Sequence record: DRR723986_576 | DNA length: 64,000 nt | Strand: one strand, 5' to 3' | Shown: positions 1 through 64,000 of the stretch, in pieces | Numbering within the stretch: the stretch's first letter is position 1 | Layout of the letters: every line of letters starts with the position of its first letter | Notes under the pieces: generated by a model | What the model saw: only the letters and a program-made list of their open reading frames with translations | Told to the model about the DNA's origin: nothing | Database searches by the model: none | Program-made: the position numbers and the translations under genes

Positions 1-223
1 CCAGCGCGGCCCGATTTGCTGGAGGAATGACAACCGGTCAAAAAAGCCATCGAACTCGCGCTGGCAAGGCCAACCATGCCTTTCAGCAGGGTGCGACGTG
101 AAACAGGGGGCATACCGAGCCTCTCTATGTTACAAATACTGTAAATGTGCAGTATTGCACGGACCTGTTACAAGCGTAAGAAAGCCGCTTAAGCCTTGCC
201 TAGTGCTCGGCATCCACGTATTT

Positions 224-239
224 TGTACCAAACAGTACA
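224..239. promoter_or_regulatory. Putative TetR operator (TGTAC-N6-GTACA)
   Basis: Inverted repeat tgtac caaaca gtaca, 17 bp upstream of the TetR ATG. Confidence 0.5.
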
Positions 240-256
240 GAACCGAGAAGCATACC

Positions 257-862
257 ATGGCGCGACCACTCCAATTCGACCGCGACTCCGCTCTGCGCCA
301 AGCCACCGCGCTTTTTTGGACGCAGGGCTATCACGCCACGTCTCTGTCGATGTTGCTGGATTGCATGGGAATTGCGCGCAGTAGCTTCTATGCCAGCTTC
401 GTTGATAAGCGCAGCCTGTTTATGGAGTGCCTTGAGCTGTTCGGCCAGCGAACAGCGGCAAAGATGCCAGCGCTAACAACAGAAGCCCCGCTATCCGTCA
501 TTGGCGATTTTTTTGCGGCAACACTGTTGAATGTCAAAACAGAACAACTGCAAAAAGGCTGCCTGCTGGTCAATTCCATTCTTGAGCTGGCGGAAACCGA
601 TCCCCAGCTCAGCGAATTGTCGTCGAAACAGCTGAGTATTATTCAAGGTGCCTTCGAACAAGCACTGCACGCCGCCGCCGAACAAGGGCACTTTGTTTCA
701 ACGCTTTCCGCGGCGGAGGCAGCTGAGCAACTGATGATCATCAACCAGGGCCTGCGTGTACAAAGCCGCAAAGGCACCGACAAAACACAGCTGTGGAGCA
801 GCTTCCAGACCAGTTTACGGCTGCTTGGCCTCGACCCGTCCGCGACTGCCGTTTCACGTTAA
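257..862 (+). CDS. TetR/AcrR family transcriptional regulator (NemR-like)
   Basis: MARPLQFDRDSAL..FWTQGYHATS..GIARSSFYASF HTH and GCLLVN C-terminal motif; start trimmed from 98 to ATG257. Confidence 0.9.
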   Translation: MARPLQFDRDSALRQATALFWTQGYHATSLSMLLDCMGIARSSFYASFVDKRSLFMECLELFGQRTAAKMPALTTEAPLSVIGDFFAATLLNVKTEQLQKGCLLVNSILELAETDPQLSELSSKQLSIIQGAFEQALHAAAEQGHFVSTLSAAEAAEQLMIINQGLRVQSRKGTDKTQLWSSFQTSLRLLGLDPSATAVSR

Positions 863-893
863 CCGGATACCCCTAACCATACGGAGCAAAATA

Positions 894-1769
894 ATGACCA
901 ATAGCTTTCGTGCACAGAAGAAATTTATCGACATCGACGGCCGACAATTAGCGTATATCGAAAAAGGCAGCGGCGACCCGATTGTGCTGCTTCACGGCAA
1001 TCCCACATCGTCGTATTTGTGGCGAAACGTTATTCCGGAACTCGAGGGTAAGGGCCGTGTGATCGTGCCTGATCTCATCGGTCAGGGTGATTCTGAGAAG
1101 CTCCCACCGGAGCTTGGCCCCGAGCGCTACAGCTTTGCAACCGCGTATCAGTTTTTGGATCGCATGCTGAGCGCCTTGGGGGTTGATCGCAATGTCACCC
1201 TTGTGTTGCACGATTGGGGCAGCGGCCTTGGCTTCCACTGGGCTTGCGAACACCCCGATGCGATCGGCGGTATCGCTTATATGGAAGCCATTGTTACCAC
1301 GATTACCTGGGACGACTGGCCTGAGGCTGCAAAAGGAATTTTCCAGGGTTTTCGCAGCGACAGTGGAGAAGAACTCGTTCTGCAACGCAATATGTTTATC
1401 GAAGCGGTACTACCAAGCTCCATTATTCGTCAACTCAGTGACGAGGAAATGGCCGAATATCGCCGCCCGTTTTCTACCCCAGACGAGCGTCAGCCCACGC
1501 TGAATTGGCCGCGACAAATTCCTATAAATGGCGAACCCGCCGACGTTCACACCATTGTGGAGCGCTACTCGCAGTTTATGGCGAAGTCTGATTTTCCCAA
1601 GCTATTTATTAATGCCGAGCCGGGGTCAATTCTGGTTGGCCGGCAGCGCGAGCTCTGCCGGTCCTGGCCCAACCAACAAGAGGTTACCGTTAAGGGCCTG
1701 CACTTTATTCAGGAAGACTCCCCGCAGGAAATCGGCCAGGCTATCGCCCAGTGGCTACAAATGCGCTAA
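894..1769 (+). CDS. Haloalkane dehalogenase (HLD-II, LinB/DhaA-like)
   Basis: LLHGNPTSSYLWRN, nucleophile motif HDWGS, YMEA, GLHFIQEDSP; GGAG RBS before ATG894. Confidence 0.9.
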   Translation: MTNSFRAQKKFIDIDGRQLAYIEKGSGDPIVLLHGNPTSSYLWRNVIPELEGKGRVIVPDLIGQGDSEKLPPELGPERYSFATAYQFLDRMLSALGVDRNVTLVLHDWGSGLGFHWACEHPDAIGGIAYMEAIVTTITWDDWPEAAKGIFQGFRSDSGEELVLQRNMFIEAVLPSSIIRQLSDEEMAEYRRPFSTPDERQPTLNWPRQIPINGEPADVHTIVERYSQFMAKSDFPKLFINAEPGSILVGRQRELCRSWPNQQEVTVKGLHFIQEDSPQEIGQAIAQWLQMR

Positions 1770-1795
1770 GCCGTTATTAACGTGTTGAGAGAACA

Positions 1796-2206
1796 ATGAA
1801 ACCACTTTCTCTAGTACTAATTTTTAAGATCCTCGGCACCGTAATCCTCTGGTGCCTCCCACTGCTGTTATTCCCGGCGACCATGCTGGAAAGCCTCGGC
1901 CTCCCGGCGCAGAACAGCTATATGTTCGTTCGCCTACTGGGCTGGGCATATTTAGCCCTGTGTGTGGGTTATGGCTTTGCGCTGCGTGAAGCGCTCCGTG
2001 GGCGGCGCCTGATGGGGCCGATCTGGGTGGGCATCGTCAGCAACGGCGGAGCGTGTCTGTACCTACTGTATTTCGGGAGCATTGGCACATGGAGTCAATG
2101 GGGCGCCAGCCTACAATTTATCACCTGGGGCTCAGTTTTTGCGACAGCATTGATTACGCTTGGCCTCTTTTTATTTGGCGTGCGTGGCCAAGAGCCCCTC
2201 GCCTAA
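1796..2206 (+). CDS. Small hypothetical membrane protein (~4 TM)
   Basis: 136 aa, several hydrophobic segments, operon position. Confidence 0.75.
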   Translation: MKPLSLVLIFKILGTVILWCLPLLLFPATMLESLGLPAQNSYMFVRLLGWAYLALCVGYGFALREALRGRRLMGPIWVGIVSNGGACLYLLYFGSIGTWSQWGASLQFITWGSVFATALITLGLFLFGVRGQEPLA

Positions 2207-2232
2207 TCACGGTAGTGTGCAGGTATATTTTT

Positions 2233-2727
2233 ATGCAAATTAGAGACGCCAAAGACAGTGACTGGGATCAAATCTGGCCATTTTTCCAAGATATTGCACA
2301 AGCGGCAGAAACCTATGCCTACGAACCGGACATCGACAAACACGCAGCACAAAACCTGTGGATGCAATTACCTCGACGCACCTTTGTAGCAGAGGAAGAC
2401 GGTGTCGTACTCGGCAGTTATTACATAAAAACGAATCAAGCCGGCCCCGGTAATCATGTATGTAACTGCGGTTATATGGTTTCCTCCGCAGCTCGAGGCC
2501 GAGGGCTTGCCACCGCGATGTGCGAGCACTCTCAACGTCTTGCACTTGAGTTGGGCTATAAAGCAATGCAGTTCAATTTCGTTGCGTCGAGCAATGAGGG
2601 AGCGGTTAGACTCTGGCGCAAACTTGGCTTTGATATCGTTGGTCGCATTCCCAATGCCTTTAATCACCCAAAGCAGGGATACGTTGACGCCTTCGTAATG
2701 TACAAGTGGCTGGCAGCAGAAAGTTGA
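2233..2727 (+). CDS. GNAT family N-acetyltransferase
   Basis: ARGRGLA acetyl-CoA motif; AMQFNFVASSNEGAVRLWRKLGF. Confidence 0.9.
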   Translation: MQIRDAKDSDWDQIWPFFQDIAQAAETYAYEPDIDKHAAQNLWMQLPRRTFVAEEDGVVLGSYYIKTNQAGPGNHVCNCGYMVSSAARGRGLATAMCEHSQRLALELGYKAMQFNFVASSNEGAVRLWRKLGFDIVGRIPNAFNHPKQGYVDAFVMYKWLAAES

Positions 2728-2751
2728 CCCTGTGAACGAATCCTTTATAGT

Positions 2752-2872
2752 CGTCGGACATTCCTCCCAATAAGGAGTCTTCGTCCAGTGAACAATTAAT
2801 GCCTCCGTCTCTATGACGGCCGTTCTCGTCCCCAGTGCTATGGGGTGGTTCTTGGCGTTTATGGTATTCACA
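2752..2872 (+). promoter_or_regulatory. Structured leader with overlapping micro-uORFs upstream of ABC-F
   Basis: AAGGAG in a hairpin; GTG AAC AAT TAA (2788-2799) overlaps ATG CCT CCG TCT CTA TGA (2799-2816), which overlaps in-frame ATG2813; hairpins ccgtc/gacgg and cccca/tgggg. Confidence 0.5.
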
Positions 2873-4486
2873 ATGACGAAGCTTCTTCTGACACTGGAAA
2901 ATGTGTCTTATTCACTGCCGAATGGCAGCACGCTCTTCACAAATGTACACGCTAAACTCAGCGACACGTCAGTGGGCTTGGTGGGCCGCAATGGCGTGGG
3001 CAAAAGTGTGTTAGCACGCATTCTCGCCAAGCAAGTGGCCCCGACATCGGGTCATTGCCATCACTACGGGTCGGTGTACTACCTGCCGCAACAACTGCCG
3101 CTAACCGCCAAGACAACGCTGGCCGAGCTGGCCGGGGTGGGCCCCGAAATCGGTGCGCTGGCACGTATTGAACAAGGCAGTGTTGACCCAGATGATTTCA
3201 AAATACTGGGGGAGCGCTGGGACATTCGTCAGGAACTACAGCAAATAGTCGCCTCGGCCGGACTCGCCGCCACCCCCGCAGCAACGCTCGCCTGCAAGCT
3301 CAGCGGTGGCCAGGCCATGCGCATCGCGCTGGCCGGGGCAATGTACGCAAAGCCCGACTTGCTGATTTTGGACGAGCCCAGTAATCACCTCGATGGCGAG
3401 CATCGCCAGGCCCTTATTCAGCAACTACAAAATTGGAAGAGTGGCCTGCTCGTCATTAGCCATGACCGGCAGCTGCTTAATACGCTTGAACATATCATCG
3501 AACTTTCTCCGTCTGGCCTGAGTCACTACGGCGGCAACTACGCCTTTTATTCACAGCGCAAGGCAGCTGAACAGCGTGTAGCGCTGGAGACCCTTGAACA
3601 GAGAAAGCGACAACGCAGGCGCGAGGAGCGCAGCATGCAGCAACACCGCGAGCGTATCGCTCGTCGTCAGGCGCGGGGCAAAACGCAGCGCAGGGAAGGC
3701 AGCCAATCAAAGCTCATCCTCGACAGCCGGCAGCAGCGCAGCGAAAACGCATCTGGAAAACTGCAACGCCAACATGACGCCAGACGAAACTCGCTGGTGG
3801 AGACCATTCACAGCGCGCAAAAAGCGCTCGATAACGCCGCCGTTATCGCGGTGCACAACCCCAACCAGGGCCTCCACTCCCGCCGTGTTGCCGAGTTCAA
3901 CGACATTCAGCTGCCCTTCGTTTCGCACTCTACACCGCTGAACATTACGCTCACCACACAGCATAAGGTCGGGATTGTCGGCCCAAATGGCAGCGGTAAA
4001 TCCACTTTGCTGCAGGTGATTGCCGGGGTATTGAAACCCCGCAGTGGCGACGTTTATACAACGAAGCAATGCGCCTACCTCGGCCAACACCTCAGCGCCC
4101 TGGATCCGCAGCGTTCGGCGTTAGCACAGTTGCGTGAGATCAGCCCCAACACCCCCGAAGAACAGCAGCGCATGCGCCTGGCCCAGCTGGGTTTAGGGCC
4201 CGATAAGTTGCTTGCCCCCTGCCGCGAGCTCAGCGGCGGTGAGCAACTTAAGGCTTATCTGGCCTGCCTGTTATACGCCGACTCACCACCCAACTTGCTA
4301 TTGCTGGACGAGCCCAGCAACCATCTCGACCTGCCCTCACTGAGCGCTCTGGAATCTATGCTGCGCGACTATTCCGGCTGTTTGGTGGTGGTCTCTCACG
4401 ACAGCTACTTTTTATCTGAGCTTCAATTAAGCCATCGGCTACGACTCAGCCCGCCGCACTGGCAACTGGAACCCTGGCGAGACTAA
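2873..4486 (+). CDS. ABC-F family ATPase (two NBDs, no TM domain)
   Basis: GRNGVGKS and GPNGSGKS Walker A, LSGGQ/LSGGE, two LDEPSNHLD, R/Q-rich linker; start is 2873 or 2813. Confidence 0.88.
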   Translation: MTKLLLTLENVSYSLPNGSTLFTNVHAKLSDTSVGLVGRNGVGKSVLARILAKQVAPTSGHCHHYGSVYYLPQQLPLTAKTTLAELAGVGPEIGALARIEQGSVDPDDFKILGERWDIRQELQQIVASAGLAATPAATLACKLSGGQAMRIALAGAMYAKPDLLILDEPSNHLDGEHRQALIQQLQNWKSGLLVISHDRQLLNTLEHIIELSPSGLSHYGGNYAFYSQRKAAEQRVALETLEQRKRQRRREERSMQQHRERIARRQARGKTQRREGSQSKLILDSRQQRSENASGKLQRQHDARRNSLVETIHSAQKALDNAAVIAVHNPNQGLHSRRVAEFNDIQLPFVSHSTPLNITLTTQHKVGIVGPNGSGKSTLLQVIAGVLKPRSGDVYTTKQCAYLGQHLSALDPQRSALAQLREISPNTPEEQQRMRLAQLGLGPDKLLAPCRELSGGEQLKAYLACLLYADSPPNLLLLDEPSNHLDLPSLSALESMLRDYSGCLVVVSHDSYFLSELQLSHRLRLSPPHWQLEPWRD

Positions 4487-4493
4487 TTTGTTA

Positions 4494-4510
4494 TTGATAA
4501 CGATTATCAA
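4494..4510. promoter_or_regulatory. Fur box
   Basis: TTGATAACGATTATCAA fits the 7-1-7 TGATAATnATTATCA pattern with one mismatch, upstream of a TonB receptor. Confidence 0.85.
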
Positions 4511-4555
4511 CTACTCTACCATTCCCGAAATTTCTCGCCCTCTCAAGGACCGACC

Positions 4556-6661
4556 ATGCGCCAGCCACCTTCGTTTTACCGCTGCCTACTTTGCACCAGC
4601 CTCACCGTACTGGCATTGCCAGCCCATGCCGATGACAAGGTTGAAGAAGTGGTAGTCACTGCCAGCCGTGTCGAAAAACCACTGAGCACGATCCCCAATA
4701 CCGTCACCGTTATTGATCAAGCAGCTCTTGCTCAGCAGCTGTCTATTCAAAACGACCTGTCCAGTGTGTTGGGAAAACTGATCCCCAGCTTTTCGCCAGC
4801 GCGCCAAAAGATGACCAACGCCGGAGAGACCTTGCGAGGCCGCAAGCCGCTGTATTTGATTGACGGCATTCCCCAATCCAACCCCTTGCGCAGCGGTGGC
4901 CGCGACGGCCATACCATCTCGCCGCTGATGCTCGAACGAGTGGAAGTCTTGCACGGCGCCAACGCCATTCACGGGCTCGGCGCGGCCGGCGGTATCATTA
5001 ACCTGATCACCAAACGCCCTACGGAAACCCTTGAGCAAAGCCTGCGCGTTGACGTCGGCTTTCAAACCGAGCGCGTCAGCGAAAGCCTGGACCGAGGAGT
5101 GCACTACAGCGTTTCCAATCGCATCGACCAATTCGACGTGTTGGCCAGCGTGGGCTTTCGCGACAATGGCATCGCATACGACGCCAACGGTGAGGTGATC
5201 GGGGTTGACAACACACAGGGCGATACCATGGCCTCTGAGCAATATGATGTCTTCCTGAAAACCGGTTACAACTGGAATGACCAGCGCGTCGAACTGATGG
5301 TCAATCGCTTCAATGTCGAAAGCGACCACAAGTGGACCTCGGTTCCCGGCGACGTGGATGCCGACATCCCCACCACCGCCATCCGCGCAGAACTGCCCGC
5401 CGAAGGTGCGCGCAACCGCGTTACCACTATCGGCTTAAGCTACGAGAACCCCGAGATACTCGGGCATAGCCTGCGGGTTCAGGCATTCAAGCAAGATTTC
5501 GAAGCCACATACGGGGCTCAAATTACCCCAATAGCCACGTTTCAGGACCCAGCGTACGGACCAGACCTGATTGACCAGTCGCAGAATAACTCCGAGAAAA
5601 TTGGTGCCAAAATTACCCTGGCCAAAGATCAGGTCGGCGGCCTGCCACTGTCCTTGGTTTACGGTATCGACATCCTGCAAGACAAAACCTGGCAAGAGCT
5701 GGTGCAAACCGGCCGCGCCTGGGTACCAGAAACCCGCTACAACAACTACGCGCCCTACCTGCAAGCCGAGTTCACCGGCATTGAAAATGCCACACTAACG
5801 GCGGGAGTACGCCACGAAGAATCCAAGCTCGATGTGGACGACTTTACCACCCTGTTCCGCTACGGCAGCCAATTCGTGAAGGGCGGCGCGCCCGATTTTT
5901 CAGAAACCCTGTACAACATCGGCGGCACGTATCAGTTCACCGAGCGCTGGCGCGCATTTGCCAATTACGCCGAGGCCTTTTCCATGCCGGACGTCGGCCG
6001 CGTATTGCGAGGCATTGATCAGCCAGACCAGGACGTTGAGTCCTTTTTGAACCTGCAGCCTATTCTCACTGAAAACAGCGAATTGGGCGTTGAATACGAC
6101 AACGGCACCGTGAATGCACAGTTGAGCTACTATGTTTCCGACTCGGACTTCGGCCAGCGTTTGCAACGCGGCGCAGACGGGATATACACCGTTAAGCGCG
6201 AGAAAACCGAAGTCGATGGCATTGAAATGCGCCTGGCATGGAATGCCACGGAGGCCGACATCTTTGACCTGCGCTACGCACAGGCAGAGGGTCGTTACGA
6301 CTCTGACCAGGACGGTAAAGTGGACTCAGACCTCGGCGGCACCAACATTTCACCGGACCGCGTGAACCTCAGTTGGCAGCGCCAGTGGACCCCCGCGCTC
6401 AGCTCGCGTATTCAGGTGAACCACCTGCGCGAACGCCGCGTGAAAGACAGCAACGATGTTACCGTCAATCAGTTTGACGGCTACACCACCGTCGATGCCA
6501 GCGCTGAGATCAATGTCGGGCCCGGCGTGCTGAGCGTGTCAGTCCAGAATCTGACTAACCGCGACTACTACACCTATTATTCGCAGAGCAGCCCCAACGA
6601 CCTGCGCAACTTCAAAGGCATTGGTCGCAGCTTTGGTATGGCCTACCAGCTGAATTTCTAA
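4556..6661 (+). CDS. TonB-dependent siderophore receptor (IutA/RhtA-like)
   Basis: Signal peptide, EEVVVTASR TonB box, plug LRGRKPLYLIDGIPQ, C-terminal F, Fur box. Confidence 0.9.
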   Translation: MRQPPSFYRCLLCTSLTVLALPAHADDKVEEVVVTASRVEKPLSTIPNTVTVIDQAALAQQLSIQNDLSSVLGKLIPSFSPARQKMTNAGETLRGRKPLYLIDGIPQSNPLRSGGRDGHTISPLMLERVEVLHGANAIHGLGAAGGIINLITKRPTETLEQSLRVDVGFQTERVSESLDRGVHYSVSNRIDQFDVLASVGFRDNGIAYDANGEVIGVDNTQGDTMASEQYDVFLKTGYNWNDQRVELMVNRFNVESDHKWTSVPGDVDADIPTTAIRAELPAEGARNRVTTIGLSYENPEILGHSLRVQAFKQDFEATYGAQITPIATFQDPAYGPDLIDQSQNNSEKIGAKITLAKDQVGGLPLSLVYGIDILQDKTWQELVQTGRAWVPETRYNNYAPYLQAEFTGIENATLTAGVRHEESKLDVDDFTTLFRYGSQFVKGGAPDFSETLYNIGGTYQFTERWRAFANYAEAFSMPDVGRVLRGIDQPDQDVESFLNLQPILTENSELGVEYDNGTVNAQLSYYVSDSDFGQRLQRGADGIYTVKREKTEVDGIEMRLAWNATEADIFDLRYAQAEGRYDSDQDGKVDSDLGGTNISPDRVNLSWQRQWTPALSSRIQVNHLRERRVKDSNDVTVNQFDGYTTVDASAEINVGPGVLSVSVQNLTNRDYYTYYSQSSPNDLRNFKGIGRSFGMAYQLNF

Positions 6662-6674
6662 GGCGCTTTTCGCA

Positions 6675-7778
6675 GTGTCTGACACGGCCTCAAACCCACC
6701 CCGGCGGCCGCGCAAAGTTCGCGCGCCGGGCCTGTGGCGCTGGCATCTATGGGCCGGCCTTGCCGGGCTTGGCGTATTACTTGTCGCGGCCGTCAGCGGT
6801 GCCTTGTTGGTCTATCAGAAGGAGTTAGTCGCGGCGATTGTCACTCCCGATGCAAGCCTGCCTGCCGACTACCGCCATCAACAATTGGCCGAGGAGCTTT
6901 CGGCACTGGCAAGCCAGCGGGGTATCGACCAGGCGCTGAAATTAAAAGCCCCCAGCCAACTGGAGCCCTACTGGACGGTGCGCCACGCAGAGGGCTTAGA
7001 ACTGCTGGCCCTGGGCAGCCTTCAGCCCTATACCAATAATCTTTGGTTTCTCGACGTCATCTCATTTATTCGCGAGCTGCACGTCGATCTTCTCAGCGGT
7101 GAGATCGGCGAAGCGTTGTTATTGGTGGCTGGCGTGCTCGCACTATTTCTCTGTATCAGCGGCGTCATCTTGTGGTGGCCAGGCCGCCGCGGATTTCGCT
7201 GGCGCTGGGTGCTCCCCAAAAAATTACGCCCCTCACAATGGCTGCAATACCATCGGCATACCGGCGCCGTGAGCAGCCCCATTCTATTATTGATCCTACT
7301 CACGGGCAGCTTGATGCTCTGGCAAAAACTCATTTTCCCCCTGCTGCCACCCAACCCCGTCTTCACGGTGAAAAGCGCTGAGCCCCAAACCCCAACATCG
7401 GCAATAAGCAGAGGCTACCTGCTGGCACATCGGGAAATTGACGGAAGCTGGCCCACTTACATCACCATTGGCCGCGAACAAGGGGATGTAATGCTAAAAG
7501 TGCGCTTCCGCCTCAATGGCGAATGGCACCTCAATGGCCGCACTACCGTGTGGCTTAATACTCGCAGCGGAGAACTCCGTCGCACCGAGCGCGCCGACAA
7601 CATGCCAACAACACGTAGGCTGCTGAACCAGCTCTACCCCCTCCACTCCGGCTTCGGCATGAATACCCCCTACCGCCTGTTAACCCTTCTCAGCGGTATC
7701 GTGCTGGCGTGGTTGTGCCTTACTGGCGGCTTACACTATTACAAGCGATGGCAGAAACGAAGCGCCAAAGCCCGGTAG
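6675..7778 (+). CDS. PepSY-associated TM helix protein (putative ferrisiderophore reductase)
   Basis: WHLWAGL, ELHVDL, SGVILWWP, HRHTG and PLHSG histidine motifs. Confidence 0.85.
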   Translation: MSDTASNPPRRPRKVRAPGLWRWHLWAGLAGLGVLLVAAVSGALLVYQKELVAAIVTPDASLPADYRHQQLAEELSALASQRGIDQALKLKAPSQLEPYWTVRHAEGLELLALGSLQPYTNNLWFLDVISFIRELHVDLLSGEIGEALLLVAGVLALFLCISGVILWWPGRRGFRWRWVLPKKLRPSQWLQYHRHTGAVSSPILLLILLTGSLMLWQKLIFPLLPPNPVFTVKSAEPQTPTSAISRGYLLAHREIDGSWPTYITIGREQGDVMLKVRFRLNGEWHLNGRTTVWLNTRSGELRRTERADNMPTTRRLLNQLYPLHSGFGMNTPYRLLTLLSGIVLAWLCLTGGLHYYKRWQKRSAKAR

Positions 7779-7786
7779 CGGCAAAA

Positions 7787-8641
7787 CTACTCAGGCCCTT
7801 CCAACCGCAACGACTGCAGGCCCTGCTCAATACTTTCAAGGTGCTCGCGCAAGCCGGCTTTGCTGGCGGAAATACCCACCGCCAAAATATCGAGCACCGT
7901 CATATGGGCCAGCCGTGAAGGTAGCGGCGTATAAGCGCCTTTGTCGTTATCGACATCTACGTAGATTGGTAGGTCGCTCAGCTCTGCGATAGGGCTGCCT
8001 GACGGCGCCAGGGCAATAACCGGCGCGCCGTTGTTCTTGGCCAGTTTGATGGCATCTAGCAAGGCCCGGGTACGGCCGGACTGGGAGATAGCCACCACCA
8101 CATCGTCGGCGTGCAGGGACATGGCTGACATGGCCTGCACGTGGGGGTCGGCATAGACGCTGGCGCTGATTTGCAGGCGAAAGAAGTTGTGCTGGGCATC
8201 GTGGGCAACTGCCGCTGAAGCACCAAAACCGTAAAACTCCACCCGGCGCGCATTGCTGAGCAGCTCCACCGCTTTTTCAATGGCATCCACTTCTATGCTG
8301 TCGCGCACCCGCTTAAGCGCTTCCATAGTGGCGTCGAACACCTTAAAGGTGTACTGCCGAGCACTGTCTTCATCGCCGTAGCTCACCGCCTCATATTCAG
8401 GACTGTGCGCCACATGCTGAGCCAGGGCAACTTTGAAATTCTGAAAACCGTCGCAACCGACCGCCCGACAAAAGCGCACCACAGTTGGCTCGCTAACGTG
8501 GGCTTCCTGCGCCAGATCGACAATGCGCATATGAATCACTTCGCGGCGATTGGCGAGGATATAGTCGGCCACCTTGCGCTCGCTGCGGCGCATGGCCTCG
8601 CGGCTGGTTTCAATGGCGCGGATGATATTTCTGGGTTTCAC
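7787..8641 (-). CDS. RpiR/MurR family regulator (HexR/RccR-like)
   Basis: SERKVADYIL, VSEPTVVRFCRAVGCDGF HTH plus SIS domain; probable GTG start at 8641. Confidence 0.9.
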   Translation of the reverse strand: MKPRNIIRAIETSREAMRRSERKVADYILANRREVIHMRIVDLAQEAHVSEPTVVRFCRAVGCDGFQNFKVALAQHVAHSPEYEAVSYGDEDSARQYTFKVFDATMEALKRVRDSIEVDAIEKAVELLSNARRVEFYGFGASAAVAHDAQHNFFRLQISASVYADPHVQAMSAMSLHADDVVVAISQSGRTRALLDAIKLAKNNGAPVIALAPSGSPIAELSDLPIYVDVDNDKGAYTPLPSRLAHMTVLDILAVGISASKAGLREHLESIEQGLQSLRLEGPE

Positions 8642-8821
8642 GACACACTCAAACTGGCGGATATAACGCGATTGTACCCTATGCAAACTTTACAGGTAGG
8701 CGCCGGTTGCGCATTCATTTTATTTACTTGTGGAAATAGTTTCTTTTTGACATCGTTTTGGTACATACCTAGTATGGTCATCTCATCAGTCCTCATTTAA
8801 TAAAAACAAAAGGAATTGACG

Positions 8822-10993
8822 ATGAAAACTTGCCATACGATCTGCGGCATTTGCGAACAGGGCTGTGGGCTAACGGTCACCACTGACAGCAACCGAGTAC
8901 TGAAAGTCGAGCCAGACAAGAACAATCCCTACAGTTGGCGTGACTACTGCATCAAGGGCGCCAAGTCGCACTTGTCGCTCCGCCATCCCGACCGAATTAC
9001 CACGCCAATGAAACGCGTAGGCGACCGCTATGTTGCTGCCAGCTACGAAGAGGCAATTACGAATATCGCCGCCCGCTTCAACCGCTTGATCGATCAGCAT
9101 GGTCCCAATGCCATCGGTAGCTACACCGGCAATCCCAATGGCTTCAACTTCGGTAGCGCACTTTTTCATACCATGTTGCTGGATGCGATCGGCACAGAGA
9201 GTCGGTTCTGGGTGGGGTCGGTAGATCAGAATGCCCTTCATGTGGTCTCCGACGCCATGTACGGCAATGCTTGGGTGAGTCTTCAAGCAGATATTGATCA
9301 CTGCGACTATTATCTGCTGATCGGCACCAATCCACAGATCAGCACCATGTGCTGGATCGGCTATTCGCCGGATGGTTGGAAACGCGTACTCGCTCGCAAA
9401 GCGGCAGGCGCCGAACTGGTAGTGGTCGATCCACGCCGGACAGAGTGCGCGGCGAAAGCGACTCGCCACATTGCTCCGCTGCCAGAGAGCGACTGGGCGC
9501 TGGTGCTCGCCATGATAAAACTGATTCTGGAAAACGGCTGGCACACCCCCCAAAGCAACGACATTCTCAAAGGCCTAGATACCATCCAAGCCATCGCGGC
9601 AACAGCAGACCTTGATGCGCTCAGTGCCTGCTGCGATGTACCATTGAATGACATTAAAACACTGGCTAGAGATTTTGCCCGCGCACCCAGCGCTATGGCC
9701 ATTGCCAGAACAGGAGTCAGCCAAGGGCGTAATGGCGTGCTAGCACTGTGGTTGGTAAAGGTCCTGAACTACATCACCGGGCGCGTCGAAAGTGAAGGAG
9801 GACTTTACTACGTTAGCGGTATTTTAGATTTACTGGATGTCGGCGACACCCTATTTCCCCACTCAGAGGCCGTCAGTCGTGTACGCGGCAACAAAAATGT
9901 AGCCGGAGCACATAGCCTCGCGGAGCTTCCCGGGGAAATCACCACACCGGGCCCTGGGCAGATTCGCGCCATGATTATCAACAGCGGCAATCCGGTAGTC
10001 TCCGGCCCAGACGGCAACGCTCTAGATGCAGCTTTGGCGCAGTTGGATTGCCTGGTGGTGATCGACCAATTCCAGCGAGAAAGTCATCGCCACGCCGACT
10101 GGCTAATTCCTGGCGATCATTTTCTGGAGCGCACAGAGATCAATCCCTTAATTCAAGCGCTGAGCCCCAGCCCGCGAGCACAACTAAGCCGAGCGGCGGT
10201 ATCACCACCACAGGGAATGCGATATGAGTGGGAATTTCTACGCGACCTAACCTTGGCAATGGGAAAACCACTGATACCCGGCAAGACTTGGCTGAATCCA
10301 CTGATCAAGGCTAGCAAACATCTGGCCAAATGGACCGGCTGGAACCAGCTAACGATTAACCCAATGCTTATGGCAAGGCTGTTAATACATGGCAACTCAC
10401 AGATTCGCTGGCGCGATATTGTCGATGCTACCCACGGCATAGGCGACCCTACCGAACGTCCGGAATTCGGCCTGCTATTTAGTAAGTTACGTGAACAAAA
10501 TAGTCACATAGACCTAGCGCCCTCCGCATTTGTGAAGGTGCTACGGCATCGCCTCGCAGAACCAGCAACACACAACCCATTGCGACCATTTCAACTTATC
10601 TCCCGACGGCGCATGAAAATGATGAACTCCTGGTCTATCGAAACCAGCATGGAAGGTATGAATTCACGCGAGATGACAGGCAACAACGTCGAGATCAATC
10701 GCAAAGAAGGTGAAGCACTGAAATTAATCGATGGCCAAAAAGTGAAGCTGTCTTCGGCCAGCGGCAGTATTGAGGCCGAGATAAGGCTGTCCGACGAAGT
10801 GCGCAGCGGTGTCGCCGTCATGGAGCATGGCTGGGGCTATCGGACGTTTAACGCTAGTCGGGGCAGCAGTCGCCACCATGGCGGCGTTAACCGCAACTTA
10901 CTCGTCTCCAATGACGACGTTGACCCCCTGTCGAATGTCCCCCGCCTCAATGGCACGCCTGTATCGATTGAACCCATACTCCCCAGCGCATAG
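8822..10993 (+). CDS. Molybdopterin-dependent oxidoreductase (DMSO reductase superfamily, uncharacterised)
   Basis: N-terminal CGICEQGCG..C Fe-S motif, VVDPRRT, C-terminal dinucleotide-binding domain (EHGWG); no Tat signal. Confidence 0.88.
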   Translation: MKTCHTICGICEQGCGLTVTTDSNRVLKVEPDKNNPYSWRDYCIKGAKSHLSLRHPDRITTPMKRVGDRYVAASYEEAITNIAARFNRLIDQHGPNAIGSYTGNPNGFNFGSALFHTMLLDAIGTESRFWVGSVDQNALHVVSDAMYGNAWVSLQADIDHCDYYLLIGTNPQISTMCWIGYSPDGWKRVLARKAAGAELVVVDPRRTECAAKATRHIAPLPESDWALVLAMIKLILENGWHTPQSNDILKGLDTIQAIAATADLDALSACCDVPLNDIKTLARDFARAPSAMAIARTGVSQGRNGVLALWLVKVLNYITGRVESEGGLYYVSGILDLLDVGDTLFPHSEAVSRVRGNKNVAGAHSLAELPGEITTPGPGQIRAMIINSGNPVVSGPDGNALDAALAQLDCLVVIDQFQRESHRHADWLIPGDHFLERTEINPLIQALSPSPRAQLSRAAVSPPQGMRYEWEFLRDLTLAMGKPLIPGKTWLNPLIKASKHLAKWTGWNQLTINPMLMARLLIHGNSQIRWRDIVDATHGIGDPTERPEFGLLFSKLREQNSHIDLAPSAFVKVLRHRLAEPATHNPLRPFQLISRRRMKMMNSWSIETSMEGMNSREMTGNNVEINRKEGEALKLIDGQKVKLSSASGSIEAEIRLSDEVRSGVAVMEHGWGYRTFNASRGSSRHHGGVNRNLLVSNDDVDPLSNVPRLNGTPVSIEPILPSA

Positions 10994-11045
10994 ATGATAG
11001 AGAGTCAGGTGCCAGCGTCGGCCATTCCCGATAGAATAGCCGCCC

Positions 11046-13211
11046 ATGGACGTATCTTATATTCTCGATCAACTTAATGACGCGCAACGCGACGCGGTAA
11101 CCGCTGACAGCCCGGGCACACTGGTGCTGGCGGGGGCCGGTAGTGGCAAAACCCGCGTGCTGGTTCACCGCATAGCCTGGAAGATAAAGGTAGAGGGCCT
11201 GTCGCCGTACAGCATTATGGCGGTTACCTTTACCAACAAGGCGGCGCGGGAGATGCGCGGCCGTATTGAGGAACTGCTGGGCAGCAGCCTGCAAGGTGGT
11301 ATGTGGGTGGGCACGTTTCACGGCCTTGCCCACCGCCTATTAAAGGCCCACGCCCGCGAAGCCGGTCTGCCGGAGAATTTTCAGATTCTCGACAGCGACG
11401 ACCAGCTGAGGCTGATGAAGCGCATCCACCGCGAACTGCAACTGGATGATTCGCGCTGGCCACCGCGCCAGTCCTGTTACTTTATCAACGGCCACAAAGA
11501 CGAGGGCCGACGCAGCGCCCACATTGATGACGCCGGTGGCGACCTGTACCTGCAAACCATGTTGAAGGTTTATCGGCGCTACGAGGAGATCTGCCAGCAG
11601 CAGGGGGTTATCGACTTTGCCGAGTTGCTGCTCCGCGCTCTGGAGTTATGGCGCGACAACCCGGCGGTACTCGCCCACTATCAACAGCGCTTTAAACATG
11701 TGCTGGTCGACGAGTTTCAGGACACCAATGCCGTGCAATACGCCTGGCTGCGAATTCTTGCCGGCAATGGCATGCCCATTACCGCCGTGGGCGATGACGA
11801 CCAGTCCATTTACGGCTGGCGCGGCGCGCGCATTGAGAACATTCAGCAGTTCTCAAAGGATTTTGCCGATACCCGCATTATTCGCCTGGAGCAGAACTAT
11901 CGCTCCACCGGCACCATTCTCAGTGCCGCCAATGCGGTGATCAAAAACAACAGCCAGCGGCTGGGTAAAGAGCTTTGGACCAGCGGCGAAGACGGCGAGC
12001 CCATCACCCTGTTTGCCGCGTTCAATGAGCAGGACGAAGCGCGCTTTGTCACCGACCGTATCGACGAGTTGCTCCGCCAGGACTATCGCCGCGCCGACAT
12101 CGGTATTCTATACCGCAGCAATGCCCAGTCGCGGGTATTGGAAGAGGCGCTGATTCGCAGCGGCCAACCCTATCGCATCTACGGCGGCCAGCGCTTCTAT
12201 GACCGCCTGGAAATTAAAAACGCCCTCGCCTATTTGCGCTTGATCGCCCTGCGCGACGACGACACCGCCATGGAAAGGGTGATCAACACGCCCACGCGCG
12301 GCATCGGCAATCGCACGGTGGAAATGCTGCGTGAATACGCTCGCGACCACCAACTGTCGCTGTGGCAGTCGGCCATGGCGATGATTCAAAACGGCGCCCT
12401 CACCGCGCGCGCCGGCAACGCCCTGCGCGGCTTCCTGTCACTGGTCGAAGACCTCGCCGAACAGTGCAGTGACCAGTCGCTGGATGAGCAGGTGGATTTA
12501 GTCATCGACAAAGCCGGACTGATCGCCTTCCACCAAAAGGAAAAAGGCGAGAAGGGTCAGGCGCGCATAGAAAACCTGCAGGAATTGGTCAGCGCCGCGC
12601 GTAGCTTTACCCCGGAAGACCCGGATGCCGATTTGCTGCGCGAATTCCTCGACCAAGCGGCCCTCGATGCCGGTGAACAGCAGGCCGACGAGCACGAAGA
12701 CAGCATTCAACTAATGACTCTGCACTCCGCCAAAGGTCTGGAGTTCCCCATCGTGTTTATGGTGGGCGTCGAGGAAAACCTGTTCCCCCACAAGATGTCG
12801 ATGGACGACCCCGCACGCCTTGAAGAAGAACGTCGCCTCGCCTATGTGGGTATTACTCGCGCCGAGCAGCAGCTGTTTCTGAGTTACGCCGAGTCGCGGC
12901 GACTGCACGGGCAAGAGAACTTCAACAGCCTGTCGCGCTTCATCCGCGAGATTCCCAATGACCTCATCAACGAAGTGCGTATTAACAATACTGTGACCCG
13001 TCCGAGCAGCTTTGCCAGTGGCAATATTGCTGCTCAGGCCGCCGCCGACTGTGGTATCGCCCTGGGCCAGCGCGTGCTGCACAGTATTTTTGGTGCGGGC
13101 ACCGTGCTCAGCTTCGAGGGGCAGGGCGCCAGCGCTCGGGTACAGGTAAATTTTGAGGACGAAGGCAGCAAATGGCTGGTATTGCAGTACGCCAATCTGG
13201 AGCTGCTGTAA
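11046..13211 (+). CDS. uvrD: DNA helicase II
   Basis: LAGAGSGKTRVL, VDEFQDTN, LEQNYRS, MTLHSAKGLEF, EEERRLAYVGITRA; 721 aa. Confidence 0.97.
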   Translation: MDVSYILDQLNDAQRDAVTADSPGTLVLAGAGSGKTRVLVHRIAWKIKVEGLSPYSIMAVTFTNKAAREMRGRIEELLGSSLQGGMWVGTFHGLAHRLLKAHAREAGLPENFQILDSDDQLRLMKRIHRELQLDDSRWPPRQSCYFINGHKDEGRRSAHIDDAGGDLYLQTMLKVYRRYEEICQQQGVIDFAELLLRALELWRDNPAVLAHYQQRFKHVLVDEFQDTNAVQYAWLRILAGNGMPITAVGDDDQSIYGWRGARIENIQQFSKDFADTRIIRLEQNYRSTGTILSAANAVIKNNSQRLGKELWTSGEDGEPITLFAAFNEQDEARFVTDRIDELLRQDYRRADIGILYRSNAQSRVLEEALIRSGQPYRIYGGQRFYDRLEIKNALAYLRLIALRDDDTAMERVINTPTRGIGNRTVEMLREYARDHQLSLWQSAMAMIQNGALTARAGNALRGFLSLVEDLAEQCSDQSLDEQVDLVIDKAGLIAFHQKEKGEKGQARIENLQELVSAARSFTPEDPDADLLREFLDQAALDAGEQQADEHEDSIQLMTLHSAKGLEFPIVFMVGVEENLFPHKMSMDDPARLEEERRLAYVGITRAEQQLFLSYAESRRLHGQENFNSLSRFIREIPNDLINEVRINNTVTRPSSFASGNIAAQAAADCGIALGQRVLHSIFGAGTVLSFEGQGASARVQVNFEDEGSKWLVLQYANLELL

Positions 13212-13245
13212 TCACACCGGCTCACAACAATAATAAGGTAACGCT

Positions 13246-14388
13246 ATGAACCGCTCTTCAAACGCGCGCACTACCCCGCTCCTTATTCTGGCCCTGGTTG
13301 CCGCGCTGGTCGCCATGAGCTGGCTCTATGTGGGCGAGCGCAGCCGACACTATGTCGCCGATGACAACGCGCGAACTGCCGCCCTGGGCGGTGAGCGAGT
13401 GTATCAATGGAAACTGGTCACCACCTGGCCGAAAAACTTTCCCGGCCTGGGCACCGCACCAGAAAAGTTTGCCGAGGTCGTCAACCGCATGAGCCGCGGC
13501 CGCCTGCAAATCAGCGTTTATGGCGCCGGTGAACTGGTTCCTGCCCTCGGCGTGTTCGATGCCGTCTCTGCTGGTAGCGTTCAAGCGGGCCACGGCGCGG
13601 CCTATTATTGGAAGGGCAAATTGCCCTCATCAATCTTCTTCACCGCCGTGCCGTTTGGCATGAGCGCACAGGAAATGAATGGCTGGCTCTACCACGGCGG
13701 CGGCTTGGAATTGTGGCGCGAGGCCTATGCCCCCTTTAATTTGATCCCCATGGCCGGCGGCAATACCGGCGTGCAAATGGCGGGCTGGTTTAACAAAGAG
13801 ATTAACTCGGTCGACGACCTCAAAGGGCTGAAAATGCGCATTCCCGGCTCGGGCGGTGAAGTATTAAACCGCCTGGGCGGCACCTCGGTAACGCTGCCGG
13901 GCGGCGAGTTATACACCTCGTTGCAAACCGGCGTGATCGACGCCACCGAGTGGGTGGCACCCTACAACGATCTGGCCTTCGGCTTTCACGAGGTCACGCG
14001 TTATTACTATTACCCAGGCTGGCATGAGCCAGGCTCGACTCTTGAACTCATCGTGAACAAGCAGGCTTTTGAAGCTCTGCCCGAAGACCTGCAAGCCATT
14101 GTTGAGGTTGCAGCGCGCTACGCCAACGCCGACATGCTCGACGAATATACCGCACGCAATAATAACGCCTTAAAAGAATTGGTAGAGCAACACGACGTAC
14201 AGCTACGCAAGCTGCCCGATGATGTGATTCGCGCGCTGCACAAAACCTCTGACGACTACCTGGCGGAGCTGGCGCAAACTGATGAACTCACCCAGCGGGT
14301 TTACACCAGCTGGAAGCAATTCCTGGAAGGCGCGAAAAACTACCACCATATTTCCGAGCAGGCTTACATCAACGCTCGCGATTTATAA
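13246..14388 (+). CDS. dctP: TRAP transporter solute-binding protein (DctP/TakP family)
   Basis: WKLVTTWPKNFPGLG, GLKMRIPG, YYYPGWHEPG. Confidence 0.9.
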   Translation: MNRSSNARTTPLLILALVAALVAMSWLYVGERSRHYVADDNARTAALGGERVYQWKLVTTWPKNFPGLGTAPEKFAEVVNRMSRGRLQISVYGAGELVPALGVFDAVSAGSVQAGHGAAYYWKGKLPSSIFFTAVPFGMSAQEMNGWLYHGGGLELWREAYAPFNLIPMAGGNTGVQMAGWFNKEINSVDDLKGLKMRIPGSGGEVLNRLGGTSVTLPGGELYTSLQTGVIDATEWVAPYNDLAFGFHEVTRYYYYPGWHEPGSTLELIVNKQAFEALPEDLQAIVEVAARYANADMLDEYTARNNNALKELVEQHDVQLRKLPDDVIRALHKTSDDYLAELAQTDELTQRVYTSWKQFLEGAKNYHHISEQAYINARDL

Positions 14389-14389
14389 T

Positions 14390-15577
14390 TTAGCGAAAAA
14401 GACCAAGTCCGCCGGGGTAGTTGTATCCGGGAAATACCCTGGCGATATCGAGACGACTGCTTTGGGTCTGCAGCAACTCCGACAACACCTGGCGGTAATC
14501 CGTGGTGACCTGCAAGTCACCGCGATCGAGGTCATCGTCTTGCAAGCCGGGCCAGTCACTGACAACCTGCCCGCCATTGACGCCGGCGCCCATTAGTAAC
14601 ATGGCGTTGCCGTGACCGTGGTCGGTACCCAGCGATCCGTTCTCTGTCGCGCGACGACCAAACTCACTCATTGTTACCACCGTCACTCGCGACATGGCGT
14701 CGCCGAGGTCTTGCATGAAAGCCGCTAAGCCATCACCCATTGCCGCCAGGTTATTGCGCAACGCCCCGTTCTGATTCACATGGGTGTCCCAGCCACCAAT
14801 ATCAACACTGATAAATTCACTGCCTATATCCGCGCGAATCAACTGCGCAGCCTTACGCATATTTCGGGCAAAGGCATTGTTGGCGTATTGCGCGCCGTTT
14901 CGGGGCTCAAGTGACGCGGGATCGGCGGCGGCAAGCGCCTGCACAACATCCAACGACAAACGGCTTTGAATCGACAACGCCGTCTCGTCACCGTACATGC
15001 TGCGCACGGCGTCCAGGAAGTCATCTCCCTGCTTCACTATCGAATTGAAGCGGTCAAACTGCGCCAGCGCCAGTGGCGGCACCGGGCCCTGCAAACTCTG
15101 TGGTGCCGCAGAGGCGATGGCTACCGAGCGAAACGGCGACGCCGACGGACCGCTGTGAGTATGCGCAATGTGTCGACCAAGCCACCCGGTTAAGGTCGCA
15201 CTGGGGTCTTGAACACCACTTTCCATAATCGCCTGAGCATCAAAATGTGAACGGCTTTCATGGGGCGATCCAGCGGCGTGAACGGCGGCCATACGGCCGT
15301 TTTGCCAGGCGGGCAGCAGCCCAGCCAGCGACGGGTGTAAACCGAAGAAACCGTCCAGATCCAAGGCACCGTTGGATTGATCCGGCCGCGGCACTCTCAC
15401 CACCGGACGGCGCGCGTAGTAGTCGTCGCTGCCGTGGGGAACCACAACATTCAAGCCGTCCACCGCGCCGCGCATAAACACCACAACCATGGTGTGTTTT
15501 GCCGAGGTAAACTGGCTCTGCCTGCTCACCTCACTATCGACGAGGGTATTCCAAAGCTCTCGGCGAGTATAAGTCAT
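14390..15577 (-). CDS. DUF1501 domain protein
   Basis: MRGAVDGLN, RSHFDAQ, GGWDTH, SEFGRR..ENGSLGTDHGHG. Confidence 0.88.
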   Translation of the reverse strand: MTYTRRELWNTLVDSEVSRQSQFTSAKHTMVVVFMRGAVDGLNVVVPHGSDDYYARRPVVRVPRPDQSNGALDLDGFFGLHPSLAGLLPAWQNGRMAAVHAAGSPHESRSHFDAQAIMESGVQDPSATLTGWLGRHIAHTHSGPSASPFRSVAIASAAPQSLQGPVPPLALAQFDRFNSIVKQGDDFLDAVRSMYGDETALSIQSRLSLDVVQALAAADPASLEPRNGAQYANNAFARNMRKAAQLIRADIGSEFISVDIGGWDTHVNQNGALRNNLAAMGDGLAAFMQDLGDAMSRVTVVTMSEFGRRATENGSLGTDHGHGNAMLLMGAGVNGGQVVSDWPGLQDDDLDRGDLQVTTDYRQVLSELLQTQSSRLDIARVFPGYNYPGGLGLFR

Positions 15578-15608
15578 CGTATTTCCTTTCTTTTACTACC
15601 GAAGTCCA

Positions 15609-17309
15609 TCAACGCCGTTGGGCATAGGGAGAGATCAGCAACAGCGCCATTAAGCGCCGCCAAAATTGTTCGGTGGATGCCGCGCGTTCGCCGCTCGCGT
15701 GAGTCTGGGCAGCCGCCAGCAAACGGCTGGCCGTCGCGTCGTCGATATCGCGCATCAGCAACTTCCGGCGCATGGCCGCCAGTGCCTCGCCGGGGTCCTC
15801 CTGCTGGTCTGCAGCCCAGGCGGCGTTACTCACGCCCTCGCTGCGGGACTGCCCCGCGACACTGATAACGTGGCGCCAACGCTCGAGTAGGCCATTGACA
15901 CTGGCCCAGTAGCCCTCGCTATCCGGGTAGCCGTCGGGGCTAGGCCACTGAAAGGGAACATGGCCGGTACGCGAGATCATGCTGTCGCTATTCGGCCCTT
16001 CATAGGTCGGGTTCAGATCAATATCCAGCGGGTCCAGCAAGCCAAAGTCGAGCTCGGGCAGGGCATCAATATTCGCCAAACCCAACATACTGTAGAGATC
16101 GGGAATAGCCGAGGCCCGCAATAAATCCGACAAGGTGAGGCTGTCATTCATCTCCGGTTCCAGAGCGCGCACCAGCGCAATTGCGCTCTCTTGTGGCCGT
16201 GTCAGCTTTGCGTCTGCCGCATTTTGAAATTCCTCGCTACTAAATACCGCTCGAAGCATTGCCGGAATATCACCATGCTCCCCCCAGGCTGCCGCTACCG
16301 AGGAAATAAAGGCCTCCGGCGCAGCAGAATCGCGCACAAATCGCCGGTATAACTTACTGGCAATAAATCGCCGCGTTGAAGGGTGGGCGACGAGGATATC
16401 CAGCACTTGCTCACCATCTTCCATGCCTCTGCCTGCTGGCAGGGTGTGACCCAATACCCGCTTTTCGTTGCTATCGTGTTGTTCGCCGTCGAATAGAAAG
16501 CCGTGGTGGTTATTCGCCAAACACAAACGGTCGTCGCCATCGGTTTGAATACCCCAGCCGGTAAATGCCCGAGCAACTTCCCAGATATCGTCCTCGGTAT
16601 ACCCTCCACCCACACCCAATGTGTGTAGCTCCATCAGTTCGCGGGCGTAATTTTCGTTGGGGTGCTTTTTGGTGGAGCGACGATTATCCAAGTATTCCAA
16701 CATTGCCGGGCTTTTAGCTGACGCATTAAGTAAGCCGCGAAAACTTCCCAGCGCGTTTGCCCGAATAACATCGCGATCGTCCACCGTCTTCATGTGACGC
16801 GCAATGCCATCTCCGTGATAGATCGTGAAGTGATCGCTCCAAAAATCGACCATCACCTCAAACAACTGGCGACGGCTAAAAACCCGCCGAAACAGCGTCG
16901 CACTGCGCAGCTCTCGCATCGCCCGGCGATCATCATTGAGCTGAGCAAGGCGGCAGCCGTCGTAGTTGACCGTAGGCCAGCGGAAATTAACCTCTGCCTC
17001 AATGTCAGCGTCGCGCGCCGCCGACATCGACAGCTGCTGCTCAAGCCAGGCATTTGCGCCAGCTTCCGCCACTGCCTGCATACTTTGCGGTGTAGGCCCC
17101 CACGTGGCGCGTTTGAGCAAGTGTAGCTCTGCAGGTGCCGGGGGAAGATCGGGCTGGGGAGTATCTGCCGACGAAACTTCCGACATAATAACGTCGTTAG
17201 CTTCGTCATTATTTGTACTGCCGGCGCCACCTCCACCGCCGCCACAGGCCGTGGCGCCCAAGGCAACAACGGCGGCACTAGAACGAATAAAGTCTCTGCG
17301 GGAAGTCAT
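15609..17309 (-). CDS. DUF1800 domain protein, Tat lipoprotein
   Basis: SRRDFIR Tat motif plus ATAC lipobox; FWSDHF, YLDN, PNENYARELMELHTLG. Confidence 0.88.
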   Translation of the reverse strand: MTSRRDFIRSSAAVVALGATACGGGGGGAGSTNNDEANDVIMSEVSSADTPQPDLPPAPAELHLLKRATWGPTPQSMQAVAEAGANAWLEQQLSMSAARDADIEAEVNFRWPTVNYDGCRLAQLNDDRRAMRELRSATLFRRVFSRRQLFEVMVDFWSDHFTIYHGDGIARHMKTVDDRDVIRANALGSFRGLLNASAKSPAMLEYLDNRRSTKKHPNENYARELMELHTLGVGGGYTEDDIWEVARAFTGWGIQTDGDDRLCLANNHHGFLFDGEQHDSNEKRVLGHTLPAGRGMEDGEQVLDILVAHPSTRRFIASKLYRRFVRDSAAPEAFISSVAAAWGEHGDIPAMLRAVFSSEEFQNAADAKLTRPQESAIALVRALEPEMNDSLTLSDLLRASAIPDLYSMLGLANIDALPELDFGLLDPLDIDLNPTYEGPNSDSMISRTGHVPFQWPSPDGYPDSEGYWASVNGLLERWRHVISVAGQSRSEGVSNAAWAADQQEDPGEALAAMRRKLLMRDIDDATASRLLAAAQTHASGERAASTEQFWRRLMALLLISPYAQRR

Positions 17310-17418
17310 GGCGCCTCTGCACTACTGGATTTTTGTTAGAATTTTTCCAGCCTAGCAAGCGCGGGAGGTGCAAAATAGCCATCGCTTCACAGCACCGTTA
17401 ATTACTCCAAGAAAATCG

Positions 17419-19707
17419 CTAAAGTGCGAACCGCAGCTCAGCACTGAACATGCGGGGCGGCATCAAAAATCCCATATGAGAGCCACTAAAGATGGGCATA
17501 TCTGCGGCAAAATGGCGGATGGTTTTGTTCTCCAGGTTTTTAATATGCCCCATAAATTGCCAACGGCCATTGGGATCGACGATGCCGGCATGAAGATTAA
17601 TCAGATGATACGCATCCTGGCTGTCGATGGGGTCGGCATCCAGGTCAAACAATATCCGGTCGCGCCAGCTCATATCAGCGCCGACCATCATGGCGACTTT
17701 TTCTTGCCACAACGGTACGGCAACATTAAAGCCGGCGGTGGCACTGATTTTCGGTGCGCGGGGTAGCTGCGATCCACTTAGATCGCAGGTTTCTTCATTG
17801 GATGACGCCGGGCAGGGCCCGTCTTTATAGCTGTCGAAGCGGGCATCGCTATAGCCCCAACTCGCAAAGAACTGGCTGCCACGCCAGGGCTGCCAACTGA
17901 TATCAATCTCCGCCCCCTCAGTGGTCGCCTTCGCGGCATTGTTCACAATAAAGCCGTTGCCGATAAATGCCTGTATCTGCATATCGCTAAATTCAGTGTG
18001 GTAGAGCGCGGTATTAATCGTAAGTACGCCGTCGTAGGCAGTGAGCTTGTAGCCCAGCTCATAGGCCTTGGCGCGTTCCTGATCAAAGCCGGACTCATCC
18101 GCCGTGCGTGCCAGCGGGTTATAGCCTCCCGCTTTAAATCCTTCTGAATAGCTGGCGTAGATCAAGTCGTCGTCCAGGCTGTATTTCATCGATAGCTTGG
18201 GGGCGATATTGGACTCTTCCCGCGTGTCCTTCAGCTGGTACTCGGTCACCCCGAAGGCGGACTGCAACAGCAAGCCGGTTTGCTCATAATTCTGGTCCAG
18301 GTCTACCTTTTTCTTTTCTTCCGATGCCCGCAAGCCAGCCACTAGGCTCAATCGGTCAGTGATATTCCAGGTGAGTTGCGAGAACAGCGCCAGGGTTTCG
18401 GTATGTTGAATAAAACGCTGGTGCAAGGCATCGGTGGTTAACGCGCCCAATAGATTATCGAGGGGGTCGAGCAATGGCGTCAGCACGCCGCCAAGCAGAT
18501 CGGTCACAACATCCAAACCGAGCGCAGGCAGTAACAAGCCCTGAAGTGGCCCTTTGGGCAGCATGCGCAGCTCGCCGGTTAGGTCGTTGTCAGACTGAAA
18601 CGCAAAGCCCCCCACTAGGTATTCCAGCTTTCCCGGCGGCGAACTCAAACGCAGCTCCAGCATTTGCTGGCGGTAGTCGGTTTCTCGCCCCCAGTCGGCG
18701 ATCGGTGCCGAGGCCGTATCAGCATCCAGATATAGCCATTCCTCGGCACGCGCGTCGCTGGCGATCAGCGTTAGCCGGTGCTCGGCGACATCCCAGTTCG
18801 CCTCCAGATTCCACACTTCGGTGTCGCTCCAGCTTTCATTCGGCGCGTCGGCGTGGCTGCGGTAATCAAAGTTGGCTTCCAGATTCGGGTCAAACAAACC
18901 GTGTACAAGAGCGGCGTCGCCACCCAGCACGAAGGGCTCCCATCCCTGACCGCTGTCGCGTGACTCGCCTTGGTAGTAGGTCAACACGGCCGTCAAGGTA
19001 TCCAGCGGCGTAAACAACATTTTGGCGCGCAGCCCCTCTTTGTCGACGCGCTTTTCATCTGTGCCGCGCAACACATTGTTTACATAGCCATCGCGGCGGT
19101 CGCTGGTTGCCGCGACGCGCAGAGCAAGCCGGTCTTCCACCAGCGGCGCATTGATCATGGCGTCATATTTTTCACCGGAAAACTGCCCATGAGCGGCGCT
19201 GGCCGATACCCGCCACTCTTCCTCAGGTTGAGCGGTACTGATGCTTATTGCACCGGCCACCGTATTTTTACCAAACAGTGTGCCCTGCGGCCCTTTCAAC
19301 ATTTCCACTCGGGCCAGATCGAGAAAGGCATCTTGCAAGAAGGCCATTTTTCCGTAGTAAATACCGTCCACATAGATCCCTACCGCCTGCTCCATGCCAT
19401 CATTAATCGGCGAGTTCAGGCCGCGCATGCCCACCTGCACATAGCCCGGGGTCATATTAATTTCCGTATTCGGGCTGGCCAGAGAAATATCTTCAAAAGA
19501 CGCGATGGCAGAATTTTTCATGCGCTCAGCACTGAGCACAGATACCGCGATGGGAACATCTTGAATCGACTCGGAACGCTTTTGCGCAGTAACGATCACT
19601 TCTTCGATATGAGAGGCGCGCTTGTGCTCTGCTGCCATTGCAGGTAACGCCAACAACTGACCAATAACCAGCCCACACAAGCAGTGCGTTTTCATTGCCT
19701 TGTTCAT
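17419..19707 (-). CDS. TonB-dependent receptor
   Basis: IEEVIVTAQKRSESIQDVP, KGPQGTLFGKN, GFKAGGYN. Confidence 0.92.
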   Translation of the reverse strand: MNKAMKTHCLCGLVIGQLLALPAMAAEHKRASHIEEVIVTAQKRSESIQDVPIAVSVLSAERMKNSAIASFEDISLASPNTEINMTPGYVQVGMRGLNSPINDGMEQAVGIYVDGIYYGKMAFLQDAFLDLARVEMLKGPQGTLFGKNTVAGAISISTAQPEEEWRVSASAAHGQFSGEKYDAMINAPLVEDRLALRVAATSDRRDGYVNNVLRGTDEKRVDKEGLRAKMLFTPLDTLTAVLTYYQGESRDSGQGWEPFVLGGDAALVHGLFDPNLEANFDYRSHADAPNESWSDTEVWNLEANWDVAEHRLTLIASDARAEEWLYLDADTASAPIADWGRETDYRQQMLELRLSSPPGKLEYLVGGFAFQSDNDLTGELRMLPKGPLQGLLLPALGLDVVTDLLGGVLTPLLDPLDNLLGALTTDALHQRFIQHTETLALFSQLTWNITDRLSLVAGLRASEEKKKVDLDQNYEQTGLLLQSAFGVTEYQLKDTREESNIAPKLSMKYSLDDDLIYASYSEGFKAGGYNPLARTADESGFDQERAKAYELGYKLTAYDGVLTINTALYHTEFSDMQIQAFIGNGFIVNNAAKATTEGAEIDISWQPWRGSQFFASWGYSDARFDSYKDGPCPASSNEETCDLSGSQLPRAPKISATAGFNVAVPLWQEKVAMMVGADMSWRDRILFDLDADPIDSQDAYHLINLHAGIVDPNGRWQFMGHIKNLENKTIRHFAADMPIFSGSHMGFLMPPRMFSAELRFAL

Positions 19708-19976
19708 CGCACTTCCCCCTCCGTAAAGTGAACCGCTTTATCGACGGGCGGCCGACATAGCGACAGCATCACCCGCTGGGAAAAAATAGTCACCGCCAGT
19801 GCACTGCCTACAGCCACCGCTAAGTGATGCAGGCTAAACGCCCGGTTGTCTTCAGCAATAAACAGGCGCAGGGCATCAAAACAGGGCCAGATCACCAGCA
19901 AAACATAAGCCCCCATAGCAATGGCGATTTTGCTCAGCGTTTGCGGGGACGGCGCAGCAGACATTTTATTATTCAT
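19704..19976 (-). CDS. Small hypothetical membrane protein (2 TM)
   Basis: Two hydrophobic segments; stop overlaps the TBDR start (ATGA); start uncertain. Confidence 0.6.
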   Translation of the reverse strand: MNNKMSAAPSPQTLSKIAIAMGAYVLLVIWPCFDALRLFIAEDNRAFSLHHLAVAVGSALAVTIFSQRVMLSLCRPPVDKAVHFTEGEVR

Positions 19977-19992
19977 TATCAAGTCGCTCGTT

Positions 19993-20529
19993 TTAAACGG
20001 GTTTAACAACCGCGAGGTAAAGAACCAATAAGCCGGTGACTGAAATTACCGGCGTACTCACTACTAAGAACAACCAATGATGGGCGATGGCCTGTTCGTA
20101 GCTCAGGGCGACATCCCCCTGCCCCGACACGCGAATAGCGCGCTTGTTACCACCGAAATGCGACAACCAATAATCCATGGCCTCAATAGGCAGAAACACC
20201 AGCACCACGATGCACAACTTTAGGCTAAGCCAGAAATGTGCCAGCCCCCAGGGGCCAGCCGTCAGCAGCAACAAACCACTTAGCAGCAATAGCGGAAAAG
20301 CCACGTGCTCCAGTACCACGCCCTGATCAAAGCGCTCCATGGCAATATTGCGCTGACGCAGCAAGCGCTCGTCGTCCGGCGCGCGCTGCCAGGCCTTAAT
20401 CGCCGGCAGCAGGTAATTGATATAGGCCACTGATGTGCTGGCCAACCAGATCATCGCACAGGCCACATGGAAAAATTTTATTTGCAGATAGTAGGGCACC
20501 AGCGCTGCAGATAATTGCTCAACAAACAT
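19993..20529 (-). CDS. Hypothetical 4-TM membrane protein (DUF2269-like)
   Basis: IKFFHV.. N-terminal helix and ..LAVVKPV C-terminus typical of DUF2269/CopD-like proteins. Confidence 0.7.
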   Translation of the reverse strand: MFVEQLSAALVPYYLQIKFFHVACAMIWLASTSVAYINYLLPAIKAWQRAPDDERLLRQRNIAMERFDQGVVLEHVAFPLLLLSGLLLLTAGPWGLAHFWLSLKLCIVVLVFLPIEAMDYWLSHFGGNKRAIRVSGQGDVALSYEQAIAHHWLFLVVSTPVISVTGLLVLYLAVVKPV

Positions 20530-20572
20530 TGCGTCTACTCATTCTTATCGATTATTGTGAGTACAACCACTA

Positions 20573-20588
20573 CATACCATACCGTATG
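20573..20588. promoter_or_regulatory. Putative operator of adjacent TetR (CATAC-N6-GTATG)
   Basis: Inverted repeat catac catacc gtatg in the divergent intergenic region. Confidence 0.5.
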
Positions 20589-20603
20589 GTACGGAAATAA
20601 TAT

Positions 20604-20620
20604 TGTCAATATATTTGACT
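20604..20620. promoter_or_regulatory. Shared palindromic operator copy 1 (TGTCAA-N5-TTGACT)
   Basis: tgtcaa tatat ttgact; motif recurs at 27674, 29507, 34476 and 34577. Confidence 0.7.
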
Positions 20621-20634
20621 AAACTAGGTGATGC

Positions 20635-21201
20635 ATGGGCGACCCGCAGCCACAAAAAAGCCGCAAATCAAAAACGCAGTTTATTCACGCCGCACTGGAA
20701 ATACTGGCCGATGAGGGCAACGTGAAAGCGCTGACCATAGACAGCCTATGCCAGCAGCTGGGTGTTTCTAAGGGGAGCTTTTACTGGCACTTCAAAGGGC
20801 GGGCGCAACTGATCGAGGCGCTGGTGGCGTTTTGGGCCGACGAGTTTCAGCAGAGCATTCATCAGCGCATTCGCCAAAGTGCCCACGACAAACCCGAGCG
20901 CGCGTTTGAAGAGCTAATCGGCTTCTGGCTGAGCAGTAATTTCTCGCGCCTGGATCAAGTCATGCGCAATTGGGCGCGCGAAGAAGACGCCGTCGCCGCG
21001 GCCGTGCACCATGCCGACCAACTGCTAATGAACTTTGTCGCGCAGCTGTTTGTCGCCATGGGCAATGACGAGATCGAAGCCCATCACCGAGCACGCTTAT
21101 TAATCGCAGTGGGTATCGCTGAACCACAAATCCAGCACCTGCCACACGCCGGTAGTGCCGACGAGGCAGCGCGCTGGGTCGCCACCAAACTACTCCGCTA
21201 G
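20635..21201 (+). CDS. TetR/AcrR family regulator
   Basis: LGVSKGSFYWHFKGR HTH. Confidence 0.9.
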   Translation: MGDPQPQKSRKSKTQFIHAALEILADEGNVKALTIDSLCQQLGVSKGSFYWHFKGRAQLIEALVAFWADEFQQSIHQRIRQSAHDKPERAFEELIGFWLSSNFSRLDQVMRNWAREEDAVAAAVHHADQLLMNFVAQLFVAMGNDEIEAHHRARLLIAVGIAEPQIQHLPHAGSADEAARWVATKLLR

Positions 21202-22551
21202 CGGTATAAAACGCAGCGGCAGGCCATCGGTTGGGAAGGAAATCGGCACCGGGTTGTAGGGCATTTCGTAGCCGGGCTGCGCTTCAATACGGTAGCGCTT
21301 TAACAAATGAAACAACACAATCTTCACCTGAATCTCCGCAAAATTCAGGCCGATACATTTGTGGCTGCCACCACCGAAAGGTAACCATTGGTAGAAATGC
21401 TTTTTGTGCTCGGCCCGCTCTGGCGAGAAACGCATTGGGTCAAAGCGCGTGGGCTCACTCCACCACTCTTCCAGGTAGTGAGTCATCAGCGGCGAAATGC
21501 CAATAGAGGTATTGGCTGGAATACGGTAACCGAATATCTCCGTTTCACGCACCGTGCGCCGTGGCACCACCGCCACCGGCGGGTACATACGCAGCGTTTC
21601 CTGCATCACAAAGCCCGCCAGGGAAAACTCAGCAAGCTGGTCAAAGCTCGGCGAGTCGCTATCGATACCGGCAAATTCTTCGCGCAATTTCTCCTGCCAT
21701 TCAGGATTTTTGGCCAATAAATATATTGTTGAACACAGCGTGCTGGTGGTCGTGTCATGGGCCGCGAACAGCAGAAAGATTATATGGTCGCGAACGGCTT
21801 TGTCATTGAGGAAGTTGCCATCTTCATCTTTGGCGTGACAAAACTGCGAGAAGAAATCATCGGTTTCCTGCTCGCGTTTTTTCTGAATATGTTGCTCGAC
21901 AAAACGTTCCAGTGTTTTGCGGCCATCCAAACCTTTTTTCCACGTTGTTCCGGGAATCGGCAACTTCACAACGGCCAGCGACGCCTCCATAGCATGAACA
22001 AAAGCGCGGTTAATTTTTTGCGCGTCGTCACCAATATCGACGCCCATAAATACCTGGGCCGCCACATCGAGTAAGATCGCTTTAATCTCGTCTTTAAACA
22101 TGACTTGCTGCCCAGCAGGCAGCTGCGCAAGGCGCTGATCGATCATCGGGTTCATGGTATCGACATACTTTGCCAGTACATCTTTTTTAAACGCCGACTG
22201 CAGTATTCGCCGATTGAGTTTATGGTCGGCGAAGTCCATCAGCATCAGACCGTTGGGAAACAAACGATCCAGGAAAGGATCCCAGGCACGCTTACTGGAA
22301 AATAGTTTTTCGCTGTCTTTCAGCAATATTTCATTGGCTTCTGGCCCGACCATTACCACCGTTTTTTGCAGCAGCGCATTGCTGCGAAAAATTCGACCAT
22401 ACTTGCGATACTTTTCCATCGACATGGCAAAGTAGTCGGTAAGAAACGGTATGGTGTCACCCAAAATTGGCAGGGCCCCGCGATCTCCCGGCAGGTGATC
22501 GATCTCAGAAGTGGGTTTTCGCGCTGCCTTGATGGTTTCTGCTGTCGACAT
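21190..22551 (-). CDS. Cytochrome P450 (CYP136-like)
   Basis: I-helix FAAHDTTT, ETLR (ExxR), heme motif FGGGSHKCIG. Confidence 0.93.
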   Translation of the reverse strand: MSTAETIKAARKPTSEIDHLPGDRGALPILGDTIPFLTDYFAMSMEKYRKYGRIFRSNALLQKTVVMVGPEANEILLKDSEKLFSSKRAWDPFLDRLFPNGLMLMDFADHKLNRRILQSAFKKDVLAKYVDTMNPMIDQRLAQLPAGQQVMFKDEIKAILLDVAAQVFMGVDIGDDAQKINRAFVHAMEASLAVVKLPIPGTTWKKGLDGRKTLERFVEQHIQKKREQETDDFFSQFCHAKDEDGNFLNDKAVRDHIIFLLFAAHDTTTSTLCSTIYLLAKNPEWQEKLREEFAGIDSDSPSFDQLAEFSLAGFVMQETLRMYPPVAVVPRRTVRETEIFGYRIPANTSIGISPLMTHYLEEWWSEPTRFDPMRFSPERAEHKKHFYQWLPFGGGSHKCIGLNFAEIQVKIVLFHLLKRYRIEAQPGYEMPYNPVPISFPTDGLPLRFIPLAE

Positions 22552-22563
22552 GTCCTAACTCCC

Positions 22564-24123
22564 TTACGCCATTTCGCTGTTGTCTAGCCGGTATTGCTCG
22601 GCAAACATTTCGCGGAGTTCTTTCTTTAAAATTTTTCCCGATGGATTGCGCGGCAGTCCTGGAACAAAACAGATATGTTTAGGTACTTTAAATGCCGCCA
22701 GTTTTCCTTCGCAGAACGTTTTCATTTCCGCAAGGCTGATTTCACACTCCGGCGCCGAGACTACAACGGCAAGGGGCACTTCCCCCCACCGCGAGTCGGG
22801 CACACCAATAATCGCCACGTCGGAAATTTCCGGGTGCGACATCAATAGATTTTCAATTTCCGCGGGATAAATATTTTCGCCACCGGAGATAATCATGTCT
22901 TTCACGCGGTCTTGAATAAACACATAGCCGTGCTCATCGATAATGCCCGCATCGCCGGTATGCAGCCAGCCATCAACAATCGTATCGGCGGTCGCTTCGG
23001 GTCGTTGCCAGTAGCCCTGCATAATCTGCGGCCCCTTGGCGAGTATCTCCCCTACTTCGCCCGGCGCGCATTCACCACCGTCGGTATCGACCACTTTTAG
23101 CGCAGTAGCAAACACCGCGCGACCGCAGGATCGCAGCAGGCCCGGCTCACCCGCCAAAGCACGGCGGTGATCGTCAGCAGTGAGAAACGTCAGGCCCATC
23201 GTCGCCTCGGTTTGCCCGTAACCCTGTACAAAATCGCAGCCAAATATGCGCATACAATCCTTCAGCAAACTTTCAGAAATGGGCGACCCGCCGTAGTTAA
23301 TGGTTTTCAGCGCAGAGAAATCATAGCGCTCAATATTCTCGACCATTGCCAGCGAAAACTGCAGCATTACCGGAATCACTGCCACGGTGGTGATCTTCTC
23401 GTTGGCCAATGTTTCGATCATGCCAACCGGGTCGTAGTCGCGGTGAATCACCATCGCCGAGCCGTATATCACACCGAGCATCGCCCCCACCAAACCCACC
23501 GCATGGAAGGTGGGCGCAATCACCAAGGCCTTGTCGTTTTCGGCCGGCCACACGCCGGTACTCATTGACGCCTGATAACTATTCAGCAGTACATTGCTAT
23601 GGCTAATTAACACGCCCTTTGGGCGGCCGGTGGTGCCGCTGGTGTACATATGAAACAGAATATCGTCGCCTGCGATATCCACCTCGGCGGCGGCATTCGC
23701 CCCTTTGCACCAGTTTTTAAGGTCGTCTTGCCCGGCTGTCGGCGCCAGGTAAATGCGCGGCAGTGCCTGCATTACAGGCCCGCACAGACTGTCGAACTCT
23801 GCGTCGAGAAACAGCGCGACCAGCTGCGCGTCGGCGGCGATATATTCCAGCTCGCCTTCGCTCAGTCGGTAATTGAGGCCCACCGCAATCGCACCAATGC
23901 GCGCACAGGCGAGGAATACACACAAATTGTCGACAGAGTTTTTTGCCAGTATGCCCACGCGCTGGCCTTTGCGAATGCCCTGGCCTTGCATGGCGCCGGC
24001 TATGGTACCCACGTAGTCCCAGGCCTGGCCAAAGGTTAGTGTCTGGCTGTCGTCTTGCAGCATCATGGCGTCGCTGCGACGCTGCGCATGAAAGGCGTGG
24101 TACTGATTAAAATTAGTAAACAT
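22564..24123 (-). CDS. Acyl-CoA synthetase (long-chain fatty acid-CoA ligase family)
   Basis: YTSGTTGRPKG, GYGQTE, WLHTGD, DRVKDMIISGGENIYP. Confidence 0.93.
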   Translation of the reverse strand: MFTNFNQYHAFHAQRRSDAMMLQDDSQTLTFGQAWDYVGTIAGAMQGQGIRKGQRVGILAKNSVDNLCVFLACARIGAIAVGLNYRLSEGELEYIAADAQLVALFLDAEFDSLCGPVMQALPRIYLAPTAGQDDLKNWCKGANAAAEVDIAGDDILFHMYTSGTTGRPKGVLISHSNVLLNSYQASMSTGVWPAENDKALVIAPTFHAVGLVGAMLGVIYGSAMVIHRDYDPVGMIETLANEKITTVAVIPVMLQFSLAMVENIERYDFSALKTINYGGSPISESLLKDCMRIFGCDFVQGYGQTEATMGLTFLTADDHRRALAGEPGLLRSCGRAVFATALKVVDTDGGECAPGEVGEILAKGPQIMQGYWQRPEATADTIVDGWLHTGDAGIIDEHGYVFIQDRVKDMIISGGENIYPAEIENLLMSHPEISDVAIIGVPDSRWGEVPLAVVVSAPECEISLAEMKTFCEGKLAAFKVPKHICFVPGLPRNPSGKILKKELREMFAEQYRLDNSEMA

Positions 24124-24166
24124 GGCTGTCGCCTCGCCGTTGCTTTATAGGAGGAGTACCGCGCGA

Positions 24167-24937
24167 TTAGCGCGGCTGCATACGAATGGCACCGTCGAGA
24201 CGAATACACTCGCCGTTCATGTATTCATTCTCAGCGATCATCACCGACAGGTGAGCAATTTCCTCTGGGCGACCCAAACGCTGCGGGTTAACCACACTGG
24301 CTTCCAGCGACTTGTATGCCACCTCCGACAGAGTCTCAAACAGCGGCGTATGAATAAGACCCGGCACAATGGTGTTTACACGAATGCCGTAACTGGCAAG
24401 GTCGCGCGCCATTGGCAAGGTCATGCCAACTACACCACCCTTTGATGCACTGTAGGCCACTTGCCCTACCTGCCCCTCGTAGGCGGCAACCGAAGCGGTA
24501 TTAATAATGACGCCACGGGCGTTGTCCTGGTACGGCGCCGCGTCAGCCATCGCTTTTGCAGCGAGGCGGGCAACATTAAAGGTGCCAATCAAATTCACAT
24601 CGATAACGGTTTTATAGGCATCGAGCGGAAACACGCCCTGCTTGCCAAGGGTTTTAATCGCGTTACCAATCCCGGCGTAGTTGTTACAGATATGCAGGCC
24701 ACCAAACTTTTTAACCAGGGCATCGATGGCGGAGGCCACCGACTGTTCATCCGCGACGTTGACGTTGTAAAACGCCGCGCGGTCGCTGCCCAACTCTTCC
24801 ACCAAGGCGTTACCGCGAACCTCGTTCATATCGAAGATGGCAACCCTGGCGCCTTTGGCAGCGTAGGCGCGCACGGTCGCCTCTCCCAAGCCCGACGCGC
24901 CGCCAGTAACCAGTGCCACTTTGTTATTCAGATCCAT
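24167..24937 (-). CDS. SDR, 3-hydroxyacyl-CoA dehydrogenase type II-like
   Basis: TGGASGLG, AYSASKGG, IRLDGAIRMQPR; AGGAG RBS before ATG24937. Confidence 0.9.
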   Translation of the reverse strand: MDLNNKVALVTGGASGLGEATVRAYAAKGARVAIFDMNEVRGNALVEELGSDRAAFYNVNVADEQSVASAIDALVKKFGGLHICNNYAGIGNAIKTLGKQGVFPLDAYKTVIDVNLIGTFNVARLAAKAMADAAPYQDNARGVIINTASVAAYEGQVGQVAYSASKGGVVGMTLPMARDLASYGIRVNTIVPGLIHTPLFETLSEVAYKSLEASVVNPQRLGRPEEIAHLSVMIAENEYMNGECIRLDGAIRMQPR

Positions 24938-24984
24938 GTTGTTCTCCTTATTGTTGTATTGCTTGTTAAAACACATTCAGCTCA

Positions 24985-25368
24985 TTACCGAATGCCCGCA
25001 CCTGATGGCGGCACCGGTTGATATTTCGGGTTGTCGATAGCCAGTTTGGCGTCGCTGATTTTTTGCAACATTTCCAGCAACGCCGGGTCGCGGTAAGGCG
25101 CGTCGCTGCCCTCAATGCGGTCGCGAAGCTGTTCACGCAGTGTTGCCAACTCGCCCTGTTGGCCGAGAAATTCAGCGAGCAAGGCTTGCTCGTCGCGCTG
25201 CTGACTTCCCCCTGCATTCAACTCGCGACTGACAATACCAAGGCCATTGATTGCCACCCGCAATTGATACGACAGGGCTGGCGCGTCCACGGCGGGCAGT
25301 ATCGACTGTTTTAAAAACTCACTAACCGCTTCCAGTAATTGCTCGGCACTGGGATGCTCAATAGCCAT
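24985..25368 (-). CDS. DUF6285-like small protein (LvaB-like kinase partner)
   Basis: PSAEQLLEAVSEFL..RVAINGLGIV..KLAIDNPKY; directly after the APH kinase. Confidence 0.75.
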   Translation of the reverse strand: MAIEHPSAEQLLEAVSEFLKQSILPAVDAPALSYQLRVAINGLGIVSRELNAGGSQQRDEQALLAEFLGQQGELATLREQLRDRIEGSDAPYRDPALLEMLQKISDAKLAIDNPKYQPVPPSGAGIR

Positions 25369-25370
25369 GA

Positions 25371-26357
25371 TTAACGCTCCTTCAGCAGCCGAATAAGGTC
25401 GGCCTCACACTCAGACAAGCGCCGGCCGATCACCGCCCGCTCAACCGAACGCTGCTTACCCTGCAAATGAATGGCGCTCTGATACAGGCAGATCACCCCC
25501 CATTTCAGCACGCCAAACACCTCCCAATAGGCCAGCTCCCGCTCGGTAACATCGATCTCGCGGCCGCGGTTATAGGTTTCCAACAGGGCACGTTTGTCAC
25601 CAAAGCCGCCCACTGCTTTGTCGACGTGGCCAAAACGCCAGGAATTTACACACAGCCAGCCGAGGTCTTCTATCGGGTTGCCGATATGCGCCAACTCCCA
25701 ATCCAGCACCCCGCTCAGGCCCTGCTCGTCCACCAGGATATTGCCGTTGCGAAAATCGCCGTGCACGATGGCGGCTTGGCGCGGCGTTGGCGGGGTGTCC
25801 AATAAGTAGCGAAAGGCCAAATCAAACACCGGCAAACACTGACCGAATTCCCGATAGCGTTCCCGGTAACGCAGCACGTCGTCTTCTACCGACACTGACT
25901 CCAGCATAGCGGCGCGACGCGGATCAATATTGTGCAAAGACGCCAAAACAGCGCCGCACTGACCAGCCAGTAGCTCACGGGCAGTGGCAAAACGCGCGTC
26001 AGTAAGAATGCGCTTAGGTAGTGCCTCGCCTGCGAGCCGCCGCATCACAAAGCCGGCACCGCTCACGTCACTGGCCGGTATGTGAGCGATCACTTCCGGC
26101 ACCGGCAAGCCCTGCTGATACACCAACTCCAGCAAACTGGCTTCGGTGGGTTTGGTCAGGGCATTTTCAAACTGGTGTTCATCGTCGCCACAACGCAAGA
26201 TCAGCGGCTGCAATGTGCCCTCAGCCCAGGCATCAAACGCGGTGGTTTGCGACGCTGCGCCGCCCGTTAATTGCTTAACATTGTCGATGGTCACACTGGT
26301 CTGCCAATGCCCGGACAGGCATTCTTCCAGCAAGCGGACTAAGGCCATATCCGTCAT
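25371..26357 (-). CDS. APH-family phosphotransferase (LvaA / ACAD10-11 kinase domain-like)
   Basis: GGAASQT, HGDFRNGN, LDWELAHIGNPIEDLGW. Confidence 0.88.
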   Translation of the reverse strand: MTDMALVRLLEECLSGHWQTSVTIDNVKQLTGGAASQTTAFDAWAEGTLQPLILRCGDDEHQFENALTKPTEASLLELVYQQGLPVPEVIAHIPASDVSGAGFVMRRLAGEALPKRILTDARFATARELLAGQCGAVLASLHNIDPRRAAMLESVSVEDDVLRYRERYREFGQCLPVFDLAFRYLLDTPPTPRQAAIVHGDFRNGNILVDEQGLSGVLDWELAHIGNPIEDLGWLCVNSWRFGHVDKAVGGFGDKRALLETYNRGREIDVTERELAYWEVFGVLKWGVICLYQSAIHLQGKQRSVERAVIGRRLSECEADLIRLLKER

Positions 26358-27559
26358 GACGCAAACTCGGCATCGCGCTGGCCAAAGTCCCAGCCCTGAT
26401 CTTTTTCATAGGCTCGCAGCAGTTGCTTCGCCACCGACTGAACATGCACCTCGTCCGGGCCGTCATAGAGCCGCGCTTCGCGGGCATGGCGATACATGCG
26501 GCTTAGCGGAGTATCGTCGGTAAGGCCTTCGGCCCCATAAACCTGAATGGCGCGGTCAATTACCCGGTGCAACATGCCGGCACCGGCCACTTTAATTGCG
26601 CCAATTTCCACTCTGGCAATATCGCCTGCGTCGATGCGCTTGGCAGCGTGCAAAGTTAGCTGGCGGCAGGCCTGAATATCCTGGTAACTGTTAAACACAT
26701 GCTGCTGCATTAACTGTTTATCGGCGAGGCCAGAGCCAAACGCACTGCGCGACAGCAAGCGCTTACACATTAGGTCGTAGGCGCGCTGGGCCTGACCGAG
26801 CCAGCGCATGCAATGGAAGATTCGCCCGGGGCCGAGGCGCCGCTGGGCGATTTTAAAACCCGCGCCGCGCTCGCCTAACAGGTTGTCGGCAGGCACTTTC
26901 ACATTCACATATTCGGCCTCAAAGTGGCCGCCCGCGATGCCCAGCACCGGCGTATCCCGAAGGATGGAATAGCCCGGCGTACCCATTGGCACAATAATCA
27001 TGCTGAATGCGCTGTGGTCGGGCGCCTGTGTTTCGGTGCGGCACATTACCGTGGTGTAGGCGGCAATATCGGCGCCGGTGGTAAACCACTTGCGGCCATT
27101 AATATGCCAATAACCGTCTTTTAATTCGGCGGTGGTCTGCAGCTGCGTGGGGTCGGAGCTGGAAATGCCTGGCTCGGTCATCGCAAAACTGGGGTTGATG
27201 TCACCGGCAACCAGCGGCAGTAAATAACGCTCGCGCTGACTGTCTGACGCGTAGGCATTCAGCATGATGGAGTCCTGCAAGGAATACGTGCCGAAAATGC
27301 GCTGAGCGAATTCCGAGCGGCCGATAACCTCATTCAGGTAGGCGTATTCCAAAAACGGCAAGCCCATACCGCCGATCTCTTCGGGGTGGCCAAAGGCCCA
27401 TAAATGCTTTGCCTTGGCCTTCTTAACCAGCGCGGCCAATTCCGCCTCAGCAAGGGTTTTATCGGCAGATTGCAATAGCGGCTCGCGCGGATAAATCTCC
27501 TGCTCCAAGAAATCCACCAACTCGCTACGTATCTGCATCCAGTCTCGAGACATCGCCAT
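26354..27559 (-). CDS. Acyl-CoA dehydrogenase (ACAD10/11, LvaC-like)
   Basis: FAMTEP, INGRKWFTTGA, AQRRLGPGRIFHCMR, RLYDGPDEVH. Confidence 0.9.
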   Translation of the reverse strand: MAMSRDWMQIRSELVDFLEQEIYPREPLLQSADKTLAEAELAALVKKAKAKHLWAFGHPEEIGGMGLPFLEYAYLNEVIGRSEFAQRIFGTYSLQDSIMLNAYASDSQRERYLLPLVAGDINPSFAMTEPGISSSDPTQLQTTAELKDGYWHINGRKWFTTGADIAAYTTVMCRTETQAPDHSAFSMIIVPMGTPGYSILRDTPVLGIAGGHFEAEYVNVKVPADNLLGERGAGFKIAQRRLGPGRIFHCMRWLGQAQRAYDLMCKRLLSRSAFGSGLADKQLMQQHVFNSYQDIQACRQLTLHAAKRIDAGDIARVEIGAIKVAGAGMLHRVIDRAIQVYGAEGLTDDTPLSRMYRHAREARLYDGPDEVHVQSVAKQLLRAYEKDQGWDFGQRDAEFAS

Positions 27560-27673
27560 ATTCTTCTCTTTATCTGCGCTGTTAGGGAGCCACTGCACAA
27601 GCCGCCGAACCCTCAAGAGGTATATTGCAGAGGCCTGCTAGTTCTTGCTTATACAATCAACATGATTCATTAT

Positions 27674-27690
27674 TGTCAAGTATATTGACT
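27674..27690. promoter_or_regulatory. Shared palindromic operator copy 2
   Basis: tgtcaa gtata ttgact between the divergent ACAD and VOC genes. Confidence 0.75.
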
Positions 27691-27731
27691 TATTGCAATC
27701 AGCTAGCCAATACTAAAAACGATAATTAAAA

Positions 27732-28319
27732 ATGGGAGAACCACAGGCGATGAACAAACCACTTCAGGCCCTGGGAAACATTCATCACGCCGCCTATCGC
27801 TGTGTAGATGCCGAGCAAACACGCTGGTTTTATGAAGACCTTCTCGGCTTAACACTCGCCGCTGCCTTTGAAGAAGACATCGACTTTGGTGAAAACCTCG
27901 GCCGCAATCGCCACTTCTTGCATATCTTTTTTGAAATGGCAGACGGCAACTACATCGCCTTTTTTGACGAACCCGGTATTTCCAAGCCCGAGCATTTTGG
28001 CCGCAAAGATAGCTTCGACATGCACCTGGCATTCGAAACTGAATCGCTGGATAGCCTGCGCGAATGGCAGGACTATTTAAACGCCGCCGGCAAAACCTGC
28101 CTTGGCCCCATCGACCACGGCTTTGTTCACTCGGTATATATGTACGACCCCAATGGCATTCAGGTGGAAATCACCTGCCGCGCAGAAAATAGCGACGCCA
28201 TTATGAAAGACGAAGCCGCCAGCGCGCGTGATGCATTGAATGCCTGGACGGCAAAAACACGCAAACAAAAAGAAGAAGTTTTCGGCGCAGAGCGGCTGGA
28301 TAAACGCGGCCGGGGCTAA
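27732..28319 (+). CDS. VOC/glyoxalase family protein
   Basis: HHAAYRC, HLAFE, SVYMYDPNGIQVEI; start 27732 or 27750. Confidence 0.88.
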   Translation: MGEPQAMNKPLQALGNIHHAAYRCVDAEQTRWFYEDLLGLTLAAAFEEDIDFGENLGRNRHFLHIFFEMADGNYIAFFDEPGISKPEHFGRKDSFDMHLAFETESLDSLREWQDYLNAAGKTCLGPIDHGFVHSVYMYDPNGIQVEITCRAENSDAIMKDEAASARDALNAWTAKTRKQKEEVFGAERLDKRGRG

Positions 28320-28325
28320 GTTTGT

Positions 28326-28345
28326 GGCGCGGCACTTACCGCGCC
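28326..28345. terminator. Hairpin between convergent genes
   Basis: ggcgcgg cactta ccgcgcc. Confidence 0.45.
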
Positions 28346-28355
28346 CTTACCTGCA

Positions 28356-28922
28356 TTAGGCCAAACGCTGGCACTGCTCAACAAAACGCGCAGCAAACAG
28401 TTTGGCAGTTTCAAGATCGCCGGGCAGGGGCGCCTCATCGGCGCTGGCATCGGCGGGCGACTGCGCCATCAAACCACTAAACGCCCCCAGGTAATTAACG
28501 TCGTTTCGCTGCGCCGCTTTGGTATTGGCCGCCGGCAACGCGGTGCCCACCCACAACATACCGTGCTGCATCGCAAAGGTATGCAGATAGGCCAGCGTTG
28601 AAGACTTGTCACCGTTCATCGATGCGGAGTTGGTAAAACCACCGGCCAATTTGTCCTTCCAGTTTTGCATCATCCAGCGGCCACTGGAGGCATCAGCCAC
28701 CCGCTTAAACTGCCAGGACACGCTGCCCATATACGTGGGCGAGCCGAATAAAACACCGTCGCTGTCATCCAAGGCCTGCCAGTGCGCGTCGCTGATCTCA
28801 CCGTCTTGGGAAATCGCAATCGCCGTTACTTCGGCCTGCTCGGCAAGGCTTTCCACTATGGTCTCTGCAAGACGCTGGGTATGGCCGTAGCCACTGTGGA
28901 ACAACACACAAATCTTAGTCAT
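28356..28922 (-). CDS. Flavodoxin-like / WrbA-type NAD(P)H-dependent FMN protein
   Basis: HSGYGHT FMN loop, GSPTYMGS, GGFTNSASMNGDK. Confidence 0.88.
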   Translation of the reverse strand: MTKICVLFHSGYGHTQRLAETIVESLAEQAEVTAIAISQDGEISDAHWQALDDSDGVLFGSPTYMGSVSWQFKRVADASSGRWMMQNWKDKLAGGFTNSASMNGDKSSTLAYLHTFAMQHGMLWVGTALPAANTKAAQRNDVNYLGAFSGLMAQSPADASADEAPLPGDLETAKLFAARFVEQCQRLA

Positions 28923-28958
28923 TAACCGCTCCTATTATTATTTTCGGTAAAAGGGTGA

Positions 28959-29417
28959 TTATTTTTCCGGCTCAACGATGGCGATCGGCCCCCAGCTTCT
29001 GTTCAGCGCTTGCTTCAAACCATTGAAGGCGGTTTTGCCGATTCGCTTGCGAAGCTCCTCCTCAATACCCAATAAAATTGCCTGGGCATCGCGGCGAATA
29101 TCATCCGCCTCGGCGCTGAACTTCACCATTTTCGCGCGCTTGTCTTTGGGGTCGGGTACAAGCTCCAAAATGTTTTCGTCCTTTAAACCCTGCAGCAACT
29201 GGTGGATCGCCTGACGGCTCACACCGAGGTTGCGCGCCATATCAGCAGGGCGGTTAATGCCCGCGGTTACGCTCAACATAATCATCGAACGGGTGCGGTT
29301 CATCCGCTCCCAACCGGCCGCAGCCAAACTCGCCTGCAAGCTTTCGTCCACCCAGTATAGGGCGTAGGCAAGTGTGCCGATCAAATAGCCCTGATCCTGC
29401 TCAACCAATTTCTTCAT
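28959..29417 (-). CDS. MarR family regulator
   Basis: RPADMARNLGVSRQAIHQLL HTH, PDPKDKRAK wing. Confidence 0.9.
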   Translation of the reverse strand: MKKLVEQDQGYLIGTLAYALYWVDESLQASLAAAGWERMNRTRSMIMLSVTAGINRPADMARNLGVSRQAIHQLLQGLKDENILELVPDPKDKRAKMVKFSAEADDIRRDAQAILLGIEEELRKRIGKTAFNGLKQALNRSWGPIAIVEPEK

Positions 29418-29506
29418 AAGTTCATTTCACTTTCTCTGTGGTGCCAGCGATTGTAGGGCAAACTGAAAAAAAACACCCTACCAGCATGCCATAGCGTTTA
29501 TTTTTT

Positions 29507-29523
29507 TGTAAACTATATTGACA
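29507..29523. promoter_or_regulatory. Shared palindromic operator copy 3
   Basis: tgtaaa ctata ttgaca between marR and the hydrolase gene. Confidence 0.7.
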
Positions 29524-29561
29524 ATAAATCAGAGCACAGCCTCGCCAAAAGGATAAATATA

Positions 29562-30734
29562 ATGAGCGAATCGACGAGAAGCTACGAGCGTATTCCCTAT
29601 TTAATTTTCTATCAGGATAAAAGCCCGTTTAAGGAAACCTACGGCGGCCCGCTGGATTTTGGCGCCCTTAAATCCCACCATCTCAAGCCCAAACAGCCGC
29701 GCTGCAACAACGTCATTCTGTTTATGCACCCCGTTGGCGGCGGCGAATACCTGCCGATGGTGGTCGCCATGGCCAAGGCTGGTTACCCGGTCATTTACTG
29801 CCAAAGCCGCTACTCCGGTAACGACAGCGCACTGATTATGGAAAAAGTCGCCATCGATATGGGCAACTGCATCCGCCATGCCAAAGAAGAGCTGGGTTAC
29901 GACAAAGTGATTCTTGCGGCGTGGAGCGGCGGCGGCTCACTGTCGCTGTTTTATCAAAGCCAGGCGGAAAACCCGACCATTACCCACACCCCCGCGGGCG
30001 ACTCGGTAGACCTCACCATTCAAGGGCTGATTCCGGCCGACGGCGTGATGATTCTTGCCGCCCATGTCAGCCGCGCCCATACCCTTACCGAATGGATGGA
30101 CGCCTCAATTCTCGATGAAGCCAACCCGGACAACAAAGACCCAGGCCTGGACCTCTACGACCCGGCCAACCCCAATCAGCCGCCCTATAGCGAGGAGTTC
30201 CTCAACCGCTATCGCGCCGCGCAAATTGCCCGCAACAGAAAGATTACCGCCTGGGTAAAAGACAAGCTGCAATACCTGAAAGACAGCGACCGACCCAACG
30301 ACGAATTTGGCTTTGTGGTACACGGCACCATGGCCGACCCGCGCTGGCTGGACCCCAGCGTCGACCCCAACGACCGACAGGAAAATTGGTGCTACCTCGG
30401 CGACCCCAAAGTCGTGAACAATGGCCCCGTTGGGCTAGCCCGATTCTGTACCCTGCGAAGCTGGTTGTCACAGTGGAGCTACGACGACTCCAATGCCGAC
30501 GGCCAAGCCTGCGCAGCGAAAATCAGCGTGCCAATTCTCGTCATTGGCAACACCGCCGACGATGCCTGCACCCCCAGCCACACTCACCGCTTGTATAACG
30601 CCATTGCCCACGACGACAAAGAACTGTACGAAGTGGAGGGCGCCACTCACTACTACTTCGGCCAACCCGATAAACTCGACGACGCCATATCGCGCTGCGA
30701 TGCGTGGTTGCAGAAAAAAGGCTTTGCGGACTGA
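29562..30734 (+). CDS. Alpha/beta hydrolase fold protein
   Basis: AWSGGGS nucleophile elbow, ADDAC Asp, GATHYY His. Confidence 0.85.
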   Translation: MSESTRSYERIPYLIFYQDKSPFKETYGGPLDFGALKSHHLKPKQPRCNNVILFMHPVGGGEYLPMVVAMAKAGYPVIYCQSRYSGNDSALIMEKVAIDMGNCIRHAKEELGYDKVILAAWSGGGSLSLFYQSQAENPTITHTPAGDSVDLTIQGLIPADGVMILAAHVSRAHTLTEWMDASILDEANPDNKDPGLDLYDPANPNQPPYSEEFLNRYRAAQIARNRKITAWVKDKLQYLKDSDRPNDEFGFVVHGTMADPRWLDPSVDPNDRQENWCYLGDPKVVNNGPVGLARFCTLRSWLSQWSYDDSNADGQACAAKISVPILVIGNTADDACTPSHTHRLYNAIAHDDKELYEVEGATHYYFGQPDKLDDAISRCDAWLQKKGFAD

Positions 30735-30752
30735 GTGCTGTAAGGAAGGACA

Positions 30753-30774
30753 TGCCGGGCTTGGTCGCCCGGCA
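30753..30774. terminator. Hairpin between convergent genes
   Basis: tgccgggc ttggtc gcccggca. Confidence 0.5.
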
Positions 30775-30785
30775 CGCGAAGCCGC

Positions 30786-31925
30786 TTACCGGCTGGGATT
30801 AATCAGGTATTTCTTGCCGGTGGCCTGCTGGCTGTACTCAGCGACCACATCGGCCTGCAATACATCCAGCAGCGACACTTCATCGCTGTAGTGGCTGGCA
30901 AAGGTGGTGTGTAGCTCATCGGCCACGCGCTGGCGCAATTCGCCGGCGCGCTCCGGCCCGACCTTGGCAATAAACGGCGTCAACAGCCAGGCATTAATGC
31001 CCCAACTAAAGCCGAAGTTGCGATGGACAATGGTCGGCGACAAATCCAGGCTGCCGTAGATGTAGAGCTGCTTGAAAGTATCGGAGCCATACGGCCCCGG
31101 CAGGGCAACCTCTTTCAGCGCCGCTTTTTCCATGCAGGTGAGAATACGGCTACCCAGCTCACCGCCGCCAGTGGCGTCAAACGCCAGGTAGGCTCCCGTC
31201 TCTTCAATCGCCCGGGTCAGGTCGCTCATAAAGCTGTCGTCGCTGGAATTGCAGACGTATTTGGCGCCCTGGGATTTCAGCAACTCAACCTGCTCGGGCT
31301 TACGCACAATATTAATGAGATCAATGCCATCTTTCTGGCAGACACGGTTAAGCATCTGCCCAAGATTGGACGCCGCCGCCGTGTGGATCAGCGCCTTGAA
31401 ACCTTCGCGACGCATTGTCTCAACCATACCCAGTGCCGTCAGGGGGTTCACAAAGCAGGACGCGCCGTCGCGGGCCGAGGTGCCCTCATTCAATGGCAGA
31501 CACTGCATCACATTCACTTTGCGGTACTGGCAGTAAAGCGCGCCGTCCATCACCGCCACGGTTTTACCCAACAGTGCCTGCGCAGCGGCACTGGCACCGG
31601 CCTTGACCACGGTGCCCGCCCCTTCATTTCCCGCCGCCAGCGGCTTGCCAATTCGCGGTTTAACGCGGCCCTCCAGGCCAGGGCGCAGTTTGGCGGTGTA
31701 CACGGTATCGACACCACTGCCCGTGGTTTTGCCGGTGCTGACATCGGCGGGGGCAATCAGTGTGGCCTGATCCGAGGGGTTGATGGGGGTCGCCTCAATG
31801 CGCACCACCACCTCATCGTCGCCTGGCTCGGGGATCGGCGAGGATTTCAGTATCAGTTTGAGGTAGCCGTCGTCGGTGACCAGCGAGCGCAGTTGCAGGC
31901 CGGTATCGGGAAGCGTGTCGTGCAT
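30786..31925 (-). CDS. MDR superfamily zinc-independent oxidoreductase (enoyl/alkenal reductase-like)
   Basis: ATPINPSD, GNEGAGTV, FVNPLTA, AAASNLGQML. Confidence 0.85.
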   Translation of the reverse strand: MHDTLPDTGLQLRSLVTDDGYLKLILKSSPIPEPGDDEVVVRIEATPINPSDQATLIAPADVSTGKTTGSGVDTVYTAKLRPGLEGRVKPRIGKPLAAGNEGAGTVVKAGASAAAQALLGKTVAVMDGALYCQYRKVNVMQCLPLNEGTSARDGASCFVNPLTALGMVETMRREGFKALIHTAAASNLGQMLNRVCQKDGIDLINIVRKPEQVELLKSQGAKYVCNSSDDSFMSDLTRAIEETGAYLAFDATGGGELGSRILTCMEKAALKEVALPGPYGSDTFKQLYIYGSLDLSPTIVHRNFGFSWGINAWLLTPFIAKVGPERAGELRQRVADELHTTFASHYSDEVSLLDVLQADVVAEYSQQATGKKYLINPSR

Positions 31926-32006
31926 AGCAAATGCCCTTCTGATTATTGGACAGCTAGCCTAGCACTTTCCGCCCCCCAAACTCACCTGTGCGTAAAACCC
32001 GTTCGC

Positions 32007-34394
32007 TCACCACTGATAATTCAGCGAGGCAAAAATTTTCCGCATCGACTTCTGCCGGGTGTTGTAAGTGCCGGGGAAAAACACGGTATCGAGCACTTGC
32101 CCCAGCACTTCTTCGTCGGTGAGGTTGCTGCCGCCAACGGTAATTGCCCAGCCGGAATCCAACGATGCCAGGCTCACCCGCGCCGACACGGTGGTGTAGC
32201 CCGGCGAAAAGGTGTTTTTATCCAGGTCGCCGTCGGTGTATTGATCGCCTTGGTAAAGAATATCGACGCTGGTACTCATGGCTAAGCCGAAGACCGGGAA
32301 CTCCAATGTTGGAGTAAAGCTGGCGGTTTCTTTGGGGGCGAAGGAGATGCGTCGACCGCCAAGGTCTTGCTGGGCGTCGACACCTTCATTAATCGGCGCT
32401 GGCGCGGCGGGGTAACTGTCGTAGCGCGCATCCAACAGGCCTACAGAACCGGCAAGGCGCAGAAACGGCATTGGCGTGATCCACATAACGTCCATTTCAA
32501 GGCCGTCAGAGGTGGCGGTAGCGGCGTTTTTTACATCGAAGAAGGCACCGTTGAAGGCCAGCACTTGCAGATTTTCAAACTGAGTTTGGTACACGGCGAG
32601 GTTAAAACGCAGGGTGTTATCCAAGAAGCTGCCTTTTAAACCGGCCTCGACGGTGACGGCTTTTTCGGGCTCGAAATTGAGGTCTTCACCACCGAAGGAC
32701 GAGGCATTAAAGCCACCACTTTTGTAACCGCGGGCGTAGCTGATAAAGACATTGGTGTCTTCGTTCAAATAGTACTGAAGCGACAGCTTGGGCGACAAAT
32801 CGCTCTCTTCGCGCTCGATCCCTTCCTCCTGATATTCCTCGGCGCTTAGCGCGGTGCCCATCAAACACGGCAGCCCCAGGTTGCCAGTGCGGCAGCGCGA
32901 GGTGCCCGAGGCGTCGGCAGTTTTGGTTTCGCGGCTGTAGCGCAGCCCGGGAGTGAGTACCCACTTATCGGTGATGTACCAGCTGAATTGGGCAAAGGCC
33001 GCGTAGGCTTCCACATCCAGAAAGTAGTCCAGCAGGTAGCTGTCGTCGCCAATCAAGGTGGAACCCAGACCGGAGATCAAGCCCAAGCCCGCCAGGTTTA
33101 AACCGCCGAGCAAGCCGCCTGAGCCGGCATTGGTATTGCCACTGATCAGTTGCAGGGCGTCGTCGGTGGTGAGGTAGGCCAGCAGGTCGTCGCCGGCGGT
33201 AATTTGCGTTTGTTGTTCAAATTCCGAATGCAGAGCGTAAATACCGGCAACCAGATTAACGCCCTCGCCCAACCCGAAAAGGCTCTCGCTGCTGGCAGTA
33301 AACCGAAGCTCCAGCGACTGCTGATTGTAGTCCGAGGTCACGGCTAGTTTGGCAAGGTCGGCAGGGGAAGCGTCGAGGTCGACAAGGCTGTCGATGTATA
33401 ACTCGCTGTCGGCAACAATTAATGTCAACGCGCTGTTCTGCAATCCGGCCACGTCGCCCAGCTGCCACTCACTTAGCAATGACAGGCTGTCGGATGCTTT
33501 TTCGATAAAGCCCGGCACATTGTAGGAGCTGCGAAAGTCGTAGGGATTGTCTTCAATATTCGGGTCGTAGTTTTCAAGAAAGGTGCGGGTGTCGTCGTCC
33601 AGTTTGAAGATTTGCAGTCCCCAGTAATTGGCCATGGTTTCCGATTGGTAGGCATTCAGCTCCATATGCAGCGAATCGCTGGGGTCGAAAAAGATCTTCA
33701 AACGCTGGGCATTTTGTTCGTGTTGATCGTCGCGGCGCTGCAAAAACTGGTTATACAGGTCACCCTCTTTGTCGCGGTCCATCGCCGAAAAGCGCAGCGA
33801 AAGGTGGTCGCCCACGCCACCGGCTACGGCCGCTTCCAGGTAGCGCTCATCGGCGTCGTTTTCCTGCCATTGCAGTTTCCCGGAGAAGTCGTCGGTGGGG
33901 TCAGCCGAGCTAACATTGAATACGCCCGCCACGGTGTTTTTTCCAAACAGGGTGCCCTGCGGCCCGCGCAGGACTTCTATACGGGCAATATCGAACATGG
34001 CTTCGCTAAAGTATGAAGGGCGGTTGTAAAACACCTCGTCCTGCACGAAACCCACCGAGCTTTCGAAAGCGGCATTCAGCGGGTTGGAGCCAAAACCGCG
34101 AATATTTACCTGGGTAAGTGCCGGATCGGTATCGGAGGAAAAGCGCACATTGGGCATATACGGGGCGAGGTCTTGCAGGTTAACCGCGCCCACTTCTTTC
34201 ATAAATTCGCCGCTCACGGCGGTGAGCGAGATGGGCACATCCTGAGACGATTGCTCGACTTTCTGCGCGCTAACGATGACCTCCTCCAACACCCGGCGCT
34301 CTTTTACCGGCGCGGAAAACGCGTTGTGAGCCGTCAGTATTAGTGCAATGGCTACGCAGTGAGGACGTAACGATGTACTGCTGTTGATAAACAT
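32007..34394 (-). CDS. TonB-dependent receptor
   Basis: LEEVIVSAQK, RGPQGTLFGKN, GYKSGGFN, C-terminal YQW. Confidence 0.92.
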   Translation of the reverse strand: MFINSSTSLRPHCVAIALILTAHNAFSAPVKERRVLEEVIVSAQKVEQSSQDVPISLTAVSGEFMKEVGAVNLQDLAPYMPNVRFSSDTDPALTQVNIRGFGSNPLNAAFESSVGFVQDEVFYNRPSYFSEAMFDIARIEVLRGPQGTLFGKNTVAGVFNVSSADPTDDFSGKLQWQENDADERYLEAAVAGGVGDHLSLRFSAMDRDKEGDLYNQFLQRRDDQHEQNAQRLKIFFDPSDSLHMELNAYQSETMANYWGLQIFKLDDDTRTFLENYDPNIEDNPYDFRSSYNVPGFIEKASDSLSLLSEWQLGDVAGLQNSALTLIVADSELYIDSLVDLDASPADLAKLAVTSDYNQQSLELRFTASSESLFGLGEGVNLVAGIYALHSEFEQQTQITAGDDLLAYLTTDDALQLISGNTNAGSGGLLGGLNLAGLGLISGLGSTLIGDDSYLLDYFLDVEAYAAFAQFSWYITDKWVLTPGLRYSRETKTADASGTSRCRTGNLGLPCLMGTALSAEEYQEEGIEREESDLSPKLSLQYYLNEDTNVFISYARGYKSGGFNASSFGGEDLNFEPEKAVTVEAGLKGSFLDNTLRFNLAVYQTQFENLQVLAFNGAFFDVKNAATATSDGLEMDVMWITPMPFLRLAGSVGLLDARYDSYPAAPAPINEGVDAQQDLGGRRISFAPKETASFTPTLEFPVFGLAMSTSVDILYQGDQYTDGDLDKNTFSPGYTTVSARVSLASLDSGWAITVGGSNLTDEEVLGQVLDTVFFPGTYNTRQKSMRKIFASLNYQW

Positions 34395-34475
34395 AGGCAC
34401 CCATCTTTTCTATTATTATTGTTGTTGCGTTTGAGCCATCCGGTGCAGTGAAGCGCCTTGCACGGCCCGAATTAA

Positions 34476-34492
34476 TGTCAACTAAGTTTACA
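34476..34492. promoter_or_regulatory. Shared palindromic operator copy 4
   Basis: tgtcaa ctaag tttaca upstream of the TBDR. Confidence 0.7.
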
Positions 34493-34576
34493 TTATTAGC
34501 GGCTTTCTCTCGGCGCGTCAACTCGCCAATATGAGAATTAGCAAAATCTTGGGGGTAGACAATCGCCTCAGCATAA

Positions 34577-34593
34577 TGTCAATATTATTGACA
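34577..34593. promoter_or_regulatory. Shared palindromic operator copy 5 (perfect half-sites)
   Basis: tgtcaa tatta ttgaca upstream of the GST operon. Confidence 0.78.
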
Positions 34594-34614
34594 TAATAAC
34601 AAACGAGAGCTGCG

Positions 34615-35346
34615 ATGATCGACTTACATACGGTGCCAACCCCCAACGGCCACAAGATTTCTATTGCGCTGGAAGAGCTGGGCTTGGACTATCGCGTAAT
34701 TCCCTACGATATTAGCCAGGGCGACCAGTTTAGCCCCGAGCTATTGGCCTTAAACCCCAACAACAAGCTGCCGGTGATTGTCGATAACGATGCCGAAGGC
34801 GGGCCGATCACAGTGTTTGAAAGCGGCGCGATTCTGATTTACCTGGCAGAGAAAAGCGGCCAGCTGCTATCTCGCCAGCCCAGCCAGCGCTACGCCGAGC
34901 TGCAATGGCTGATGTTTCAAATGGCGGGCGTTGGGCCGCTGCAGGGTCAGGCCCACCACTTCGTGCGTTACGCTCGTGAAGAGCAGCCCTATTCCAAACA
35001 GCGCTACCTGCAGGAAAGCCTTCGCCAGTGCCGGGTGATTGAATCGCAGCTTAGCCAGCAGCACTATATCGCCGGAGAGCAATTCTCCGTTGCCGATATC
35101 GCACTGTGGCCGTGGCTGCGCGCCCTGCCACTGATTGGCATTCACCCCGAACAGACTTTTCCCGGTATTCATCGCTGGTTTAATGCGCTGGCAGAGCGAC
35201 CGGCCTTTCAGCGCGGTAAGGATGTCATCAACGGCTGGGTATATGACCTGCCGCCGAACTTCTATATGGAGCTGGACGATAAGACCTGGTCTTACTCCTT
35301 TGGCGAGGAGCAGTACAAGGAACGCGAACGGGGGCAGCAAGCGTGA
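34615..35346 (+). CDS. Glutathione S-transferase (YfcG/Nu class)
   Basis: TPNGHK, NPNNKLPVI, FESGAILIYLAEK. Confidence 0.9.
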   Translation: MIDLHTVPTPNGHKISIALEELGLDYRVIPYDISQGDQFSPELLALNPNNKLPVIVDNDAEGGPITVFESGAILIYLAEKSGQLLSRQPSQRYAELQWLMFQMAGVGPLQGQAHHFVRYAREEQPYSKQRYLQESLRQCRVIESQLSQQHYIAGEQFSVADIALWPWLRALPLIGIHPEQTFPGIHRWFNALAERPAFQRGKDVINGWVYDLPPNFYMELDDKTWSYSFGEEQYKERERGQQA

Positions 35347-36104
35347 CAGATTTATTCTCGGTAAGCAGCAAAACCGTATTCATAAGTGGCGGCTCTCGCG
35401 GCATTGGCGCCATGTTGGCAGAGGGCTTTGTTAACGCCGGCGCCAAGGTGATTATCAGCGCACGAAAAGCGGCAGAACTTCACGCACGCTGTGCACACTT
35501 GCAAACGCTGGGCGACTGCACCGCTATTGAAGCGGATCTGTCCACCCAGCAAGGCGTGGAAGCGCTCGCCGCCGCCATCACATCGCTCACCCCAAGGCTG
35601 GATATTTTGATTAATAATGCCGGGGCCAGTTGGGGCGCTGATATCGACAGCTTTCCCGAGTCGGGCTGGGACAAGGTGATGAATTTGAATGTGAAGTCGG
35701 TCTTCTTCCTCAGCCAACAATTACTGCCACTACTCAAGAACGCCGCCGCCGAAGACAGGCCCGCCCGCATTATTAATATTGCCTCGGTGTATGGCATGGT
35801 TCACTCGGCGCTAAAAACCTATTCCTACGGCGCCAGTAAAGCGGCGGTAATCCAGTTGACCCGTCAACTCGCGGCCGACCTGGCCAACGCCCACATTAAT
35901 GTAAACGCCATCGCGCCGGGCTATTTCCCCAGCGATATGACCGCGCCGCTGGATGACCAGTCGTTACTGCAAAGCATCCCGCTGCAACGTATGGGCAGCG
36001 CCGATGATATTGCGGGGACGGCAATTTTTTTGGCCTCCGCCGCGTCGAATTATATGACCGGCAGCACCTTGGTACTCGACGGTGGTATTGTCGCCAGTCG
36101 CTAA
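35343..36104 (+). CDS. SDR oxidoreductase (RhlG-like)
   Basis: SGGSRGIG, NNAG, YGASKAA. Confidence 0.9.
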   Translation: MTDLFSVSSKTVFISGGSRGIGAMLAEGFVNAGAKVIISARKAAELHARCAHLQTLGDCTAIEADLSTQQGVEALAAAITSLTPRLDILINNAGASWGADIDSFPESGWDKVMNLNVKSVFFLSQQLLPLLKNAAAEDRPARIINIASVYGMVHSALKTYSYGASKAAVIQLTRQLAADLANAHINVNAIAPGYFPSDMTAPLDDQSLLQSIPLQRMGSADDIAGTAIFLASAASNYMTGSTLVLDGGIVASR

Positions 36105-36134
36105 CAACTCGATCGTGAATACAGCAGGTATGTT

Positions 36135-37334
36135 ATGAACAATGCGCTTTCCGGATTGCGGGTATTGGACCTGACCCATATGTTGTCCGGCCCTTATTGC
36201 ACGATGATATTGGGCGACATGGGTGCGGAGATGATCAAGGTGGAGCCGATTGCTGGCGAAGGCACGCGCAAGTTGTTGGCCACCGACCCCGAGCACTCCA
36301 TTGACGGCATGGGCGCCTACTTTATTACGCTGAATCGCAATAAAAAAAGTATCGCCATCGACCTGAAAAGCGAGGACGGACTGGCGCTGTTTTACTCGCT
36401 GGTTGAGCAGGCCGATATCGTTGTGAATAACTATGCCGCCGGCGTGCCGGAAAAACTCAAGATCGATTACCCGCGGCTCGCCGAGATCAACCCGCGTATT
36501 ATCAGTTGCTCCATTACCGGCTTTGGCGAACAGGGGCCGGGTGCCAAACGGCCCGCCTTTGATCAGGTTGCCCAGGCCTACGGCGGCGGCATGTCGATTA
36601 CCGGCGAAGACGCGTCGCAGCCGATGCGCGCCGGCATTCCGATTGGCGACCTTGGCGGCGGCATGTTTGGTGTGATGGGCATATTGTCGGCGGTGATCGA
36701 ACGCTATCAATCGGGCCGTGGTCAGCACGTGGACATTTCCATGCTGGATGCGCAAATCTCCCTGCTTAATTACATGGCGACCATGCACTTTATGTCGGGG
36801 AACAACCCCCACCCCATTGGCAACAGCCACTTTGTGCATGTGCCCTACAACAGTTACCCCACTGCCGACGGCCACCTGGTCATTTGCGTGATTACCGATA
36901 ATTTTTGGCACAATTTAAAAGGCCTTCTGCACTGTGAGGCACTGGAAAAGCCCGAATACGACACCCAACCGGGACGCCTTGCAGACAAAGCCTTTATCGA
37001 TGCCACCCTGGCCGATATTTTCCGCAGTCAGAGCACCGCGTACTGGATGGAAAAGCTGAATGCGCAACGCATACCTGCCGCGCCGGTGAATACTTTTTCC
37101 CAGGCCTTGAACGACGAACAAGTGCTGCACAGAAATATGGTGGTCGACCTTGCCCACCCCAACGGTCAAACCACCAAGGGGCCCGGCTGCCCGATTAAAT
37201 TGTCGCGCAGCGAAGAGAGTGCCTACACCCCCGCCCCGCTTCTTGGCCAGGACACCCAACACATTCTCAGCGAGATGCTAGCGATGCCGGACGATGAGAT
37301 AGCGCGCCTGCGCAGCAACGGCATCATCGCCTGA
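36135..37334 (+). CDS. CaiB/BaiF (class III) CoA-transferase
   Basis: LSGLRVLDLT..GPYC, NRNKKS, SITGFG. Confidence 0.9.
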   Translation: MNNALSGLRVLDLTHMLSGPYCTMILGDMGAEMIKVEPIAGEGTRKLLATDPEHSIDGMGAYFITLNRNKKSIAIDLKSEDGLALFYSLVEQADIVVNNYAAGVPEKLKIDYPRLAEINPRIISCSITGFGEQGPGAKRPAFDQVAQAYGGGMSITGEDASQPMRAGIPIGDLGGGMFGVMGILSAVIERYQSGRGQHVDISMLDAQISLLNYMATMHFMSGNNPHPIGNSHFVHVPYNSYPTADGHLVICVITDNFWHNLKGLLHCEALEKPEYDTQPGRLADKAFIDATLADIFRSQSTAYWMEKLNAQRIPAAPVNTFSQALNDEQVLHRNMVVDLAHPNGQTTKGPGCPIKLSRSEESAYTPAPLLGQDTQHILSEMLAMPDDEIARLRSNGIIA

Positions 37335-37348
37335 CAGGAGTAACCGCC

Positions 37349-38254
37349 ATGGAAAAAGTATGGGTAAGAGATGTTGGCCCCCGCGACGGCTTGCAGAATC
37401 AAACTCAGGTTCTTGACCCCAAGCAGCGCCTGCAACTTATTCAGGCCTTGCTGTCAGCAGGGCTAACCCAGATTGAAGTGGGCGCTTTTGTATCGCCGCG
37501 CGCCGTTCCCGCCATGGCAGACAGCGACCACGTGGTGAGCGCCCTGGCAAATACCACCGGTGAATTTTCGGTGCTGATTCCGAATGAGAAGGGCTACGAC
37601 TTGGCGACCGCAGCCGGCGCACGCCACATCGCTATTGTGGTGGCCAGCAGCGAGACCATGAATCAAAAGAATATTGGCATGAGCAACGAACAGGCCTTCC
37701 GTTTTGCCAAAACAGTACTGACCAGAGCCAGCCACGATGGCGTGCATGCCAGCTGCTATATCGCCACCGCGTGGGAATGCCCTTTTGAAGGGAGCATTAA
37801 TGAAGACATTATCCTGCAACAAGCCGAAGTATTAATCGCCGCAGGCGCAAAAGAAATTGTATTAGCCGATACGATTGGTGCAGCGACGCCGCAGCAATCT
37901 GCAGCTCTAACTAATAAAATATGTCGCGAATTTGGTAGCGCTTTAATCGCCTGCCACTTTCACGACACCCGAGGCATGGGCATCGCCAATGCCTATGCTG
38001 CACTCGAAAGCGGTGTGCGGCGCTTTGACGCGTCTATTGCAGGCTTGGGGGGATGCCCTTTTGCACCGGGAGCCTCGGGAAATATTGCCACGGAAGATCT
38101 AGTGCTGATGCTGAATCAGCAAGGCTACAACACGGGAATTTCCCTGGCGGGTTTGGCAGCGGCGGCCAAGCTGACCCGGCAATGGTTACCGGGCGTTGGC
38201 TTGGCTAAGTCCACGCAGTGGATTGAACGGCAGATAGGAAAAGGCGCTCTCTAG
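37349..38254 (+). CDS. HMG-CoA lyase family protein
   Basis: DVGPRDGLQN, HFHDTRG, GLGGCPFAPGASGN. Confidence 0.9.
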   Translation: MEKVWVRDVGPRDGLQNQTQVLDPKQRLQLIQALLSAGLTQIEVGAFVSPRAVPAMADSDHVVSALANTTGEFSVLIPNEKGYDLATAAGARHIAIVVASSETMNQKNIGMSNEQAFRFAKTVLTRASHDGVHASCYIATAWECPFEGSINEDIILQQAEVLIAAGAKEIVLADTIGAATPQQSAALTNKICREFGSALIACHFHDTRGMGIANAYAALESGVRRFDASIAGLGGCPFAPGASGNIATEDLVLMLNQQGYNTGISLAGLAAAAKLTRQWLPGVGLAKSTQWIERQIGKGAL

Positions 38255-38270
38255 GCGCCTGTTCACACCA

Positions 38271-39131
38271 TTAGCTAACGGTGGTTTTGGTGTAGGCCTC
38301 GCTGAACGACCACAGCTTCTCCGCCGCCGCGTCGTCTTTGCCCCAGGGCTTAATGCGCTTGGGTTTGCAGTCGGCAAAGTATTCGCCGGTAACTCCTTCC
38401 AAGCTGGGCGAGGTCGCCACATAAATGGAGGTTTCGGCGCCCTTGTCGGGGCTACGGAAAAAGGGTTTTAACACGAGCCCTAACACTTTCCCGATGATGA
38501 CATTGTCTTGCTGGCCGAGGCCGGTGCTGACTGCGCCAGGATGCACACAGTTTACCGTTACGCCAGTACCTTCGAGTTGCTTGGCCAGATGGCGGGTCCA
38601 CAGAATATTGCAGAGTTTGGAGTGGCCGTACACTTTGAAGGTTTTGTATTTCTGGCGGGCAAACTCCAGGTCGTCAAACTGTACGCCTTTGCAGAAAGCA
38701 TGAGCTTCCGACGCCACCGACACAATGCGCGCTGGCGCGCTGGCGACGATGCGCTCTCGAAGCAGCTCAGTCAGTAGAAAATAGGCAAGGTGGTTCACGG
38801 CGAAGGTTTCTTCTATGCCGTCGGCGCTGAGCTTGCGCTCGGTATTCACCACACCGGCGTTGTTCAATAACAGGTGAAGCGGTTTGCCGGTATCGAGAAA
38901 CTGTTTCGCGGCGCGGCGAATATCGGCCATTTTACCGAGGTTAGCAATTAACAGAGACAACTCGGCGTCGGGTCGTATACTACGCAGTTCGTCCAATAGC
39001 GCTTGGCCCTTCTCTTCATTGCGGCAGAGAATAAACAGCTCAGCACCCTGCTCTACCAGCGCCTTGGCGGTCGCACGGCCAATGCCGTTGGTCGCGCCGG
39101 TAATCAAACACACTTTTCCCGTCATGCTCAT
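38271..39131 (-). CDS. SDR, retinol dehydrogenase-like
   Basis: TGATNGIG, NNAG, YGHSKLCN, HPGAVST. Confidence 0.9.
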   Translation of the reverse strand: MSMTGKVCLITGATNGIGRATAKALVEQGAELFILCRNEEKGQALLDELRSIRPDAELSLLIANLGKMADIRRAAKQFLDTGKPLHLLLNNAGVVNTERKLSADGIEETFAVNHLAYFLLTELLRERIVASAPARIVSVASEAHAFCKGVQFDDLEFARQKYKTFKVYGHSKLCNILWTRHLAKQLEGTGVTVNCVHPGAVSTGLGQQDNVIIGKVLGLVLKPFFRSPDKGAETSIYVATSPSLEGVTGEYFADCKPKRIKPWGKDDAAAEKLWSFSEAYTKTTVS

Positions 39132-39166
39132 TATTATTGTCCTTGCACTATTGGTTTTGGTTTAAC

Positions 39167-39556
39167 TTAATCGACGCTCCGCGTGCGGCCGTTGTCGTCG
39201 ATGGCGACAAATACAAATTCGCCCTCAGTGACTTTTATCGGCTCTTCGTCGTCGTATTCGGTGATCCAGACTTCCACATTGATGCGAATGGAGCTGCGTC
39301 CAACTTCAAGCACATCGGTATAACAGCTCACCACCGCGCCAACATTTACCGGCGACAAAAACGCCATACTGGCAACGGCTACTGTGGCGACCCTGCCACC
39401 TGCGCGTCGCCCGGCAGTAATACCGGCTGCAAGATCCATTTGCGACATTAACCAGCCACCGTAGATATCTCCGTCGGCATTAGTATCTGCAGGCATAGCG
39501 ATCACCTGCATGGCTAACTCGCCTTTGGGGCGGGGCACATCATCTATGTCACGCAT
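39167..39556 (-). CDS. Acyl-CoA thioesterase (YciA-type hotdog fold)
   Basis: AMPADTNADGDIYGGWLMSQMDLA. Confidence 0.9.
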   Translation of the reverse strand: MRDIDDVPRPKGELAMQVIAMPADTNADGDIYGGWLMSQMDLAAGITAGRRAGGRVATVAVASMAFLSPVNVGAVVSCYTDVLEVGRSSIRINVEVWITEYDDEEPIKVTEGEFVFVAIDDNGRTRSVD

Positions 39557-39634
39557 AGGTTTGTATTCCTACTGTTTGAATTATTGGTCGAGCGCCCAGT
39601 TAACGGATGACGCCTAGTATTGTCAATCTAATTT

Positions 39635-41005
39635 CTAACCTCGCACCAGCGCTGGCAACCACGTAGCCAAACCGGGCCACAGCGCCAGGATCGCCAGCAC
39701 CATTAATTGCAGAACGATATAGGGCGCCACGCCGCGATAAATGTCCGAGGTTGCCACCGAGGCCGGAGCCACACCGCGCAAGTAGAACAGCGAAAAGCCA
39801 AACGGCGGCGTAAGAAAAGAGGTTTGCAGGTTGAGCGCGATCATAATGCCCAGCCATATTGGGTCTACGCCCATGGCCAGCAGAATCGGCCCGACGATGG
39901 GCACCACCACAAAGGTGATTTCAATAAAGTCGAGAATAAAGCCCAGCAGGAAGATCACCAACATCACCAGCGCGGTGGCTGCCACCACGCCGCCAGGCAT
40001 TGCCGTAAAGGCGCCGTGAATCAGCTCGTCGCCACCGAAGCCGCGAAACACCAGGGAAAACACCGCGGCGCCAATCAGGATCATAAATACCATGCAGGTG
40101 ACCTTCATGGTTTCCCGCGACACTTCAGCCAAACGCGCCAGCGACAGACGGCCGCGCAGCAGCGCCAACAGCGCTGCACCCAGGGCACCAACGCCCGCCG
40201 CCTCGGTAGGCGTGGCGGCCCCGGCGAGAATGGAACCCAATACCGTAACGATCAACAGCACTGGCGGAACAAAGCCGCGCAGCAACTGGCCAATTGGCGG
40301 CGCTTGCAGGTCACTGGCGGGCGGCGCTTTTTCCGGGCGAAGAATCGCCATGCCGCCCATATATAAAATGTATAAGCTCACCAGCAGCAAGCCGGGGATC
40401 AGAGCGCCGATAAACAAATCGCCCACCGACAGGGTTTTGGGGCTGAATACCCCAAGATCCAACTGCGCTTGCTGATAAGCGCTGGAGAGTGTGTCGCCGA
40501 GTAGTACCAGGGCGATAGAGGGCGGAATGATCTGCCCCAATGTTCCAGTGGCGCAGATGGTGCCGGTGGCCAGTGCCGGGTCGTAGCCGCGCTTGAGCAT
40601 TGACGGCAACGAGAGCAGGCCCATGGTCACCACTGTAGCCCCCACAATACCTGTGCTGGCTGCCAGCAACATACCGACAACAATCACCGAGATACCCAAA
40701 CCGCCGCGCCGACGGCCAAACAGTGCCGCCATATTGCTGAGCAATTCCTCGGCGAGCTGACTCTTTTCCAGCAGCACGCCCATTAATACAAACAGCGGCA
40801 CCGCCAATAAGGTGATGTTGTTGATGGTGCCAAATATCCGGTTGGGCAGTGCGGCAAGGAAACTGGGGTCGAAGTGGCCGAGGCTGATACCCAGGCCAGC
40901 AAAGATCATCGCCACCCCGGCCAGACTAAAGGCCACCGGGTAGCCCAGCATGAGCACCAGGCATATGGTGATGAACATTAGCAGTGGCAACAACTCAATC
41001 AGCAC
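39635..41005 (-). CDS. dctM: TRAP transporter large permease
   Basis: LLAVPLF, GTLGQIIPPS, QTSFLTPPFG; multi-TM. Confidence 0.92.
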   Translation of the reverse strand: MLIELLPLLMFITICLVLMLGYPVAFSLAGVAMIFAGLGISLGHFDPSFLAALPNRIFGTINNITLLAVPLFVLMGVLLEKSQLAEELLSNMAALFGRRRGGLGISVIVVGMLLAASTGIVGATVVTMGLLSLPSMLKRGYDPALATGTICATGTLGQIIPPSIALVLLGDTLSSAYQQAQLDLGVFSPKTLSVGDLFIGALIPGLLLVSLYILYMGGMAILRPEKAPPASDLQAPPIGQLLRGFVPPVLLIVTVLGSILAGAATPTEAAGVGALGAALLALLRGRLSLARLAEVSRETMKVTCMVFMILIGAAVFSLVFRGFGGDELIHGAFTAMPGGVVAATALVMLVIFLLGFILDFIEITFVVVPIVGPILLAMGVDPIWLGIMIALNLQTSFLTPPFGFSLFYLRGVAPASVATSDIYRGVAPYIVLQLMVLAILALWPGLATWLPALVRG

Positions 41006-41519
41006 GGTTCACCTCCGCGCCGTCGCCCTCTATCAACACCAGGGCATTGCGCAGTAGTTCGGCAAGGCCCTGCAGAGCAAGATTGACCGCCATTAGCGGT
41101 ATCAGGCTCTTGAGTAGAAACACCGCTGGAATGCCGCCGGGCTCAACAGAGGCCTCGCGAATTTCCCAGGCCTTGGCACTGAAATCCCAGCTGCTGAGCA
41201 AAATAAGCCCACACAGCGGCAATAAAAATATCAGCGTGCCCAGGCTGTCGATCCATGCGCGCTGGCGCGGAGAAAAGCGCTGATAAAAAATATCCACTCG
41301 CACATGGGCACCGTGTTTCAGGGCATAGGCGGCGCCGAGCATAAATACCGAGCCGTGCAGATAACTGACCGACTCCTGCATGGCCGTCAGGCCATAGCCA
41401 AAGCCGTAACGCATAACCACCACCGCGGCGGTAACCAGCATCATGATGGGAATACACCAGGCCAGTACACGGCCAGTCGCCTCGGTGAAGGCGTCGATGA
41501 AACGTAGTGTCGCTCTCAT
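40995..41519 (-). CDS. dctQ: TRAP transporter small permease
   Basis: HVRVDIFY motif, 4 TM. Confidence 0.9.
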   Translation of the reverse strand: MRATLRFIDAFTEATGRVLAWCIPIMMLVTAAVVVMRYGFGYGLTAMQESVSYLHGSVFMLGAAYALKHGAHVRVDIFYQRFSPRQRAWIDSLGTLIFLLPLCGLILLSSWDFSAKAWEIREASVEPGGIPAVFLLKSLIPLMAVNLALQGLAELLRNALVLIEGDGAEVNRAD

Positions 41520-41645
41520 TATTGTAATTAACTGCATGTCGACCCAAGTGGGGCGATATTATAGTCGCAGCAGCCCCCCTCTCGCCATGCGAATGACCGG
41601 CAAACACGCTATCATTGCGCCTTTTAAGGTAAATTCATTACTGCT

Positions 41646-42143
41646 ATGAGCCATCCGCCTCTCGCCGATAAAGAAACCCGACTGGAACTCTTCGCCGGCA
41701 TTCACCCCAACAACCAGCAACCCGTGTTTGAACAGTGCCTGGCCAGCCCCTGCGAAACCGAGGGCCAGTATCGCTTATTAAAGTCACCGCTGTTTGTACG
41801 CGGCGTGGCGGCACTGGACACCCTGGAACTGAATAATGAATCGCGCGGTCGCTTTAAAGTGGTTGAGCGCGGCGGCAACCTCTGCCTGCGCGTATTTATG
41901 CGCGAGCCCAACGAAGCGCTGGAGCAGCAACTGACCGGCGAGATCGAAAAACTGGGCGGCCACCTAGACATTAGCAGCGAACGCGCTTTGGTCTACAGCA
42001 TTCATTTTGGCGTAGGTTTTCAGGCGATTGAAAAATTACTCGATGCCAATGTAAAAACCGGCGAAGCCCGCTGGCTGTACGGCAATGTCTACGACGACCA
42101 AGGCGAGCCGCTGAACTGGTGGCAGGACCTGTTAAAAGCGTAG
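41646..42143 (+). CDS. Hypothetical protein (DUF4265-like)
   Basis: 165 aa; YGNVYD..PLNWW C-terminal motif. Confidence 0.7.
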   Translation: MSHPPLADKETRLELFAGIHPNNQQPVFEQCLASPCETEGQYRLLKSPLFVRGVAALDTLELNNESRGRFKVVERGGNLCLRVFMREPNEALEQQLTGEIEKLGGHLDISSERALVYSIHFGVGFQAIEKLLDANVKTGEARWLYGNVYDDQGEPLNWWQDLLKA

Positions 42144-42161
42144 CGGCGAAAGGAGCCAAGC

Positions 42162-42935
42162 ATGTTGATACTGATTTCACCGGCAAAGACGCTGGACTTT
42201 GACACCCCCGCTCACACTCAGCAGCGCAGCGAGCCGGATTTTCTAGACGCTTCGCAGCAGCTTATCGATGAGCTGCGCGAACTGGCGCCTCAGGATATTT
42301 CCGCGCTGATGAAGATCAGCGACAAACTCGGAACACTCAACTACCAGCGCTTTGCTGACTGGCAAACGCCGTTTACGCCCGACAACGCCAAGCAGGCGGT
42401 ATTGGCTTTTCGCGGCGATGTATACACAGGACTGAATGCCGACGACTTCAGCGACGACGATTTCGCCTTTGCCCAGCAGCACCTGCGCATTCTTTCCGGC
42501 TTATATGGTCTGCTGCGGCCGCTGGATTTGATTCAGCCCTATCGGCTGGAAATGGGCACAAAGTTCGCCAACAGCGGCGGCAAAAACCTCTACGAATTTT
42601 GGGGCGAGCGCATCACCGATGCCATCAATGCCCAATTTAGCGATGCCGGCCCGCTGCTGCTTAACCTGGCGTCGAATGAGTACTTCAGCGCCGTGAAGCC
42701 CAAGCTGCTGAACGCCGACGTTATCACCCCGGTGTTTAAAGACTACAAAAACGGCAAGTACAAAATTATCAGCTTCTACGCCAAAAAGGCCCGAGGTTTG
42801 ATGAGCGCCTATGTGATTAAGCAGCGCATTACCGACGCCGAGAAACTGAAGCAATTCGACACCGATGGCTACTATTACTGCCCTGAGCAGTCCACTGCCA
42901 CGGAGTGGGTGTTCCTTCGCGACGAGGTCGCCTAA
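42162..42935 (+). CDS. yaaA: Peroxide stress protein YaaA
   Basis: [37 protein letters not shown]. Confidence 0.95.
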
Positions 42936-42938
42936 GTC

Positions 42939-43400
42939 CTATTCCAGACTGAGTATCGTCTGCCAGTGACGCTCTTCTACCGGCATCACCGACAGGCGAT
43001 TACCCTTCTTCAGCAACGCCATATCGCTTAGCGCCGGATGGCTTTTTAGTTCGCTCAAGGGAATCAGGCGCCCCAGCTTGCGGCGCAGCTGAATGTCCAC
43101 CATATACCAGCGCGGATCCTCGTCGCTGGCCTTGGGATCATAGTATTTGGACTCGGGGTCGCGCGCAGTGTGGTCGGGATAACCCTCCCGCACGACCTCG
43201 GCAATGCCGACAATGCCCGGCGTTTTACAGGCAGAGTGATAGAAAAATACCTGATCGCCCACCTGCATGTTGTCGCGCATGATGTTGCGCGCCTGGTAAT
43301 TGCGCACCCCATCCCAGTGCTCGGTGGCATTTTTGCAGGCCGCCAAATCATCAATGCCAAAAGCATCCGGCTCGGATTTTACCAACCAGTATTGCATCAC
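42939..43400 (-). CDS. EVE domain protein
   Basis: YWLVKSEP, WDGVRNYQARN, RLSVMPV. Confidence 0.92.
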   Translation of the reverse strand: MMQYWLVKSEPDAFGIDDLAACKNATEHWDGVRNYQARNIMRDNMQVGDQVFFYHSACKTPGIVGIAEVVREGYPDHTARDPESKYYDPKASDEDPRWYMVDIQLRRKLGRLIPLSELKSHPALSDMALLKKGNRLSVMPVEERHWQTILSLE

Positions 43401-43496
43401 TCCTCCTCTGCACTGACACTGTGCACCAACAAAAAGTGTAGCGGCCGGTCGCTATGGCCGTCCATCCTCCCTGGAAAGTCCAGCTAGGTACCTGAA

Positions 43497-44087
43497 ATGC
43501 AAAAACCCTACTCCCAGGCCTGCGAAAACAACAAACTACCTATCTTTAGCACCTTGCAGCCCATTCTTAACACTCTAAAAAGCGTGGTGGAGATTGGCAG
43601 CGGCACCGGGCAACACGCGGTGCACGTCGCCCGCCTTCACCCTCAATTGCAGTGGCAGTGTTGCGACCAGGCGGAATACCTGCCCGGCATACAACAGTGG
43701 CTGGACGAGGCCAAGCTCGACAACCTTCCAGCGCCGCAGCCCTTTGAGGTGAATTCCTCGCCCTGGCCCAGCGGCGATTTTCAGGCACTCTACTCAGCCA
43801 ATACCCTACACATTATGAGCTGGACCTCGGTGGAGCGACTGTTCGCCCGCATTGCTGAACACGGCGCCGATTTGCAGTGGCTTTTTATCTACGGCCCTTT
43901 CAATTACCAAGGGCAATCCACCTCGGCCAGCAACGCCGAGTTTGATCAGTGGTTAAAAAGCCGCGATCCGATGAGTGGCATCCGCGATGCCGAGGCGGTG
44001 AGTGGTTTGGCAGCAAAGGCAGGCTTTGCACTTCACAGCGACTGTGAAATGCCGGCCAATAACCGCCTGCTAATCTGGAAGCGCTAA
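43497..44087 (+). CDS. DUF938 SAM-dependent methyltransferase-like protein
   Basis: EIGSGTGQH, SANTLHIM, MPANN. Confidence 0.88.
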   Translation: MQKPYSQACENNKLPIFSTLQPILNTLKSVVEIGSGTGQHAVHVARLHPQLQWQCCDQAEYLPGIQQWLDEAKLDNLPAPQPFEVNSSPWPSGDFQALYSANTLHIMSWTSVERLFARIAEHGADLQWLFIYGPFNYQGQSTSASNAEFDQWLKSRDPMSGIRDAEAVSGLAAKAGFALHSDCEMPANNRLLIWKR

Positions 44088-44096
44088 ACGTCGGGC

Positions 44097-44127
44097 AAAA
44101 AAAAGCCGCGACCTGAGTCGCGGCTTT
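44097..44127 (-). terminator. Rho-independent terminator (ompA side; possibly bidirectional)
   Basis: A8 tract plus gccgcgac ctga gtcgcggc stem. Confidence 0.85.
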
Positions 44128-44160
44128 CTGATTACTTCCAATTACTTGCTAAGGTAAGCC

Positions 44161-45642
44161 TTACAGCTCTTCCTCTGCGTCGTAATCATAGTCGTAGTCA
44201 TATTCCTCTTCCTGAACATCAGCAGAGGGGTCGTAGTCATAGATGTCTTCATCCATCGCGGCGTCTTCAGCAGGTGCTTCAGCCGCAGCTTCTTCGACCA
44301 TGGGCTCTTCTTCAACGGTCGGTACGTAAGCGGGCTCTACCACCATTTCTTCATCACCCAACACTTTCAGCTCAACGCGGCGGTTTTCCGCACGGCCGTC
44401 TTTAGTGTCGTTGCTGGCGATAGGCTGCTCTTCACCGTAGCCGCGAGCGGTCAGGCGGCCGCCGTCAACACCCTGGCCAACCAAGTAGTTTTTCACTGAC
44501 TTGGCGCGATTCTGAGACAGGTTCATGTTGTAGCTATCGCTACCTGAGCTGTCAGTGTGGCCTTGCAGCTCAACGTTGAAGCCGGGCGAGCTGTTCAGCG
44601 TTGAGGCAACACCGTCGAGAATCGTTTCTGCATTCACGGTCAGCTGTGCGCTGTTCACTTCGAAGTTCACACCGCGCAGAACCACTGACTGCTCTTGGCC
44701 ACAGCCATTTGACATCACTTGCTCACCAGCAGGTGTGTTGGGGCATGCGTCGTCGCGGTCAGCAACGCCGTCGCCGTCGCTATCCAGTGAACAACCCTGG
44801 GCATCCACTTGCTCGCCGGCAGGCGTGTTGGGGCACTTGTCGAGGTAGTCAGCAACACCGTCGTTATCGCCATCCAGCGGGCAGCCTACGCTGTCTACTT
44901 GAACACCGCGCGGTGTGCCTGGGCACTGATCGGTTTCATCAACAACACCGTCGCCGTCACCGTCTTTGGCGCCGTATTGGGCGTCGAAGAAGTTGTAGCG
45001 CAGGCCGATCATCAGGCTCTGTGCTTCGTATTCAGTTTCGAGTTTTGAGCCGCTGCTGGCAAACTCGGGATCTTCAGATACCGCGTAGCGATAACCGGCA
45101 TCCATCACCAGGCGTGGTGTCAGGTGGTAGTTAACACCGGCACCCAACTGGCCCATGAATACGTCATCATCGCTGCCGTTGAGTTCCATGTTGGCCATAC
45201 CCAGACCGAAACCCACGTAGGGGCGCAGACGCTCGCCAGCGCGGAAGTCGTACCAAACGTTACCCAACAGAGACTGTACTTCCAGAGCAGAGTCAGAGTT
45301 GCTTACGTCGTTCTCGCCTTCACTGTATTCCAGTTCCAGACGCAGCGCACCAGCGGTTTTATAACCGAAGTTAACACCGTAGCCCCAGTCGTCGTCGTAC
45401 TCGGTATCCACTTCGATCGAAGCACCCACTGGCGGTGGCAACAGGCCAAGGTCGGTCAACAGTTGTGTAAGTGGGTCGCCAGGCGCAGCCGCTTCAGTTG
45501 TCAGCGTGCCATCGGCATCGAATACTTCGGTGTAAGCGGCTTTACCGCCGATGTAAAAACCTTTCTCTTCTTCGGCGCTGACAGCACCTGCAGACGCGAG
45601 CAGTACACCCGCTGTCAGAGCAGAAATCCATTGCTTGCTCAT
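44161..45642 (-). CDS. OmpA/OprF-like outer membrane protein with TSP3 repeats and acidic tail
   Basis: Signal peptide, beta-barrel, DGDGV.D..D.CP repeats, GHTD..LSQNRA..NRRVE OmpA-C domain. Confidence 0.9.
   Translation of the reverse strand: MSKQWISALTAGVLLASAGAVSAEEEKGFYIGGKAAYTEVFDADGTLTTEAAAPGDPLTQLLTDLGLLPPPVGASIEVDTEYDDDWGYGVNFGYKTAGALRLELEYSEGENDVSNSDSALEVQSLLGNVWYDFRAGERLRPYVGFGLGMANMELNGSDDDVFMGQLGAGVNYHLTPRLVMDAGYRYAVSEDPEFASSGSKLETEYEAQSLMIGLRYNFFDAQYGAKDGDGDGVVDETDQCPGTPRGVQVDSVGCPLDGDNDGVADYLDKCPNTPAGEQVDAQGCSLDSDGDGVADRDDACPNTPAGEQVMSNGCGQEQSVVLRGVNFEVNSAQLTVNAETILDGVASTLNSSPGFNVELQGHTDSSGSDSYNMNLSQNRAKSVKNYLVGQGVDGGRLTARGYGEEQPIASNDTKDGRAENRRVELKVLGDEEMVVEPAYVPTVEEEPMVEEAAAEAPAEDAAMDEDIYDYDPSADVQEEEYDYDYDYDAEEEL
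44698..44965 (-). repeat. Three ~90 bp thrombospondin type-3-like coding repeats
   Basis: D.D.DGV.D..D.CP.TP.G.QV...GC three times; boundaries approximate. Confidence 0.8.
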
Positions 45643-45859
45643 AGCAATCCCCCAGTTATTAGTTATAAATTTACATTCAACAAAGGCTTGATAGCCCCTG
45701 ATACTAACCGATATTACGACTCACGTTTAGCGAAAAGAGTCACTCCCTTGGTATTTTTCCACTAAGTTTGCCGCTTTGCAGAAGATTTGTTCTCTGTAGC
45801 CGCCACCCCCAACGCCGATATACGTTACTATAGCCGCGTTTTTTATACGGGTTTTGATT

Positions 45860-47173
45860 ATGACGCCTGAACTGCTCTCTCCTGCTGGCAGCCTTCGCAA
45901 CATGCGTTACGCATTTGCCTACGGTGCCGATGCCGTTTACGCCGGCCAACCTCGCTATAGCCTACGCGTGCGCAATAATGAATTCAAAGACCTGGAAACC
46001 CTCGCCACTGGTATTAACGAGGCACACAATCAGGGCAAGCAGTTTTATCTGGCGTCGAATATTTCGCCACACAACGACAAGATTCGCAGCTATCTGCGCG
46101 ACTTAGAACCCGTGGTCGCGCTCGGCCCCGACGCACTGATTATGGCCGACCCCGGCTTAATGATGCTCGTTCAGGAACGCTGGCCGGACCTCCCCATTCA
46201 CCTTTCTGTTCAAGCCAACGCGGTGAATTGGGCAAGCGTGAAATTTTGGCATCGCAATGGCATTCGCCGGGTGATTCTGTCGCGCGAACTTTCCCTGAAC
46301 GAAATTGAAGAGATCCGCCAGCGCGTACCGGAAATGGAGCTGGAGGTGTTTGTTCACGGCGCGCTGTGTATTGCCTACTCGGGGCGCTGCCTGCTGTCGG
46401 GGTATATGAACCACCGCGACCCGAACCAAGGCGCCTGCACCAATGCCTGCCGCTGGCAGTATCAAGCGCACGAAGCGAAGGAAGATGCCACCGGCGACCT
46501 GATCGCCGTGCAAAACTACGAGCCACAGCCCCAGGTCGAGCCGGTGCTGCTGCAACAGGCCCAGCGCCCCGGCGAATACATGCCCGCCTACGAAGACGAG
46601 CACGGTACTTATATTATGAATTCCAAGGACCTGCGCGCCGTGCAACATGTGCAGCGCTTGCAGGAAATGGGGATTCACTCGCTGAAGATTGAAGGACGCA
46701 CCAAGTCGCACTACTACGTGGCGCGTACGGCTCAGGTATACCGCCGCGCCATCGACGACGCCGTCGCCGGCCGCGAGTTCGATATGGGCTTGATGGACGA
46801 GCTGGAAACCCTGGCCAACCGCGGCTACACCGAAGGCTTTTACCGGCGCCACCCTCCCAAGGAATATCAAAATTATGAGATGGGTAGCAGCGACGCCCAG
46901 CAGCAACAGTTTGTTGCCGAAGTGGTGGATGTTAGCGGTAGCGATATTGTCGTTGACGTGAAAAACCGCTTCGCCGTTGGCGATACCGTGCAACTGATGA
47001 CGCCCCAGGGCAACCAGCGCTTCACCCTGAACACCCTGCTCGACAAAAACGGCAAGGCGGCAGACGTTGCCCCCGGTTCCGGCCATCGCATGCGCATTCC
47101 TCTAGACGGACAACTCGACGAACAGGCACTACGTTACGGGCTGATCGTAAAGGATATTCACGCCGGCGGTTGA
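45860..47173 (+). CDS. trhP: U32 family tRNA hydroxylation protein TrhP/YegQ
   Basis: PELLSPAG..AYGADAVYAGQPRYSLRVRNNEF, CIAYSGRC, CTNACR, SLKIEGRTKS. Confidence 0.9.
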   Translation: MTPELLSPAGSLRNMRYAFAYGADAVYAGQPRYSLRVRNNEFKDLETLATGINEAHNQGKQFYLASNISPHNDKIRSYLRDLEPVVALGPDALIMADPGLMMLVQERWPDLPIHLSVQANAVNWASVKFWHRNGIRRVILSRELSLNEIEEIRQRVPEMELEVFVHGALCIAYSGRCLLSGYMNHRDPNQGACTNACRWQYQAHEAKEDATGDLIAVQNYEPQPQVEPVLLQQAQRPGEYMPAYEDEHGTYIMNSKDLRAVQHVQRLQEMGIHSLKIEGRTKSHYYVARTAQVYRRAIDDAVAGREFDMGLMDELETLANRGYTEGFYRRHPPKEYQNYEMGSSDAQQQQFVAEVVDVSGSDIVVDVKNRFAVGDTVQLMTPQGNQRFTLNTLLDKNGKAADVAPGSGHRMRIPLDGQLDEQALRYGLIVKDIHAGG

Positions 47174-47211
47174 GGCTGTTACGCTGAGTAAAGGCCGAAC
47201 AGGAGACGCCC

Positions 47212-47595
47212 ATGGAGCGAAGCAAACTGCGCAGCATGCGCGGCTTAATTAACATTAGCTTGTTAAGCCTGATCTTCGGCGCCGCCATCCATATCTTGGC
47301 GAGCCTGCTCGGCAACTACGGCGCGATGGCCTTGGGCGCATTCGGCGTACTGCTCACCTTTTACTGCTACCGCCGCGCCGATCGCGAGGACGCCAGCCGA
47401 CTGGCCTACACACTCTGGCGGCTGCTGCCGACCCTCACCTTTGTGATCTTACCCGTCGCCATTTTTTGGTACGGCAGCGACTCCCAATGGAGCGCCACCG
47501 AGGTATTGATGCTGGTGGAAATCAGCTGCAGCTACCTCATTCCTATCGCCTGCCTGCTGTTGGTGGAACGCAGCCTGAAAAAAGCGCAGCAATAA
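47212..47595 (+). CDS. Hypothetical membrane protein
   Basis: AGGAG RBS, 4 hydrophobic segments. Confidence 0.7.
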   Translation: MERSKLRSMRGLINISLLSLIFGAAIHILASLLGNYGAMALGAFGVLLTFYCYRRADREDASRLAYTLWRLLPTLTFVILPVAIFWYGSDSQWSATEVLMLVEISCSYLIPIACLLLVERSLKKAQQ

Positions 47596-47601
47596 GCCCC
47601 G

Positions 47602-48744
47602 CTATTCCCTCTGCTTGAAGGGCAGCGCCTGCGCAGCCTCTTGCAGATATTCAGCAATATGGCGCTGTTCGGTGTGAAGAAAGCGCGCCACCGCGTCGCT
47701 AAAACTGGCATCGGCCAACCAGTGCTGGGAGTAAGTGGTGATGGGCTCAAAGCCGCGCTGAATTTTGTGCTCGCCCTGCGCCCCCGGGTCAAACTTGCTT
47801 AAGCCCTGTTCAATGCAATGCTCAATGCCCTGGTAATAGCAGGCTTCAAAATGCAGGAAATCGTATTCGCGAATACAGCCCCAATAGCGCCCGAATAAGG
47901 TATCCGCGCCCTGAAAATTCAGGGCCGCCGCCACCGGCACATCGCCCTCGTAGGCCAATACCAACAGCAGCCGGTCTGCCATTGACCGGGCAATGGCCTG
48001 AAAGAAGGCCTCCGATAAATAACCGCCGTGACCGCTGCGTTTGGCGTAGGTCATCTGATAACAGTGGAAGAAAAAGCGCCACTGCGACTCGCTCACATCA
48101 CTGCCCGACAGGCGCTCCAGGCGCAGCCCCTGATCGACCATTGTGCGACGCTCCTTGCGCAGGTTTTTTCGCTTGCGCGAACTGAAGGTCGCCAGAAAGT
48201 CGTCAAAGCCTTGATAACCCCGATTAAACCAATGGTACTGCGGGCCAACGCGCTGCAATAAGCCCGCGCGTTGCCAGCGCTCGGCGTCGTTAACATCGGG
48301 GAATAGAATATGGGCTGAGGAGGCGTCCAGCTGTTCGGCGCGGCGCTGCAATTGCTCGACCACCACGCTGTAAAGCGCGTCAGCCTCCAGGTCATCGCGC
48401 AAGCACAGGCGCGGCCCCGTTGCCGGGGTGAAGGGAATGGCCGACAACAACTTAGGGTAGTATTCCAGGCCGTGGCGGCGATAGGCATCGGCCCAGGCCC
48501 AATCAAACACATACTCGCCGTAGCTGTGTGACTTGATATACAGCGGCAATAAGCCGCACAACACGCCACCCTCGCGAATAACCAAATGCTGAGGTAGCCA
48601 GCCGGTCTCGGCGGTGGTTGCGCCACTGTCTTCCAACGCGGCCAGAAAGGTGTGCTGCAAAAACGGGTAGTCGTCACCGGCGACCGCATTCCACTCGTCG
48701 GCGGCAACGCGGTGAATGCTGTCGATAAACTGCAATTCCAGCAT
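47602..48744 (-). CDS. GNAT/FemAB-like protein (DUF482)
   Basis: KSHSYGEYVFDWAWA, GRYWG, LHFEACYYQGI, GAQGEHK. Confidence 0.9.
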   Translation of the reverse strand: MLELQFIDSIHRVAADEWNAVAGDDYPFLQHTFLAALEDSGATTAETGWLPQHLVIREGGVLCGLLPLYIKSHSYGEYVFDWAWADAYRRHGLEYYPKLLSAIPFTPATGPRLCLRDDLEADALYSVVVEQLQRRAEQLDASSAHILFPDVNDAERWQRAGLLQRVGPQYHWFNRGYQGFDDFLATFSSRKRKNLRKERRTMVDQGLRLERLSGSDVSESQWRFFFHCYQMTYAKRSGHGGYLSEAFFQAIARSMADRLLLVLAYEGDVPVAAALNFQGADTLFGRYWGCIREYDFLHFEACYYQGIEHCIEQGLSKFDPGAQGEHKIQRGFEPITTYSQHWLADASFSDAVARFLHTEQRHIAEYLQEAAQALPFKQRE

Positions 48745-48800
48745 GTTCTATATCCAACAAACCATCAGCTGTGCATACGCGCTAGCAAAGCCGCACGATG

Positions 48801-49694
48801 TTATGCCGGCAGTGCATAGTGCAGCGCAATGCCAGCAAAGATCACCATGCCGACGTAGTGATTATTCAGAAAGGCCTGGAAGCACTTGTCACGCTCCCGG
48901 TATTTAATGAGCTTTTGCTGGTAGATAAACAGGCCGCTGGCCGCCATCAAGCCGGCGTAGTAGATAAAGCTCATGGCAAATTGCTTGCCGACCAGCAGCA
49001 TCACCAGAATCACCGAAACTTGCAGCATGGCGGTGATCGCCTTGTCGTCGTCGCCGAAGAGTATTGCCGTCGACTTCACGCCAATTTTCAGGTCGTCATC
49101 GCGGTCAACCATTGCGTAGAACGTATCGTAGGCCACCGTCCACATCAGCACGGCGATGTAGATCAACCACAAACTCGCCGGCAATTCACCGCGCTGCGCC
49201 GAGAATGCCATGGGTATACCCCAGGCAAACGCCGCGCCCAGCACCACCTGGGGCAGGTGCGTGTAGCGCTTCATAAAGGGGTAACACGCCGCCAGCGCCA
49301 CCGCCGCAAACGACAGCAAAATCGTTTGAATATTGGTAAACAGCACCAGCACAAAGGCCGCGCCGCACAGCACCGCAAACACGGTCAGCGCCTCTTTTTC
49401 CGTCACGCTGCCAGTGGCAAAGGGCCGCGCTTCGGTACGTTTTACGTGGGCGTCGATGTGGCGGTCGGCGTAGTCGTTGATCACACAGCCCGCCGAGCGC
49501 ATTAAAAAGGTGCCCAGAACGAAAATCAGCAGCAAATGCCAATCGGGCAGGCCCTCGGCCGCCAGCCACAGTGCCCAGAGGGTTGGCCACAGCACAAGAT
49601 AAGTGCCAATGGGGCGATCAACACGCATCAGCGCTAAATAGTGGGGAAGCTGCTGGCGAAATTGTGGGAACTGCACCTTCATTCCGTGACTCAT
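48801..49694 (-). CDS. ubiA: 4-hydroxybenzoate octaprenyltransferase
   Basis: [35 protein letters not shown]. Confidence 0.95.
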
Positions 49695-49745
49695 CGTTGA
49701 ACGTAGGCGCAGAGTATAACGCGTCCCGCCGCTATCAACAGAGCG

Positions 49746-50309
49746 CTAACACCACGGCTGAAACTCGGGGAGAAAAATCTCGCTGACCATGATCGGGCGC
49801 TGATCGAAAACAAAGCAGGAACGGCGCCCCCACAAGGCCGCCTGTTGATCAGGCAAGCCCTCCAAAGGCAGCTGCGCGGCTGGCAATCGGCAGATCTCGT
49901 AGGGAATGCGACGCATTGAGCGGTCGGTGAACAGGAGGTGCCCCAACGGCCGGCTGTCCAGGCCGCGCAGGCGGCGCAGATGCCCCGTTAAACTGCGCGC
50001 TGGCATCACACTGCGGGCATAAACCCAGGGTTCGTCGTGGCAGCACAACAGCACTTCGCGAATTAAACCCCAGTCGCGATCGCCCATGCTCAGTAGCCTA
50101 CGCTCCGACAAGCGAGGTAGCCCCCAGTGCTGGCTGAGCACCTGCACACGGAAATTTCCCGCCGATTGGCGGCGCAAATGGGCGGTCAATGAGCCGGTGT
50201 CCAGCAGCCAGGGCGCGTCATCCTGAAGCGCTGGAACTCCTACAAATTGATTAGCTGGCCGCCAGTTGGGCTCTTGGCGGTAGCATCGGTTTAATCGAAG
50301 GGCGTACAA
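49746..50309 (-). CDS. ubiC: Chorismate pyruvate-lyase
   Basis: WLLDTGSLT, REVLL..PWVYARS, RPLGHLLF, WGRRS, VSEIFLP; start uncertain (TTG50309 chosen; the longer ORF overlaps the rubredoxin gene). Confidence 0.88.
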   Translation of the reverse strand: MYALRLNRCYRQEPNWRPANQFVGVPALQDDAPWLLDTGSLTAHLRRQSAGNFRVQVLSQHWGLPRLSERRLLSMGDRDWGLIREVLLCCHDEPWVYARSVMPARSLTGHLRRLRGLDSRPLGHLLFTDRSMRRIPYEICRLPAAQLPLEGLPDQQAALWGRRSCFVFDQRPIMVSEIFLPEFQPWC

Positions 50310-50496
50310 TGTCGGGCTTCCAGTGGCTAGATCACTGAATACTGGCTGTTGATACACAGACAGCCAATTCGCTGAGTGCGGCAGAATGCGTGAATCGCCG
50401 CCGACTTGCAAGCCAGCCGCCGCCGTAACCATAAGGCACAGAGTGTCGATAAAGGTGGCCGCATAAGACAAACCGATGACGGCAGGACGAAAGAGT

Positions 50497-51870
50497 ATGA
50501 GTAAGTGGGAATGTATTGTTTGCGGATGGGTATACGACGAAGAAACCGGTGATCCGGATTCTGGTATTGAGCCCGGTACTCGCTGGGAAGATATCCCCGA
50601 TGACTGGCTGTGCCCGGACTGCGGCGTAGGCAAAGAAGACTTCGAAATGATCGAACAGTCTGAGCCCAGCAGCCTGCCTCACCACGACGAACCCTCTACT
50701 GCCAGCCAGGATGCCCCCATCGTGGTCATCGGTACCGGCTTGGCAGGCTACGGTCTGGTGCGCGAACTGCGCAAGCAAGACAAAGAAACCCCAGTCATTA
50801 TGATCACTGCTGACGACGGCCGCGCCTACTCCAAGCCCATGCTGTCCACCGGCTACACCAAGAAACAAGATGCCGATGCACTGGCGCAGAAAGACGCCGG
50901 CGGCATGGGTGAAGACCTCAACGCCAGCGTTTGGACCATGACCAAGGTCACGGCGATCGACACAGCGGCGCAGACCATCTCCACCGGCGACGCCGAAACC
51001 AAGGTGCACTACAAGAAGCTGGTGCTGGCACTGGGTGCCGACGTGATTCGCCCCCCTATTGGCGGCAACGGTCAGGACTACGTGTATTCGGTCAACGACC
51101 TGCTGGACTACGACGACTTCCGCAAAGCCGTCGACGCCAACAATGTGAAGAAGGTCTGCATCATCGGTGGCGGCCTGATCGGCTGTGAATTCACCAACGA
51201 CCTGATCAACGGTGGCTTCGAAGTAGAAACGGTTGACCCACTGGGTTACTGCCTGCCCACCTTGCTGCCAGAAGCTGCCGGTAAAGCCGTGCAGAGCGCA
51301 CTGGAAGACAAAGGCGCCAAATTCCACTTTGGCCCACTGGTCACCGAGGTGAACAAAGCCGACAACGGTGTGGAAGTGACGCTGAACAATGGCGAGACCA
51401 TCAGCTGTGACCTGGTACTGTCGGCCGTGGGTGTTCGCCCACAAGTCGAGCTGGCCAAGTCTGCGGGCATTGAAGTGAATCGCGGCGTGGTGACCAACCG
51501 CCTGCTGGAAACCAATGCACCCAATGTGTACGCCATGGGTGACTGCGCAGAAGTCGCCGGTCACGTGTTGGTATACGTCGCACCGCTGATGGCTCAGGCT
51601 CGCGCCCTGGCCAAAACCCTCACCGGCGAGCCGACCGAGGTGAGCTACCCGGCGATGCCTGTCACCATCAAAACACCTGCGTGCCCAGTGTGCGTGTCTC
51701 CCGCTCCTCGCGACGCGAAAGGCGAATGGCAAATCGAGCAAGACGGCAACAATGTTGTCGCCAAGTTTGTCGACACGGCCACCGGCGACCTGCTGGGCTT
51801 TGCACTGACCGGCGAAGGCACCAAGCAAAAAATGGCGCTGCAGAAAGAACTGCCCGCCATCATGCCCTAA
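50497..51870 (+). CDS. Rubredoxin-rubredoxin:NAD+ reductase fusion protein
   Basis: N-terminal CIVCG..CPDCG rubredoxin, ~20 aa linker, then IGTGLAG / [15 protein letters not shown] reductase. Confidence 0.9.
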
Positions 51871-51891
51871 GCCTTAACGGCTGAGCATAAT

Positions 51892-51916
51892 AAACCCCGC
51901 TACGGCGGGGTTTTTT
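51892..51916 (+). terminator. Rho-independent terminator
   Basis: aaaccccgc tacg gcggggtttttt. Confidence 0.88.
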
Positions 51917-52033
51917 GTGCCTGCACAAAGGCGCTACTGTCCGCTTTGCACATTGCCAGTGCATCAGCGCTGCGCTGAAATGCGGGGGCATAACGCTGCT
52001 TTGCCATTGCAAAACGATAATAACGAGACCGCC

Positions 52034-52663
52034 ATGAGCCTTTACGATACCTACGTGCTACCCGCTGTGATCGACAGAGCCTGCTCCATGCCTGCTGTTA
52101 TGGAGGCCCGCCGCGACGTGGTGCCCCAATGCCAGGGCGCAGTGCTGGAAGTAGGTATGGGTAGTGGTATTAATCTCCCTCTCTACGATGCCAGCAAGGT
52201 GGACTATATCTGGGGCCTGGAACCCTCAGAGGGAATGCGCCGCAAGGCGCAAAAGAACCTGGCCGCCAGCGCCTTGGATGTACGCTGGCTCGATCTGCCG
52301 GGCGAGAAGATCCCGCTGGCCGACAACAGCGTCGACACCGTGCTGTTAACCTTCACCCTGTGCACCATTCCCGACTGGCGCAGTGCACTGGCGCAAATGC
52401 ACCGCGTGCTCAAACCGGACGGCCAACTGCTTTTTTGCGAGCACGGTCTGTCAGAGGAACCTGCGGTGGCGCGCTGGCAAAATCGCATTACGCCGGTCTG
52501 GAAACGCTTTGCCGGAGGCTGCCACCTGAACCGCCCCATCGCCGAGTTACTGCAAGAAGGCCATTTCGCCATCGACCAACTCGAGCGCCGCTATCTGGAA
52601 AAAGCCCCGCGTATCGCCGGTTATGTCTACAGCGGCAGTGCCCACAAACGCGTTGCGGACTAG
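52034..52663 (+). CDS. Class I SAM-dependent methyltransferase (METTL7-like)
   Basis: VLEVGMGSG, LCTIPD, RVLKPDG, GGCHLNR. Confidence 0.88.
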   Translation: MSLYDTYVLPAVIDRACSMPAVMEARRDVVPQCQGAVLEVGMGSGINLPLYDASKVDYIWGLEPSEGMRRKAQKNLAASALDVRWLDLPGEKIPLADNSVDTVLLTFTLCTIPDWRSALAQMHRVLKPDGQLLFCEHGLSEEPAVARWQNRITPVWKRFAGGCHLNRPIAELLQEGHFAIDQLERRYLEKAPRIAGYVYSGSAHKRVAD

Positions 52664-52743
52664 CCTCTACGGCATCGGCACGCTAGAGTGCGGCATAGGC
52701 CCGTCAAACGCTGGGCCCTTCCAATAAAAAATTCGGACGCACT

Positions 52744-54030
52744 ATGCCCAAACTCGCTTTGCACTGGCAAATTGCTATTGCCATTTCCCTCGCCGTTATC
52801 GCTGGCATGCTCGGCGGCGCCGATGCCGAAATTGCCGGCTTTAAATTACTGGCGGTATACGCCTTTCTCGGCACGCTGTTTTTAAACGCCCTGAAGATGT
52901 TAATCGTGCCTCTGGTCAGCGCCTCGATTATCAGCGGCATGGCCGGTATTGGCGGCGACAATCTGGAGCGCCTGGGCGGTAAAACCCTGCTGTTTTACGC
53001 CACATCCAGCCTCATTGCGATTCTGATCGGACTGACGGTCGTCAATATTATCCAGCCCGGCGTCGGCGACACCGAAGCCCTCGCCGCCAGCTTGAGCAGC
53101 GACAACGCCGAGCTCAACGCCACCCTCGCCAAGGTCGAAGGCCGCAGCGCCGCCGATATTGTGCAAGTGTTTGAGCGCATGATCCCTCCCAATGTGATCG
53201 CGGCGGCGGCCAATGGCCAAATGCTGGGGCTGATATTTTTCAGCTTGCTATATGGCTTTTTCCTCGCCCGCAGCGACTCCGAGCACGCGGAAGTTCAGCT
53301 GAACTTTTGGCAGGGCTTGATGGATATTATGACCAGCATGACCATGTGGGTGATGAAATTTGCCCCTATTGGGGTTTTTGGTCTGGTGGCAAAAACCGTC
53401 GCCGGCACCGGCTTTGACGCCTTTTCGCCCATGCTCAAATTCTTTTTTGCCGCCGCGCTGGCGCTGGCGCTACACGCCTTTGTCGCCATGCCGCTGGTGC
53501 TTCGCTACCTGGGCAAAGTGCGGCCAGTCAAACACTATCAGGCCATGGCACCGGCAATGCTCACCGCCTTCTCCACCGCCTCCAGCTCCGCGACCTTGCC
53601 GCTTACGATGGAGTGTGTGCAGGACAAATCCGGCGTATCCAAACGCACCAGCGGCTTCGTGTTGCCGTTAGGCGCAACCGTAAATATGGATGGTACCGCT
53701 TTGTATGAGTGCGTAGCGGCCATGTTTATCGCCCAGGTCTACGGCCTGGACTTGAGCTTCGCCCAGCAGTTCACCGTGGTAATGGTCGCCCTGCTAACCT
53801 CGATCGGCGTGGCCGGCATTCCCGCCGCCAGCCTGGTGGCCATCTCCGTCATCCTTGGCACCATTGGCCTGCCACTGGAGGGTATAGGCCTACTGCTGGT
53901 GACCGACCGGATTCTGGATATGATGCGCACCGCGGTGAATGTATTTAGCGACTCCTGCGCCGCCGTGGTAATCGCCCGTAGTGAAGGCGAACAAACAGCC
54001 ATTGCCATTGAACAAGGCAGCCGCCGATGA
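52744..54030 (+). CDS. Dicarboxylate/amino acid:cation symporter (DAACS)
   Basis: AFSTASSSATLP, GATVNMDGTALY, DRILDMMRTAVNV. Confidence 0.92.
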   Translation: MPKLALHWQIAIAISLAVIAGMLGGADAEIAGFKLLAVYAFLGTLFLNALKMLIVPLVSASIISGMAGIGGDNLERLGGKTLLFYATSSLIAILIGLTVVNIIQPGVGDTEALAASLSSDNAELNATLAKVEGRSAADIVQVFERMIPPNVIAAAANGQMLGLIFFSLLYGFFLARSDSEHAEVQLNFWQGLMDIMTSMTMWVMKFAPIGVFGLVAKTVAGTGFDAFSPMLKFFFAAALALALHAFVAMPLVLRYLGKVRPVKHYQAMAPAMLTAFSTASSSATLPLTMECVQDKSGVSKRTSGFVLPLGATVNMDGTALYECVAAMFIAQVYGLDLSFAQQFTVVMVALLTSIGVAGIPAASLVAISVILGTIGLPLEGIGLLLVTDRILDMMRTAVNVFSDSCAAVVIARSEGEQTAIAIEQGSRR

Positions 54031-55202
54031 GCCAGCGCAAGCGTATCCCGCGCCTCAAAGGCAATGACTACTCGGAACAGGCCGCGCAACAACGCCGCAG
54101 CTTCATTGAAGAACAAACGGGTACGTCACTGACGAACACCCGGCATTACTCTCTCGACCCAGCAAGCCTGGAGGGAAACACCGAGAACTTTATCGGCGTT
54201 GTACAAATGCCACTGGGCGTGGCCGGCCCCTATCGCATCAATGGCGAACATGCTCAAGGCGACTTTTACATCCCGATGGCAACCACAGAGGGAACGTTGA
54301 TCGCCTCGTATAGCCGGGGCATGAGGTTGGTCACTGAATCGGGTGGGTGCACCGTCACTGTCGTCGACGAAGCTATGCAGCGGGCACCATTATTTGAATT
54401 GGCATCTGCCCGAGAGGCACGGGCCTTATCACAATGGCTTGAGGCAAATTTTGCGGCAATTAAAGCCGAGGCCGAAAGTACAACACGTATTGGCACACTG
54501 GAAAATATTCAAAGCTGGGTAATCGCAAACAAACTGTTCACCCGATTCAACTATCTTACCGGTGATGCCGCTGGCCAAAATATGACGGGCAAAGCAACTC
54601 ACAAAGCCTGCCAGTGGGTGCTCTCAAACTTCGACGGTATCCAACATTTTTCATTATCGGGCGGCATCGAAACCGATAAGAAACACTCCCATATGAACCT
54701 GCTGCACAGCCGCGGTAAAAAAGTCATCGCCGAAGCGGTCATCAAGAGAGAGCTGCTGCAAAGCCTGATGCGTGCCGAGCCCGAGCGGATGGTGCGACTG
54801 CGCCAGCGCACCATTGCCGGCAGTTTACTGGCGGGGTCGGCCTACAATGGTCCGCACTCGGCGAACGGTATCGCCGCGATGTTTATCGCCACCGGCCAGG
54901 ACGAGGCCAACGTCGTAGAGTCCCACGCCGGCATTGCCTTTATGGACCTCACCGACGATGGCGACCTGTATTACTCCGTCACGCTGCCCTCGATTATCTG
55001 CGCCAGCTATGGCGGCGGCACTGGCTTGGCGACCCAGCGTGAGTGCTTGGAAATGATGGGCTGTTACGGTGAGGGCAAAGCCCACAAACTCGCGGAAATT
55101 ATTGCGGCAACCGTCCTAGCCGGAGATCTATCGCTGGCAGCTGCCGTTGTTTCCGATGAGTGGGTATCCAGCCACGATCAGCTCGGTCGAAATCGCCCCT
55201 GA
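54027..55202 (+). CDS. HMG-CoA reductase, class I-like
   Basis: ENFIG, PMATTEG, GDAAGQNM, DKK, GQD, GGGT, C-terminal catalytic His. Confidence 0.88.
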   Translation: MSQRKRIPRLKGNDYSEQAAQQRRSFIEEQTGTSLTNTRHYSLDPASLEGNTENFIGVVQMPLGVAGPYRINGEHAQGDFYIPMATTEGTLIASYSRGMRLVTESGGCTVTVVDEAMQRAPLFELASAREARALSQWLEANFAAIKAEAESTTRIGTLENIQSWVIANKLFTRFNYLTGDAAGQNMTGKATHKACQWVLSNFDGIQHFSLSGGIETDKKHSHMNLLHSRGKKVIAEAVIKRELLQSLMRAEPERMVRLRQRTIAGSLLAGSAYNGPHSANGIAAMFIATGQDEANVVESHAGIAFMDLTDDGDLYYSVTLPSIICASYGGGTGLATQRECLEMMGCYGEGKAHKLAEIIAATVLAGDLSLAAAVVSDEWVSSHDQLGRNRP

Positions 55203-55224
55203 TATTGAACCGGCAACTCGCCGA

Positions 55225-56541
55225 CTACTCCTCCAGGCGCCGATACAGCGACCGCAGGCTGATACCGGCAATGTCGGCGGCTTTTTCCTTGTCGCCATTG
55301 CAATGCTGCAGCAGCGACTTGAGATACTGTTGCTCTTGCGCCTTTAAGTCCAGCCACGGGCCCTTGTGAGGCGCAGCGGGACTTGGCGCGGGCTCTGCCT
55401 GGCGACCCTCTTGCCCAAAGCAGCGCTCCAGCACCGCGAGGTCGATAATACTGGAATGGGCGAAGATGGTGGCGCGCTCCAGGATGTTTTTCAGCTCGCG
55501 GATATTGCCCGGAAAATCATAGTCCTGCAGGCGCTTTACCGCAGAATCAGTGAGGCGATAACCGCCATTGGGGCTGAGCTTTTTCAAGATCGAGCGGGAG
55601 ATCAACGCAAGGTCGGCGCGGCGCTCACGCAGCGGTGGCAGGTGGATGGGAAAGGTATTAATCCGGTAGTAGAGGTCTTCGCGGAACTGGCCCTCGGCGA
55701 TCATCGCTGGCAGGTCTTTGTTGGTGGCACAGATCAAGCGGAAGTCGGCCAGCTGAGGTTGGGTGCTGCCCACTGCGCGATAACTGCCGGTTTCCAGCAG
55801 GCGCAGCAATTTTACCTGCATACCCAGCGGGACATCGCCGATCTCGTCCAGAAACAGGGTGCCGCCACGAGCCGACTCAAGCAGGCCCGGCTTATTGCTC
55901 ACCGCGCCGGTAAACGCGCCCTTCACATGGCCAAACAGCTCGCTTTCAAACAGGGTGTCGGTCAAGCCCGCACATTCAACAGTAACCATCGCCTTGTCGC
56001 AGCGCCCACCGGTACTGTGGATCGCCTGCGCTGCCAGCTCCTTGCCGGCGCCGGACTCGCCGAGCAACAACACCGAGGTGTCGTGGGGAGCAACCAGATT
56101 TATCAGCTCCAACATGGTGTTAAACGCCGCACTGCGTCCCACCATATGGTCGCTGCTGATCTCCGCACTGGCGCTGCGCACTGGCTTGAGCATTTCAATA
56201 AAGTAGCGCAACTCTCCATTGCGACCTTTAATGGGTAGCATCTCTACATCAATATGCTCGCGACCACGGGGGGTATTGTGGATATGCAGCACGCGCTCGC
56301 GCTCGCCACTGTGGGTACACGCCTGAAGGGGGCAGCTCTCGCCCGCCTGGTCGCAGGGCTTGTCGTAGCCATGAGACACCCTGAAACAGTGATCGCCCAC
56401 CGGCACATCGCCAAAGCTTTGCTGGTAACGCTGATTACTCGCCACAATCTGGTAATCGGGCGTCAGTAGAATGGCCGGGTGCTCTAAGCCGTCGAGCAGA
56501 GACCGAAAATCGAGGTCGAGGTCTGTAGCAATTTGTCGCAT
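55225..56541 (-). CDS. Sigma-54 enhancer-binding protein with Cys-containing PAS-like sensor (FisR-like)
   Basis: [22 protein letters not shown]-terminal Fis HTH; sensor C-x10-C-x6-C. Confidence 0.88.
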
Positions 56542-56547
56542 CGTCTT

Positions 56548-56582
56548 TGCCAGAAATGACAGGTATTCTGACAAGACTGACA
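56548..56582. promoter_or_regulatory. Putative enhancer (UAS) pair
   Basis: TGCCAGAAATGACA and TGACAAGACTGACA 21 bp apart; same arrangement at 59238/59259. Confidence 0.65.
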
Positions 56583-56648
56583 CAAAACCTGGCACGCTGC
56601 GATACACATTACCTTTTGAAAACCGCTCGCCTGATTTTTATCCATCAA

Positions 56649-56661
56649 AATCAATGCTTTG
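56649..56661 (+). promoter_or_regulatory. IHF site
   Basis: AATCAAtgctTTG matches WATCAA-N4-TTR, between the UAS and the sigma-54 promoter. Confidence 0.6.
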
Positions 56662-56677
56662 CGGAATTTTCGCGCAC

Positions 56678-56692
56678 TGGCACACACATTGC
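56678..56692 (+). promoter_or_regulatory. Sigma-54 -24/-12 promoter for cydAB
   Basis: TGGCAC-acaca-TTGC, exact consensus. Confidence 0.85.
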
Positions 56693-56754
56693 TGTGTATC
56701 TTAGTACAAATCGGAATATTGGAATTCCGTTTAGATATATAGAGAGAGGAGCTT

Positions 56755-58128
56755 ATGGATATCGACCCCCTTGTGCTGGCGCGCATACAGTTCGCCACCA
56801 ATATCAGCTTTCATATCCTGTTTCCCGCCATTTCCATTGGCTTGGGCTGGTTGCTGCTGTTTTTTCGGGTGCGCTTTACCCAAACCGGCGACAAGGCCTG
56901 GGAATATGCCTATTACTTCTGGGTGAAGATCTTTGCCCTGACCTTCGCCATGGGCGTTGTCTCGGGCATTACCATGAGCTTCCAGTTCGGCACCAACTGG
57001 CCGGGCTTTATGGAAAAAGCCGGCAATGTCGCCGGGCCGCTGCTGGGCTATGAGGTACTGAGCGCCTTCTTTCTGGAGGCTTCATTCCTCGGCATTATGC
57101 TGTTCGGCAAAGACCGCGTATCCAATCGCATGCACCTGATCAGTACCTTTCTGGTGGCATTCGGCACGACGCTTTCGGCGTTCTGGATTCTCAGCCTGAA
57201 TTCGTGGATGCAAACCCCCACCGGCTACTACCTGGAAGACGGCGTGGTCATGGTGGAAAGCTGGTGGGAAGTGATCTTCAATCCCTCTTTCCCCTACCGC
57301 TTCTTCCATATGGTAATCGCCTCTGTACTAACCAGCGCCTTCCTCGTTGCTGGCGTCAGCGCCTGGCGGGCACTGAAGAATGTCGACGGCCCCGCCACCT
57401 GGAAGATTATGCGCACCGGCGTGATGGTTGCCGCGGTGCTGGCCCCGCTGCAAATTTTCATCGGCGATCTGCACGGCCTCAACACCCTTGAACACCAGCC
57501 GGCAAAAGTCGCCGCCATGGAAGCCATTTGGGAAACTGAGGAAGGCGCCCCCTTCACTGTTGTCGCCCTTCCCGACGAAGAGAGCCGCAGCAATAAATTC
57601 GCGCTGGAAATTCCCTACGCCGCAAGCCTGGTACTTACCCACGAACTCAAGGGCGAAGTTAAGGGCCTGAATGAGTTTGTTGGCGAACACCCACCCGTCG
57701 CGATCGTGTTCTGGTCTTTCCGTGTGATGCTCGCCATCGGCGGACTAATGGTACTGGTCGCGTGGTGGGCCGCCTGGGCACTGCGAAGCGGCCGGCAGGC
57801 CAGTAAACCCGTACTCGCGGCCCTCTCAGCGATGACCTTCTCCGGTTGGATCGCGGTGCTGGCCGGCTGGTACGTTACCGAGATTGGCCGCCAGCCCTGG
57901 ATCGTCGACGGCGTACTAAAAGTCCAGGACGTTGTCGCCGACCACAGCGCTGCCACCGTTAGCGGCACCTTGTTCGGCTATATCCTTCTATACCTGTTCT
58001 TACTGGCTTCTTACATCGGCGCGCTGCGCAATTTGTCGGCCAAGCCCGCTGCCTCGTTGATCTTAAACCCGGCTGGCACGGCGTCAGCCAACACCGGCGA
58101 TAACACCGCGAAAGGGGGAGAATCGTAA
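56755..58128 (+). CDS. cydA: Cytochrome bd ubiquinol oxidase subunit I (short Q-loop, CIO-like)
   Basis: LARIQFA..FHILFP, FQFGTNW, QPAKVAAMEA, TEIGRQPW. Confidence 0.93.
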   Translation: MDIDPLVLARIQFATNISFHILFPAISIGLGWLLLFFRVRFTQTGDKAWEYAYYFWVKIFALTFAMGVVSGITMSFQFGTNWPGFMEKAGNVAGPLLGYEVLSAFFLEASFLGIMLFGKDRVSNRMHLISTFLVAFGTTLSAFWILSLNSWMQTPTGYYLEDGVVMVESWWEVIFNPSFPYRFFHMVIASVLTSAFLVAGVSAWRALKNVDGPATWKIMRTGVMVAAVLAPLQIFIGDLHGLNTLEHQPAKVAAMEAIWETEEGAPFTVVALPDEESRSNKFALEIPYAASLVLTHELKGEVKGLNEFVGEHPPVAIVFWSFRVMLAIGGLMVLVAWWAAWALRSGRQASKPVLAALSAMTFSGWIAVLAGWYVTEIGRQPWIVDGVLKVQDVVADHSAATVSGTLFGYILLYLFLLASYIGALRNLSAKPAASLILNPAGTASANTGDNTAKGGES

Positions 58129-59120
58129 TGGAATACTGGCTACCGATTATCTATATGGCGGCAATGGGCTTGTCCCTGCTGATCTACGTTATTCTCGACG
58201 GCTACGACCTCGGCGTTGGCATGCTTATGCCGCTGGCCAACGACGCCGAAAAAGACATTATGGTCGCCTCCATTGGCCCCTTCTGGGACGCCAACGAGAC
58301 CTGGATTGTGCTCGGCGTGGGGATTCTATTAATCGCCTTCCCCATGGCCCACGGCATCGTGCTCACCGAGCTGTATCTGCCGGTAACGATCATGCTGATG
58401 GGCTTGATACTGCGCGGCGTAGCCTTTGACCTGCGCGTCAAAGCGGGTGACCACCGCAAGGCGCTGTGGAACCGCGCCTTTTTCGTCGGTTCACTGGTCG
58501 CCTCAATGGCTCAGGGCTGGATGCTCGGCGCCTACGTCACCGGCCTGCAATCCAATACCACCAGCCTGCTGTTCTCGGCCCTCATCGCGTTAACCCTGCC
58601 CGCGCTGTACCTCACACTGGGCTGTGGCTGGCTGCTGATGAAGACCGAGGGCGACCTGCTCACCAAAGCCATTGGCTGGGCGCGCAAGTCTGTGTGGCCT
58701 ATGGGCCTGGGCCTGTTGCTGGTGTCTATCGCCACGCCACTGGTCAGCGACGCGATTGCGGAGAAGTGGTTCAGCTGGCCCAACTTCCTGATTCTGGCGC
58801 CTATTCCAGTGCTGTCTCTCGCCGCGTTTGCCGCGATTGTTGCCCTGCTTAACAGCGACAACAGCATCTACCGCGGCCACGGCTGGAAGCTGTATGCCAG
58901 CACCGTGGCCATCTGCGTATTGGCCAGCCTCGGCCTTGGCTACAGCCTGTTCCCCAACATCATCATTGGCCAAATGACGATCTGGGATGCCGCCGCCTCG
59001 GTCAACGCCCTGCAATTCACCCTGGTTGGCGTTGTGCTGACCCTGCCGATCATTATCGGCTACACCATTTTCGTCTACCGCATCTTCCACGGTAAGGCGA
59101 CCCACCTCTCCTACGACTGA
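58128..59120 (+). CDS. cydB: Cytochrome bd ubiquinol oxidase subunit II
   Basis: LDGYDLGVG, GPFWDANETW, LRGVAF. Confidence 0.93.
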   Translation: MEYWLPIIYMAAMGLSLLIYVILDGYDLGVGMLMPLANDAEKDIMVASIGPFWDANETWIVLGVGILLIAFPMAHGIVLTELYLPVTIMLMGLILRGVAFDLRVKAGDHRKALWNRAFFVGSLVASMAQGWMLGAYVTGLQSNTTSLLFSALIALTLPALYLTLGCGWLLMKTEGDLLTKAIGWARKSVWPMGLGLLLVSIATPLVSDAIAEKWFSWPNFLILAPIPVLSLAAFAAIVALLNSDNSIYRGHGWKLYASTVAICVLASLGLGYSLFPNIIIGQMTIWDAAASVNALQFTLVGVVLTLPIIIGYTIFVYRIFHGKATHLSYD

Positions 59121-59142
59121 GCAGCAACAGCCACTGCTCATT

Positions 59143-59175
59143 GGCGGGCTGCGCGCAAGCGGGCCCGCCTTTTTT
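59143..59175 (+). terminator. Rho-independent terminator after cydB
   Basis: ggcgggc...gcccgcc followed by T6. Confidence 0.8.
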
Positions 59176-59237
59176 ATGCCCGCGCCTTCAGTCGACGTCA
59201 TCTATCAGCCACTTCCAGCCCCCACAGAACACAACTC

Positions 59238-59272
59238 TGCCAAATGTGACGAAGTTTCTGCCAGATCTGGCA
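59238..59272. promoter_or_regulatory. Putative enhancer (UAS) pair for pdo-sqr
   Basis: TGCCAAATGTGACG and perfect palindrome TGCCAGATCTGGCA, 21 bp apart. Confidence 0.7.
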
Positions 59273-59378
59273 AAAGCAAAGAGGTTTTATTTGCGACGGC
59301 AGCTCAAGCAAACCCGAATGAAATTTAATTTTCCGTAATTACAACAAGTTACGCTAAATATTCGTTTTTACCGTGTTT

Positions 59379-59393
59379 TGGCACGAATCCTGT
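59379..59393 (+). promoter_or_regulatory. Sigma-54-type promoter for pdo-sqr (variant -12)
   Basis: TGGCAC-gaatc-CTGT: -24 perfect, -12 degenerate. Confidence 0.6.
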
Positions 59394-59505
59394 TACTACA
59401 ATCATACGGAATATAGTTATTCCAATTACGCATAACCGAGGCCGCGTTATCGCTGTACGCATCAGGGACCGATACCGCTCGCGACAACAGTAAGAGGATT
59501 GCATC

Positions 59506-60396
59506 ATGCTCGACAATATCTCCATCGATTTCGACCACAAACCCGAAGTTATCGCCTTCTTCGACGAACCCACCAACACCTTTTCCTATGTGGTGAAAGA
59601 CCCCAGCAGCAACGCCTGCGCGGTCGTGGACTCGGTAATGGAAATCGACTATGCCGCGGGCCGCCTGTCGCTGGTGGGTGCCGACAAAATCATTCAGCAC
59701 ATTCGCGACAATAAACTGAGCCTCGAATGGATCATCGAAACCCACGTACACGCCGACCACCTGTCAGCTGCGCCCTATATTCAAGAAGCGCTCGGCGGTC
59801 AGATCGGCATTGGCGCCAACATTACAGTGGTGCAGGAAACCTTCGGCAAAATCTTTAACGCCGGTACAGAGTTCGCCCGCGACGGCTCGCAGTTCGACAA
59901 GCTGTTTAACGACGGCGACGAATACCACGTGGGCAATATGCTGTGCCGCGCCATTCACACCCCCGGCCACACCCCGGCGTGCATGACCCACGTAATGGGC
60001 GACGCAGCATTTGTTGGCGACACCTTGTTTATGCCTGACGGCGGCACTGCCCGCGCGGACTTCCCCGGCGGCGACGCTCGCGTTCTCTATCAATCCATTC
60101 AGCGCGTGCTATCGCTGCCCGATGAAACCCGTCTGTTTATGTGCCACGACTATATGCCCGGCGGCCGCGAGGTCGAATACGAAACCACCGTCGGCGCTGA
60201 GAAACAGGCCAACATCCACGTACACACCGGCACCAGCGAGGCGCAATTTGTCGCCATGCGCGAGGCCCGCGACGCCACCCTCGATATGCCGCGGCTGATC
60301 CTGCCATCTCTGCAAGTAAACATGCGGGCAGGCCACCTACCCGGCGCCGACGACAACGGCACGGTGTATCTAAAATTACCATTGAACGTACTCTAA
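59506..60396 (+). CDS. pdo: Persulfide dioxygenase (ETHE1/Blh-type MBL fold)
   Basis: ETHVHADHLS, TPGHTPAC, GDTLFMPDGGTARADFPGG, CHDY. Confidence 0.9.
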   Translation: MLDNISIDFDHKPEVIAFFDEPTNTFSYVVKDPSSNACAVVDSVMEIDYAAGRLSLVGADKIIQHIRDNKLSLEWIIETHVHADHLSAAPYIQEALGGQIGIGANITVVQETFGKIFNAGTEFARDGSQFDKLFNDGDEYHVGNMLCRAIHTPGHTPACMTHVMGDAAFVGDTLFMPDGGTARADFPGGDARVLYQSIQRVLSLPDETRLFMCHDYMPGGREVEYETTVGAEKQANIHVHTGTSEAQFVAMREARDATLDMPRLILPSLQVNMRAGHLPGADDNGTVYLKLPLNVL

Positions 60397-60410
60397 GGGC
60401 TGGGCAAGGC

Positions 60411-62102
60411 ATGGAATACAAGCAAATAGACTCGGGGCTGACGGTTTCCGGCCAGCTCACCGTTAACGACCTGCCGGCACTGGCAGAAAAAGGTGTAAAA
60501 ACGCTGATCTGCAACCGCCCCGACGGCGAGGGCGGCGATCAGCCGGGCTTTAAAGAGATCGAAGCCAAAGCCGCCGAGCTGGGCATGAGCTGTCACTACC
60601 TGCCGGTCGTCAGTGGCAAAGTCAGCGACGAGGATGCCGCCAGCTTTGGTGAGTTGCTCAGCGGCCAAAGCGCGCCGGTCCATGCCTATTGCCGCAGCGG
60701 CATGCGCTCCACCACCCTGTGGGCATTGAGCCGCGGTGAAGAGATGAGCCTGACAGACATCGTCGATGCTGCCGCCAAGGCCGGTTACGACATGAGTGGC
60801 GTGGCCGCGCGTATCGCCGCCGCCCGCAATGGCGACAATACCGCCGAGGGCATTGCCAGCTACGATGTGCTGATTGTCGGAGGCGGTGCCGCCGGTATCT
60901 CCACGGCCGCCAGTTTGGTGAAACGCTGCAAAGGCATCTCCGTTGCCATTATCGACCCCGCAGAAAACCACTACTACCAACCCGGCTGGACCCTGGTCGG
61001 CGGTGGTGTGTTCACCCCTGAGCAAACCCGGCGCAGCATGGCCTCACTCATTCCCAAGGGTGTGGAATGGATCAAGGCCGCCGTCGCCGCCTTCGACCCC
61101 GACAACAACACCGTGGTGCTTGAAGGCTGCCGCCTACTGAACTATCAACGCCTGGTGGTTGCCGCCGGTATCAAATTGAACTGGGACGCCATTCCCGGCC
61201 TGAGCGAAACCCTGGGCAAGAACGGCGTCACCTCGAACTACCGCTACGACCTCGCACCCTACACCTGGGAGCTGGTAAACAAGGTTCGCAGCGGCCGCGC
61301 GATATTCACCCAGCCGCCCATGCCGATTAAGTGCGCGGGCGCTCCGCAAAAAGCCATGTATTTGTCGTGCGACCACTGGCATCGTCAGGGGCGCTTAAAC
61401 AATATCGACGTGGAGTTCTACAACGCTGGTGCGGTGCTATTCGGTGTTGCCGACTACGTGCCGGCACTGATGAAATACATCGACAAATACCAGGCCAAAC
61501 TCAACTTTGGCCACACCCTGACCCGCATTGACGGCCCGGCAAAAACCGCCTGGTTCGCCACCAAAGACGAACAGGGTAACGACGTGGAGGTCAGCCGCGA
61601 ATTCGACATGATCCACGTGGTACCGCCGCAAGTCGCCCCCGACTTCATCCGCAATAGCCCGCCGGTCGATGGCGCCGGTTGGGTCGATGTCGACCAGGCC
61701 ACGCTACAGCACAAGAAGTACGCCAATATCTGGGCACTGGGCGATGTAATGAACGCCCCTAACGCCAAAACCGCAGCGGCGGCGCGCATGCAGGCACCCA
61801 TTGTTGCCAATAACATCGCAGCCGATATCAGCGGTCGCGGCGGCGACATTGCCCACTACAATGGCTACGGCTCCTGCCCGCTTACCGTAGAGCGCGGCAA
61901 GATCGTATTGGCGGAATTTGGCTACGGCGGCAAGCTGCTACCCAGCTTCCCCAAAATGATGCTCGACGGCACCAAGCCATCTCGCCTGGCGTGGTTGCTG
62001 AAAGAGAAAATTCTGCCGCCCATTTACTGGCAGGGCATGCTCAAGGGACACGAGTGGCTGGTTAAGCCCACCATTGGTGAAGACGCACCAGCGAAAAAAT
62101 AA
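60411..62102 (+). CDS. sqr: DUF442 (TIGR01244) sulfurtransferase-sulfide:quinone oxidoreductase fusion
   Basis: CNRPDGE and CRSGMRS N-domain; GGGAAG, KCAGAPQK and GYGSCP SQR cysteines. Confidence 0.9.
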   Translation: MEYKQIDSGLTVSGQLTVNDLPALAEKGVKTLICNRPDGEGGDQPGFKEIEAKAAELGMSCHYLPVVSGKVSDEDAASFGELLSGQSAPVHAYCRSGMRSTTLWALSRGEEMSLTDIVDAAAKAGYDMSGVAARIAAARNGDNTAEGIASYDVLIVGGGAAGISTAASLVKRCKGISVAIIDPAENHYYQPGWTLVGGGVFTPEQTRRSMASLIPKGVEWIKAAVAAFDPDNNTVVLEGCRLLNYQRLVVAAGIKLNWDAIPGLSETLGKNGVTSNYRYDLAPYTWELVNKVRSGRAIFTQPPMPIKCAGAPQKAMYLSCDHWHRQGRLNNIDVEFYNAGAVLFGVADYVPALMKYIDKYQAKLNFGHTLTRIDGPAKTAWFATKDEQGNDVEVSREFDMIHVVPPQVAPDFIRNSPPVDGAGWVDVDQATLQHKKYANIWALGDVMNAPNAKTAAAARMQAPIVANNIAADISGRGGDIAHYNGYGSCPLTVERGKIVLAEFGYGGKLLPSFPKMMLDGTKPSRLAWLLKEKILPPIYWQGMLKGHEWLVKPTIGEDAPAKK

Positions 62103-62113
62103 CCCACCCTTTC

Positions 62114-62139
62114 GCGCCGCTGATGCGGCGCTGTTTTTT
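62114..62139 (+). terminator. Terminator-like hairpin between sqr and sulP
   Basis: gcgccgc tgat gcggcgc tgtttttt. Confidence 0.65.
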
Positions 62140-62183
62140 CGTTTATGTGCAACACCACAGCCGCGACTGGAGAGGACAGCATT

Positions 62184-63941
62184 TTGAAAGGCGCACTCAG
62201 CCAATACTTACCCATCCTGGAATGGGGAAAGCAGTACAACCGCGGCCAGCTCGCCTCCGACCTGCTGGCGGCCGTCATTGTGACGATCATGCTTATCCCG
62301 CAGTCGCTGGCTTACGCCCTGCTTGCCGGCTTGCCTCCCGAAGTTGGTCTCTACGCCAGTATGTTGCCGCTCATCGCCTACGGTCTGCTGGGCAGCAGCC
62401 GCAGCCTGTCGGTGGGCCCGGTGGCCGTGGTTTCGCTGATGACGGCCAGCGCCGTCGGCCGCATTGCCGAGGTCGGCAGCATGGGCTACCTCGATGCCGC
62501 CGTGCTGCTGGCACTGTTCTCCGGGGCGTTCCTGCTACTGATGGGCGTTCTGCGAATGGGCTTTCTCGCCAACTTTCTGTCCCATCCGGTGATCGCCGGT
62601 TTTATCACCGCCTCGGGTATTATTATCGCCGTCAGCCAGCTTCGTCACCTACTGGGCGTGCACGCCCACGGCGACAACCTCTACGAAATTCTGCTCAGCC
62701 TTGCCGAGCAAGCCAGCCATACCAACCTCTACACCTTAGCGGTCGGTTTGCCGGTGCTGGTCTTTTTATTCTGGGTACGTAAAGGCCTGCAACCGCTGCT
62801 GGAAAAAGTGGGCCTGTCGCCCTTTGCCGCCGCCATGGTCAGTAAAGCGGGCCCCGTTGTTGGCGTGGTGATGACCAGTGTTGCCGCTGTCGCCTTCGAC
62901 CTCGGCGCAAAAAACGTGGCATTGGTCGGCGATGTGCCCAGCGGCCTGCCCGCCCTGCGCCTGCCACCACTGCACCACGAGGCCTGGCAGGAACTGTTGA
63001 TCTCGGCGATCTTCATTTCGGTCATTGGCTTTGTGGAGTCGGTGTCGGTGGGCCACACCCTGGCCGCGAAAAAACGCCAGAAGATCAGCCCCAACCAAGA
63101 ACTCATCGGCCTCGGCGCTGCCAATATCGCGTCGTCGGTATCGGGCGGCTACCCCGTTACCGGCGGCTTTGCGCGCTCGGTGGTGAATTTTGATGCCGGC
63201 GCAGAAACCCCCGCAGCGGGCATGTTTACCGCCATCGGCATCGGGCTGGCGGCAATCTTCTTCACGCCGTATCTGGCCTATCTTCCCAAGGCGACACTGG
63301 CGGCAACCATCATCGTTGCCGTGCTATCACTGGTCGATTTATCGATTTTGAAAAAGACCTGGGACTACGGCTATTCCGACTTTATCGCCGTTGCCAGCAC
63401 CCTGTTCGTCACCTTAGTGGCCGGTGTTGAAAGCGGCGTGGCCTGCGGTGTATTTGCCTCGTTAGCCCTGCATCTGTACAAAACCTCCAAGCCCCATATG
63501 GCCGTGGTCGGCGAGGTGCCGGGCACCGAACACTACCGCAATATCAACCGCCACTCAGTGATTACCCACGACGAGATCCTGTCGCTGCGCATTGACGAAA
63601 GCTTATATTTTGCCAATGCCAGCTTTATTGAGGATCGCATCTATGCGCTGTTGGAGGACTACCCGCATACCCGCCACGTGGTACTGATGTGCACCGCTGT
63701 GAACGAGGTGGACCTCAGCGCACTGGAAGCACTGGAAGCGATCAATGAGCGTTTGGGCGAGCGCGATATTGCCCTGCACTTATCTGAGCTGAAAGGGCCG
63801 GTAATGGATGTGCTGTGTAAAACCCACTTCCTCAAGCAACTTACCGGCAAAGTGTGGTTGTCGCAGCACCTGGCCGTTACCGGCATTGTTGAGGAAATGA
63901 ACCAACAAAAGGCCGACAACACCGAAAACTGGGATATCTAA
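62184..63941 (+). CDS. sulP: SulP family anion transporter with STAS domain
   Basis: LIPQSLAYALLAG..GLY, NQELIGLG, TGGFARS, RIDESLYFAN; TTG start after GAGGA (ORF extends to 62145). Confidence 0.92.
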   Translation: MKGALSQYLPILEWGKQYNRGQLASDLLAAVIVTIMLIPQSLAYALLAGLPPEVGLYASMLPLIAYGLLGSSRSLSVGPVAVVSLMTASAVGRIAEVGSMGYLDAAVLLALFSGAFLLLMGVLRMGFLANFLSHPVIAGFITASGIIIAVSQLRHLLGVHAHGDNLYEILLSLAEQASHTNLYTLAVGLPVLVFLFWVRKGLQPLLEKVGLSPFAAAMVSKAGPVVGVVMTSVAAVAFDLGAKNVALVGDVPSGLPALRLPPLHHEAWQELLISAIFISVIGFVESVSVGHTLAAKKRQKISPNQELIGLGAANIASSVSGGYPVTGGFARSVVNFDAGAETPAAGMFTAIGIGLAAIFFTPYLAYLPKATLAATIIVAVLSLVDLSILKKTWDYGYSDFIAVASTLFVTLVAGVESGVACGVFASLALHLYKTSKPHMAVVGEVPGTEHYRNINRHSVITHDEILSLRIDESLYFANASFIEDRIYALLEDYPHTRHVVLMCTAVNEVDLSALEALEAINERLGERDIALHLSELKGPVMDVLCKTHFLKQLTGKVWLSQHLAVTGIVEEMNQQKADNTENWDI

Positions 63942-63960
63942 GTCCAGTGGGAAAGGGCAA

Positions 63961-63986
63961 TTCAGCCGCGTAGCTGCGCGGCTGAA
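63961..63986. terminator. Hairpin after sulP
   Basis: ttcagccgcg tagctg cgcggctgaa. Confidence 0.6.
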
Positions 63987-64000
63987 ATTTCATTGTTGCA

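Follow-up and report, generated by a model that had tools for sequence, protein, structure and literature searches.

What does a marine bacterium do with about 20 neighbouring genes that have one predicted repressor-binding site in common? The window, that is, the whole analysed stretch of DNA, is one strand of DRR723986_576 (64,000 nucleotides), and an earlier note read positions 14390 to 38254 as one block for taking up, detoxifying and catabolising oxidised or electrophilic lipids. We found every gene family that it had listed at its expected place by Pfam and NCBIfam profile matches (Table 1). The best explanation, which we hold tentatively, is that a single repressor-controlled regulon spans about 17.4 to 38.3 kb and would import and catabolise a hydrophobic acid with a para-dihydroxy (quinol) ring. 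The families are assigned by profile match; what we infer is which protein binds the operator, all substrates and the sequence of steps.

Table 1. Genes and operator copies of the block, with positions in the window.
Feature	Position	Strand	Basis or remark
DUF1501 and DUF1800 genes	14390..17309	-	Pfam; within the block of the earlier note, regulon membership not supported
TonB-dependent receptor 1 (TBDR1)	17419..19707	-	Plug and beta-barrel domains
Small membrane ORF, 90 aa	19704..19976	-	Stop overlaps TBDR1 start codon
h178, integral membrane protein	19993..20529	-	Weak UPF0093/HemJ-like match
O1 TGTCAATATATTTGACT	20604..20620		h178/TetR intergenic; same place in G040, G025, G026, G020
TetR-family regulator	20635..21201	+	TetR_N domain; second candidate binder
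Cytochrome P450	21190..22551	-	Pfam p450 E 4e-69; last gene of ACAD operon
Acyl-CoA ligase, LvaE position	22564..24123	-	NCBIfam PRK06187, 503 bits, above 476 cut-off
SDR, LvaD position	24167..24976	-	Pfam adh_short
DUF6285 protein, 127 aa, LvaB position	24985..25368	-	Pfam DUF6285 E 2.4e-22
APH-family kinase, LvaA-like	25371..26357	-	Pfam APH E 2e-33
ACAD10/11/LvaC-type acyl-CoA dehydrogenase-fold enzyme (ACAD; predicted phosphate eliminase)	26354..27616	-	ACAD11 relative
O2 TGTCAAGTATATTGACT	27674..27690		ACAD/VOC intergenic
VOC-fold, homogentisate-dioxygenase-like ring-cleavage enzyme (putative)	27732..28319	+	Model, Foldseek, family profile
WrbA-like flavoprotein	28356..28922	-	NCBIfam PRK03767 E 8e-20; co-transcribed with MarR
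MarR-family regulator	28959..29417	-	Pfam MarR_2
O3 TGTAAACTATATTGACA	29507..29523		MarR/hydrolase intergenic; kept in Spongiibacter and Zhongshania loci
Alpha/beta hydrolase (HYD), 390 aa	29562..30734	+	Uncharacterised, highly conserved subfamily
MDR-superfamily reductase	30786..31925	-	Downstream of TBDR2; no zinc motif
TonB-dependent receptor 2 (TBDR2)	32007..34400	-	Plug and barrel domains
O4	34476..34492		TBDR2/GST intergenic, paired with O5
O5	34577..34593		TBDR2/GST intergenic, perfect palindrome
YfcG-like (Nu-class-like) glutathione transferase (GST)	34615..35346	+	NCBIfam PRK13972 E 1.5e-57; PDB 5hfk E 4.5e-58
SDR2	35343..36104	+	Pfam/NCBIfam SDR
Class III CoA-transferase	36135..37334	+	Pfam CoA_transf_3, 412.7 bits
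HMG-CoA-lyase-subfamily lyase	37349..38254	+	NCBIfam PRK05692, 309.7 bits, above 246 cut-off

The shared operator claimed for the block is real: TGTCAA-N5-TTGACA, a 17-bp palindrome, occurs five times in the window with at most one mismatch, against 0.08 copies expected from shuffles (five copies were reached in 0 of 100 shuffles). All five copies are intergenic and lie in the four promoter regions of divergent gene pairs from 20.6 to 34.6 kb, with their centres 23 to 50 bp 5' of the plus-strand start codons. The 3.4-Mb genome G001 has seven sites in total, five of them inside this same 14-kb stretch. Genome-wide, sites with at most one mismatch are no commoner than those of a reversed control (7 vs 6 in G001 and 9 vs 11 in G015); hence, the evidence rests on position, not number.

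Position is conserved. Operator sites in G040, G025 and G026 are at the same places as in the window. In the related genome G020, the block is spread over three loci (1.819, 1.911 and 2.926 Mb) up to 1.1 Mb apart, each of which retains the operator at the same intergenic place, as do two loci in G016. TBDR1, with orthologues of 55 to 99% identity in 20 of 40 family genomes, remains with h178, the operator and the TetR gene where it is unlinked from the rest (G020), and in G020, G016, G025 and G040 the TBDR2 orthologues (60 to 98% identity) have the GST operon and two operators beside them. The tandem O4/O5 pair is also present in these four genomes and in loci L013 and L014, and G026 has one operator site at TBDR2. 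Hence, the regulon is conserved, and its genes co-occur or remain co-regulated in other genomes, in support of the earlier note. Its left end did not hold: the DUF1501 and DUF1800 genes have no operator upstream in the scan of the window and are missing beside the TBDR1 orthologue in all five other genomes examined (G040, G025, G026, G020 and G016), so the supported block begins at about 17419 and runs to 38254. Between TBDR1 and O1, the small membrane ORF has counterparts of 40% identity at the corresponding position of G040 and of G025, and no Pfam family was found for it; h178 has no Pfam match above threshold (weak UPF0093/HemJ-like match, E 2e-4), and 12 of 80 loci have a copy of at least 35% identity no more than 10 kb from the VOC gene.

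These 80 loci, which were found with the VOC protein, hold 102 operator sites with at most one mismatch, of which 74 are outside called ORFs by crude ORF calls that leave only 11% of bases uncalled. TTGACA is identical to the consensus of the sigma-70 -35 box, which counts against our reading, and promoter-like matches use the half-sites. Instead of a dedicated operator, the palindrome might be a pair of -35 boxes set back to back in divergent promoters, or TetR might bind it in place of MarR; we think both very unlikely. Consistent with -35 boxes, 44 of the 102 sites are between divergent genes, but the 25 sites between co-directional genes also retain the two half-sites with their 5-bp spacer, as do the tandem pairs upstream of TBDR2.

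As for the binder, MarR is the most likely protein and would also repress its own gene. An operator copy (at most two mismatches) precedes the VOC homologue by no more than 260 bp in 49 of the 80 loci, that is, in 39 of 46 loci with MarR and 10 of 34 without among Alpha- and Gammaproteobacteria. The resulting table (MarR and operator, 39; MarR only, 7; operator only, 10; neither, 24) overstates independence because the loci are interrelated. In favour of TetR, its gene adjoins O1 in every genome with TBDR1-h178, always divergent from them in the genomes compared, and a different TetR is near the operator in L017, L021, L023 and L026; three operator-bearing loci have such a different TetR and lack MarR up to a distance of 10 kb, which counts against MarR control. 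However, the site tracks MarR presence, and an orthologue of the window's TetR is near the VOC gene in only three of the 80 loci.

The structure model of the VOC protein (pLDDT 92.9) has as best Foldseek match 9u42, the Acinetobacter VOC-type homogentisate 1,2-dioxygenase, a function given in the cited part of PMC13572102. The family profile fits 9u42 over its full length (E 6e-40), and 9u42 has every His, Tyr and Glu that is invariant in the family (H18, H19, H64, H98, H129, Y136, Y138 and E146). By profile and model, then, the protein is a homologue of homogentisate dioxygenase; identity to the characterised enzyme is only 29%, which counts against our reading. A glyoxalase, as the earlier note had labelled it, was considered and rejected on this profile fit, glyoxalase I GloA2 coming only at Foldseek rank 29. 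The start codon may be Met7, at 27750. Neither canonical hmgA nor HPPD was found in G001, so the VOC enzyme would not serve tyrosine breakdown.

The gene is paired with that of the 390-aa hydrolase: the two are no more than 10 kb apart in 71 of the 80 loci, and in 49 of those 71 the VOC gene is directly upstream. The hydrolase has invariant S122, D333/D334 and H363 and a model with pLDDT 92.6, and the fold search returned only generic lipases and esterases (TM at most 0.5 normalised by model length), which counts against our reading. On Sagittula and Neorhizobium plasmids, an FAD monooxygenase precedes the hydrolase within p-hydroxycinnamoyl-CoA hydratase/lyase clusters, and the Neorhizobium cluster also holds a VOC homologue. 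Brevundimonas and sphingomonad loci have an ACAD-fold monooxygenase with a flavin reductase, and FadL/TodX, MAPEG, GST, DoxX, CMD and OsmC are neighbours in other loci.

These two proteins bear on the earlier proposal that aliphatic oxidised lipids (4-hydroxyalkenals, oxylipins, furan fatty acids or gamma-lactones) are taken up and detoxified. VOC would then be a glyoxalase-like isomerase and the hydrolase a lipase or a lactonase, and 4-hydroxy acids would go to the Lva module. We consider this proposal unlikely. It gains from the hydrolase's nearest folds, which are monoacylglycerol lipases, from the class-2 lipase and OsmC added in Alcanivorax-type loci, and from the SMP-30 lactonase in sphingomonad loci. 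G025 also favours it: in this genome (100% complete), MarR and the hydrolase are kept, as are the Lva genes, the two receptors and the GST operon, and the search for VOC, in which G001, G040 and G026 scored strongly as positive controls, gave only one weak relative (E 1.1e-7; 30% identity), which is about 52 kb away. Hence, ring cleavage by the VOC protein would be dispensable in G025, and this counts against our reading. Against it, the next solved match of the VOC family after the dioxygenase, an unannotated glyoxalase-family protein, reaches only 4.9e-11. Where a second-ligand Glu would stand, the residue varies across the alignment (E, R, K, G or Q). In Sagittula and Neorhizobium, moreover, the hydrolase stands beside ring hydroxylases in aromatic clusters. 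Together, the VOC homology and these clusters tell against lipid-peroxidation products and point to an aromatic para-diol or quinone intermediate instead; the ene-dione and 4-oxo/4-hydroxy intermediates proposed earlier still fit.

The lva-like run (22564-27616; ACAD, APH, DUF6285, SDR and ligase) was read correctly. The best solved relative of the ACAD protein is mouse ACAD11 (E 2.7e-73; 250 bits vs 159 for SCAD), and the alignment has R...HCMR and the catalytic-Asp motif DGPDEVH, features named in the cited part of PMC12440821. By this signature, the run is a true ACAD10/11/LvaC-type unit for 4-hydroxyacyl-CoA. Such a unit is the established route by which 4-hydroxy acids are handled, those derived from 4-hydroxynonenal among them, and to that extent it agrees with aliphatic substrates as well. 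The APH kinase matches the ACAD11 kinase domain weakly (E 2.5e-7) and has a copy no further than 10 kb from the VOC gene in 37 of the 80 loci, with the DUF6285 gene after it in many. We liken the DUF6285 protein to LvaB by gene position and by the description of LvaB as the 12-kDa partner of LvaA (in the cited part of PMC6692424), not by sequence; for what LvaA to LvaE do, we follow the relevant parts of PMC6692424, PMC11342911 and PMC12440821. The SDR at the LvaD position is not conserved (at least 35% identity in 4 of 80 loci). The G040 operon is without it, and G040 also has no HMG-CoA-lyase-like gene, which counts against our reading.

The P450 at the end of this operon has CYP120A1 (2ve3) as its best solved relative (E 1.5e-47). 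CYP120A1 binds retinoic acid, and such a relative suits an isoprenoid acid equally, which counts against a quinol substrate. The regulon might, in that case, degrade isoprenoid or terpenoid acids or lactones, such as apocarotenoid, retinoid-like or phytol-derived compounds: the P450 would hydroxylate, the Lva module get round a block posed by a 4-hydroxy group or lactone, the HMG-CoA-lyase-like enzyme take off a beta-methyl branch, and VOC and the hydrolase act on a non-aromatic ring. Taxadiene hydroxylase and CYP51 are further near solved relatives of the P450, its nearest NCBIfam models are terpene oxygenases, and a homologue of the lyase (at least 35% identity) is near the VOC gene in 28 of the 80 loci. 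Many of the host genera are known for degrading hydrocarbons in the sea: Zhongshania, Alcanivorax and Ketobacter. We nevertheless judge isoprenoids quite unlikely, since no Atu/Liu-type acyl-CoA carboxylase was found in the block with Pfam, the VOC active-site residues are by alignment those of a para-diol dioxygenase, and the P450 orthologue of G020 is elsewhere with no clear operator.

The WrbA-like flavoprotein scores 71.5 bits, below the 141-bit equivalog cut-off. The MDR reductase has weak Pfam matches, fits the NCBIfam PIG3 quinone-oxidoreductase family (E 5e-17) and has GNEGAG in place of the GHE motif of zinc alcohol dehydrogenases. Of the electrophile-handling set in the earlier note, quinone and thiol families do accompany the module, but WrbA (confined to near relatives: 2 of 80 loci at 35% identity or more, plus G040), MDR (L008 only among the 80, with a 97%-identical copy in G040) and P450 (4 of 80, not conserved with the core) are lineage-specific additions, and this counts against our reading too. 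Overall, the regulon, the lva-like module and the quinone/thiol families of the earlier interpretation stand; the glyoxalase role and electrophile genes as its core do not.

A quinone-sensing MarR could instead control stress defence, as in the MhqR systems of Bacillus and Staphylococcus, with the catabolic genes merely co-controlled neighbours. The same set is present here: MarR, VOC dioxygenase, alpha/beta hydrolase and quinone reductase. This architecture agrees with mhqRED, azoR2 and mhqNOP, which are under one promoter-overlapping palindrome in the cited part of PMC6798810, and DoxX, CMD, OsmC and MAPEG are neighbours at other loci. Such defence seems improbable as the main role: two conserved importers, the CoA ligase, CoA-transferase, lyase and Lva module are nutritional functions, conservation is lowest for the quinone reductases, and the operator is unlike that of MhqR as far as the cited text gives it.

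SDR2 is kept in the GST operon in G020, G016 and G040, and the nearest NCBIfam model of the CoA-transferase is succinyl-CoA:mesaconate CoA-transferase (305.8 bits, below the 700 cut-off).

Across the regulon, the operator overlaps the promoters of eight transcription units. For quinol catabolism, we propose that the substrate is a hydrophobic carboxylic acid bearing, or converted to, a quinol ring. The two TonB-dependent receptors would take it up across the outer membrane, the P450 may hydroxylate it, and the ligase would form its CoA ester. The WrbA-like and MDR reductases may reduce the auto-oxidisable quinone form, and the YfcG-like GST may contribute thiol chemistry or isomerisation. VOC would then open the ring in the manner of homogentisate dioxygenase, and the 390-aa hydrolase would hydrolyse the ene-dione or enol-lactone product. 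The resulting 4-oxo/4-hydroxy-acyl-CoA would go to beta-oxidation, the APH kinase (with DUF6285) phosphorylating it and the ACAD10/11/LvaC-type enzyme eliminating the phosphate; last, the class III CoA-transferase and HMG-CoA-lyase-like enzyme may cleave a small tertiary-hydroxy diacid. Beyond this block, the VOC protein and its hydrolase are a little-studied enzyme pair found in many bacteria.

We established the gene content of the window by ORF listing with Pfam and NCBIfam scans, and all of the families named in the earlier note, which had proposed uptake and detoxification of oxidised or electrophilic lipids, were present. The table gives each gene with the number of loci holding a relative of its product, among loci found through homologues of the VOC-fold protein (VOC).

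Genes of the block and its flanks; counts are loci with a match to the window protein at 35% identity or more, among the best 80 of 128 VOC loci
Feature	Position	Strand	Remark	Loci (of 80)
dctP	13246-14388	+	TRAP transporter binding-protein gene	
DUF1501 and DUF1800 genes	14390-17309	-		
TBDR1	17419-19707	-	TonB-dependent receptor	2
90-aa membrane ORF	19704-19976	-	stop overlaps TBDR1 start	
h178	19993-20529	-	178-aa membrane protein without family	12
TetR gene	20635-21201		divergent from h178/TBDR1 group	3
Six-gene operon	27616 to 21190	-	ACAD, APH kinase, DUF6285, SDR (LvaD-like), acyl-CoA ligase, P450	20, 37, 18, 4, 12, 4
VOC	27732-28319	+	after ACAD operon	
MarR	28959-29417	-	with WrbA-like; after VOC	46
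WrbA-like flavoprotein		-	with MarR	2
HYD	29562-30734	+	390-aa alpha/beta hydrolase; after MarR/WrbA pair	71
TBDR2		-	TonB-dependent receptor; after HYD	5
MDR reductase		-	with TBDR2	1
Four-gene operon	ends 38254	+	YfcG-like GST, second SDR, class III CoA-transferase, HMG-CoA-lyase-subfamily enzyme	6, 9, 13, 28
4HBT (hotdog) thioesterase, 129 aa, and 286-aa SDR	38271-39556	-	between lyase and dctM	
dctM, dctQ	39635-41537	-	TRAP transporter membrane genes	

The VOC search, with one genome per species, returned 128 relatives; for the 80 best, we took the locus with flanks of up to 10 kb, and contig ends truncate 25 of these 80 loci. The nearest is that of Neomelitea salexigens DSM 19753, whose proteins are 90-100% identical to those of the window. 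We found the hydrolase HYD directly downstream of VOC in 49 of the 71 loci with both genes; in a further 16, the two share a strand and are no more than 2.5 kb apart. Hence, by the locus counts, the deep core is VOC followed by HYD. Across the 80 loci, only close relatives have the exact gene set described in the earlier note.

A repeat search gave an inverted match between two intergenic regions, and reading of the intergenic DNA then yielded the palindrome TGTCAA-N5-TTGACA, a predicted operator. At one mismatch or fewer, we found five copies in the window relative to 0.08 expected, a number reached by 0 of 100 shuffles; at two mismatches or fewer, there were 7 matches relative to 2.0 expected. 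The five sites sit in four divergent promoter regions, h178/TetR, ACAD/VOC, MarR/HYD and TBDR2/GST (two sites), with centres 23-50 bp upstream of the + strand start codons, and they overlap promoter-like hexamers. In the nearest available genome, G001 (3.4 Mb, 99% complete), 7 sites have at most one mismatch; 5 of them fall within the same 14 kb, and the genome-wide count of 7 is no excess over the 6 for a reversed control pattern. Hence, the evidence for the operator is the position of the sites and not their number.

Placement was also informative among the 80 VOC loci, where 102 sites have at most one mismatch and 74 of these fall outside crude ORF calls that leave only 11% of bases uncalled; intergenic sites fall between divergent genes in 44 cases and between co-directional genes in 25. 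Hence, site placement counts against the palindrome being mere back-to-back -35 boxes. Sites are kept in loci of Woeseiaceae, Caulobacter, Brevundimonas, Hyphomonas and several sphingomonads. In the Woeseiaceae locus L026, a wax-ester synthase/DGAT gene (17931-19421) follows MarR directly behind a perfect operator copy, and this lipid-storage enzyme may be under the same control in that lineage.

HYD occurs in 22 of 40 genomes of the host's family (14 of the 25 of high quality). In 4 of the 22 (G001, G040, G025 and G026), a single contig carries HYD, the P450 orthologue, TBDR1 and TBDR2 in a stretch of 16-18.3 kb, and the fragmented G032 is probably a fifth genome with these four clustered. 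In G040, G025 and G026, sites occupy the same intergenic positions as in the window. G025 retains the remainder of the block; its VOC relative is only weak and ~52 kb away, in a search that was strong for positive-control genomes. As side observations, the HYD orthologue is in two pieces in G005 (G005:C43:137539-138854) and has an in-frame TAG in G013 (G013:C10:11609-12769), which could reflect gene decay in some relatives or assembly error.

In the remaining family genomes with HYD, orthologues are dispersed, and we examined three of these. G020 has three loci on one contig: DUF6285-APH-ACAD, a site, and VOC, then MarR, a site and HYD (2.926 Mb); lyase-CoA-transferase-SDR-GST, two sites and TBDR2 (1.819 Mb); and TBDR1-h178, a site and TetR (1.911 Mb). 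For the P450 orthologue of G020, we found no clear site. G016 has the first two loci as in G020, and its site at the third has two mismatches. G015 is weaker, with a one-mismatch site beside VOC-HYD and otherwise only a two-mismatch site, between TBDR2 and GST. Hence, the co-occurrence that the earlier note asked to be checked in other genomes holds for three modules, each keeping its sites when dispersed (G020 and G016).

Metatranscriptome contigs from three studies (libraries X15, X16 and X17), most of them 95-99% identical to the window, cover parts of the P450, ligase, SDR, ACAD, VOC, WrbA-like, MarR, MDR, GST and CoA-transferase genes and the HMGL/SDR3 end. Since these libraries can contain DNA and contig depth cannot rank genes, the contigs are no evidence of co-induction. 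In a further run whose kind we could only guess (X14), overlapping contigs cover 19553-38500 whole in the same gene order at ~93-96% identity; here the complete block belongs to another strain or species.

The left end of the block had been placed at the DUF1501 and DUF1800 genes, which does not stand: these genes are lineage-specific by comparison with the genomes of relatives and were dropped as regulon members, and dctP directly abuts TBDR1 in G040. In both the window and G040, the block is flanked by dctP and, at its opposite end, by dctQM. The TRAP binding-protein gene and membrane genes thus face each other across ~25 kb with the whole block between them, and the TRAP system might be the inner-membrane importer of the same acid as the regulon. 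No operator at two mismatches or fewer was found beside the TRAP transporter genes. The 4HBT thioesterase and 286-aa SDR are kept in G040 at 84-89% identity, and a degenerate operator, left half only, lies at ~39620, just upstream of the pair.

Of the 80 loci, 39 have both MarR and a site with at most two mismatches in the 260 bp upstream of VOC, 7 have MarR but no such site, 10 have the site but no MarR, and 24 lack both; these counts are not independent because the loci are related to one another. In Alcanivorax and Moraxellaceae loci, a GntR regulator replaces MarR and the site is absent. Three loci with the operator lack MarR within 10 kb and have another TetR regulator. MarR itself has no NCBIfam match, and its best solved relative is uninformative (E 2.6e-4). 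Taken together, MarR is likely the protein that binds the operator.

The predicted structure of VOC is confident (pLDDT 92.9). We found that the profile of aligned VOC homologues matches 9u42, reportedly the VOC-type homogentisate 1,2-dioxygenase of Acinetobacter (Seo et al. 2025), over its full length (positions 12-183, E 6e-40), with all later matches of the profile search at E of 4.9e-11 or above, and Foldseek gave E 2.9e-15 with a TM of 0.83 on the target. VOC is 29% identical to this characterised dioxygenase, and its invariant residues (H18/H19, H64, H98, H129, Y136/Y138 and E146) are all common to 9u42. The full-length sequence and fold match and the shared metal and active-site residues place VOC in the VOC-type homogentisate 1,2-dioxygenase subfamily. 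Homologues of VOC begin near its second Met, with GGGAGA ~9 nt upstream of 27750, so the gene probably starts there rather than at 27732.

Two other roles for VOC were rejected. The earlier note had taken it for a glyoxalase-type electrophile handler; however, the top folds are dioxygenases, with GloA2 only at rank 29 (E 1.4e-7, Foldseek), which argues against glyoxalase I. The available part of PMC13572102 describes the Acinetobacter 9u42 protein as acting as a homogentisate dioxygenase despite its glyoxalase-like sequence. A tyrosine-pathway dioxygenase was rejected because the 99% complete G001 gave no match to canonical hmgA and no HPPD above the cut-off; rather than in a tyrosine/homogentisate context (HPPD, isomerase, FAH), VOC sits next to the alpha/beta hydrolase and Lva genes.

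The homogentisate pathway proceeds through a dioxygenase, a GST-type isomerase, a hydrolase and a CoA-transferase. The window has the same logic of steps, with the same VOC subfamily and also a GST, a hydrolase and a CoA-transferase. In contrast, its hydrolase is of the alpha/beta fold and not of the FAH family, and its GST is YfcG-like and not a zeta-class maleylacetoacetate isomerase (maiA 64.9 bits, below the cut-off of 171). The GST is most similar to YfcG (PDB 5hfk, E 4.5e-58), which fits the Nu class (YfcG/YghU), and scores 194.5 bits against NCBIfam PRK13972, below the equivalog cut-off of 332. Hence, the GST is Nu-class-like and not an equivalog. Similarly, the flavoprotein is only WrbA-like (71.5 bits against an equivalog cut-off of 141), whereas the lyase exceeds the PRK05692 cut-off (309.7 against 246 bits) and thus belongs to the HMG-CoA lyase subfamily.

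HYD has an invariant Ser-Asp-His set and a confident predicted structure (pLDDT 92.6). Its solved relatives by sequence are only weak (E 0.0019), its fold matches are to generic alpha/beta hydrolases only, and in the protein atlas it falls only in unnamed alpha/beta hydrolase clusters. The family is large, with at least 7994 protein clusters at E of 1e-10 or below among 8000 candidates scored.

We found HYD in other catabolic settings. Plasmids of Sagittula stellata E-37 and Neorhizobium petrolearium carry a HYD that is 54% identical and comes after an FAD-dependent monooxygenase, in clusters that also hold p-hydroxycinnamoyl-CoA hydratase/lyase, an ADP-forming CoA ligase and ACADs; the N. petrolearium cluster includes a VOC homologue as well (37% identical). 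Plasmid pJE1 of Sphingomonas sp. JE1 has HYD in the vicinity of a P450, a receptor and a VOC homologue (33%). Further neighbours in alphaproteobacterial loci are a sulfatase and an ACAD-fold monooxygenase with its flavin reductase, and those in other loci are FadL/TodX, MAPEG, GST, DoxX, CMD, OsmC and SMP-30 lactonase. Steroid degradation has a module of hydroxylase, extradiol dioxygenase and C-C hydrolase, HsaAB/HsaC/HsaD, and Brevundimonas and sphingomonad loci resemble it in grouping the ACAD-fold monooxygenase, flavin reductase, VOC and HYD. However, VOC (single-domain, ~190 aa) and HYD (390 aa) differ in size from HsaC and HsaD, and none of the other genes of steroid degradation was seen.

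The best solved relative of the window ACAD is mouse ACAD11 (E 2.7e-73, 250 bits relative to 159 for SCAD), and the alignment (...RRLGPGRIFHCMR... and ...DGPDEVH...) has the Arg...HCMR helix and the catalytic Asp. These two features, the Asp standing for the usual Glu, mark ACAD10, ACAD11 and LvaC in the available part of PMC12440821. The window ACAD thus carries the LvaC/ACAD10-11 signature, as does an ORF in 16 of the 80 related loci. The kinase has an APH domain (E 2e-33), a weak match to the ACAD11 kinase domain (E 2.5e-7) and the 127-aa DUF6285 protein directly downstream. By sequence, ACAD, APH kinase, DUF6285, SDR and ligase are a predicted Lva-type unit, with the Lva roles taken from the accessible parts of PMC6692424 and PMC11342911; the SDR is missing in G040. 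Like lvaABCDE of Pseudomonas putida and mammalian ACAD10/ACAD11, the unit combines a ligase and an SDR with an APH-family kinase, its putative small partner and an ACAD-fold enzyme bearing R...HCMR and catalytic Asp. Unlike lvaABCDE, its order is C-A-B-D-E plus P450, its SDR is not conserved in relatives, and it sits among receptors, a dioxygenase-hydrolase pair and a lyase. Control also differs, LvaR being of the sigma-54 type as far as PMC6692424 was available, relative to a MarR/TetR-type operator here. As given in the portions consulted of PMC12440821, PMC11342911 and PMC6692424, the Lva/ACAD10-11 route converts 4-oxo or 4-hydroxy acids via 4-phosphoacyl-CoA to 2-enoyl-CoA.

G001 has four P450 genes matching that of the window at 36-98% identity, and most family genomes have two to five; hence, family genomes carry multiple P450 paralogues. 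The conserved membrane protein h178 always precedes TBDR1 and has a sub-threshold match (E 2e-4) to UPF0093, the HemJ family, which hints at a redox or haem-binding membrane partner of the receptor.

The MhqR regulon of Bacillus subtilis and Staphylococcus aureus, in the part of PMC6798810 available, has a MarR repressor, a palindromic promoter operator, a VOC dioxygenase, an alpha/beta hydrolase and quinone reductases, and the gene content and operator positions of the window match this architecture. The same part of PMC6798810 gives the operator as TATCTCGAA-aTCGAaATA, which does not agree with TGTCAA-N5-TTGACA, and the regulators do not pair as orthologues. The hydrolase subfamily also differs, and the window regulon includes import and CoA-dependent catabolism. 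The dioxygenases differ in size class, since the VOC profile matches the 338-aa chain 1zsw, which may be an Mhq-type dioxygenase, only over residues 246-297.

We read the recurring logic as a ring hydroxylase, whose type varies, with a para-diol dioxygenase-like VOC and a hydrolase, beside CoA-dependent steps and under a MarR repressor. Homogentisate-type cleavage of a quinol with a propionate side chain would give a fumarate-type diacid and a 4-oxo acid. VOC would cleave such a quinol, yielding a 4-oxo acid of the kind that the Lva unit consumes, and the WrbA-like and MDR reductases and the GST would, by analogy with the MhqR regulon, handle the quinone/quinol couple. Citramalate-type tertiary hydroxy acids are handled by a class III CoA-transferase paired with an HMG-CoA-lyase-family enzyme. 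The ene-dione and 4-oxo/4-hydroxy intermediates of the earlier note are therefore kept, with ring fission replacing lipid peroxidation as their likely source. Counting against ring fission, VOC is only 29% identical to the characterised dioxygenase, G025 combines an otherwise retained block with no more than a weak, distant VOC relative, and the nearest solved relative of the P450 is CYP120A1; a P450 of that kind would suit an isoprenoid acid.

Tentatively, and considering it unlikely, we propose that VOC-HYD is the core of an undescribed, widespread ring-cleavage pathway for homogentisate homologues, that is, quinols whose side chain is propionate or longer and which could derive from phenylpropanoids, phenolic lipids or prenylquinone/tocopherol-type compounds. 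Its 4-oxo/4-hydroxy products would be natural substrates of Lva/ACAD10-11-type kinase and eliminase, with TonB import in marine Spongiibacteraceae and one MarR operator from Gamma- to Alphaproteobacteria. The parts are known families, and the logic has known analogues in Lva, MhqR and the homogentisate pathway. Literature searches aimed at these component systems, with most subscription journals outside their scope, did not meet the VOC-HYD pair, its link to an Lva unit or the cross-class MarR operator; for bacterial tocopherol/plastoquinone catabolism, the matches listed held only plant papers, which does not show that nothing is in print.

These results provide a testable lead on regulation, an explicit operator with a candidate regulator, for a regulon that is conserved in two classes of proteobacteria, and they place the recently recognised fold of VOC-type homogentisate dioxygenase in a second genomic context. 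They also suggest a testable function for HYD, a very common unnamed hydrolase family for which we found no close solved structure. If the ring-fission source is true, bacterial counterparts of ACAD10 and ACAD11 may draw natural substrates from it. Since carriers of the regulon include marine Zhongshania, Spongiibacter, Alcanivorax and Halieaceae, the pathway may be relevant to marine turnover of phenolic or quinone lipids.

Follow-up and report, generated by a model that had tools for sequence, protein, structure and literature searches.

The window analysed here is a stretch of DNA of 64,000 nucleotides, part of which is occupied by a block of catabolic and regulatory genes with palindromic sites between them. 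The genes and sites are as follows (coordinates, strand, description).

17419..19707, minus: TonB-dependent receptor 1 (TBDR1; Pfam)
19704..20009, minus: conserved ORF of 101 aa, without known family
19993..20529, minus: DUF2269/UPF0093-like membrane protein, recurrently beside this MarR subfamily
20575..20591: second palindrome, TACCATAC-C-GTATGGTA, candidate TetR operator
20604..20620: predicted operator 1, between the DUF2269-like gene and tetR; at most two mismatches in 12 of 14 tetR loci
20635..21201, plus: TetR-family protein, probable regulator of the leftward uptake unit
21190..22551, minus: cytochrome P450, accessory member; best solved relatives CYP120A1, taxadiene hydroxylase and CYP51
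22564..24123, minus: long-chain acyl-CoA ligase, above the NF004837 cut-off
24167..24937, minus: type II (HSD10-like) 3-hydroxyacyl-CoA dehydrogenase
24985..25368, minus: DUF6285 small protein (Pfam), which we take to be LvaB-like
25371..26357, minus: LvaA-type APH kinase with an HxDx4N motif (HGDFRNGN)
26354..27556, minus: LvaC/ACAD11-type phospho-eliminating acyl-CoA dehydrogenase (ACAD); probable start 27556, ORF finder 27616
27674..27690: predicted operator 2, ACAD/VOC divergent region; kept in 9/9 other named genome loci with the VOC/ACAD pair
27732..28319, plus: VOC protein, candidate for a ring-cleavage dioxygenase of the homogentisate (hydroquinone) type
28356..28922, minus: WrbA-like flavodoxin; its match to the NAD(P)H:quinone oxidoreductase family falls short of the curated cut-off
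28959..29417, minus: MarR-family regulator (Pfam MarR_2, 31 bits, cut-off 27)
29507..29523: predicted operator 3, marR/hydrolase divergent region, candidate autoregulatory; 20 of 29 loci have a site with at most two mismatches upstream of marR
29562..30734, plus: alpha/beta hydrolase with Ser122-Asp333-His363, candidate for C-C hydrolysis of (methyl)maleylacetoacetate
30786..31925, minus: MDR-family reductase downstream of TBDR2; matches the PIG3 quinone oxidoreductase model weakly
32007..34400, minus: TonB-dependent receptor 2 (TBDR2; Pfam)
34476..34492: predicted operator 4, TBDR2 side; in tandem with operator 5 in L049, L050, L141, L142 and L149
34577..34593: predicted operator 5, perfectly palindromic, 21 bp ahead of the GST start
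34615..35346, plus: GST, YfcG/YghU-like
35343..36104, plus: SDR
36135..37334, plus: family III CoA-transferase; best model succinyl-CoA:mesaconate CoA-transferase (306 bits, cut-off 700)
37349..38254, plus: HMG-CoA-lyase-like retro-aldolase, candidate alkylmalyl-CoA lyase

The gene labels of the initial annotation agree with Pfam. Its gene list was incomplete, as the DUF2269/UPF0093-like gene and the 101-aa ORF between the site at 20604 and the first receptor had been overlooked, and so had the palindrome at 20575.

A repeated palindrome in four divergent regions

Five copies of TGT(C/A)AA-N5-TT(G/T)AC(A/T) had been reported, at 20604, 27674, 29507, 34476 and 34577; all were found there, all are intergenic, and they are spread over four divergent regions. 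The pattern gives eight strand matches at these five places, where 0.08 are expected, and none of 100 shuffles reached eight. With at most one mismatch, the symmetric consensus TGTCAA-N5-TTGACA matches the window five times at spacer 5 and not once at any of the 13 other spacers tried between 0 and 13. A position weight matrix, partly circular because it was built from 81 distinct, consensus-chosen site contexts in other loci, gives the five sites 30–35 bits and the next position in the window (39621) 11.9 bits. The repetition of the palindrome in the window is thus confirmed. The weak sites at 39621 and at 6463, the latter within an ORF, were left out of the site count.

The nearest genome used (G001, 3.4 Mb) is 96% identical to the window over 19.9 kb. 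Genome-wide, five of the six places matching the original pattern lie within the 14-kb block, as do five of the seven found when one mismatch is allowed; the matches outside the block fall within long ORFs (two) or a 100-codon frame (one). A reversed control pattern, also at up to one mismatch, occurs at six places in this genome, so that the signal consists in clustering and conservation and not in the genome-wide count.

The initial annotation had itself named the case against an operator, namely that the motif is just TTGACA −35 boxes. The palindromes would then be back-to-back sigma-70 −35 boxes of divergent promoters, without a dedicated binder. TTGACA is the −35 consensus, and TAnnnT lies 16–18 bp from one half-site in 38 of 106 sites, against 5–15 at shifted registers. 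The left half of operator 1 reads as the TTGACA −35 of a leftward promoter whose −10, TACGGT, is 17 bp away and sits within the candidate TetR operator. A half-site therefore often doubles as a −35 box, and the case against an operator is in part true; pure −35 boxes were rejected as the sole explanation. Such a −10 accompanies only one of the five window sites; downstream start codons follow the sites at 20604 and 34577 at 14 and 21 bp, and operator 5 is too close to act as the −35 of the GST gene; the spacer is constant at 5; and the motif is nearly absent from MarR-negative genomes and also precedes non-divergent genes (L136, L153, L154). The operator reading survives, and promoters without a binder are an extremely improbable account of the sites.

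The probable binder of the motif

According to the initial annotation, the MarR of the block controls about 22 otherwise heterogeneous genes as one pathway. The recognition helix of this protein, SRQAIHQ, is conserved within its subfamily, and a PDB search found no close solved relative (four hits, best E 3e-4, with no MhqR entry among the four). The motif is kept in orthologous promoters, unlinked operons included. By hand count, at least two strict sites occur in 15 of the 24 MarR-positive and none of the 16 MarR-negative family genomes, and at least one in 20/24 and 3/16, respectively, the strict pattern having been tuned on MarR-positive loci and the genomes being kin. Among 80 metagenome VOC loci, not dereplicated and including two near-copies of the window, a site is present in 24 of 28 with this MarR (absent from four) and in 11 of 52 without it; for loci of at least 8 kb the counts are 20/23 and 3/21. 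The MarR-positive metagenome loci have 54 sites at spacer 5 and at most one at other spacers. In other families the motif lies upstream of MarR paralogues of 38–50% identity (G054, G278 and twice in G326).

A de novo dyad search ranked TCAA-N5-TTGA first upstream of the VOC (11/33), DUF2269-like (9/19) and ACAD (3/6) genes. Upstream of 35 dereplicated marR homologues the same search did not single out the motif (3/35; shuffles 2–3); by hand count, a site with no more than two mismatches is present for about 15 of them. The genes also occur jointly: of 40 family genomes, 24 have the MarR, the same 24 have the kinase and 22 of them the hydrolase, while the VOC is found in 20 of the 24 and in one other. 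G005, which is 100% complete, keeps the MarR, the sites, the hydrolase and the Lva genes, and no VOC orthologue was found in it. A cultured type strain has the block (L041).

These comparisons support WGTMAA-N5-TTKACW as the operator of the MarR subfamily with recognition helix [ST]RQA[IV]HQ, and make the MarR of the block, with high probability, the protein that binds it. That part of the earlier proposal stands; sole control, the gene count and the heterogeneity do not. The DUF1800/1501 genes, counted in the TBDR1 operon, do not follow TBDR1 in any of the five relatives with enough flank (G005, G007, G009, G012, G026), and without them about 20 genes are left in the regulon. Membership of the P450 was not borne out either: its distribution does not track MarR, and it occurs at 63–65% identity in the MarR-negative G013, G022 and G023. 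Contigs of four marine metatranscriptome runs, which cannot show transcription or co-regulation, cover pieces of 12–19 of 30 bins and leave 15500–16827 uncovered; they carry no weight in the regulon argument. A literature search found no paper on this motif or this MarR among the matches listed.

Control by MarR alone is questioned by the second palindrome, which 13 of 14 tetR loci carry upstream of the gene as TACCATAC-N-GTATGGTA and which is found at one place per genome in five of five. With a TetR-type operator in it, the tetR/TBDR1 promoter would not be under MarR only, and is probably doubly repressed, by MarR and TetR. Could the TetR, or an unlinked global regulator, bind the 17-bp motif instead? 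The motif adjoins tetR in 12 of 14 loci, and all 14 TetR-positive genomes have the MarR of the block, hence the two are hard to separate there. However, TetR was not found in 10 of the 24 MarR-positive genomes, four of which have 2–4 strict sites; the motif stays in the MarR-positive, TetR-negative G003, G006, G008 and G020; and TetR has a palindrome of its own. A global regulator would predict many sites, and G001 has 6–7. TetR was accordingly rejected as the binder of the 17-mer, and either alternative to the MarR appears very unlikely.

Predicted enzymes of the block

The VOC protein has a single-domain VOC fold. It is closest to PDB 9U42 (E 4e-15, against 2e-9 for the next hit; TM 0.84 by target; 30% identity), the glyoxalase-fold homogentisate 1,2-dioxygenase of Acinetobacter (as cited in PMC13572102, available excerpt), and this enzyme is its nearest match in both sequence and fold. 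His19, His98 and Glu146 are invariant in 46/46 aligned sequences and align to His, His and Glu in 9U42; they are a candidate metal triad. A catechol-cleaving L-DOPA dioxygenase ranks third among the structure matches. In the excerpt of PMC13572102 the Acinetobacter gene is grouped with hppD, maiA and fahA and serves tyrosine degradation, whereas the partner of the window VOC is an uncharacterised hydrolase and none of these three genes is among the Pfam-annotated genes of the block. HppD over the cut-off was not found in five of five genomes, so homogentisate derived from tyrosine is unlikely as the substrate. The cupin domain HmgA_C is absent from 28 genomes of the genus and gives three weak matches among 40 of the family. 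Cleavage of a hydroquinone by the VOC is a likely assignment.

For the hydrolase no close characterised relative was found (10–18% identity). Fold searches returned generic alpha/beta hydrolases only, with esterases and lipases as structural neighbours; the PDB sequence search was weak and the ESM Atlas search led to unnamed clusters. The family is widespread, with 53 plasmid records alone. Of 13 plasmid regions carrying the hydrolase, 8 have this VOC type or an HmgA_N-like cupin no more than about 2 kb away from it, and none of the 13 has a maiA or fahA annotation. In distant taxa the hydrolase adjoins genes resembling ring-cleavage dioxygenases; R. opacus PD630 has the gene order cupin, hydrolase, monooxygenase, 3-oxoacid CoA-transferase, leuD. 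The Rhodococcus cupins matched HmgA_N weakly and no NCBIfam model at 1e-25. FAA-hydrolase domains are present in five of five genomes. We give about even chances to direct C–C hydrolysis of the ring-fission product by this enzyme.

Of 27 places with the CoA-transferase, 14 have an additional leuD next to it and 11 have the operator next to it, with no place showing both; an extra LeuCD was not found in G001 (two Aconitase_C hits), so that the hydration step has no assigned enzyme in that genome. A search for maleate isomerase (PF17645) gave zero matches, as did its controls. HbzF/HbzIJ belong to a gentisate route with direct hydrolysis. This route, with maleylpyruvate hydrolase (EC 3.7.1.23) and maleate hydratase (EC 4.2.1.31), shares with the proposed one the hydrolysis of a ring-fission product without isomerisation and a LeuCD-like hydration of (methyl)maleate (PMC12130555 and PMC8307300, available excerpts). 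Unlike it, the window combines a homogentisate-type VOC with an alpha/beta hydrolase, and the alkylmalate is apparently removed through CoA-transferase and lyase.

The window ACAD matches ACAD11 at E 1e-71 and SCAD at 1e-45, and the equivalents of R626, P629, H634, R637 and D753 are all kept (5/5; chain numbering offset by one). With the P. putida lva operon and the ACAD10/11 route for 4-hydroxy acids, as described in excerpts of PMC11342911 and bioRxiv 10.1101/2024.01.09.574893, the block has in common the HxDx4N APH kinase, the five ACAD markers, a DUF6285 gene and a CoA ligase, a likeness based on marker residues, motifs and family labels. It differs from that operon (PMC11342911, excerpt) in that its Lva genes are linked with a predicted module for ring cleavage and with a predicted MarR operator, and in that the adjacent SDR is HSD10-like.

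A proposed route for lipophilic hydroquinones

Taken as a whole, the genes do not look heterogeneous, as they fit a hydroquinone ring-cleavage route. From the predicted functions we consider it reasonably probable that the block is a MarR-controlled inducible pathway for an exogenous lipophilic, ring-methylated alkyl- or prenyl-hydroquinone or quinone. A MarR dimer would repress four divergent promoter regions, its own included, often by covering the −35 box, and would be released, as in other members of the MarR family, by binding a pathway intermediate; the leftward uptake unit would require release of TetR as well. The substrate would enter through the TonB-dependent receptors, and its tail would be activated and shortened by the CoA ligase, the HSD10-type dehydrogenase and general beta-oxidation, LvaA/B/C taking off a 4-hydroxy block. 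WrbA, MDR and GST may hold the ring as free hydroquinone. The VOC would open the resulting homogentisate analogue and the hydrolase would split the maleylacetoacetate analogue straight to an alkyl-maleate and a 3-oxo acid, replacing MaiA plus FahA. CoA-transferase and lyase could then cleave the alkylmalate to pyruvate and an acyl-CoA.

A close regulatory parallel is the MhqR regulon of B. subtilis and S. aureus (PMC6798810, available excerpt), which responds to methylhydroquinone and shares with the window a MarR-type repressor, an inverted-repeat operator, VOC ring-cleavage dioxygenases and an alpha/beta hydrolase; in B. subtilis it also controls quinone reductases. The counterparts of these dioxygenases, hydrolase and reductases in the window are identified by family assignment. 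The MhqR operator is a 9-9 bp repeat in that excerpt, as against 6-N5-6 here, and the regulon serves detoxification, whereas import and CoA-dependent catabolism are proposed for the block. The block might nevertheless detoxify quinones and electrophiles rather than support growth, its lipid genes being incidental: WrbA, MDR, GST, VOC and hydrolase resemble the MhqR regulon's make-up in the same excerpt, and MarR paralogues accompany DoxX, Flavodoxin_2, OYE, pirin and GST genes. This is unlikely given the pair of TonB receptors, the long-chain CoA ligase, LvaABC and CoA-transferase/lyase, which suggest import and assimilation, and an LvaA-like kinase that tracks MarR in all 24 genomes. A precedent for the biology proposed is the srg cluster, for bacterial growth on the lipophilic benzoquinone sorgoleone with beta-oxidation of the tail (bioRxiv 10.1101/2023.05.26.542311, available excerpt). 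It was rejected as a match, since the row of flavin monooxygenase, two hydrolases and deaminase in that excerpt was not found in the block; the genes are different.

The same regulon could possibly serve a phenolic lipid or an alkyl-aromatic, with hydroxylation as the first step, or its Lva module could act on a ring-derived 4-oxo acid and not on the tail. Members of the family are known as oil degraders. At distant loci there are, in addition, hydroxylases (HsaA-like and 3-hydroxybenzoate-6-monooxygenase-like) as well as sulfatases, DUF3604 and lactonases, and maleylacetoacetate is itself a 4-oxo-enoate. On the other hand, no flavin ring hydroxylase was found in the block, the P450 does not track the regulon, and in R. 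opacus the hydrolase has a 3-oxoacid CoA-transferase and leuD as neighbours, which speaks for maleate and a 3-oxo acid as products. Examples of such substrates are long-chain alkylphenols, alkyltoluenes, hydroxyphenyl-alkanoates and sulfated phenols. This reading overlaps the hydroquinone route and differs from it upstream only.

Within the hydroquinone route the actual substrate can be proposed only tentatively, none of the candidates going beyond a possibility. Catabolism of algal prenylquinone lipids (tocopherols or tocopherylquinones, plastoquinone and related chromanols) is a speculative choice, for which the carbon count of tocopherol and plastoquinone fits by chemical reasoning, not computation. 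Shortening of the tocopherylquinone tail would lead to 4-hydroxy-4-methyl-6-aryl-hexanoate, a 4-hydroxy acid needing an Lva-type step, and two further rounds would arrive exactly at a methylated homogentisate. Opening of the ring, followed by direct hydrolysis, would yield mono- or dimethylmaleate; the product of its hydration carries a tertiary alcohol and would have to be cleaved by CoA-transferase and lyase. The hydrolase would then stand for a family of maleylacetoacetate hydrolases, with the DUF2269-like membrane protein as a candidate chromanol oxidase. The scheme requires LvaA/C to act on a tertiary-alcohol 4-hydroxyacyl-CoA; the word 'tertiary' does not occur in the available text of PMC11342911. 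A literature search listed no match that, by title or abstract opening, concerns a bacterial pathway for vitamin E or plastoquinone.

The operator turns generic annotations into one testable unit and can be used as a search tag for scattered parts of the regulon in marine Gammaproteobacteria. Through it, three modules come together that the literature found does not connect: the glyoxalase-fold homogentisate dioxygenase (described in 2025), the Lva/ACAD11 route and the alkylmalate CoA route. A specific function to test is now proposed for a widespread family of uncharacterised hydrolases. If vitamin E or plastoquinone proved to be the substrate, a microbial sink for abundant phytoplankton lipids would be named.

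The palindrome and its MarR regulator

The five copies of the 17-bp palindrome TGT(C/A)AA-N5-TT(G/T)AC(A/T) reported by the initial annotation in the catabolic block (sites 20604, 27674, 29507, 34476 and 34577) were recovered, its pattern giving eight strand matches at five places against 0.08 expected. As it had described, they occupy four divergent regions. These are DUF2269-like gene/tetR, ACAD/VOC, marR/hydrolase and TBDR2/GST (TBDR, TonB-dependent receptor), the last with two sites.

20635-21201, plus strand, tetR
26354-27556, minus strand, ACAD of the LvaC/ACAD11 type
27732-28319, plus strand, VOC, candidate ring-cleavage dioxygenase
28959-29417, minus strand, marR
29562-30734, plus strand, hydrolase

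With at most one mismatch, the symmetric form TGTCAA-N5-TTGACA has five matches in the window at a spacer of 5 and none at each of 13 other spacers. In G001, the nearest comparison genome (96% identity to the window across 19.9 kb), five of six matches of the annotated pattern, and five of seven with at most one mismatch, fall inside the block; a reversed control pattern reaches six places there at the latter threshold, so that the signal is the clustering and not the count. A weak copy at 39621-39637, scoring 11.9 bits and with one half-site perfect, precedes a yciA-like thioesterase and SDR3 and is a possible low-affinity sixth site.

Neomelitea salexigens DSM 19753 has the same gene order and a 100% identical MarR, and close orthologues occur in Spongiibacter, Zhongshania and Litorivivens. 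With up to two mismatches, a site precedes marR in 20 of 29 loci, and all nine other named loci carrying both VOC and ACAD have one in the gap between these two genes; the tandem pair between GST and TBDR2 recurs in five loci. The tetR unit still carries the site when far from marR (12 of 14 tetR loci), and a site that travels with the relocated unit matches the regulon prediction. MarR was detected in 24 of 40 family genomes. By hand count, at least two strict sites are present in 15 of these 24 versus none of the 16 MarR-negative genomes, and at least one in 20 versus 3, the strict pattern having been tuned on MarR-positive loci and the 40 genomes being kin. Among 80 metagenome loci fetched with VOC and not dereplicated, a site accompanies 24 of 28 with block-type MarR versus 11 of 52 without (20 of 23 versus 3 of 21 for loci of at least 8 kb).

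In other families, MarR paralogues of 38-50% identity have sites upstream, and the recognition helix [ST]RQA[IV]HQ is kept across the subfamily. A de novo dyad count ranks TCAA-N5-TTGA first upstream of VOC (11/33), DUF2269-like (9/19) and ACAD (3/6) genes, and not first upstream of marR homologues (3/35 versus 2-3 in shuffles). For marR itself the count thus failed to recover the motif, although the site in front of marR is mostly asymmetric (TAAA variant) and many of the distant marR genes lie within an operon. Judged by sequence comparison, the conserved palindrome follows MarR across genomes.

In two related loci only, L036 and L127:6460-7047 (G002, G326), the MarR paralogue has the helix SPQAINQ, not SRQAIHQ, and the half-site TATCAA, not TGTCAA, a possible protein–DNA co-variation. 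The DUF2269/UPF0093-like membrane gene (19993-20529) adjoins MarR homologues across families (L122, L127, L129, L132-L134, L136), in two cases together with a gene for a small cytochrome c.

TetR, promoter overlap and extent of the regulon

TetR, detected in 14 of the 40 genomes, every one MarR-positive, was rejected as binder of the 17-bp motif because TetR has a separate palindrome and strict sites occur in TetR-negative genomes (two to four in G003, G006, G008 and G020, where TetR was not found). That distinct palindrome (20575-20591), TetR's own candidate site, precedes tetR in 13 of 14 loci and occurs at one place per genome in five of five genomes. Read on the minus strand, site 20604 has TTGACA as its left half, and TACGGT follows 17 bp on, inside the TetR palindrome; MarR would thus cover the -35 and TetR the -10 of a promoter at 20575-20620. 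Of 12 orthologous promoters with both palindromes, 11 space them by 25-29 bp (the distance in L063 is 23 or 28 bp), and 20575-20620 is apparently a natural two-input switch on one promoter.

The initial annotation had allowed that its motif might be just TTGACA -35 boxes. A -10-like hexamer is correctly spaced from one half in 38 of 106 sites versus 5-15 at shifted registers, and overlap of the operator with a -35 is therefore common; against that explanation, only one of the five window sites has such a hexamer, and two lie 14 and 21 bp from the start codon. The proposed MarR regulon has a core of MarR, hydrolase, VOC and Lva genes: the kinase occurs in the same 24 genomes as MarR, the hydrolase in 22, and VOC in 20 and one other genome. 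It did not extend to DUF1800/1501, found behind TBDR1 in none of five relatives with sufficient flank, or to the P450, which has relatives at 63-65% identity in MarR-negative genomes.

G009 has window-like flanks (TRAP genes) without DUF1800/1501. The window's TRAP genes, dctP (13246-14388) and dctQM (39635-41537), lie 25 kb apart, flanking the block and pointing towards it. DUF3604 genes recur near MarR, VOC or the operator (L125, L127, L138:3207-5149, L173, L201, L205, L219) and may supply the regulon with a periplasmic hydrolase for an upstream step.

Enzymes of the block

All 46 aligned VOC sequences share His19, His98 and Glu146. The closest solved match of VOC, PDB 9U42 (glyoxalase fold, 30% identity), has homogentisate 1,2-dioxygenase activity according to a 2025 report cited in PMC13572102. 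No HppD exceeded the cut-off in the five genomes searched, which makes tyrosine an unlikely source. In the complete genome G005 (L140, L141) a VOC orthologue was looked for and not found; the gene was lost from between operator and marR, and MarR, operators, hydrolase, Lva genes, TetR unit and GST-CoA-transferase-lyase are kept.

In the hydrolase a Ser-Asp-His triad is present; a search for characterised relatives found none close. It is present in 13 of 14 annotated plasmid regions viewed, in eight within about 2 kb of a VOC gene of this type (six) or an HmgA_N-like cupin (two); maiA and fahA are annotated in none of the 13, and the fourteenth has VOC and maiA without the hydrolase. The order is cupin, hydrolase, monooxygenase, 3-oxoacid CoA-transferase, leuD in R. 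opacus PD630 and CoA-transferase, HMG-CoA lyase, leuC, leuD, VOC, regulator, hydrolase in Sphingobium TKS. Next to the family CoA-transferase orthologue (70-98% identity, 27 places), an extra leuD adjoins in 14, the operator in 11 and both in none. We infer that the hydrolase frees a 3-oxo acid together with an alkyl-maleate, and that CoA-transferase and lyase dispose of an alkylmalate with a non-oxidisable tertiary alcohol; such products point to a methylated ring.

The CoA-transferase/leuD pair is present also in MarR-negative G031, G035 and G039. L157:8143-16122 and L158:7701-15615 (G026, G010) combine leuC/leuD paralogues, CoA-transferase, an HMG-CoA-lyase-like gene, an isochorismatase-family amidase and two PuuE-like deacetylases, which reads like a route from cyclic imide through maleamate and alkylmaleate to alkylmalate; a speculative substrate would be alkylmaleimides formed when chlorophyll or haem is degraded.

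The SDR of the ACAD operon is HSD10-like, and HSD10-type dehydrogenases accept 2-methyl-branched acyl-CoAs. The kinase carries HxDx4N. The ACAD, closest to ACAD11, keeps five of the five marker residues given as common to LvaC in the consulted part of a preprint on ACAD10/11 (PMC11342911, bioRxiv 10.1101/2024.01.09.574893). VOC/hydrolase loci L205, L213, L214, L235 and L236 have no LvaC and carry instead an APH kinase, an enolase paralogue, an HpcH-/HMGL-type lyase and a D-2-hydroxyacid dehydrogenase, possibly a second phosphorylate-and-eliminate route.

Substrate and relation to known systems

The block is rather probably an inducible system that would import and catabolise a lipophilic methylated hydroquinone. 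By our own chemical reasoning, tocopherylquinone is a candidate substrate, its carbon count suiting every module, and plastoquinone would fit all modules except the Lva step. Several points count against this reading: G005 keeps the rest without VOC, extra LeuCD was not found in G001, and the part of PMC11342911 consulted contains no mention of Lva enzymes acting on tertiary alcohols. So do the phenol hydroxylases, sulfatases and lactonases added in distant loci, which suggest that the subfamily has several entry substrates; a live rival is that the substrate is an alkylphenol or alkyl-aromatic.

Pure quinone detoxification is another. Compared with the MhqR regulon, as far as described in the portion of PMC6798810 consulted, the block would work similarly but differs in its operator (6-N5-6 versus a 9-9 bp inverted repeat), and it adds uptake and CoA catabolism. 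The sorgoleone srg cluster, which consists of other genes, was rejected as the identity of the block from a partial text (bioRxiv 10.1101/2023.05.26.542311).

Among the matches listed in literature searches of titles and abstract starts, neither the motif with MarR nor a MarR regulon in these genera was described (most subscription journals and regulon databases lie outside the coverage), and those for homogentisate with glyoxalase and for tocopherol, plastoquinone and ubiquinone degradation gave no account of the block (subscription journals being mostly uncovered). The MarR regulon is judged real and is apparently undescribed, and it comes with a concrete pathway hypothesis.

Follow-up and report, generated by a model that had tools for sequence, protein, structure and literature searches.

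A divergent relative of the lva and ACAD10/11 systems in a marine bacterium, with accessory CoA ligase and cytochrome P450 genes and a putative palindromic operator

Gene content, protein families with their signature residues, synteny and operator conservation made it appear probable that six genes in a 64,000-nt stretch of DNA (the window) comprise a core of the LvaAB/ACAD type with added accessory genes, and that they belong to a regulon marked by a common palindrome. What is proposed below about enzyme activities, substrates and the function of the P450 is deduced from these observations.

The six-gene operon and its core

Six consecutive open reading frames were listed on the minus strand, running from 27559 down to 21190 and separated, according to the ORF coordinates, by a 4-nt overlap and then by 2, 8, 43 and 12 nt. 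They encode an ACAD10/11-type acyl-CoA dehydrogenase-fold enzyme (ACAD; 26354..27559; Pfam Acyl-CoA_dh_1, M and N at 127, 74 and 46 bits), a proposed LvaC-like 4-phosphoacyl-CoA phosphate eliminase; an APH-family small-molecule kinase (25371..26357, 328 aa; APH, 116.6 bits), LvaA-like and proposed to act on 4-hydroxyacyl-CoA; a small helical DUF6285 protein (24985..25368, 127 aa; PF19802, 79.9 bits against a cut-off of 28.1), the putative LvaB-like kinase partner; and three accessory proteins. These are an SDR oxidoreductase (24167..24976, 269 aa; adh_short, 159.2 bits), LvaD-like by position only, an acyl-CoA ligase (22564..24123, 519 aa; AMP-binding, 271.3 bits, and AMP-binding_C, 71.2 bits), LvaE-like by position, and a CYP120/CYP51-clan-like cytochrome P450 (21190..22551, 453 aa; p450, 234 bits). 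The first ORF spans 26354-27616 and 420 aa if started at TTG; with the ATG at 27559 it is 401 aa long, in agreement with most orthologues (399-404 aa, with 416 aa in L127). No strong internal terminator was found within the six-gene run. The tightly packed operon described in the first-pass annotation is real, and the ORFs and Pfam matches show its limits, 21190-27559, to be exact. Parts of each of the six genes are represented in metatranscriptome contigs from two libraries, most of the contigs being at least 95% alike and one bridging the SDR/ligase junction, but this is weak support for expression because such libraries can contain DNA.

The levulinate and ACAD10/11 pathways strip a blocking 4-hydroxyl from fatty acyl-CoAs. 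The trio of ACAD, APH and DUF6285 genes was kept in all ten orthologous loci examined. For the ACAD, the best PDB match is mouse ACAD11 (8v3u, E 2.7e-73), and the top solved matches comprise ACAD11 (250.5 and 248 bits), 4hr3 and human ACAD11, whereas no conventional ACAD exceeds 159 bits. In the alignment, R626/R631/H634/R637 and D753 of ACAD11 correspond to positions in the motifs RRLGPGRIFHCMR and YDGPDEVH; the R/H/R phosphate-binding residues of the "HCMR" signature and the catalytic Asp are retained. Mutagenesis of ACAD11, as described in PMC12440821, identified R626, H634, R637 and D753 as required for 4-phosphoacyl-CoA turnover. Scores and residues uphold the assignment to the ACAD10/11 type. 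The HCMR signature is also present in ACADs for which no kinase gene was found within 10 kb (L136-L140).

The top PDB matches of the kinase are 3dxp, 9o56, 9fsg and the ACAD11 kinase domain, the last a weak match (33.5 bits), and all four belong to the six structures matched by the LvaA-position protein of locus L155 from Pseudomonadaceae. Residues H199-x-D201...N206 and D219-W-E221 are invariant across 18 kinases of the window type and of the lva type from Pseudomonadaceae. An AF2 model of the DUF6285 protein consists of four helices (pLDDT 85.6), and a PDB fold search with this model gave no match. The LvaB-position protein in operons of lva layout is a DUF6285 protein, which supports the proposed LvaB-type family, and a natural APH-DUF6285 fusion is present in L129. 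The most likely chemistry predicted for the trio is phosphorylation of 4-hydroxyacyl-CoA followed by elimination of the phosphate to 2-enoyl-CoA.

In Pseudomonadaceae, six loci are ordered APH-DUF6285-ACAD-SDR-ligase. L155 additionally carries a divergent sigma54/PrpR_N activator and DUF485 and SSF transporters, the lva layout as described in PMC6692424, where LvaB is reported to pull down with LvaA and the LvaA/LvaB pair to make 4-phosphovaleryl-CoA. With lvaABCDE of Pseudomonas putida (Rand et al. 2017, via PMC6692424, PMC11342911 and PMC12440821) the window operon shares the same five protein families, a kinase paired with a DUF6285 protein, an ACAD with the HCMR/Asp signature, and an SDR and a CoA ligase within one operon. 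It differs in gene order (C-A-B-D-E instead of A-B-C-D-E), in a MarR/TetR palindrome in place of the sigma54 activator, in having TonB-dependent receptors and no DUF485/SSF (LvaFG) transporter, in an SDR that is not a specific LvaD relative, in a ligase from another subfamily, and in the added P450. Identity to the proteins of lva layout is 30-36%, and the window-type ACADs form a clade separate from the lva clade in a tree that does not settle the branching order among the major clades. The earlier label of an lva-like operon therefore holds for the five families, but the operon is not an lva orthologue, judging from identity, ACAD clade, gene order and regulator. As to mammalian ACAD10/ACAD11 (8v3u/8v3v; PMC12440821, PMC11342911), the ACAD has its closest solved match there with all five aligned residues kept, and the kinases have the catalytic D...N pair and the DWE motif in common, whereas the window encodes kinase and ACAD in two genes, its kinase resembles theirs weakly, and it adds a DUF6285 partner, which ACAD10/11 lack. 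Judged from sequence, the core would be a distant relative of both systems, a divergent bacterial version of LvaAB/LvaC and ACAD10/11 chemistry.

Palindromic sites and the predicted regulon

The palindrome GTCAA-N5-TTGAC is found at four sites in the window, compared with about 0.08-0.2 expected, and all are located in divergent intergenic regions. One putative operator (27675..27689) lies 116 nt 5' of the ACAD start and overlaps a promoter-like site; counterparts are located 60-116 nt upstream of ACAD in L002, L003, L122, L123 and L124, and one is also present in L121. Another (20605..20619), kept in L002, L003 and L121, has the TetR gene on one side and the divergent membrane-protein/TonB-receptor operon on the other. 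The putative site between the MarR and alpha/beta-hydrolase genes (29508..29522) has one arm mismatch and is kept in L002, L003, L007, L121, L122, L123, L124 and L125. The remaining putative operator (34578..34592), kept in L121, L122 and L125, separates TonB receptor 2 from a GST-SDR-CoA-transferase-HMG-CoA-lyase operon.

A MarR-family regulator (28959..29417, minus strand; MarR_2) is a candidate for binding the palindrome. Its homologue is present in eight of the ten orthologous loci, TetR-less loci included, and in the window its gene is followed by one for a WrbA-like flavoprotein (28356-28922). The TetR-family regulator (20635..21201, plus strand; TetR_N, 38.5 bits) is convergent with the P450, the 3' ends overlapping by 12 nt, and adjoins it in 5/5 P450-bearing loci and in 0/5 trio-only loci. 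TonB-dependent receptor 1 (17419..19707, minus strand; Pfam Plug and beta-barrel), with two small-protein genes upstream and DUF1800/DUF1501 downstream in its operon, accompanies the TetR-P450-ligase module in L002, L003, L007 and L121. TonB-dependent receptor 2 (32007..34400, minus strand; Pfam), with an operator in its upstream region, is followed by an MDR-type dehydrogenase gene (30786-31925); in L004, a 61% homologue of this receptor is divergent from a TetR gene paired with a P450 (62%). Because the same palindrome lies at their divergent promoters and is kept in relatives, the suggested co-regulation of the operon with both TonB-receptor operons is supported.

Alternatively, the predicted regulon could chiefly respond to electrophiles formed by lipid oxidation, for example 4-hydroxyalkenals, oxylipins or quinones, and detoxify them. 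The electrophile would first be neutralised by GST, MDR reductase, WrbA-like flavoprotein and VOC protein; the 4-hydroxy acid formed in this way would be broken down by ligase, kinase and ACAD, much as mammals dispose of 4-hydroxynonenal. Such a function would fit the operator preceding the MarR and WrbA-like operon, the VOC/glyoxalase and alpha/beta-hydrolase genes, the MDR (PIG3-like) dehydrogenase operon and the YfcG-like GST operon, and MarR, alpha/beta-hydrolase and trio are syntenic in 8/10 orthologous loci. In addition, ACAD10/11 papers tie the pathway to 4-hydroxy acids derived from lipid peroxidation (PMC12440821, PMC13596139). However, the NCBIfam matches of the partner proteins are all under the curated cut-offs (71.5 bits against 141 for the WrbA-type match, 61.9 against 296.8, and 194.5 against 332), the resemblance to known quinone/electrophile MarR regulons is a presumed one, and nutrient catabolism is the better fit for an HMG-CoA lyase, a CoA-transferase and a pair of TonB-dependent receptors, which leaves detoxification an unlikely main function.

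The accessory genes

Of the ten orthologous loci, two have the SDR and five have ligase and P450. The ligase accompanies the P450 in every P450-bearing locus and is found in none of the five trio-only loci; on the ACAD tree, loci with the P450-ligase arrangement fall into two subclades. The operon's SDR shares 33% identity with the LvaD-position SDR, to which the other SDR of the window (35343-36104) is closer. The ligase, 30% identical to the LvaE-position ligase, belongs to the long-chain-fatty-acid--CoA ligase subfamily NF004837 of NCBIfam (503 bits against a cut-off of 476), and 8weu/8wev, FadD13 and FadD5 are its nearest structures. The designation long-chain-type is thus that of a generic subfamily, and a feruloyl-CoA synthetase is among the nearest structures besides FadD13. 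The P450 motifs are intact: AAHDTT in the I-helix, ETLR (ExxR) and FGGGSHKCIG at the heme-Cys. It is a full-length E-class protein with the heme-Cys loop, as CYP120A1 and the CYP51 clan, and CYP120A1 (2ve3, E 1.5e-47) is its best PDB match. The name CYP136-like is matched by the automatic name of an Atlas cluster, 'Cytochrome P450 136 family protein' (features score 0.99), which is not a family call by identity threshold; among solved structures, CYP120A1 comes closest. Pfam annotation of the operon showed no gene for a ferredoxin or a reductase.

P450 and core became linked recently, and the linkage is optional: 5/10 orthologous loci and only 3/80 loci with P450 homologues have it, and three trio-only genomes hold a 65-66% identical P450 about 37 kb off, about 1 Mb off, or on another contig. 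The P450, perhaps with the ligase, might be a functionally unrelated passenger that belongs to another pathway and arrived downstream of the trio along with a TetR and TonB-receptor module of its own. The block of ligase, P450, TetR and membrane protein (with TonB receptor 1 in 4/5) is either all present or all absent, P450 homologues elsewhere occupy many unrelated contexts, and in trio-only genomes the orthologues are unlinked. On the other hand, the gaps are 12 and 43 nt without a strong internal terminator, the same operator is located at the module's own promoter and at that of the trio, and the arrangement was maintained in two subclades, so that a passenger is not what we would expect, although it retains some chance.

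The specific reading of the first-pass annotation, a dedicated P450 that serves as gamma-hydroxylase or unmasks a gamma-oxygen, with a large hydrophobic acid taken up via the TonB receptors as its substrate, and thereby creates the 4-hydroxy substrate of kinase and ACAD, appears doubtful. It would agree with the position of the P450 12 nt from the ligase on the same strand, with the joint gain and loss of both (5/5 versus 0/5 loci), with TetR, membrane-protein gene and, in 4/5 P450-bearing loci, TonB receptor 1 moving with them, with the operator common to trio, module and receptor promoters, and with the divergent P450 and receptor homologues in L004. Yet P450 regiochemistry is not readable from sequence, only 3/80 P450-homologue loci adjoin lva-like genes, the P450 is unlinked in three trio-only genomes, and the nearest solved relatives, whose substrates are retinoic acid, taxadiene or sterols, are not known to act on fatty acids at C4. 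Moreover, gamma-specificity would not be needed, because any even-position hydroxyl would reach C4 via beta-oxidation.

Kinase substrate and predicted pathway

The kinase substrate is not certain, because kinase domains of the ACAD10 type, prokaryotic ones included, are reported to phosphorylate 1-O-alkylglycerols (2026 preprint PMC13596139). A 1-O-alkylglycerol kinase for ether-lipid salvage, in an operon handling ether lipids, is nevertheless highly improbable: the window kinase has the DWE motif of the ACAD10/ACAD11 kinase domains, which like several prokaryotic homologues are reported to phosphorylate chimyl alcohol, with CoA thioesters as activators (PMC13596139), but its pairing with DUF6285 mirrors that of LvaA with LvaB, which together make 4-phosphovaleryl-CoA (PMC6692424), its neighbouring ACAD retains every residue needed for 4-phosphoacyl-CoA turnover, and it is distant from the ACAD11 kinase domain.

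According to the favoured explanation, the kinase with its DUF6285 partner would phosphorylate the 4-hydroxyl of 4-hydroxyacyl-CoA, and the ACAD-fold enzyme would eliminate the phosphate, yielding 2-enoyl-CoA for beta-oxidation. The three accessory genes would have been gained downstream of the trio here and in the most closely related genomes. The CoA ligase would activate the free acid, the SDR may interconvert 4-oxo and 4-hydroxy groups or another alcohol/ketone pair, and the P450 would oxygenate a lipid-like substrate; its products may be hydroxy acids, shortened by beta-oxidation until the hydroxyl reaches C4. The regulon with its shared palindromic operator, for which MarR or TetR is the candidate binder, would span this operon, the two TonB-dependent receptor operons, and genes for alpha/beta-hydrolase, VOC/glyoxalase, WrbA-like flavoprotein, GST, MDR dehydrogenase, CoA-transferase and HMG-CoA-lyase. 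This marine bacterium would harbor a distant relative of the levulinate/ACAD10-11 pathway, to which a few related species add a CoA ligase and a P450.

Six-gene operon of the window and its host

Six successive open reading frames occupy the minus strand within 27616-21190 of the window. In order of transcription, they specify an ACAD (26354-27559; 401 aa, three ACAD domains according to Pfam), an APH-type kinase (25371-26357; 328 aa, APH 116.6 bits), a DUF6285 protein (24985-25368; 127 aa, PF19802 at 79.9 bits with a cut-off of 28.1), an SDR (24167-24976; 269 aa, adh_short 159.2 bits), a CoA ligase (22564-24123; 519 aa, AMP-binding and AMP-binding_C), and a P450 (21190-22551; 453 aa, p450 234 bits). 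The kinase gene overlaps the ACAD gene by 4 nt, the subsequent gaps measure 2, 8, 43, and 12 nt, and the P450 gene shares 12 nt with a convergent TetR gene (20635-21201, plus strand). The borders given in the first-pass annotation, 21190..27559, are exact; 27559 is the ATG of the ACAD gene. A purine-rich stretch is located 5' of this codon, and orthologues of its 401-aa product are mostly 399 to 404 aa long, with 416 aa in one locus, L127. Fusion of kinase and ACAD, a feature of ACAD10/11, was not detected in the window, where the two are separate, overlapping reading frames. Scans of the window for promoters and terminators performed no better than on shuffled sequence (9 versus 7.2 and 17 versus 12.7 hits, respectively).

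Pieces of the six genes and of a neighboring VOC gene were found in two metatranscriptome libraries, in 9 and 14 contigs, most of them at least 95% alike. One contig (24044-24244) runs across the SDR/ligase junction, and none extends 31 nt both ways across the ligase/P450 junction. These contigs are a weak hint of operon expression: they leave part of the operon uncovered, their depth cannot rank the genes, they may stem from DNA, and a contig with two genes does not equal a single transcript.

When the P450 was scanned against one genome per species, the nearest matches were obtained in Neomelitea salexigens DSM 19753 (98%; locus L002), a Spongiibacter MAG (83%; L003), and Spongiibacter pelagi (66%; L007). 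The host of the window is therefore a member of the Spongiibacteraceae (marine Gammaproteobacteria), which share an order with Pseudomonas in the taxonomy used here. The operon of N. salexigens DSM 19753 is 97-99% identical to that of the window. More than half of the sampled words of the operon were present in 15 DNA-type runs, 14 of which are metagenomes labelled marine, seawater or estuary; one carries an organism label.

Relationship to the lva operon and ACAD10/11

Among solved structures, the window ACAD matched mouse ACAD11 best (8v3u, E = 2.7e-73, 250.5 bits), followed by 4hr3 and human ACAD11. Conventional ACADs scored no higher than 159 bits (SCAD 2vig), by which the enzyme is of the ACAD10/11 type. 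According to PMC12440821, R626, H634, and R637 of one ACAD11 helix bind the 4-phosphate, D753 acts as the base, and substitution of these residues abolishes the activity of the ACAD domain. In a HMMER alignment, in which the numbering of the ACAD11 chain is offset by one, RRLGPGRIFHCMR and YDGPDEVH of the window protein align with these residues; all four are kept, as is the general R631.

For comparison with lva, Pseudomonadaceae genomes were searched for the published lva layout. PF19802 was found above its cut-off in 24 of 251 such genomes, and 14 of these places were fetched with their flanks, the reading frames of these high-GC loci being anchored by tblastn. Six (L154-L158, L163) show the order APH-DUF6285-ACAD-SDR-ligase on one strand. 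In L155, the proteins of which served as comparators, a divergent Sigma54_activat/PrpR_N regulator precedes the block and DUF485 and sodium:solute symporter genes follow it, the arrangement that PMC6692424 gives for lvaR and lvaABCDEFG. Identities to the L155 proteins amount to 36% for the ACAD, 31% for the kinase, 32% for the DUF6285 protein, 33% for the SDR, and 30% for the ligase, which is a member of NF004837. The LvaC-position ACAD of L155 scored 196.6 bits against ACAD11, below the window ACAD. The SDR match to the LvaD position extends over 207 residues with 80.5 bits, and another SDR of the window (35343-36104) scores higher (97.8). The gene order differs as well. Whereas lva is arranged A-B-C-D-E-F-G with the divergent sigma54 activator LvaR and with DUF485 and symporter genes as LvaFG, the window shows C-A-B-D-E-P450 with TetR, MarR, and TonB receptors as neighbors, and no Sigma54_activat, DUF485 or SSF domain was detected nearby.

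A maximum-likelihood tree was calculated from 36 ACADs of the fetched loci, with no mammalian sequence and with L133 left out because of an internal stop. The window type forms a clade of 11 sequences (support 100/99), with a sister group of three at 55% identity, and the ACADs of lva layout are located within another clade of 12 (100/100). The window ACAD does not group with its lva counterparts. Six further sequences form an 'ACAD11-like' clade with GRLGPGRIHHCMR as the helix; the deep branching order of the clades is not settled by this tree. All three groups carry the signature, the phosphate-binding helix with Arg/His/Arg together with the catalytic Asp; it is absent from the ACAD of L153 and altered in L131, L132, and L134. 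The window ACAD represents a third, well-separated bacterial clade with every catalytic signature kept.

The best solved matches of the kinase were weak (E = 4.4e-9 to 2.5e-7) and comprised 3dxp, 9o56, 9fsg, and the kinase domain of ACAD11. The LvaA-position kinase of L155 hit six solved structures, these four included, with somewhat higher scores. In an alignment of 18 kinases including those of the LvaA position, H199, D201, and N206 as well as D219-W220-E221 of the window kinase are invariant. The pair D201/N206 corresponds in spacing to D220/N225 of ACAD11, and D219-W-E221 is the DWE motif described for ACAD10-type kinases in PMC13596139.

The DUF6285 protein had been proposed to correspond to LvaB, and several observations argue for this assignment. 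The 118-aa LvaB-position protein of L155 matches PF19802 with 78.6 bits, and the family occupies this position in all six loci of lva layout. Moreover, a single 458-aa reading frame in L129 (4676-6052, plus strand) combines APH (127 bits) and DUF6285 (70 bits) in a natural fusion, and in three more genomes (G130, G219, G207) a class-wide scan placed DUF6285 within open frames of 472-477 aa. LvaB, of 12 kDa, is reported to pull down with LvaA (PMC6692424). The small partner LvaB would thus correspond to a Pfam family that also occurs fused to the kinase. An AlphaFold2 model, based on an alignment of 14 sequences from which L154 was left out because of a stop in the reading frame, consists of four helices with a mean pLDDT of 85.6. 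Foldseek returned no PDB match for it (best E = 1.8; of the 149 matches listed, none reached E<=0.001), and DUF6285 is named in no paper found by literature search.

In summary, the window shares with lva the HxD...N/DWE kinase, the DUF6285 partner, and the ACAD signature, and with ACAD10/11 the ACAD domain, whereas kinase and ACAD are specified by separate genes. Because the signatures occur in all three groups, identities to lva are 30-36%, and the clade is separate, the locus is predicted, by every sequence criterion, to work like lva and ACAD10/11, as a separate lineage and not as an lva orthologue.

A second arrangement resembling lva, with kinase and ACAD apart or reordered, was observed in six Pseudomonadaceae loci (L159, L161, L162, L164-L166). 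In most of them, tblastn with the window protein yielded no DUF6285 next to the kinase, although PF19802 had matched there. The layout recalls the cluster of P. citronellolis, described without lvaB in PMC6692424.

Conserved trio, accessory block, and the P450

When 401 genomes of the order were searched with the ACAD, orthologues of 66-99% identity turned up in two other families and in seven of the 11 genomes belonging to the same genus group. The comparison including flanks covered ten orthologous loci (L002, L003, L007, L121-L127); G518, a genome with a 73% orthologue, was left out. The trio of ACAD, kinase, and DUF6285 genes is present in all ten, homologues of MarR and of an alpha/beta-hydrolase in eight, and the VOC/glyoxalase gene in seven. 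Ligase and P450 were detected in five (L002, L003, L007, L121, L125), but the SDR in only two (L002, L003); L007 and L125 harbor two extra ACAD genes in its place, and L007 also a DoxX gene before the P450. The operon ends at DUF6285 in L123, L124, and L126, as the gene that follows there is on the opposite strand. The window operon therefore consists of a conserved trio and an accessory block. Genes for TetR and a 178-aa membrane protein accompany all five P450-bearing loci and none of the five trio-only loci, and TonB receptor 1 is found in four of the former.

In the trio-only locus L122, a PPK2 gene (6824-7780, minus strand; 369 bits) follows DUF6285 on the same strand and might have a connection to the kinase step, which depends on ATP. 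Homologues of the operon SDR with 49-50% identity are located 2-4 kb from ACAD11-like ACADs in Pseudomonadaceae (L136, L138, L140), and one heads an lva-like cluster variant in L165, also from this family. The operon SDR may recur as a companion of this type of ACAD, even if it is not itself of the LvaD type. Directly downstream of TonB receptor 1 of the window (17419-19707, minus strand), a DUF1800/DUF1501 gene pair (14390-17309, minus strand) was noted, which is kept in L002 and L003.

The P450 retains the motifs AAHDTT in the I-helix, ETLR as ExxR, and FGGGSHKCIG in the heme loop. Its description as CYP136-like is no more than a reasonable lead, as an Atlas cluster that scores 0.99 by language-model features carries the automatic name 'Cytochrome P450 136 family protein'. 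Among solved P450s, CYP120A1 is the nearest (E = 1.5e-47); next come the unnamed P450 9wat, taxadiene 5-alpha-hydroxylase, and CYP51s. According to Pfam, no ferredoxin or reductase gene is contained in the operon; a gene for a WrbA-like flavoprotein adjoins MarR.

Of 122 confirmed places with homologues of the P450, 80 were kept, and homologues of ACAD, APH, and DUF6285 lie beside the P450 in three of these (L002, L003, L007). The remaining homologues, 42-65% identical, come from Zhongshania, another Spongiibacteraceae MAG, Alcanivorax, Sphingomonadales, Actinomycetospora, SAR86, and others, and their contexts vary. TetR-P450 is divergent from homologues of TonB receptor 2 (61%) and MarR (68%) in L004 and part of TetR-P450-HlyD-MFS in L005. 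A Perlucidibaca MAG (L008:8682-14312, plus strand) shows a MpaB/Lcp-type oxygenase, the P450 (44%), a long ACAD, and a thiolase in this order, and in SAR86 (L015:4326-17025, plus strand) the P450 (44%) is found among an ACAD, two SDRs, an alpha/beta-hydrolase, and a FAA-hydrolase. Molybdenum-cofactor genes surround the homologue in Alcanivorax. No P450 homologue was detected within about 10 kb in the 14 Pseudomonadaceae DUF6285 loci, nor in 13 loci around more distant ACAD homologues (L128-L140).

Three trio-only genomes of the genus group contain an unlinked P450 of 65-66% identity, which in G579 is about 37 kb from the trio, in G485 at a distance of about 1.06 Mb, and in G447 on a separate contig; in a further genome, G544, none was found with the window query at E<=1e-40. 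In the ACAD tree, P450-bearing loci fall into two subclades bracketing the trio-only L122-L124, a pattern most simply read as a single gain and a later single uncoupling. As synteny, the link between P450 and trio is genuine, but young and optional, and a functional link is a prediction. Among the titles and abstract openings listed in literature searches, none describes a P450-linked cluster of the lva type and, in the context of CYP120, Alcanivorax, and Spongiibacter, none deals with this P450 family.

Predicted regulon and possible role

Four sites matching the palindrome GTCAATATAYTTGAC with up to two mismatches were found in the window, compared to 0.08 expected. With the pattern GTCAA-N5(AT-rich)-TTGAC and up to one arm mismatch, four sites were obtained again, compared to 0.2 on average and at most two in 200 shuffles. 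All four are located in divergent intergenic regions: at 20605 between TetR and the operon of the membrane protein and TonB receptor 1; at 27675, overlapping a promoter-like site, between the ACAD operon and the VOC gene; at 29508 between MarR (28959-29417, minus strand) and the alpha/beta-hydrolase; and at 34578 between TonB receptor 2 (32007-34400, minus strand) and an operon for GST, SDR, family-III CoA-transferase, and HMG-CoA lyase (34615-38254, plus strand). The latter operon is syntenic with TonB receptor 2 in L121, L122, and L125. The palindrome is also present 60-116 nt upstream of the ACAD gene in six of the orthologous loci (L002, L003, L121-L124), and relatives also have sites between MarR and the hydrolase and between receptor 2 and GST; none was found in L126 or L127. 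Co-regulation of the TonB receptors, suspected at the outset, is thus backed by shared, conserved predicted operators. As L122-L124 contain sites with no TetR nearby, MarR appears to be at least as good a candidate for the binding protein as TetR. Another sequence, ACCATACCGTATGGT, was rejected as the shared operator; it occurs in the window only at 20576-20590, apart from one site with three mismatches. This near-perfect palindrome belongs to the TetR promoter region, where it lies 15 nt ahead of the shared operator, and may be TetR's own operator.

The mix of genes in the regulon fits nutrient catabolism or electrophile detoxification, of which detoxification is regarded as a rival reading. 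Members resembling a WrbA-type quinone reductase, a PIG3-type MDR, and a YfcG-type GST agree with detoxification, but all three matches stay below the curated cut-offs (71.5, 61.9, and 194.5 bits versus 141, 296.8, and 332, respectively). A protein of the HMG-CoA lyase subfamily exceeds its cut-off (309.7 versus 246), and the family-III CoA-transferase belongs to the regulon as well.

Families, signatures, synteny, and operators are direct observations at this locus. In the predicted pathway, the ligase would produce the acyl-CoA, kinase and DUF6285 protein would phosphorylate its 4-hydroxyl group, and the ACAD would eliminate the phosphate to give 2-enoyl-CoA; the SDR would interconvert keto and hydroxy group, and the P450 would oxygenate a lipid upstream. 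A hydroxyl at any even carbon reaches C4 after chain shortening by beta-oxidation, and therefore the P450 could feed the trio without being gamma-specific. Alternatively, the kinase could act on alkylglycerols, which ACAD10-type kinase domains phosphorylate according to a 2026 preprint (PMC13596139).

Known chemistry would explain the core of the locus. The kinase/eliminase route for 4-hydroxyacyl-CoA was reportedly described for Pseudomonas in 2017 and not until 2024-2025 for mammals, and we know of no natural bacterial substrates beyond levulinate. Homologues of lvaABCD in Alpha-, Beta-, and Gammaproteobacteria were already listed by Rand et al. 2017, as related in PMC6692424, so that the trio itself, possibly including this clade, may have been covered. 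What appears new from the comparisons is the separate clade of ACAD, kinase, and DUF6285, the different regulator and uptake system, and the lineage-restricted extension by ligase and P450.

Taken further, a Spongiibacteraceae regulon (MarR/TetR, with GST, quinone-reductase-like, and VOC members) could join an import and oxidation module of P450, ligase, and TonB receptors to the ACAD10/11-type phospho-elimination trio. It would be a system dedicated to uptake and burning of oxygenated algal or animal lipids such as oxylipins, hydroxy fatty acids, gamma-lactones or 4-hydroxyalkenals, the P450 creating or repositioning a hydroxyl bound for C4. We regard this full scenario as improbable, but if true, the system would be the first case in bacteria of a P450 supplying the 4-phosphoacyl-CoA route, and would represent the bacterial counterpart to the mammalian disposal of 4-hydroxynonenal and 4-hydroxy acids.

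Should the P450 link be functional, the locus might also offer enzymes for making or degrading gamma-lactone precursors. At this locus, the module is part of a defined regulon that includes TonB-dependent receptors and, in a few species, a P450 and a ligase. N. salexigens DSM 19753 provides a culturable system for asking which 4-hydroxy or 4-oxo acids of greater length or complexity are degraded by marine bacteria.
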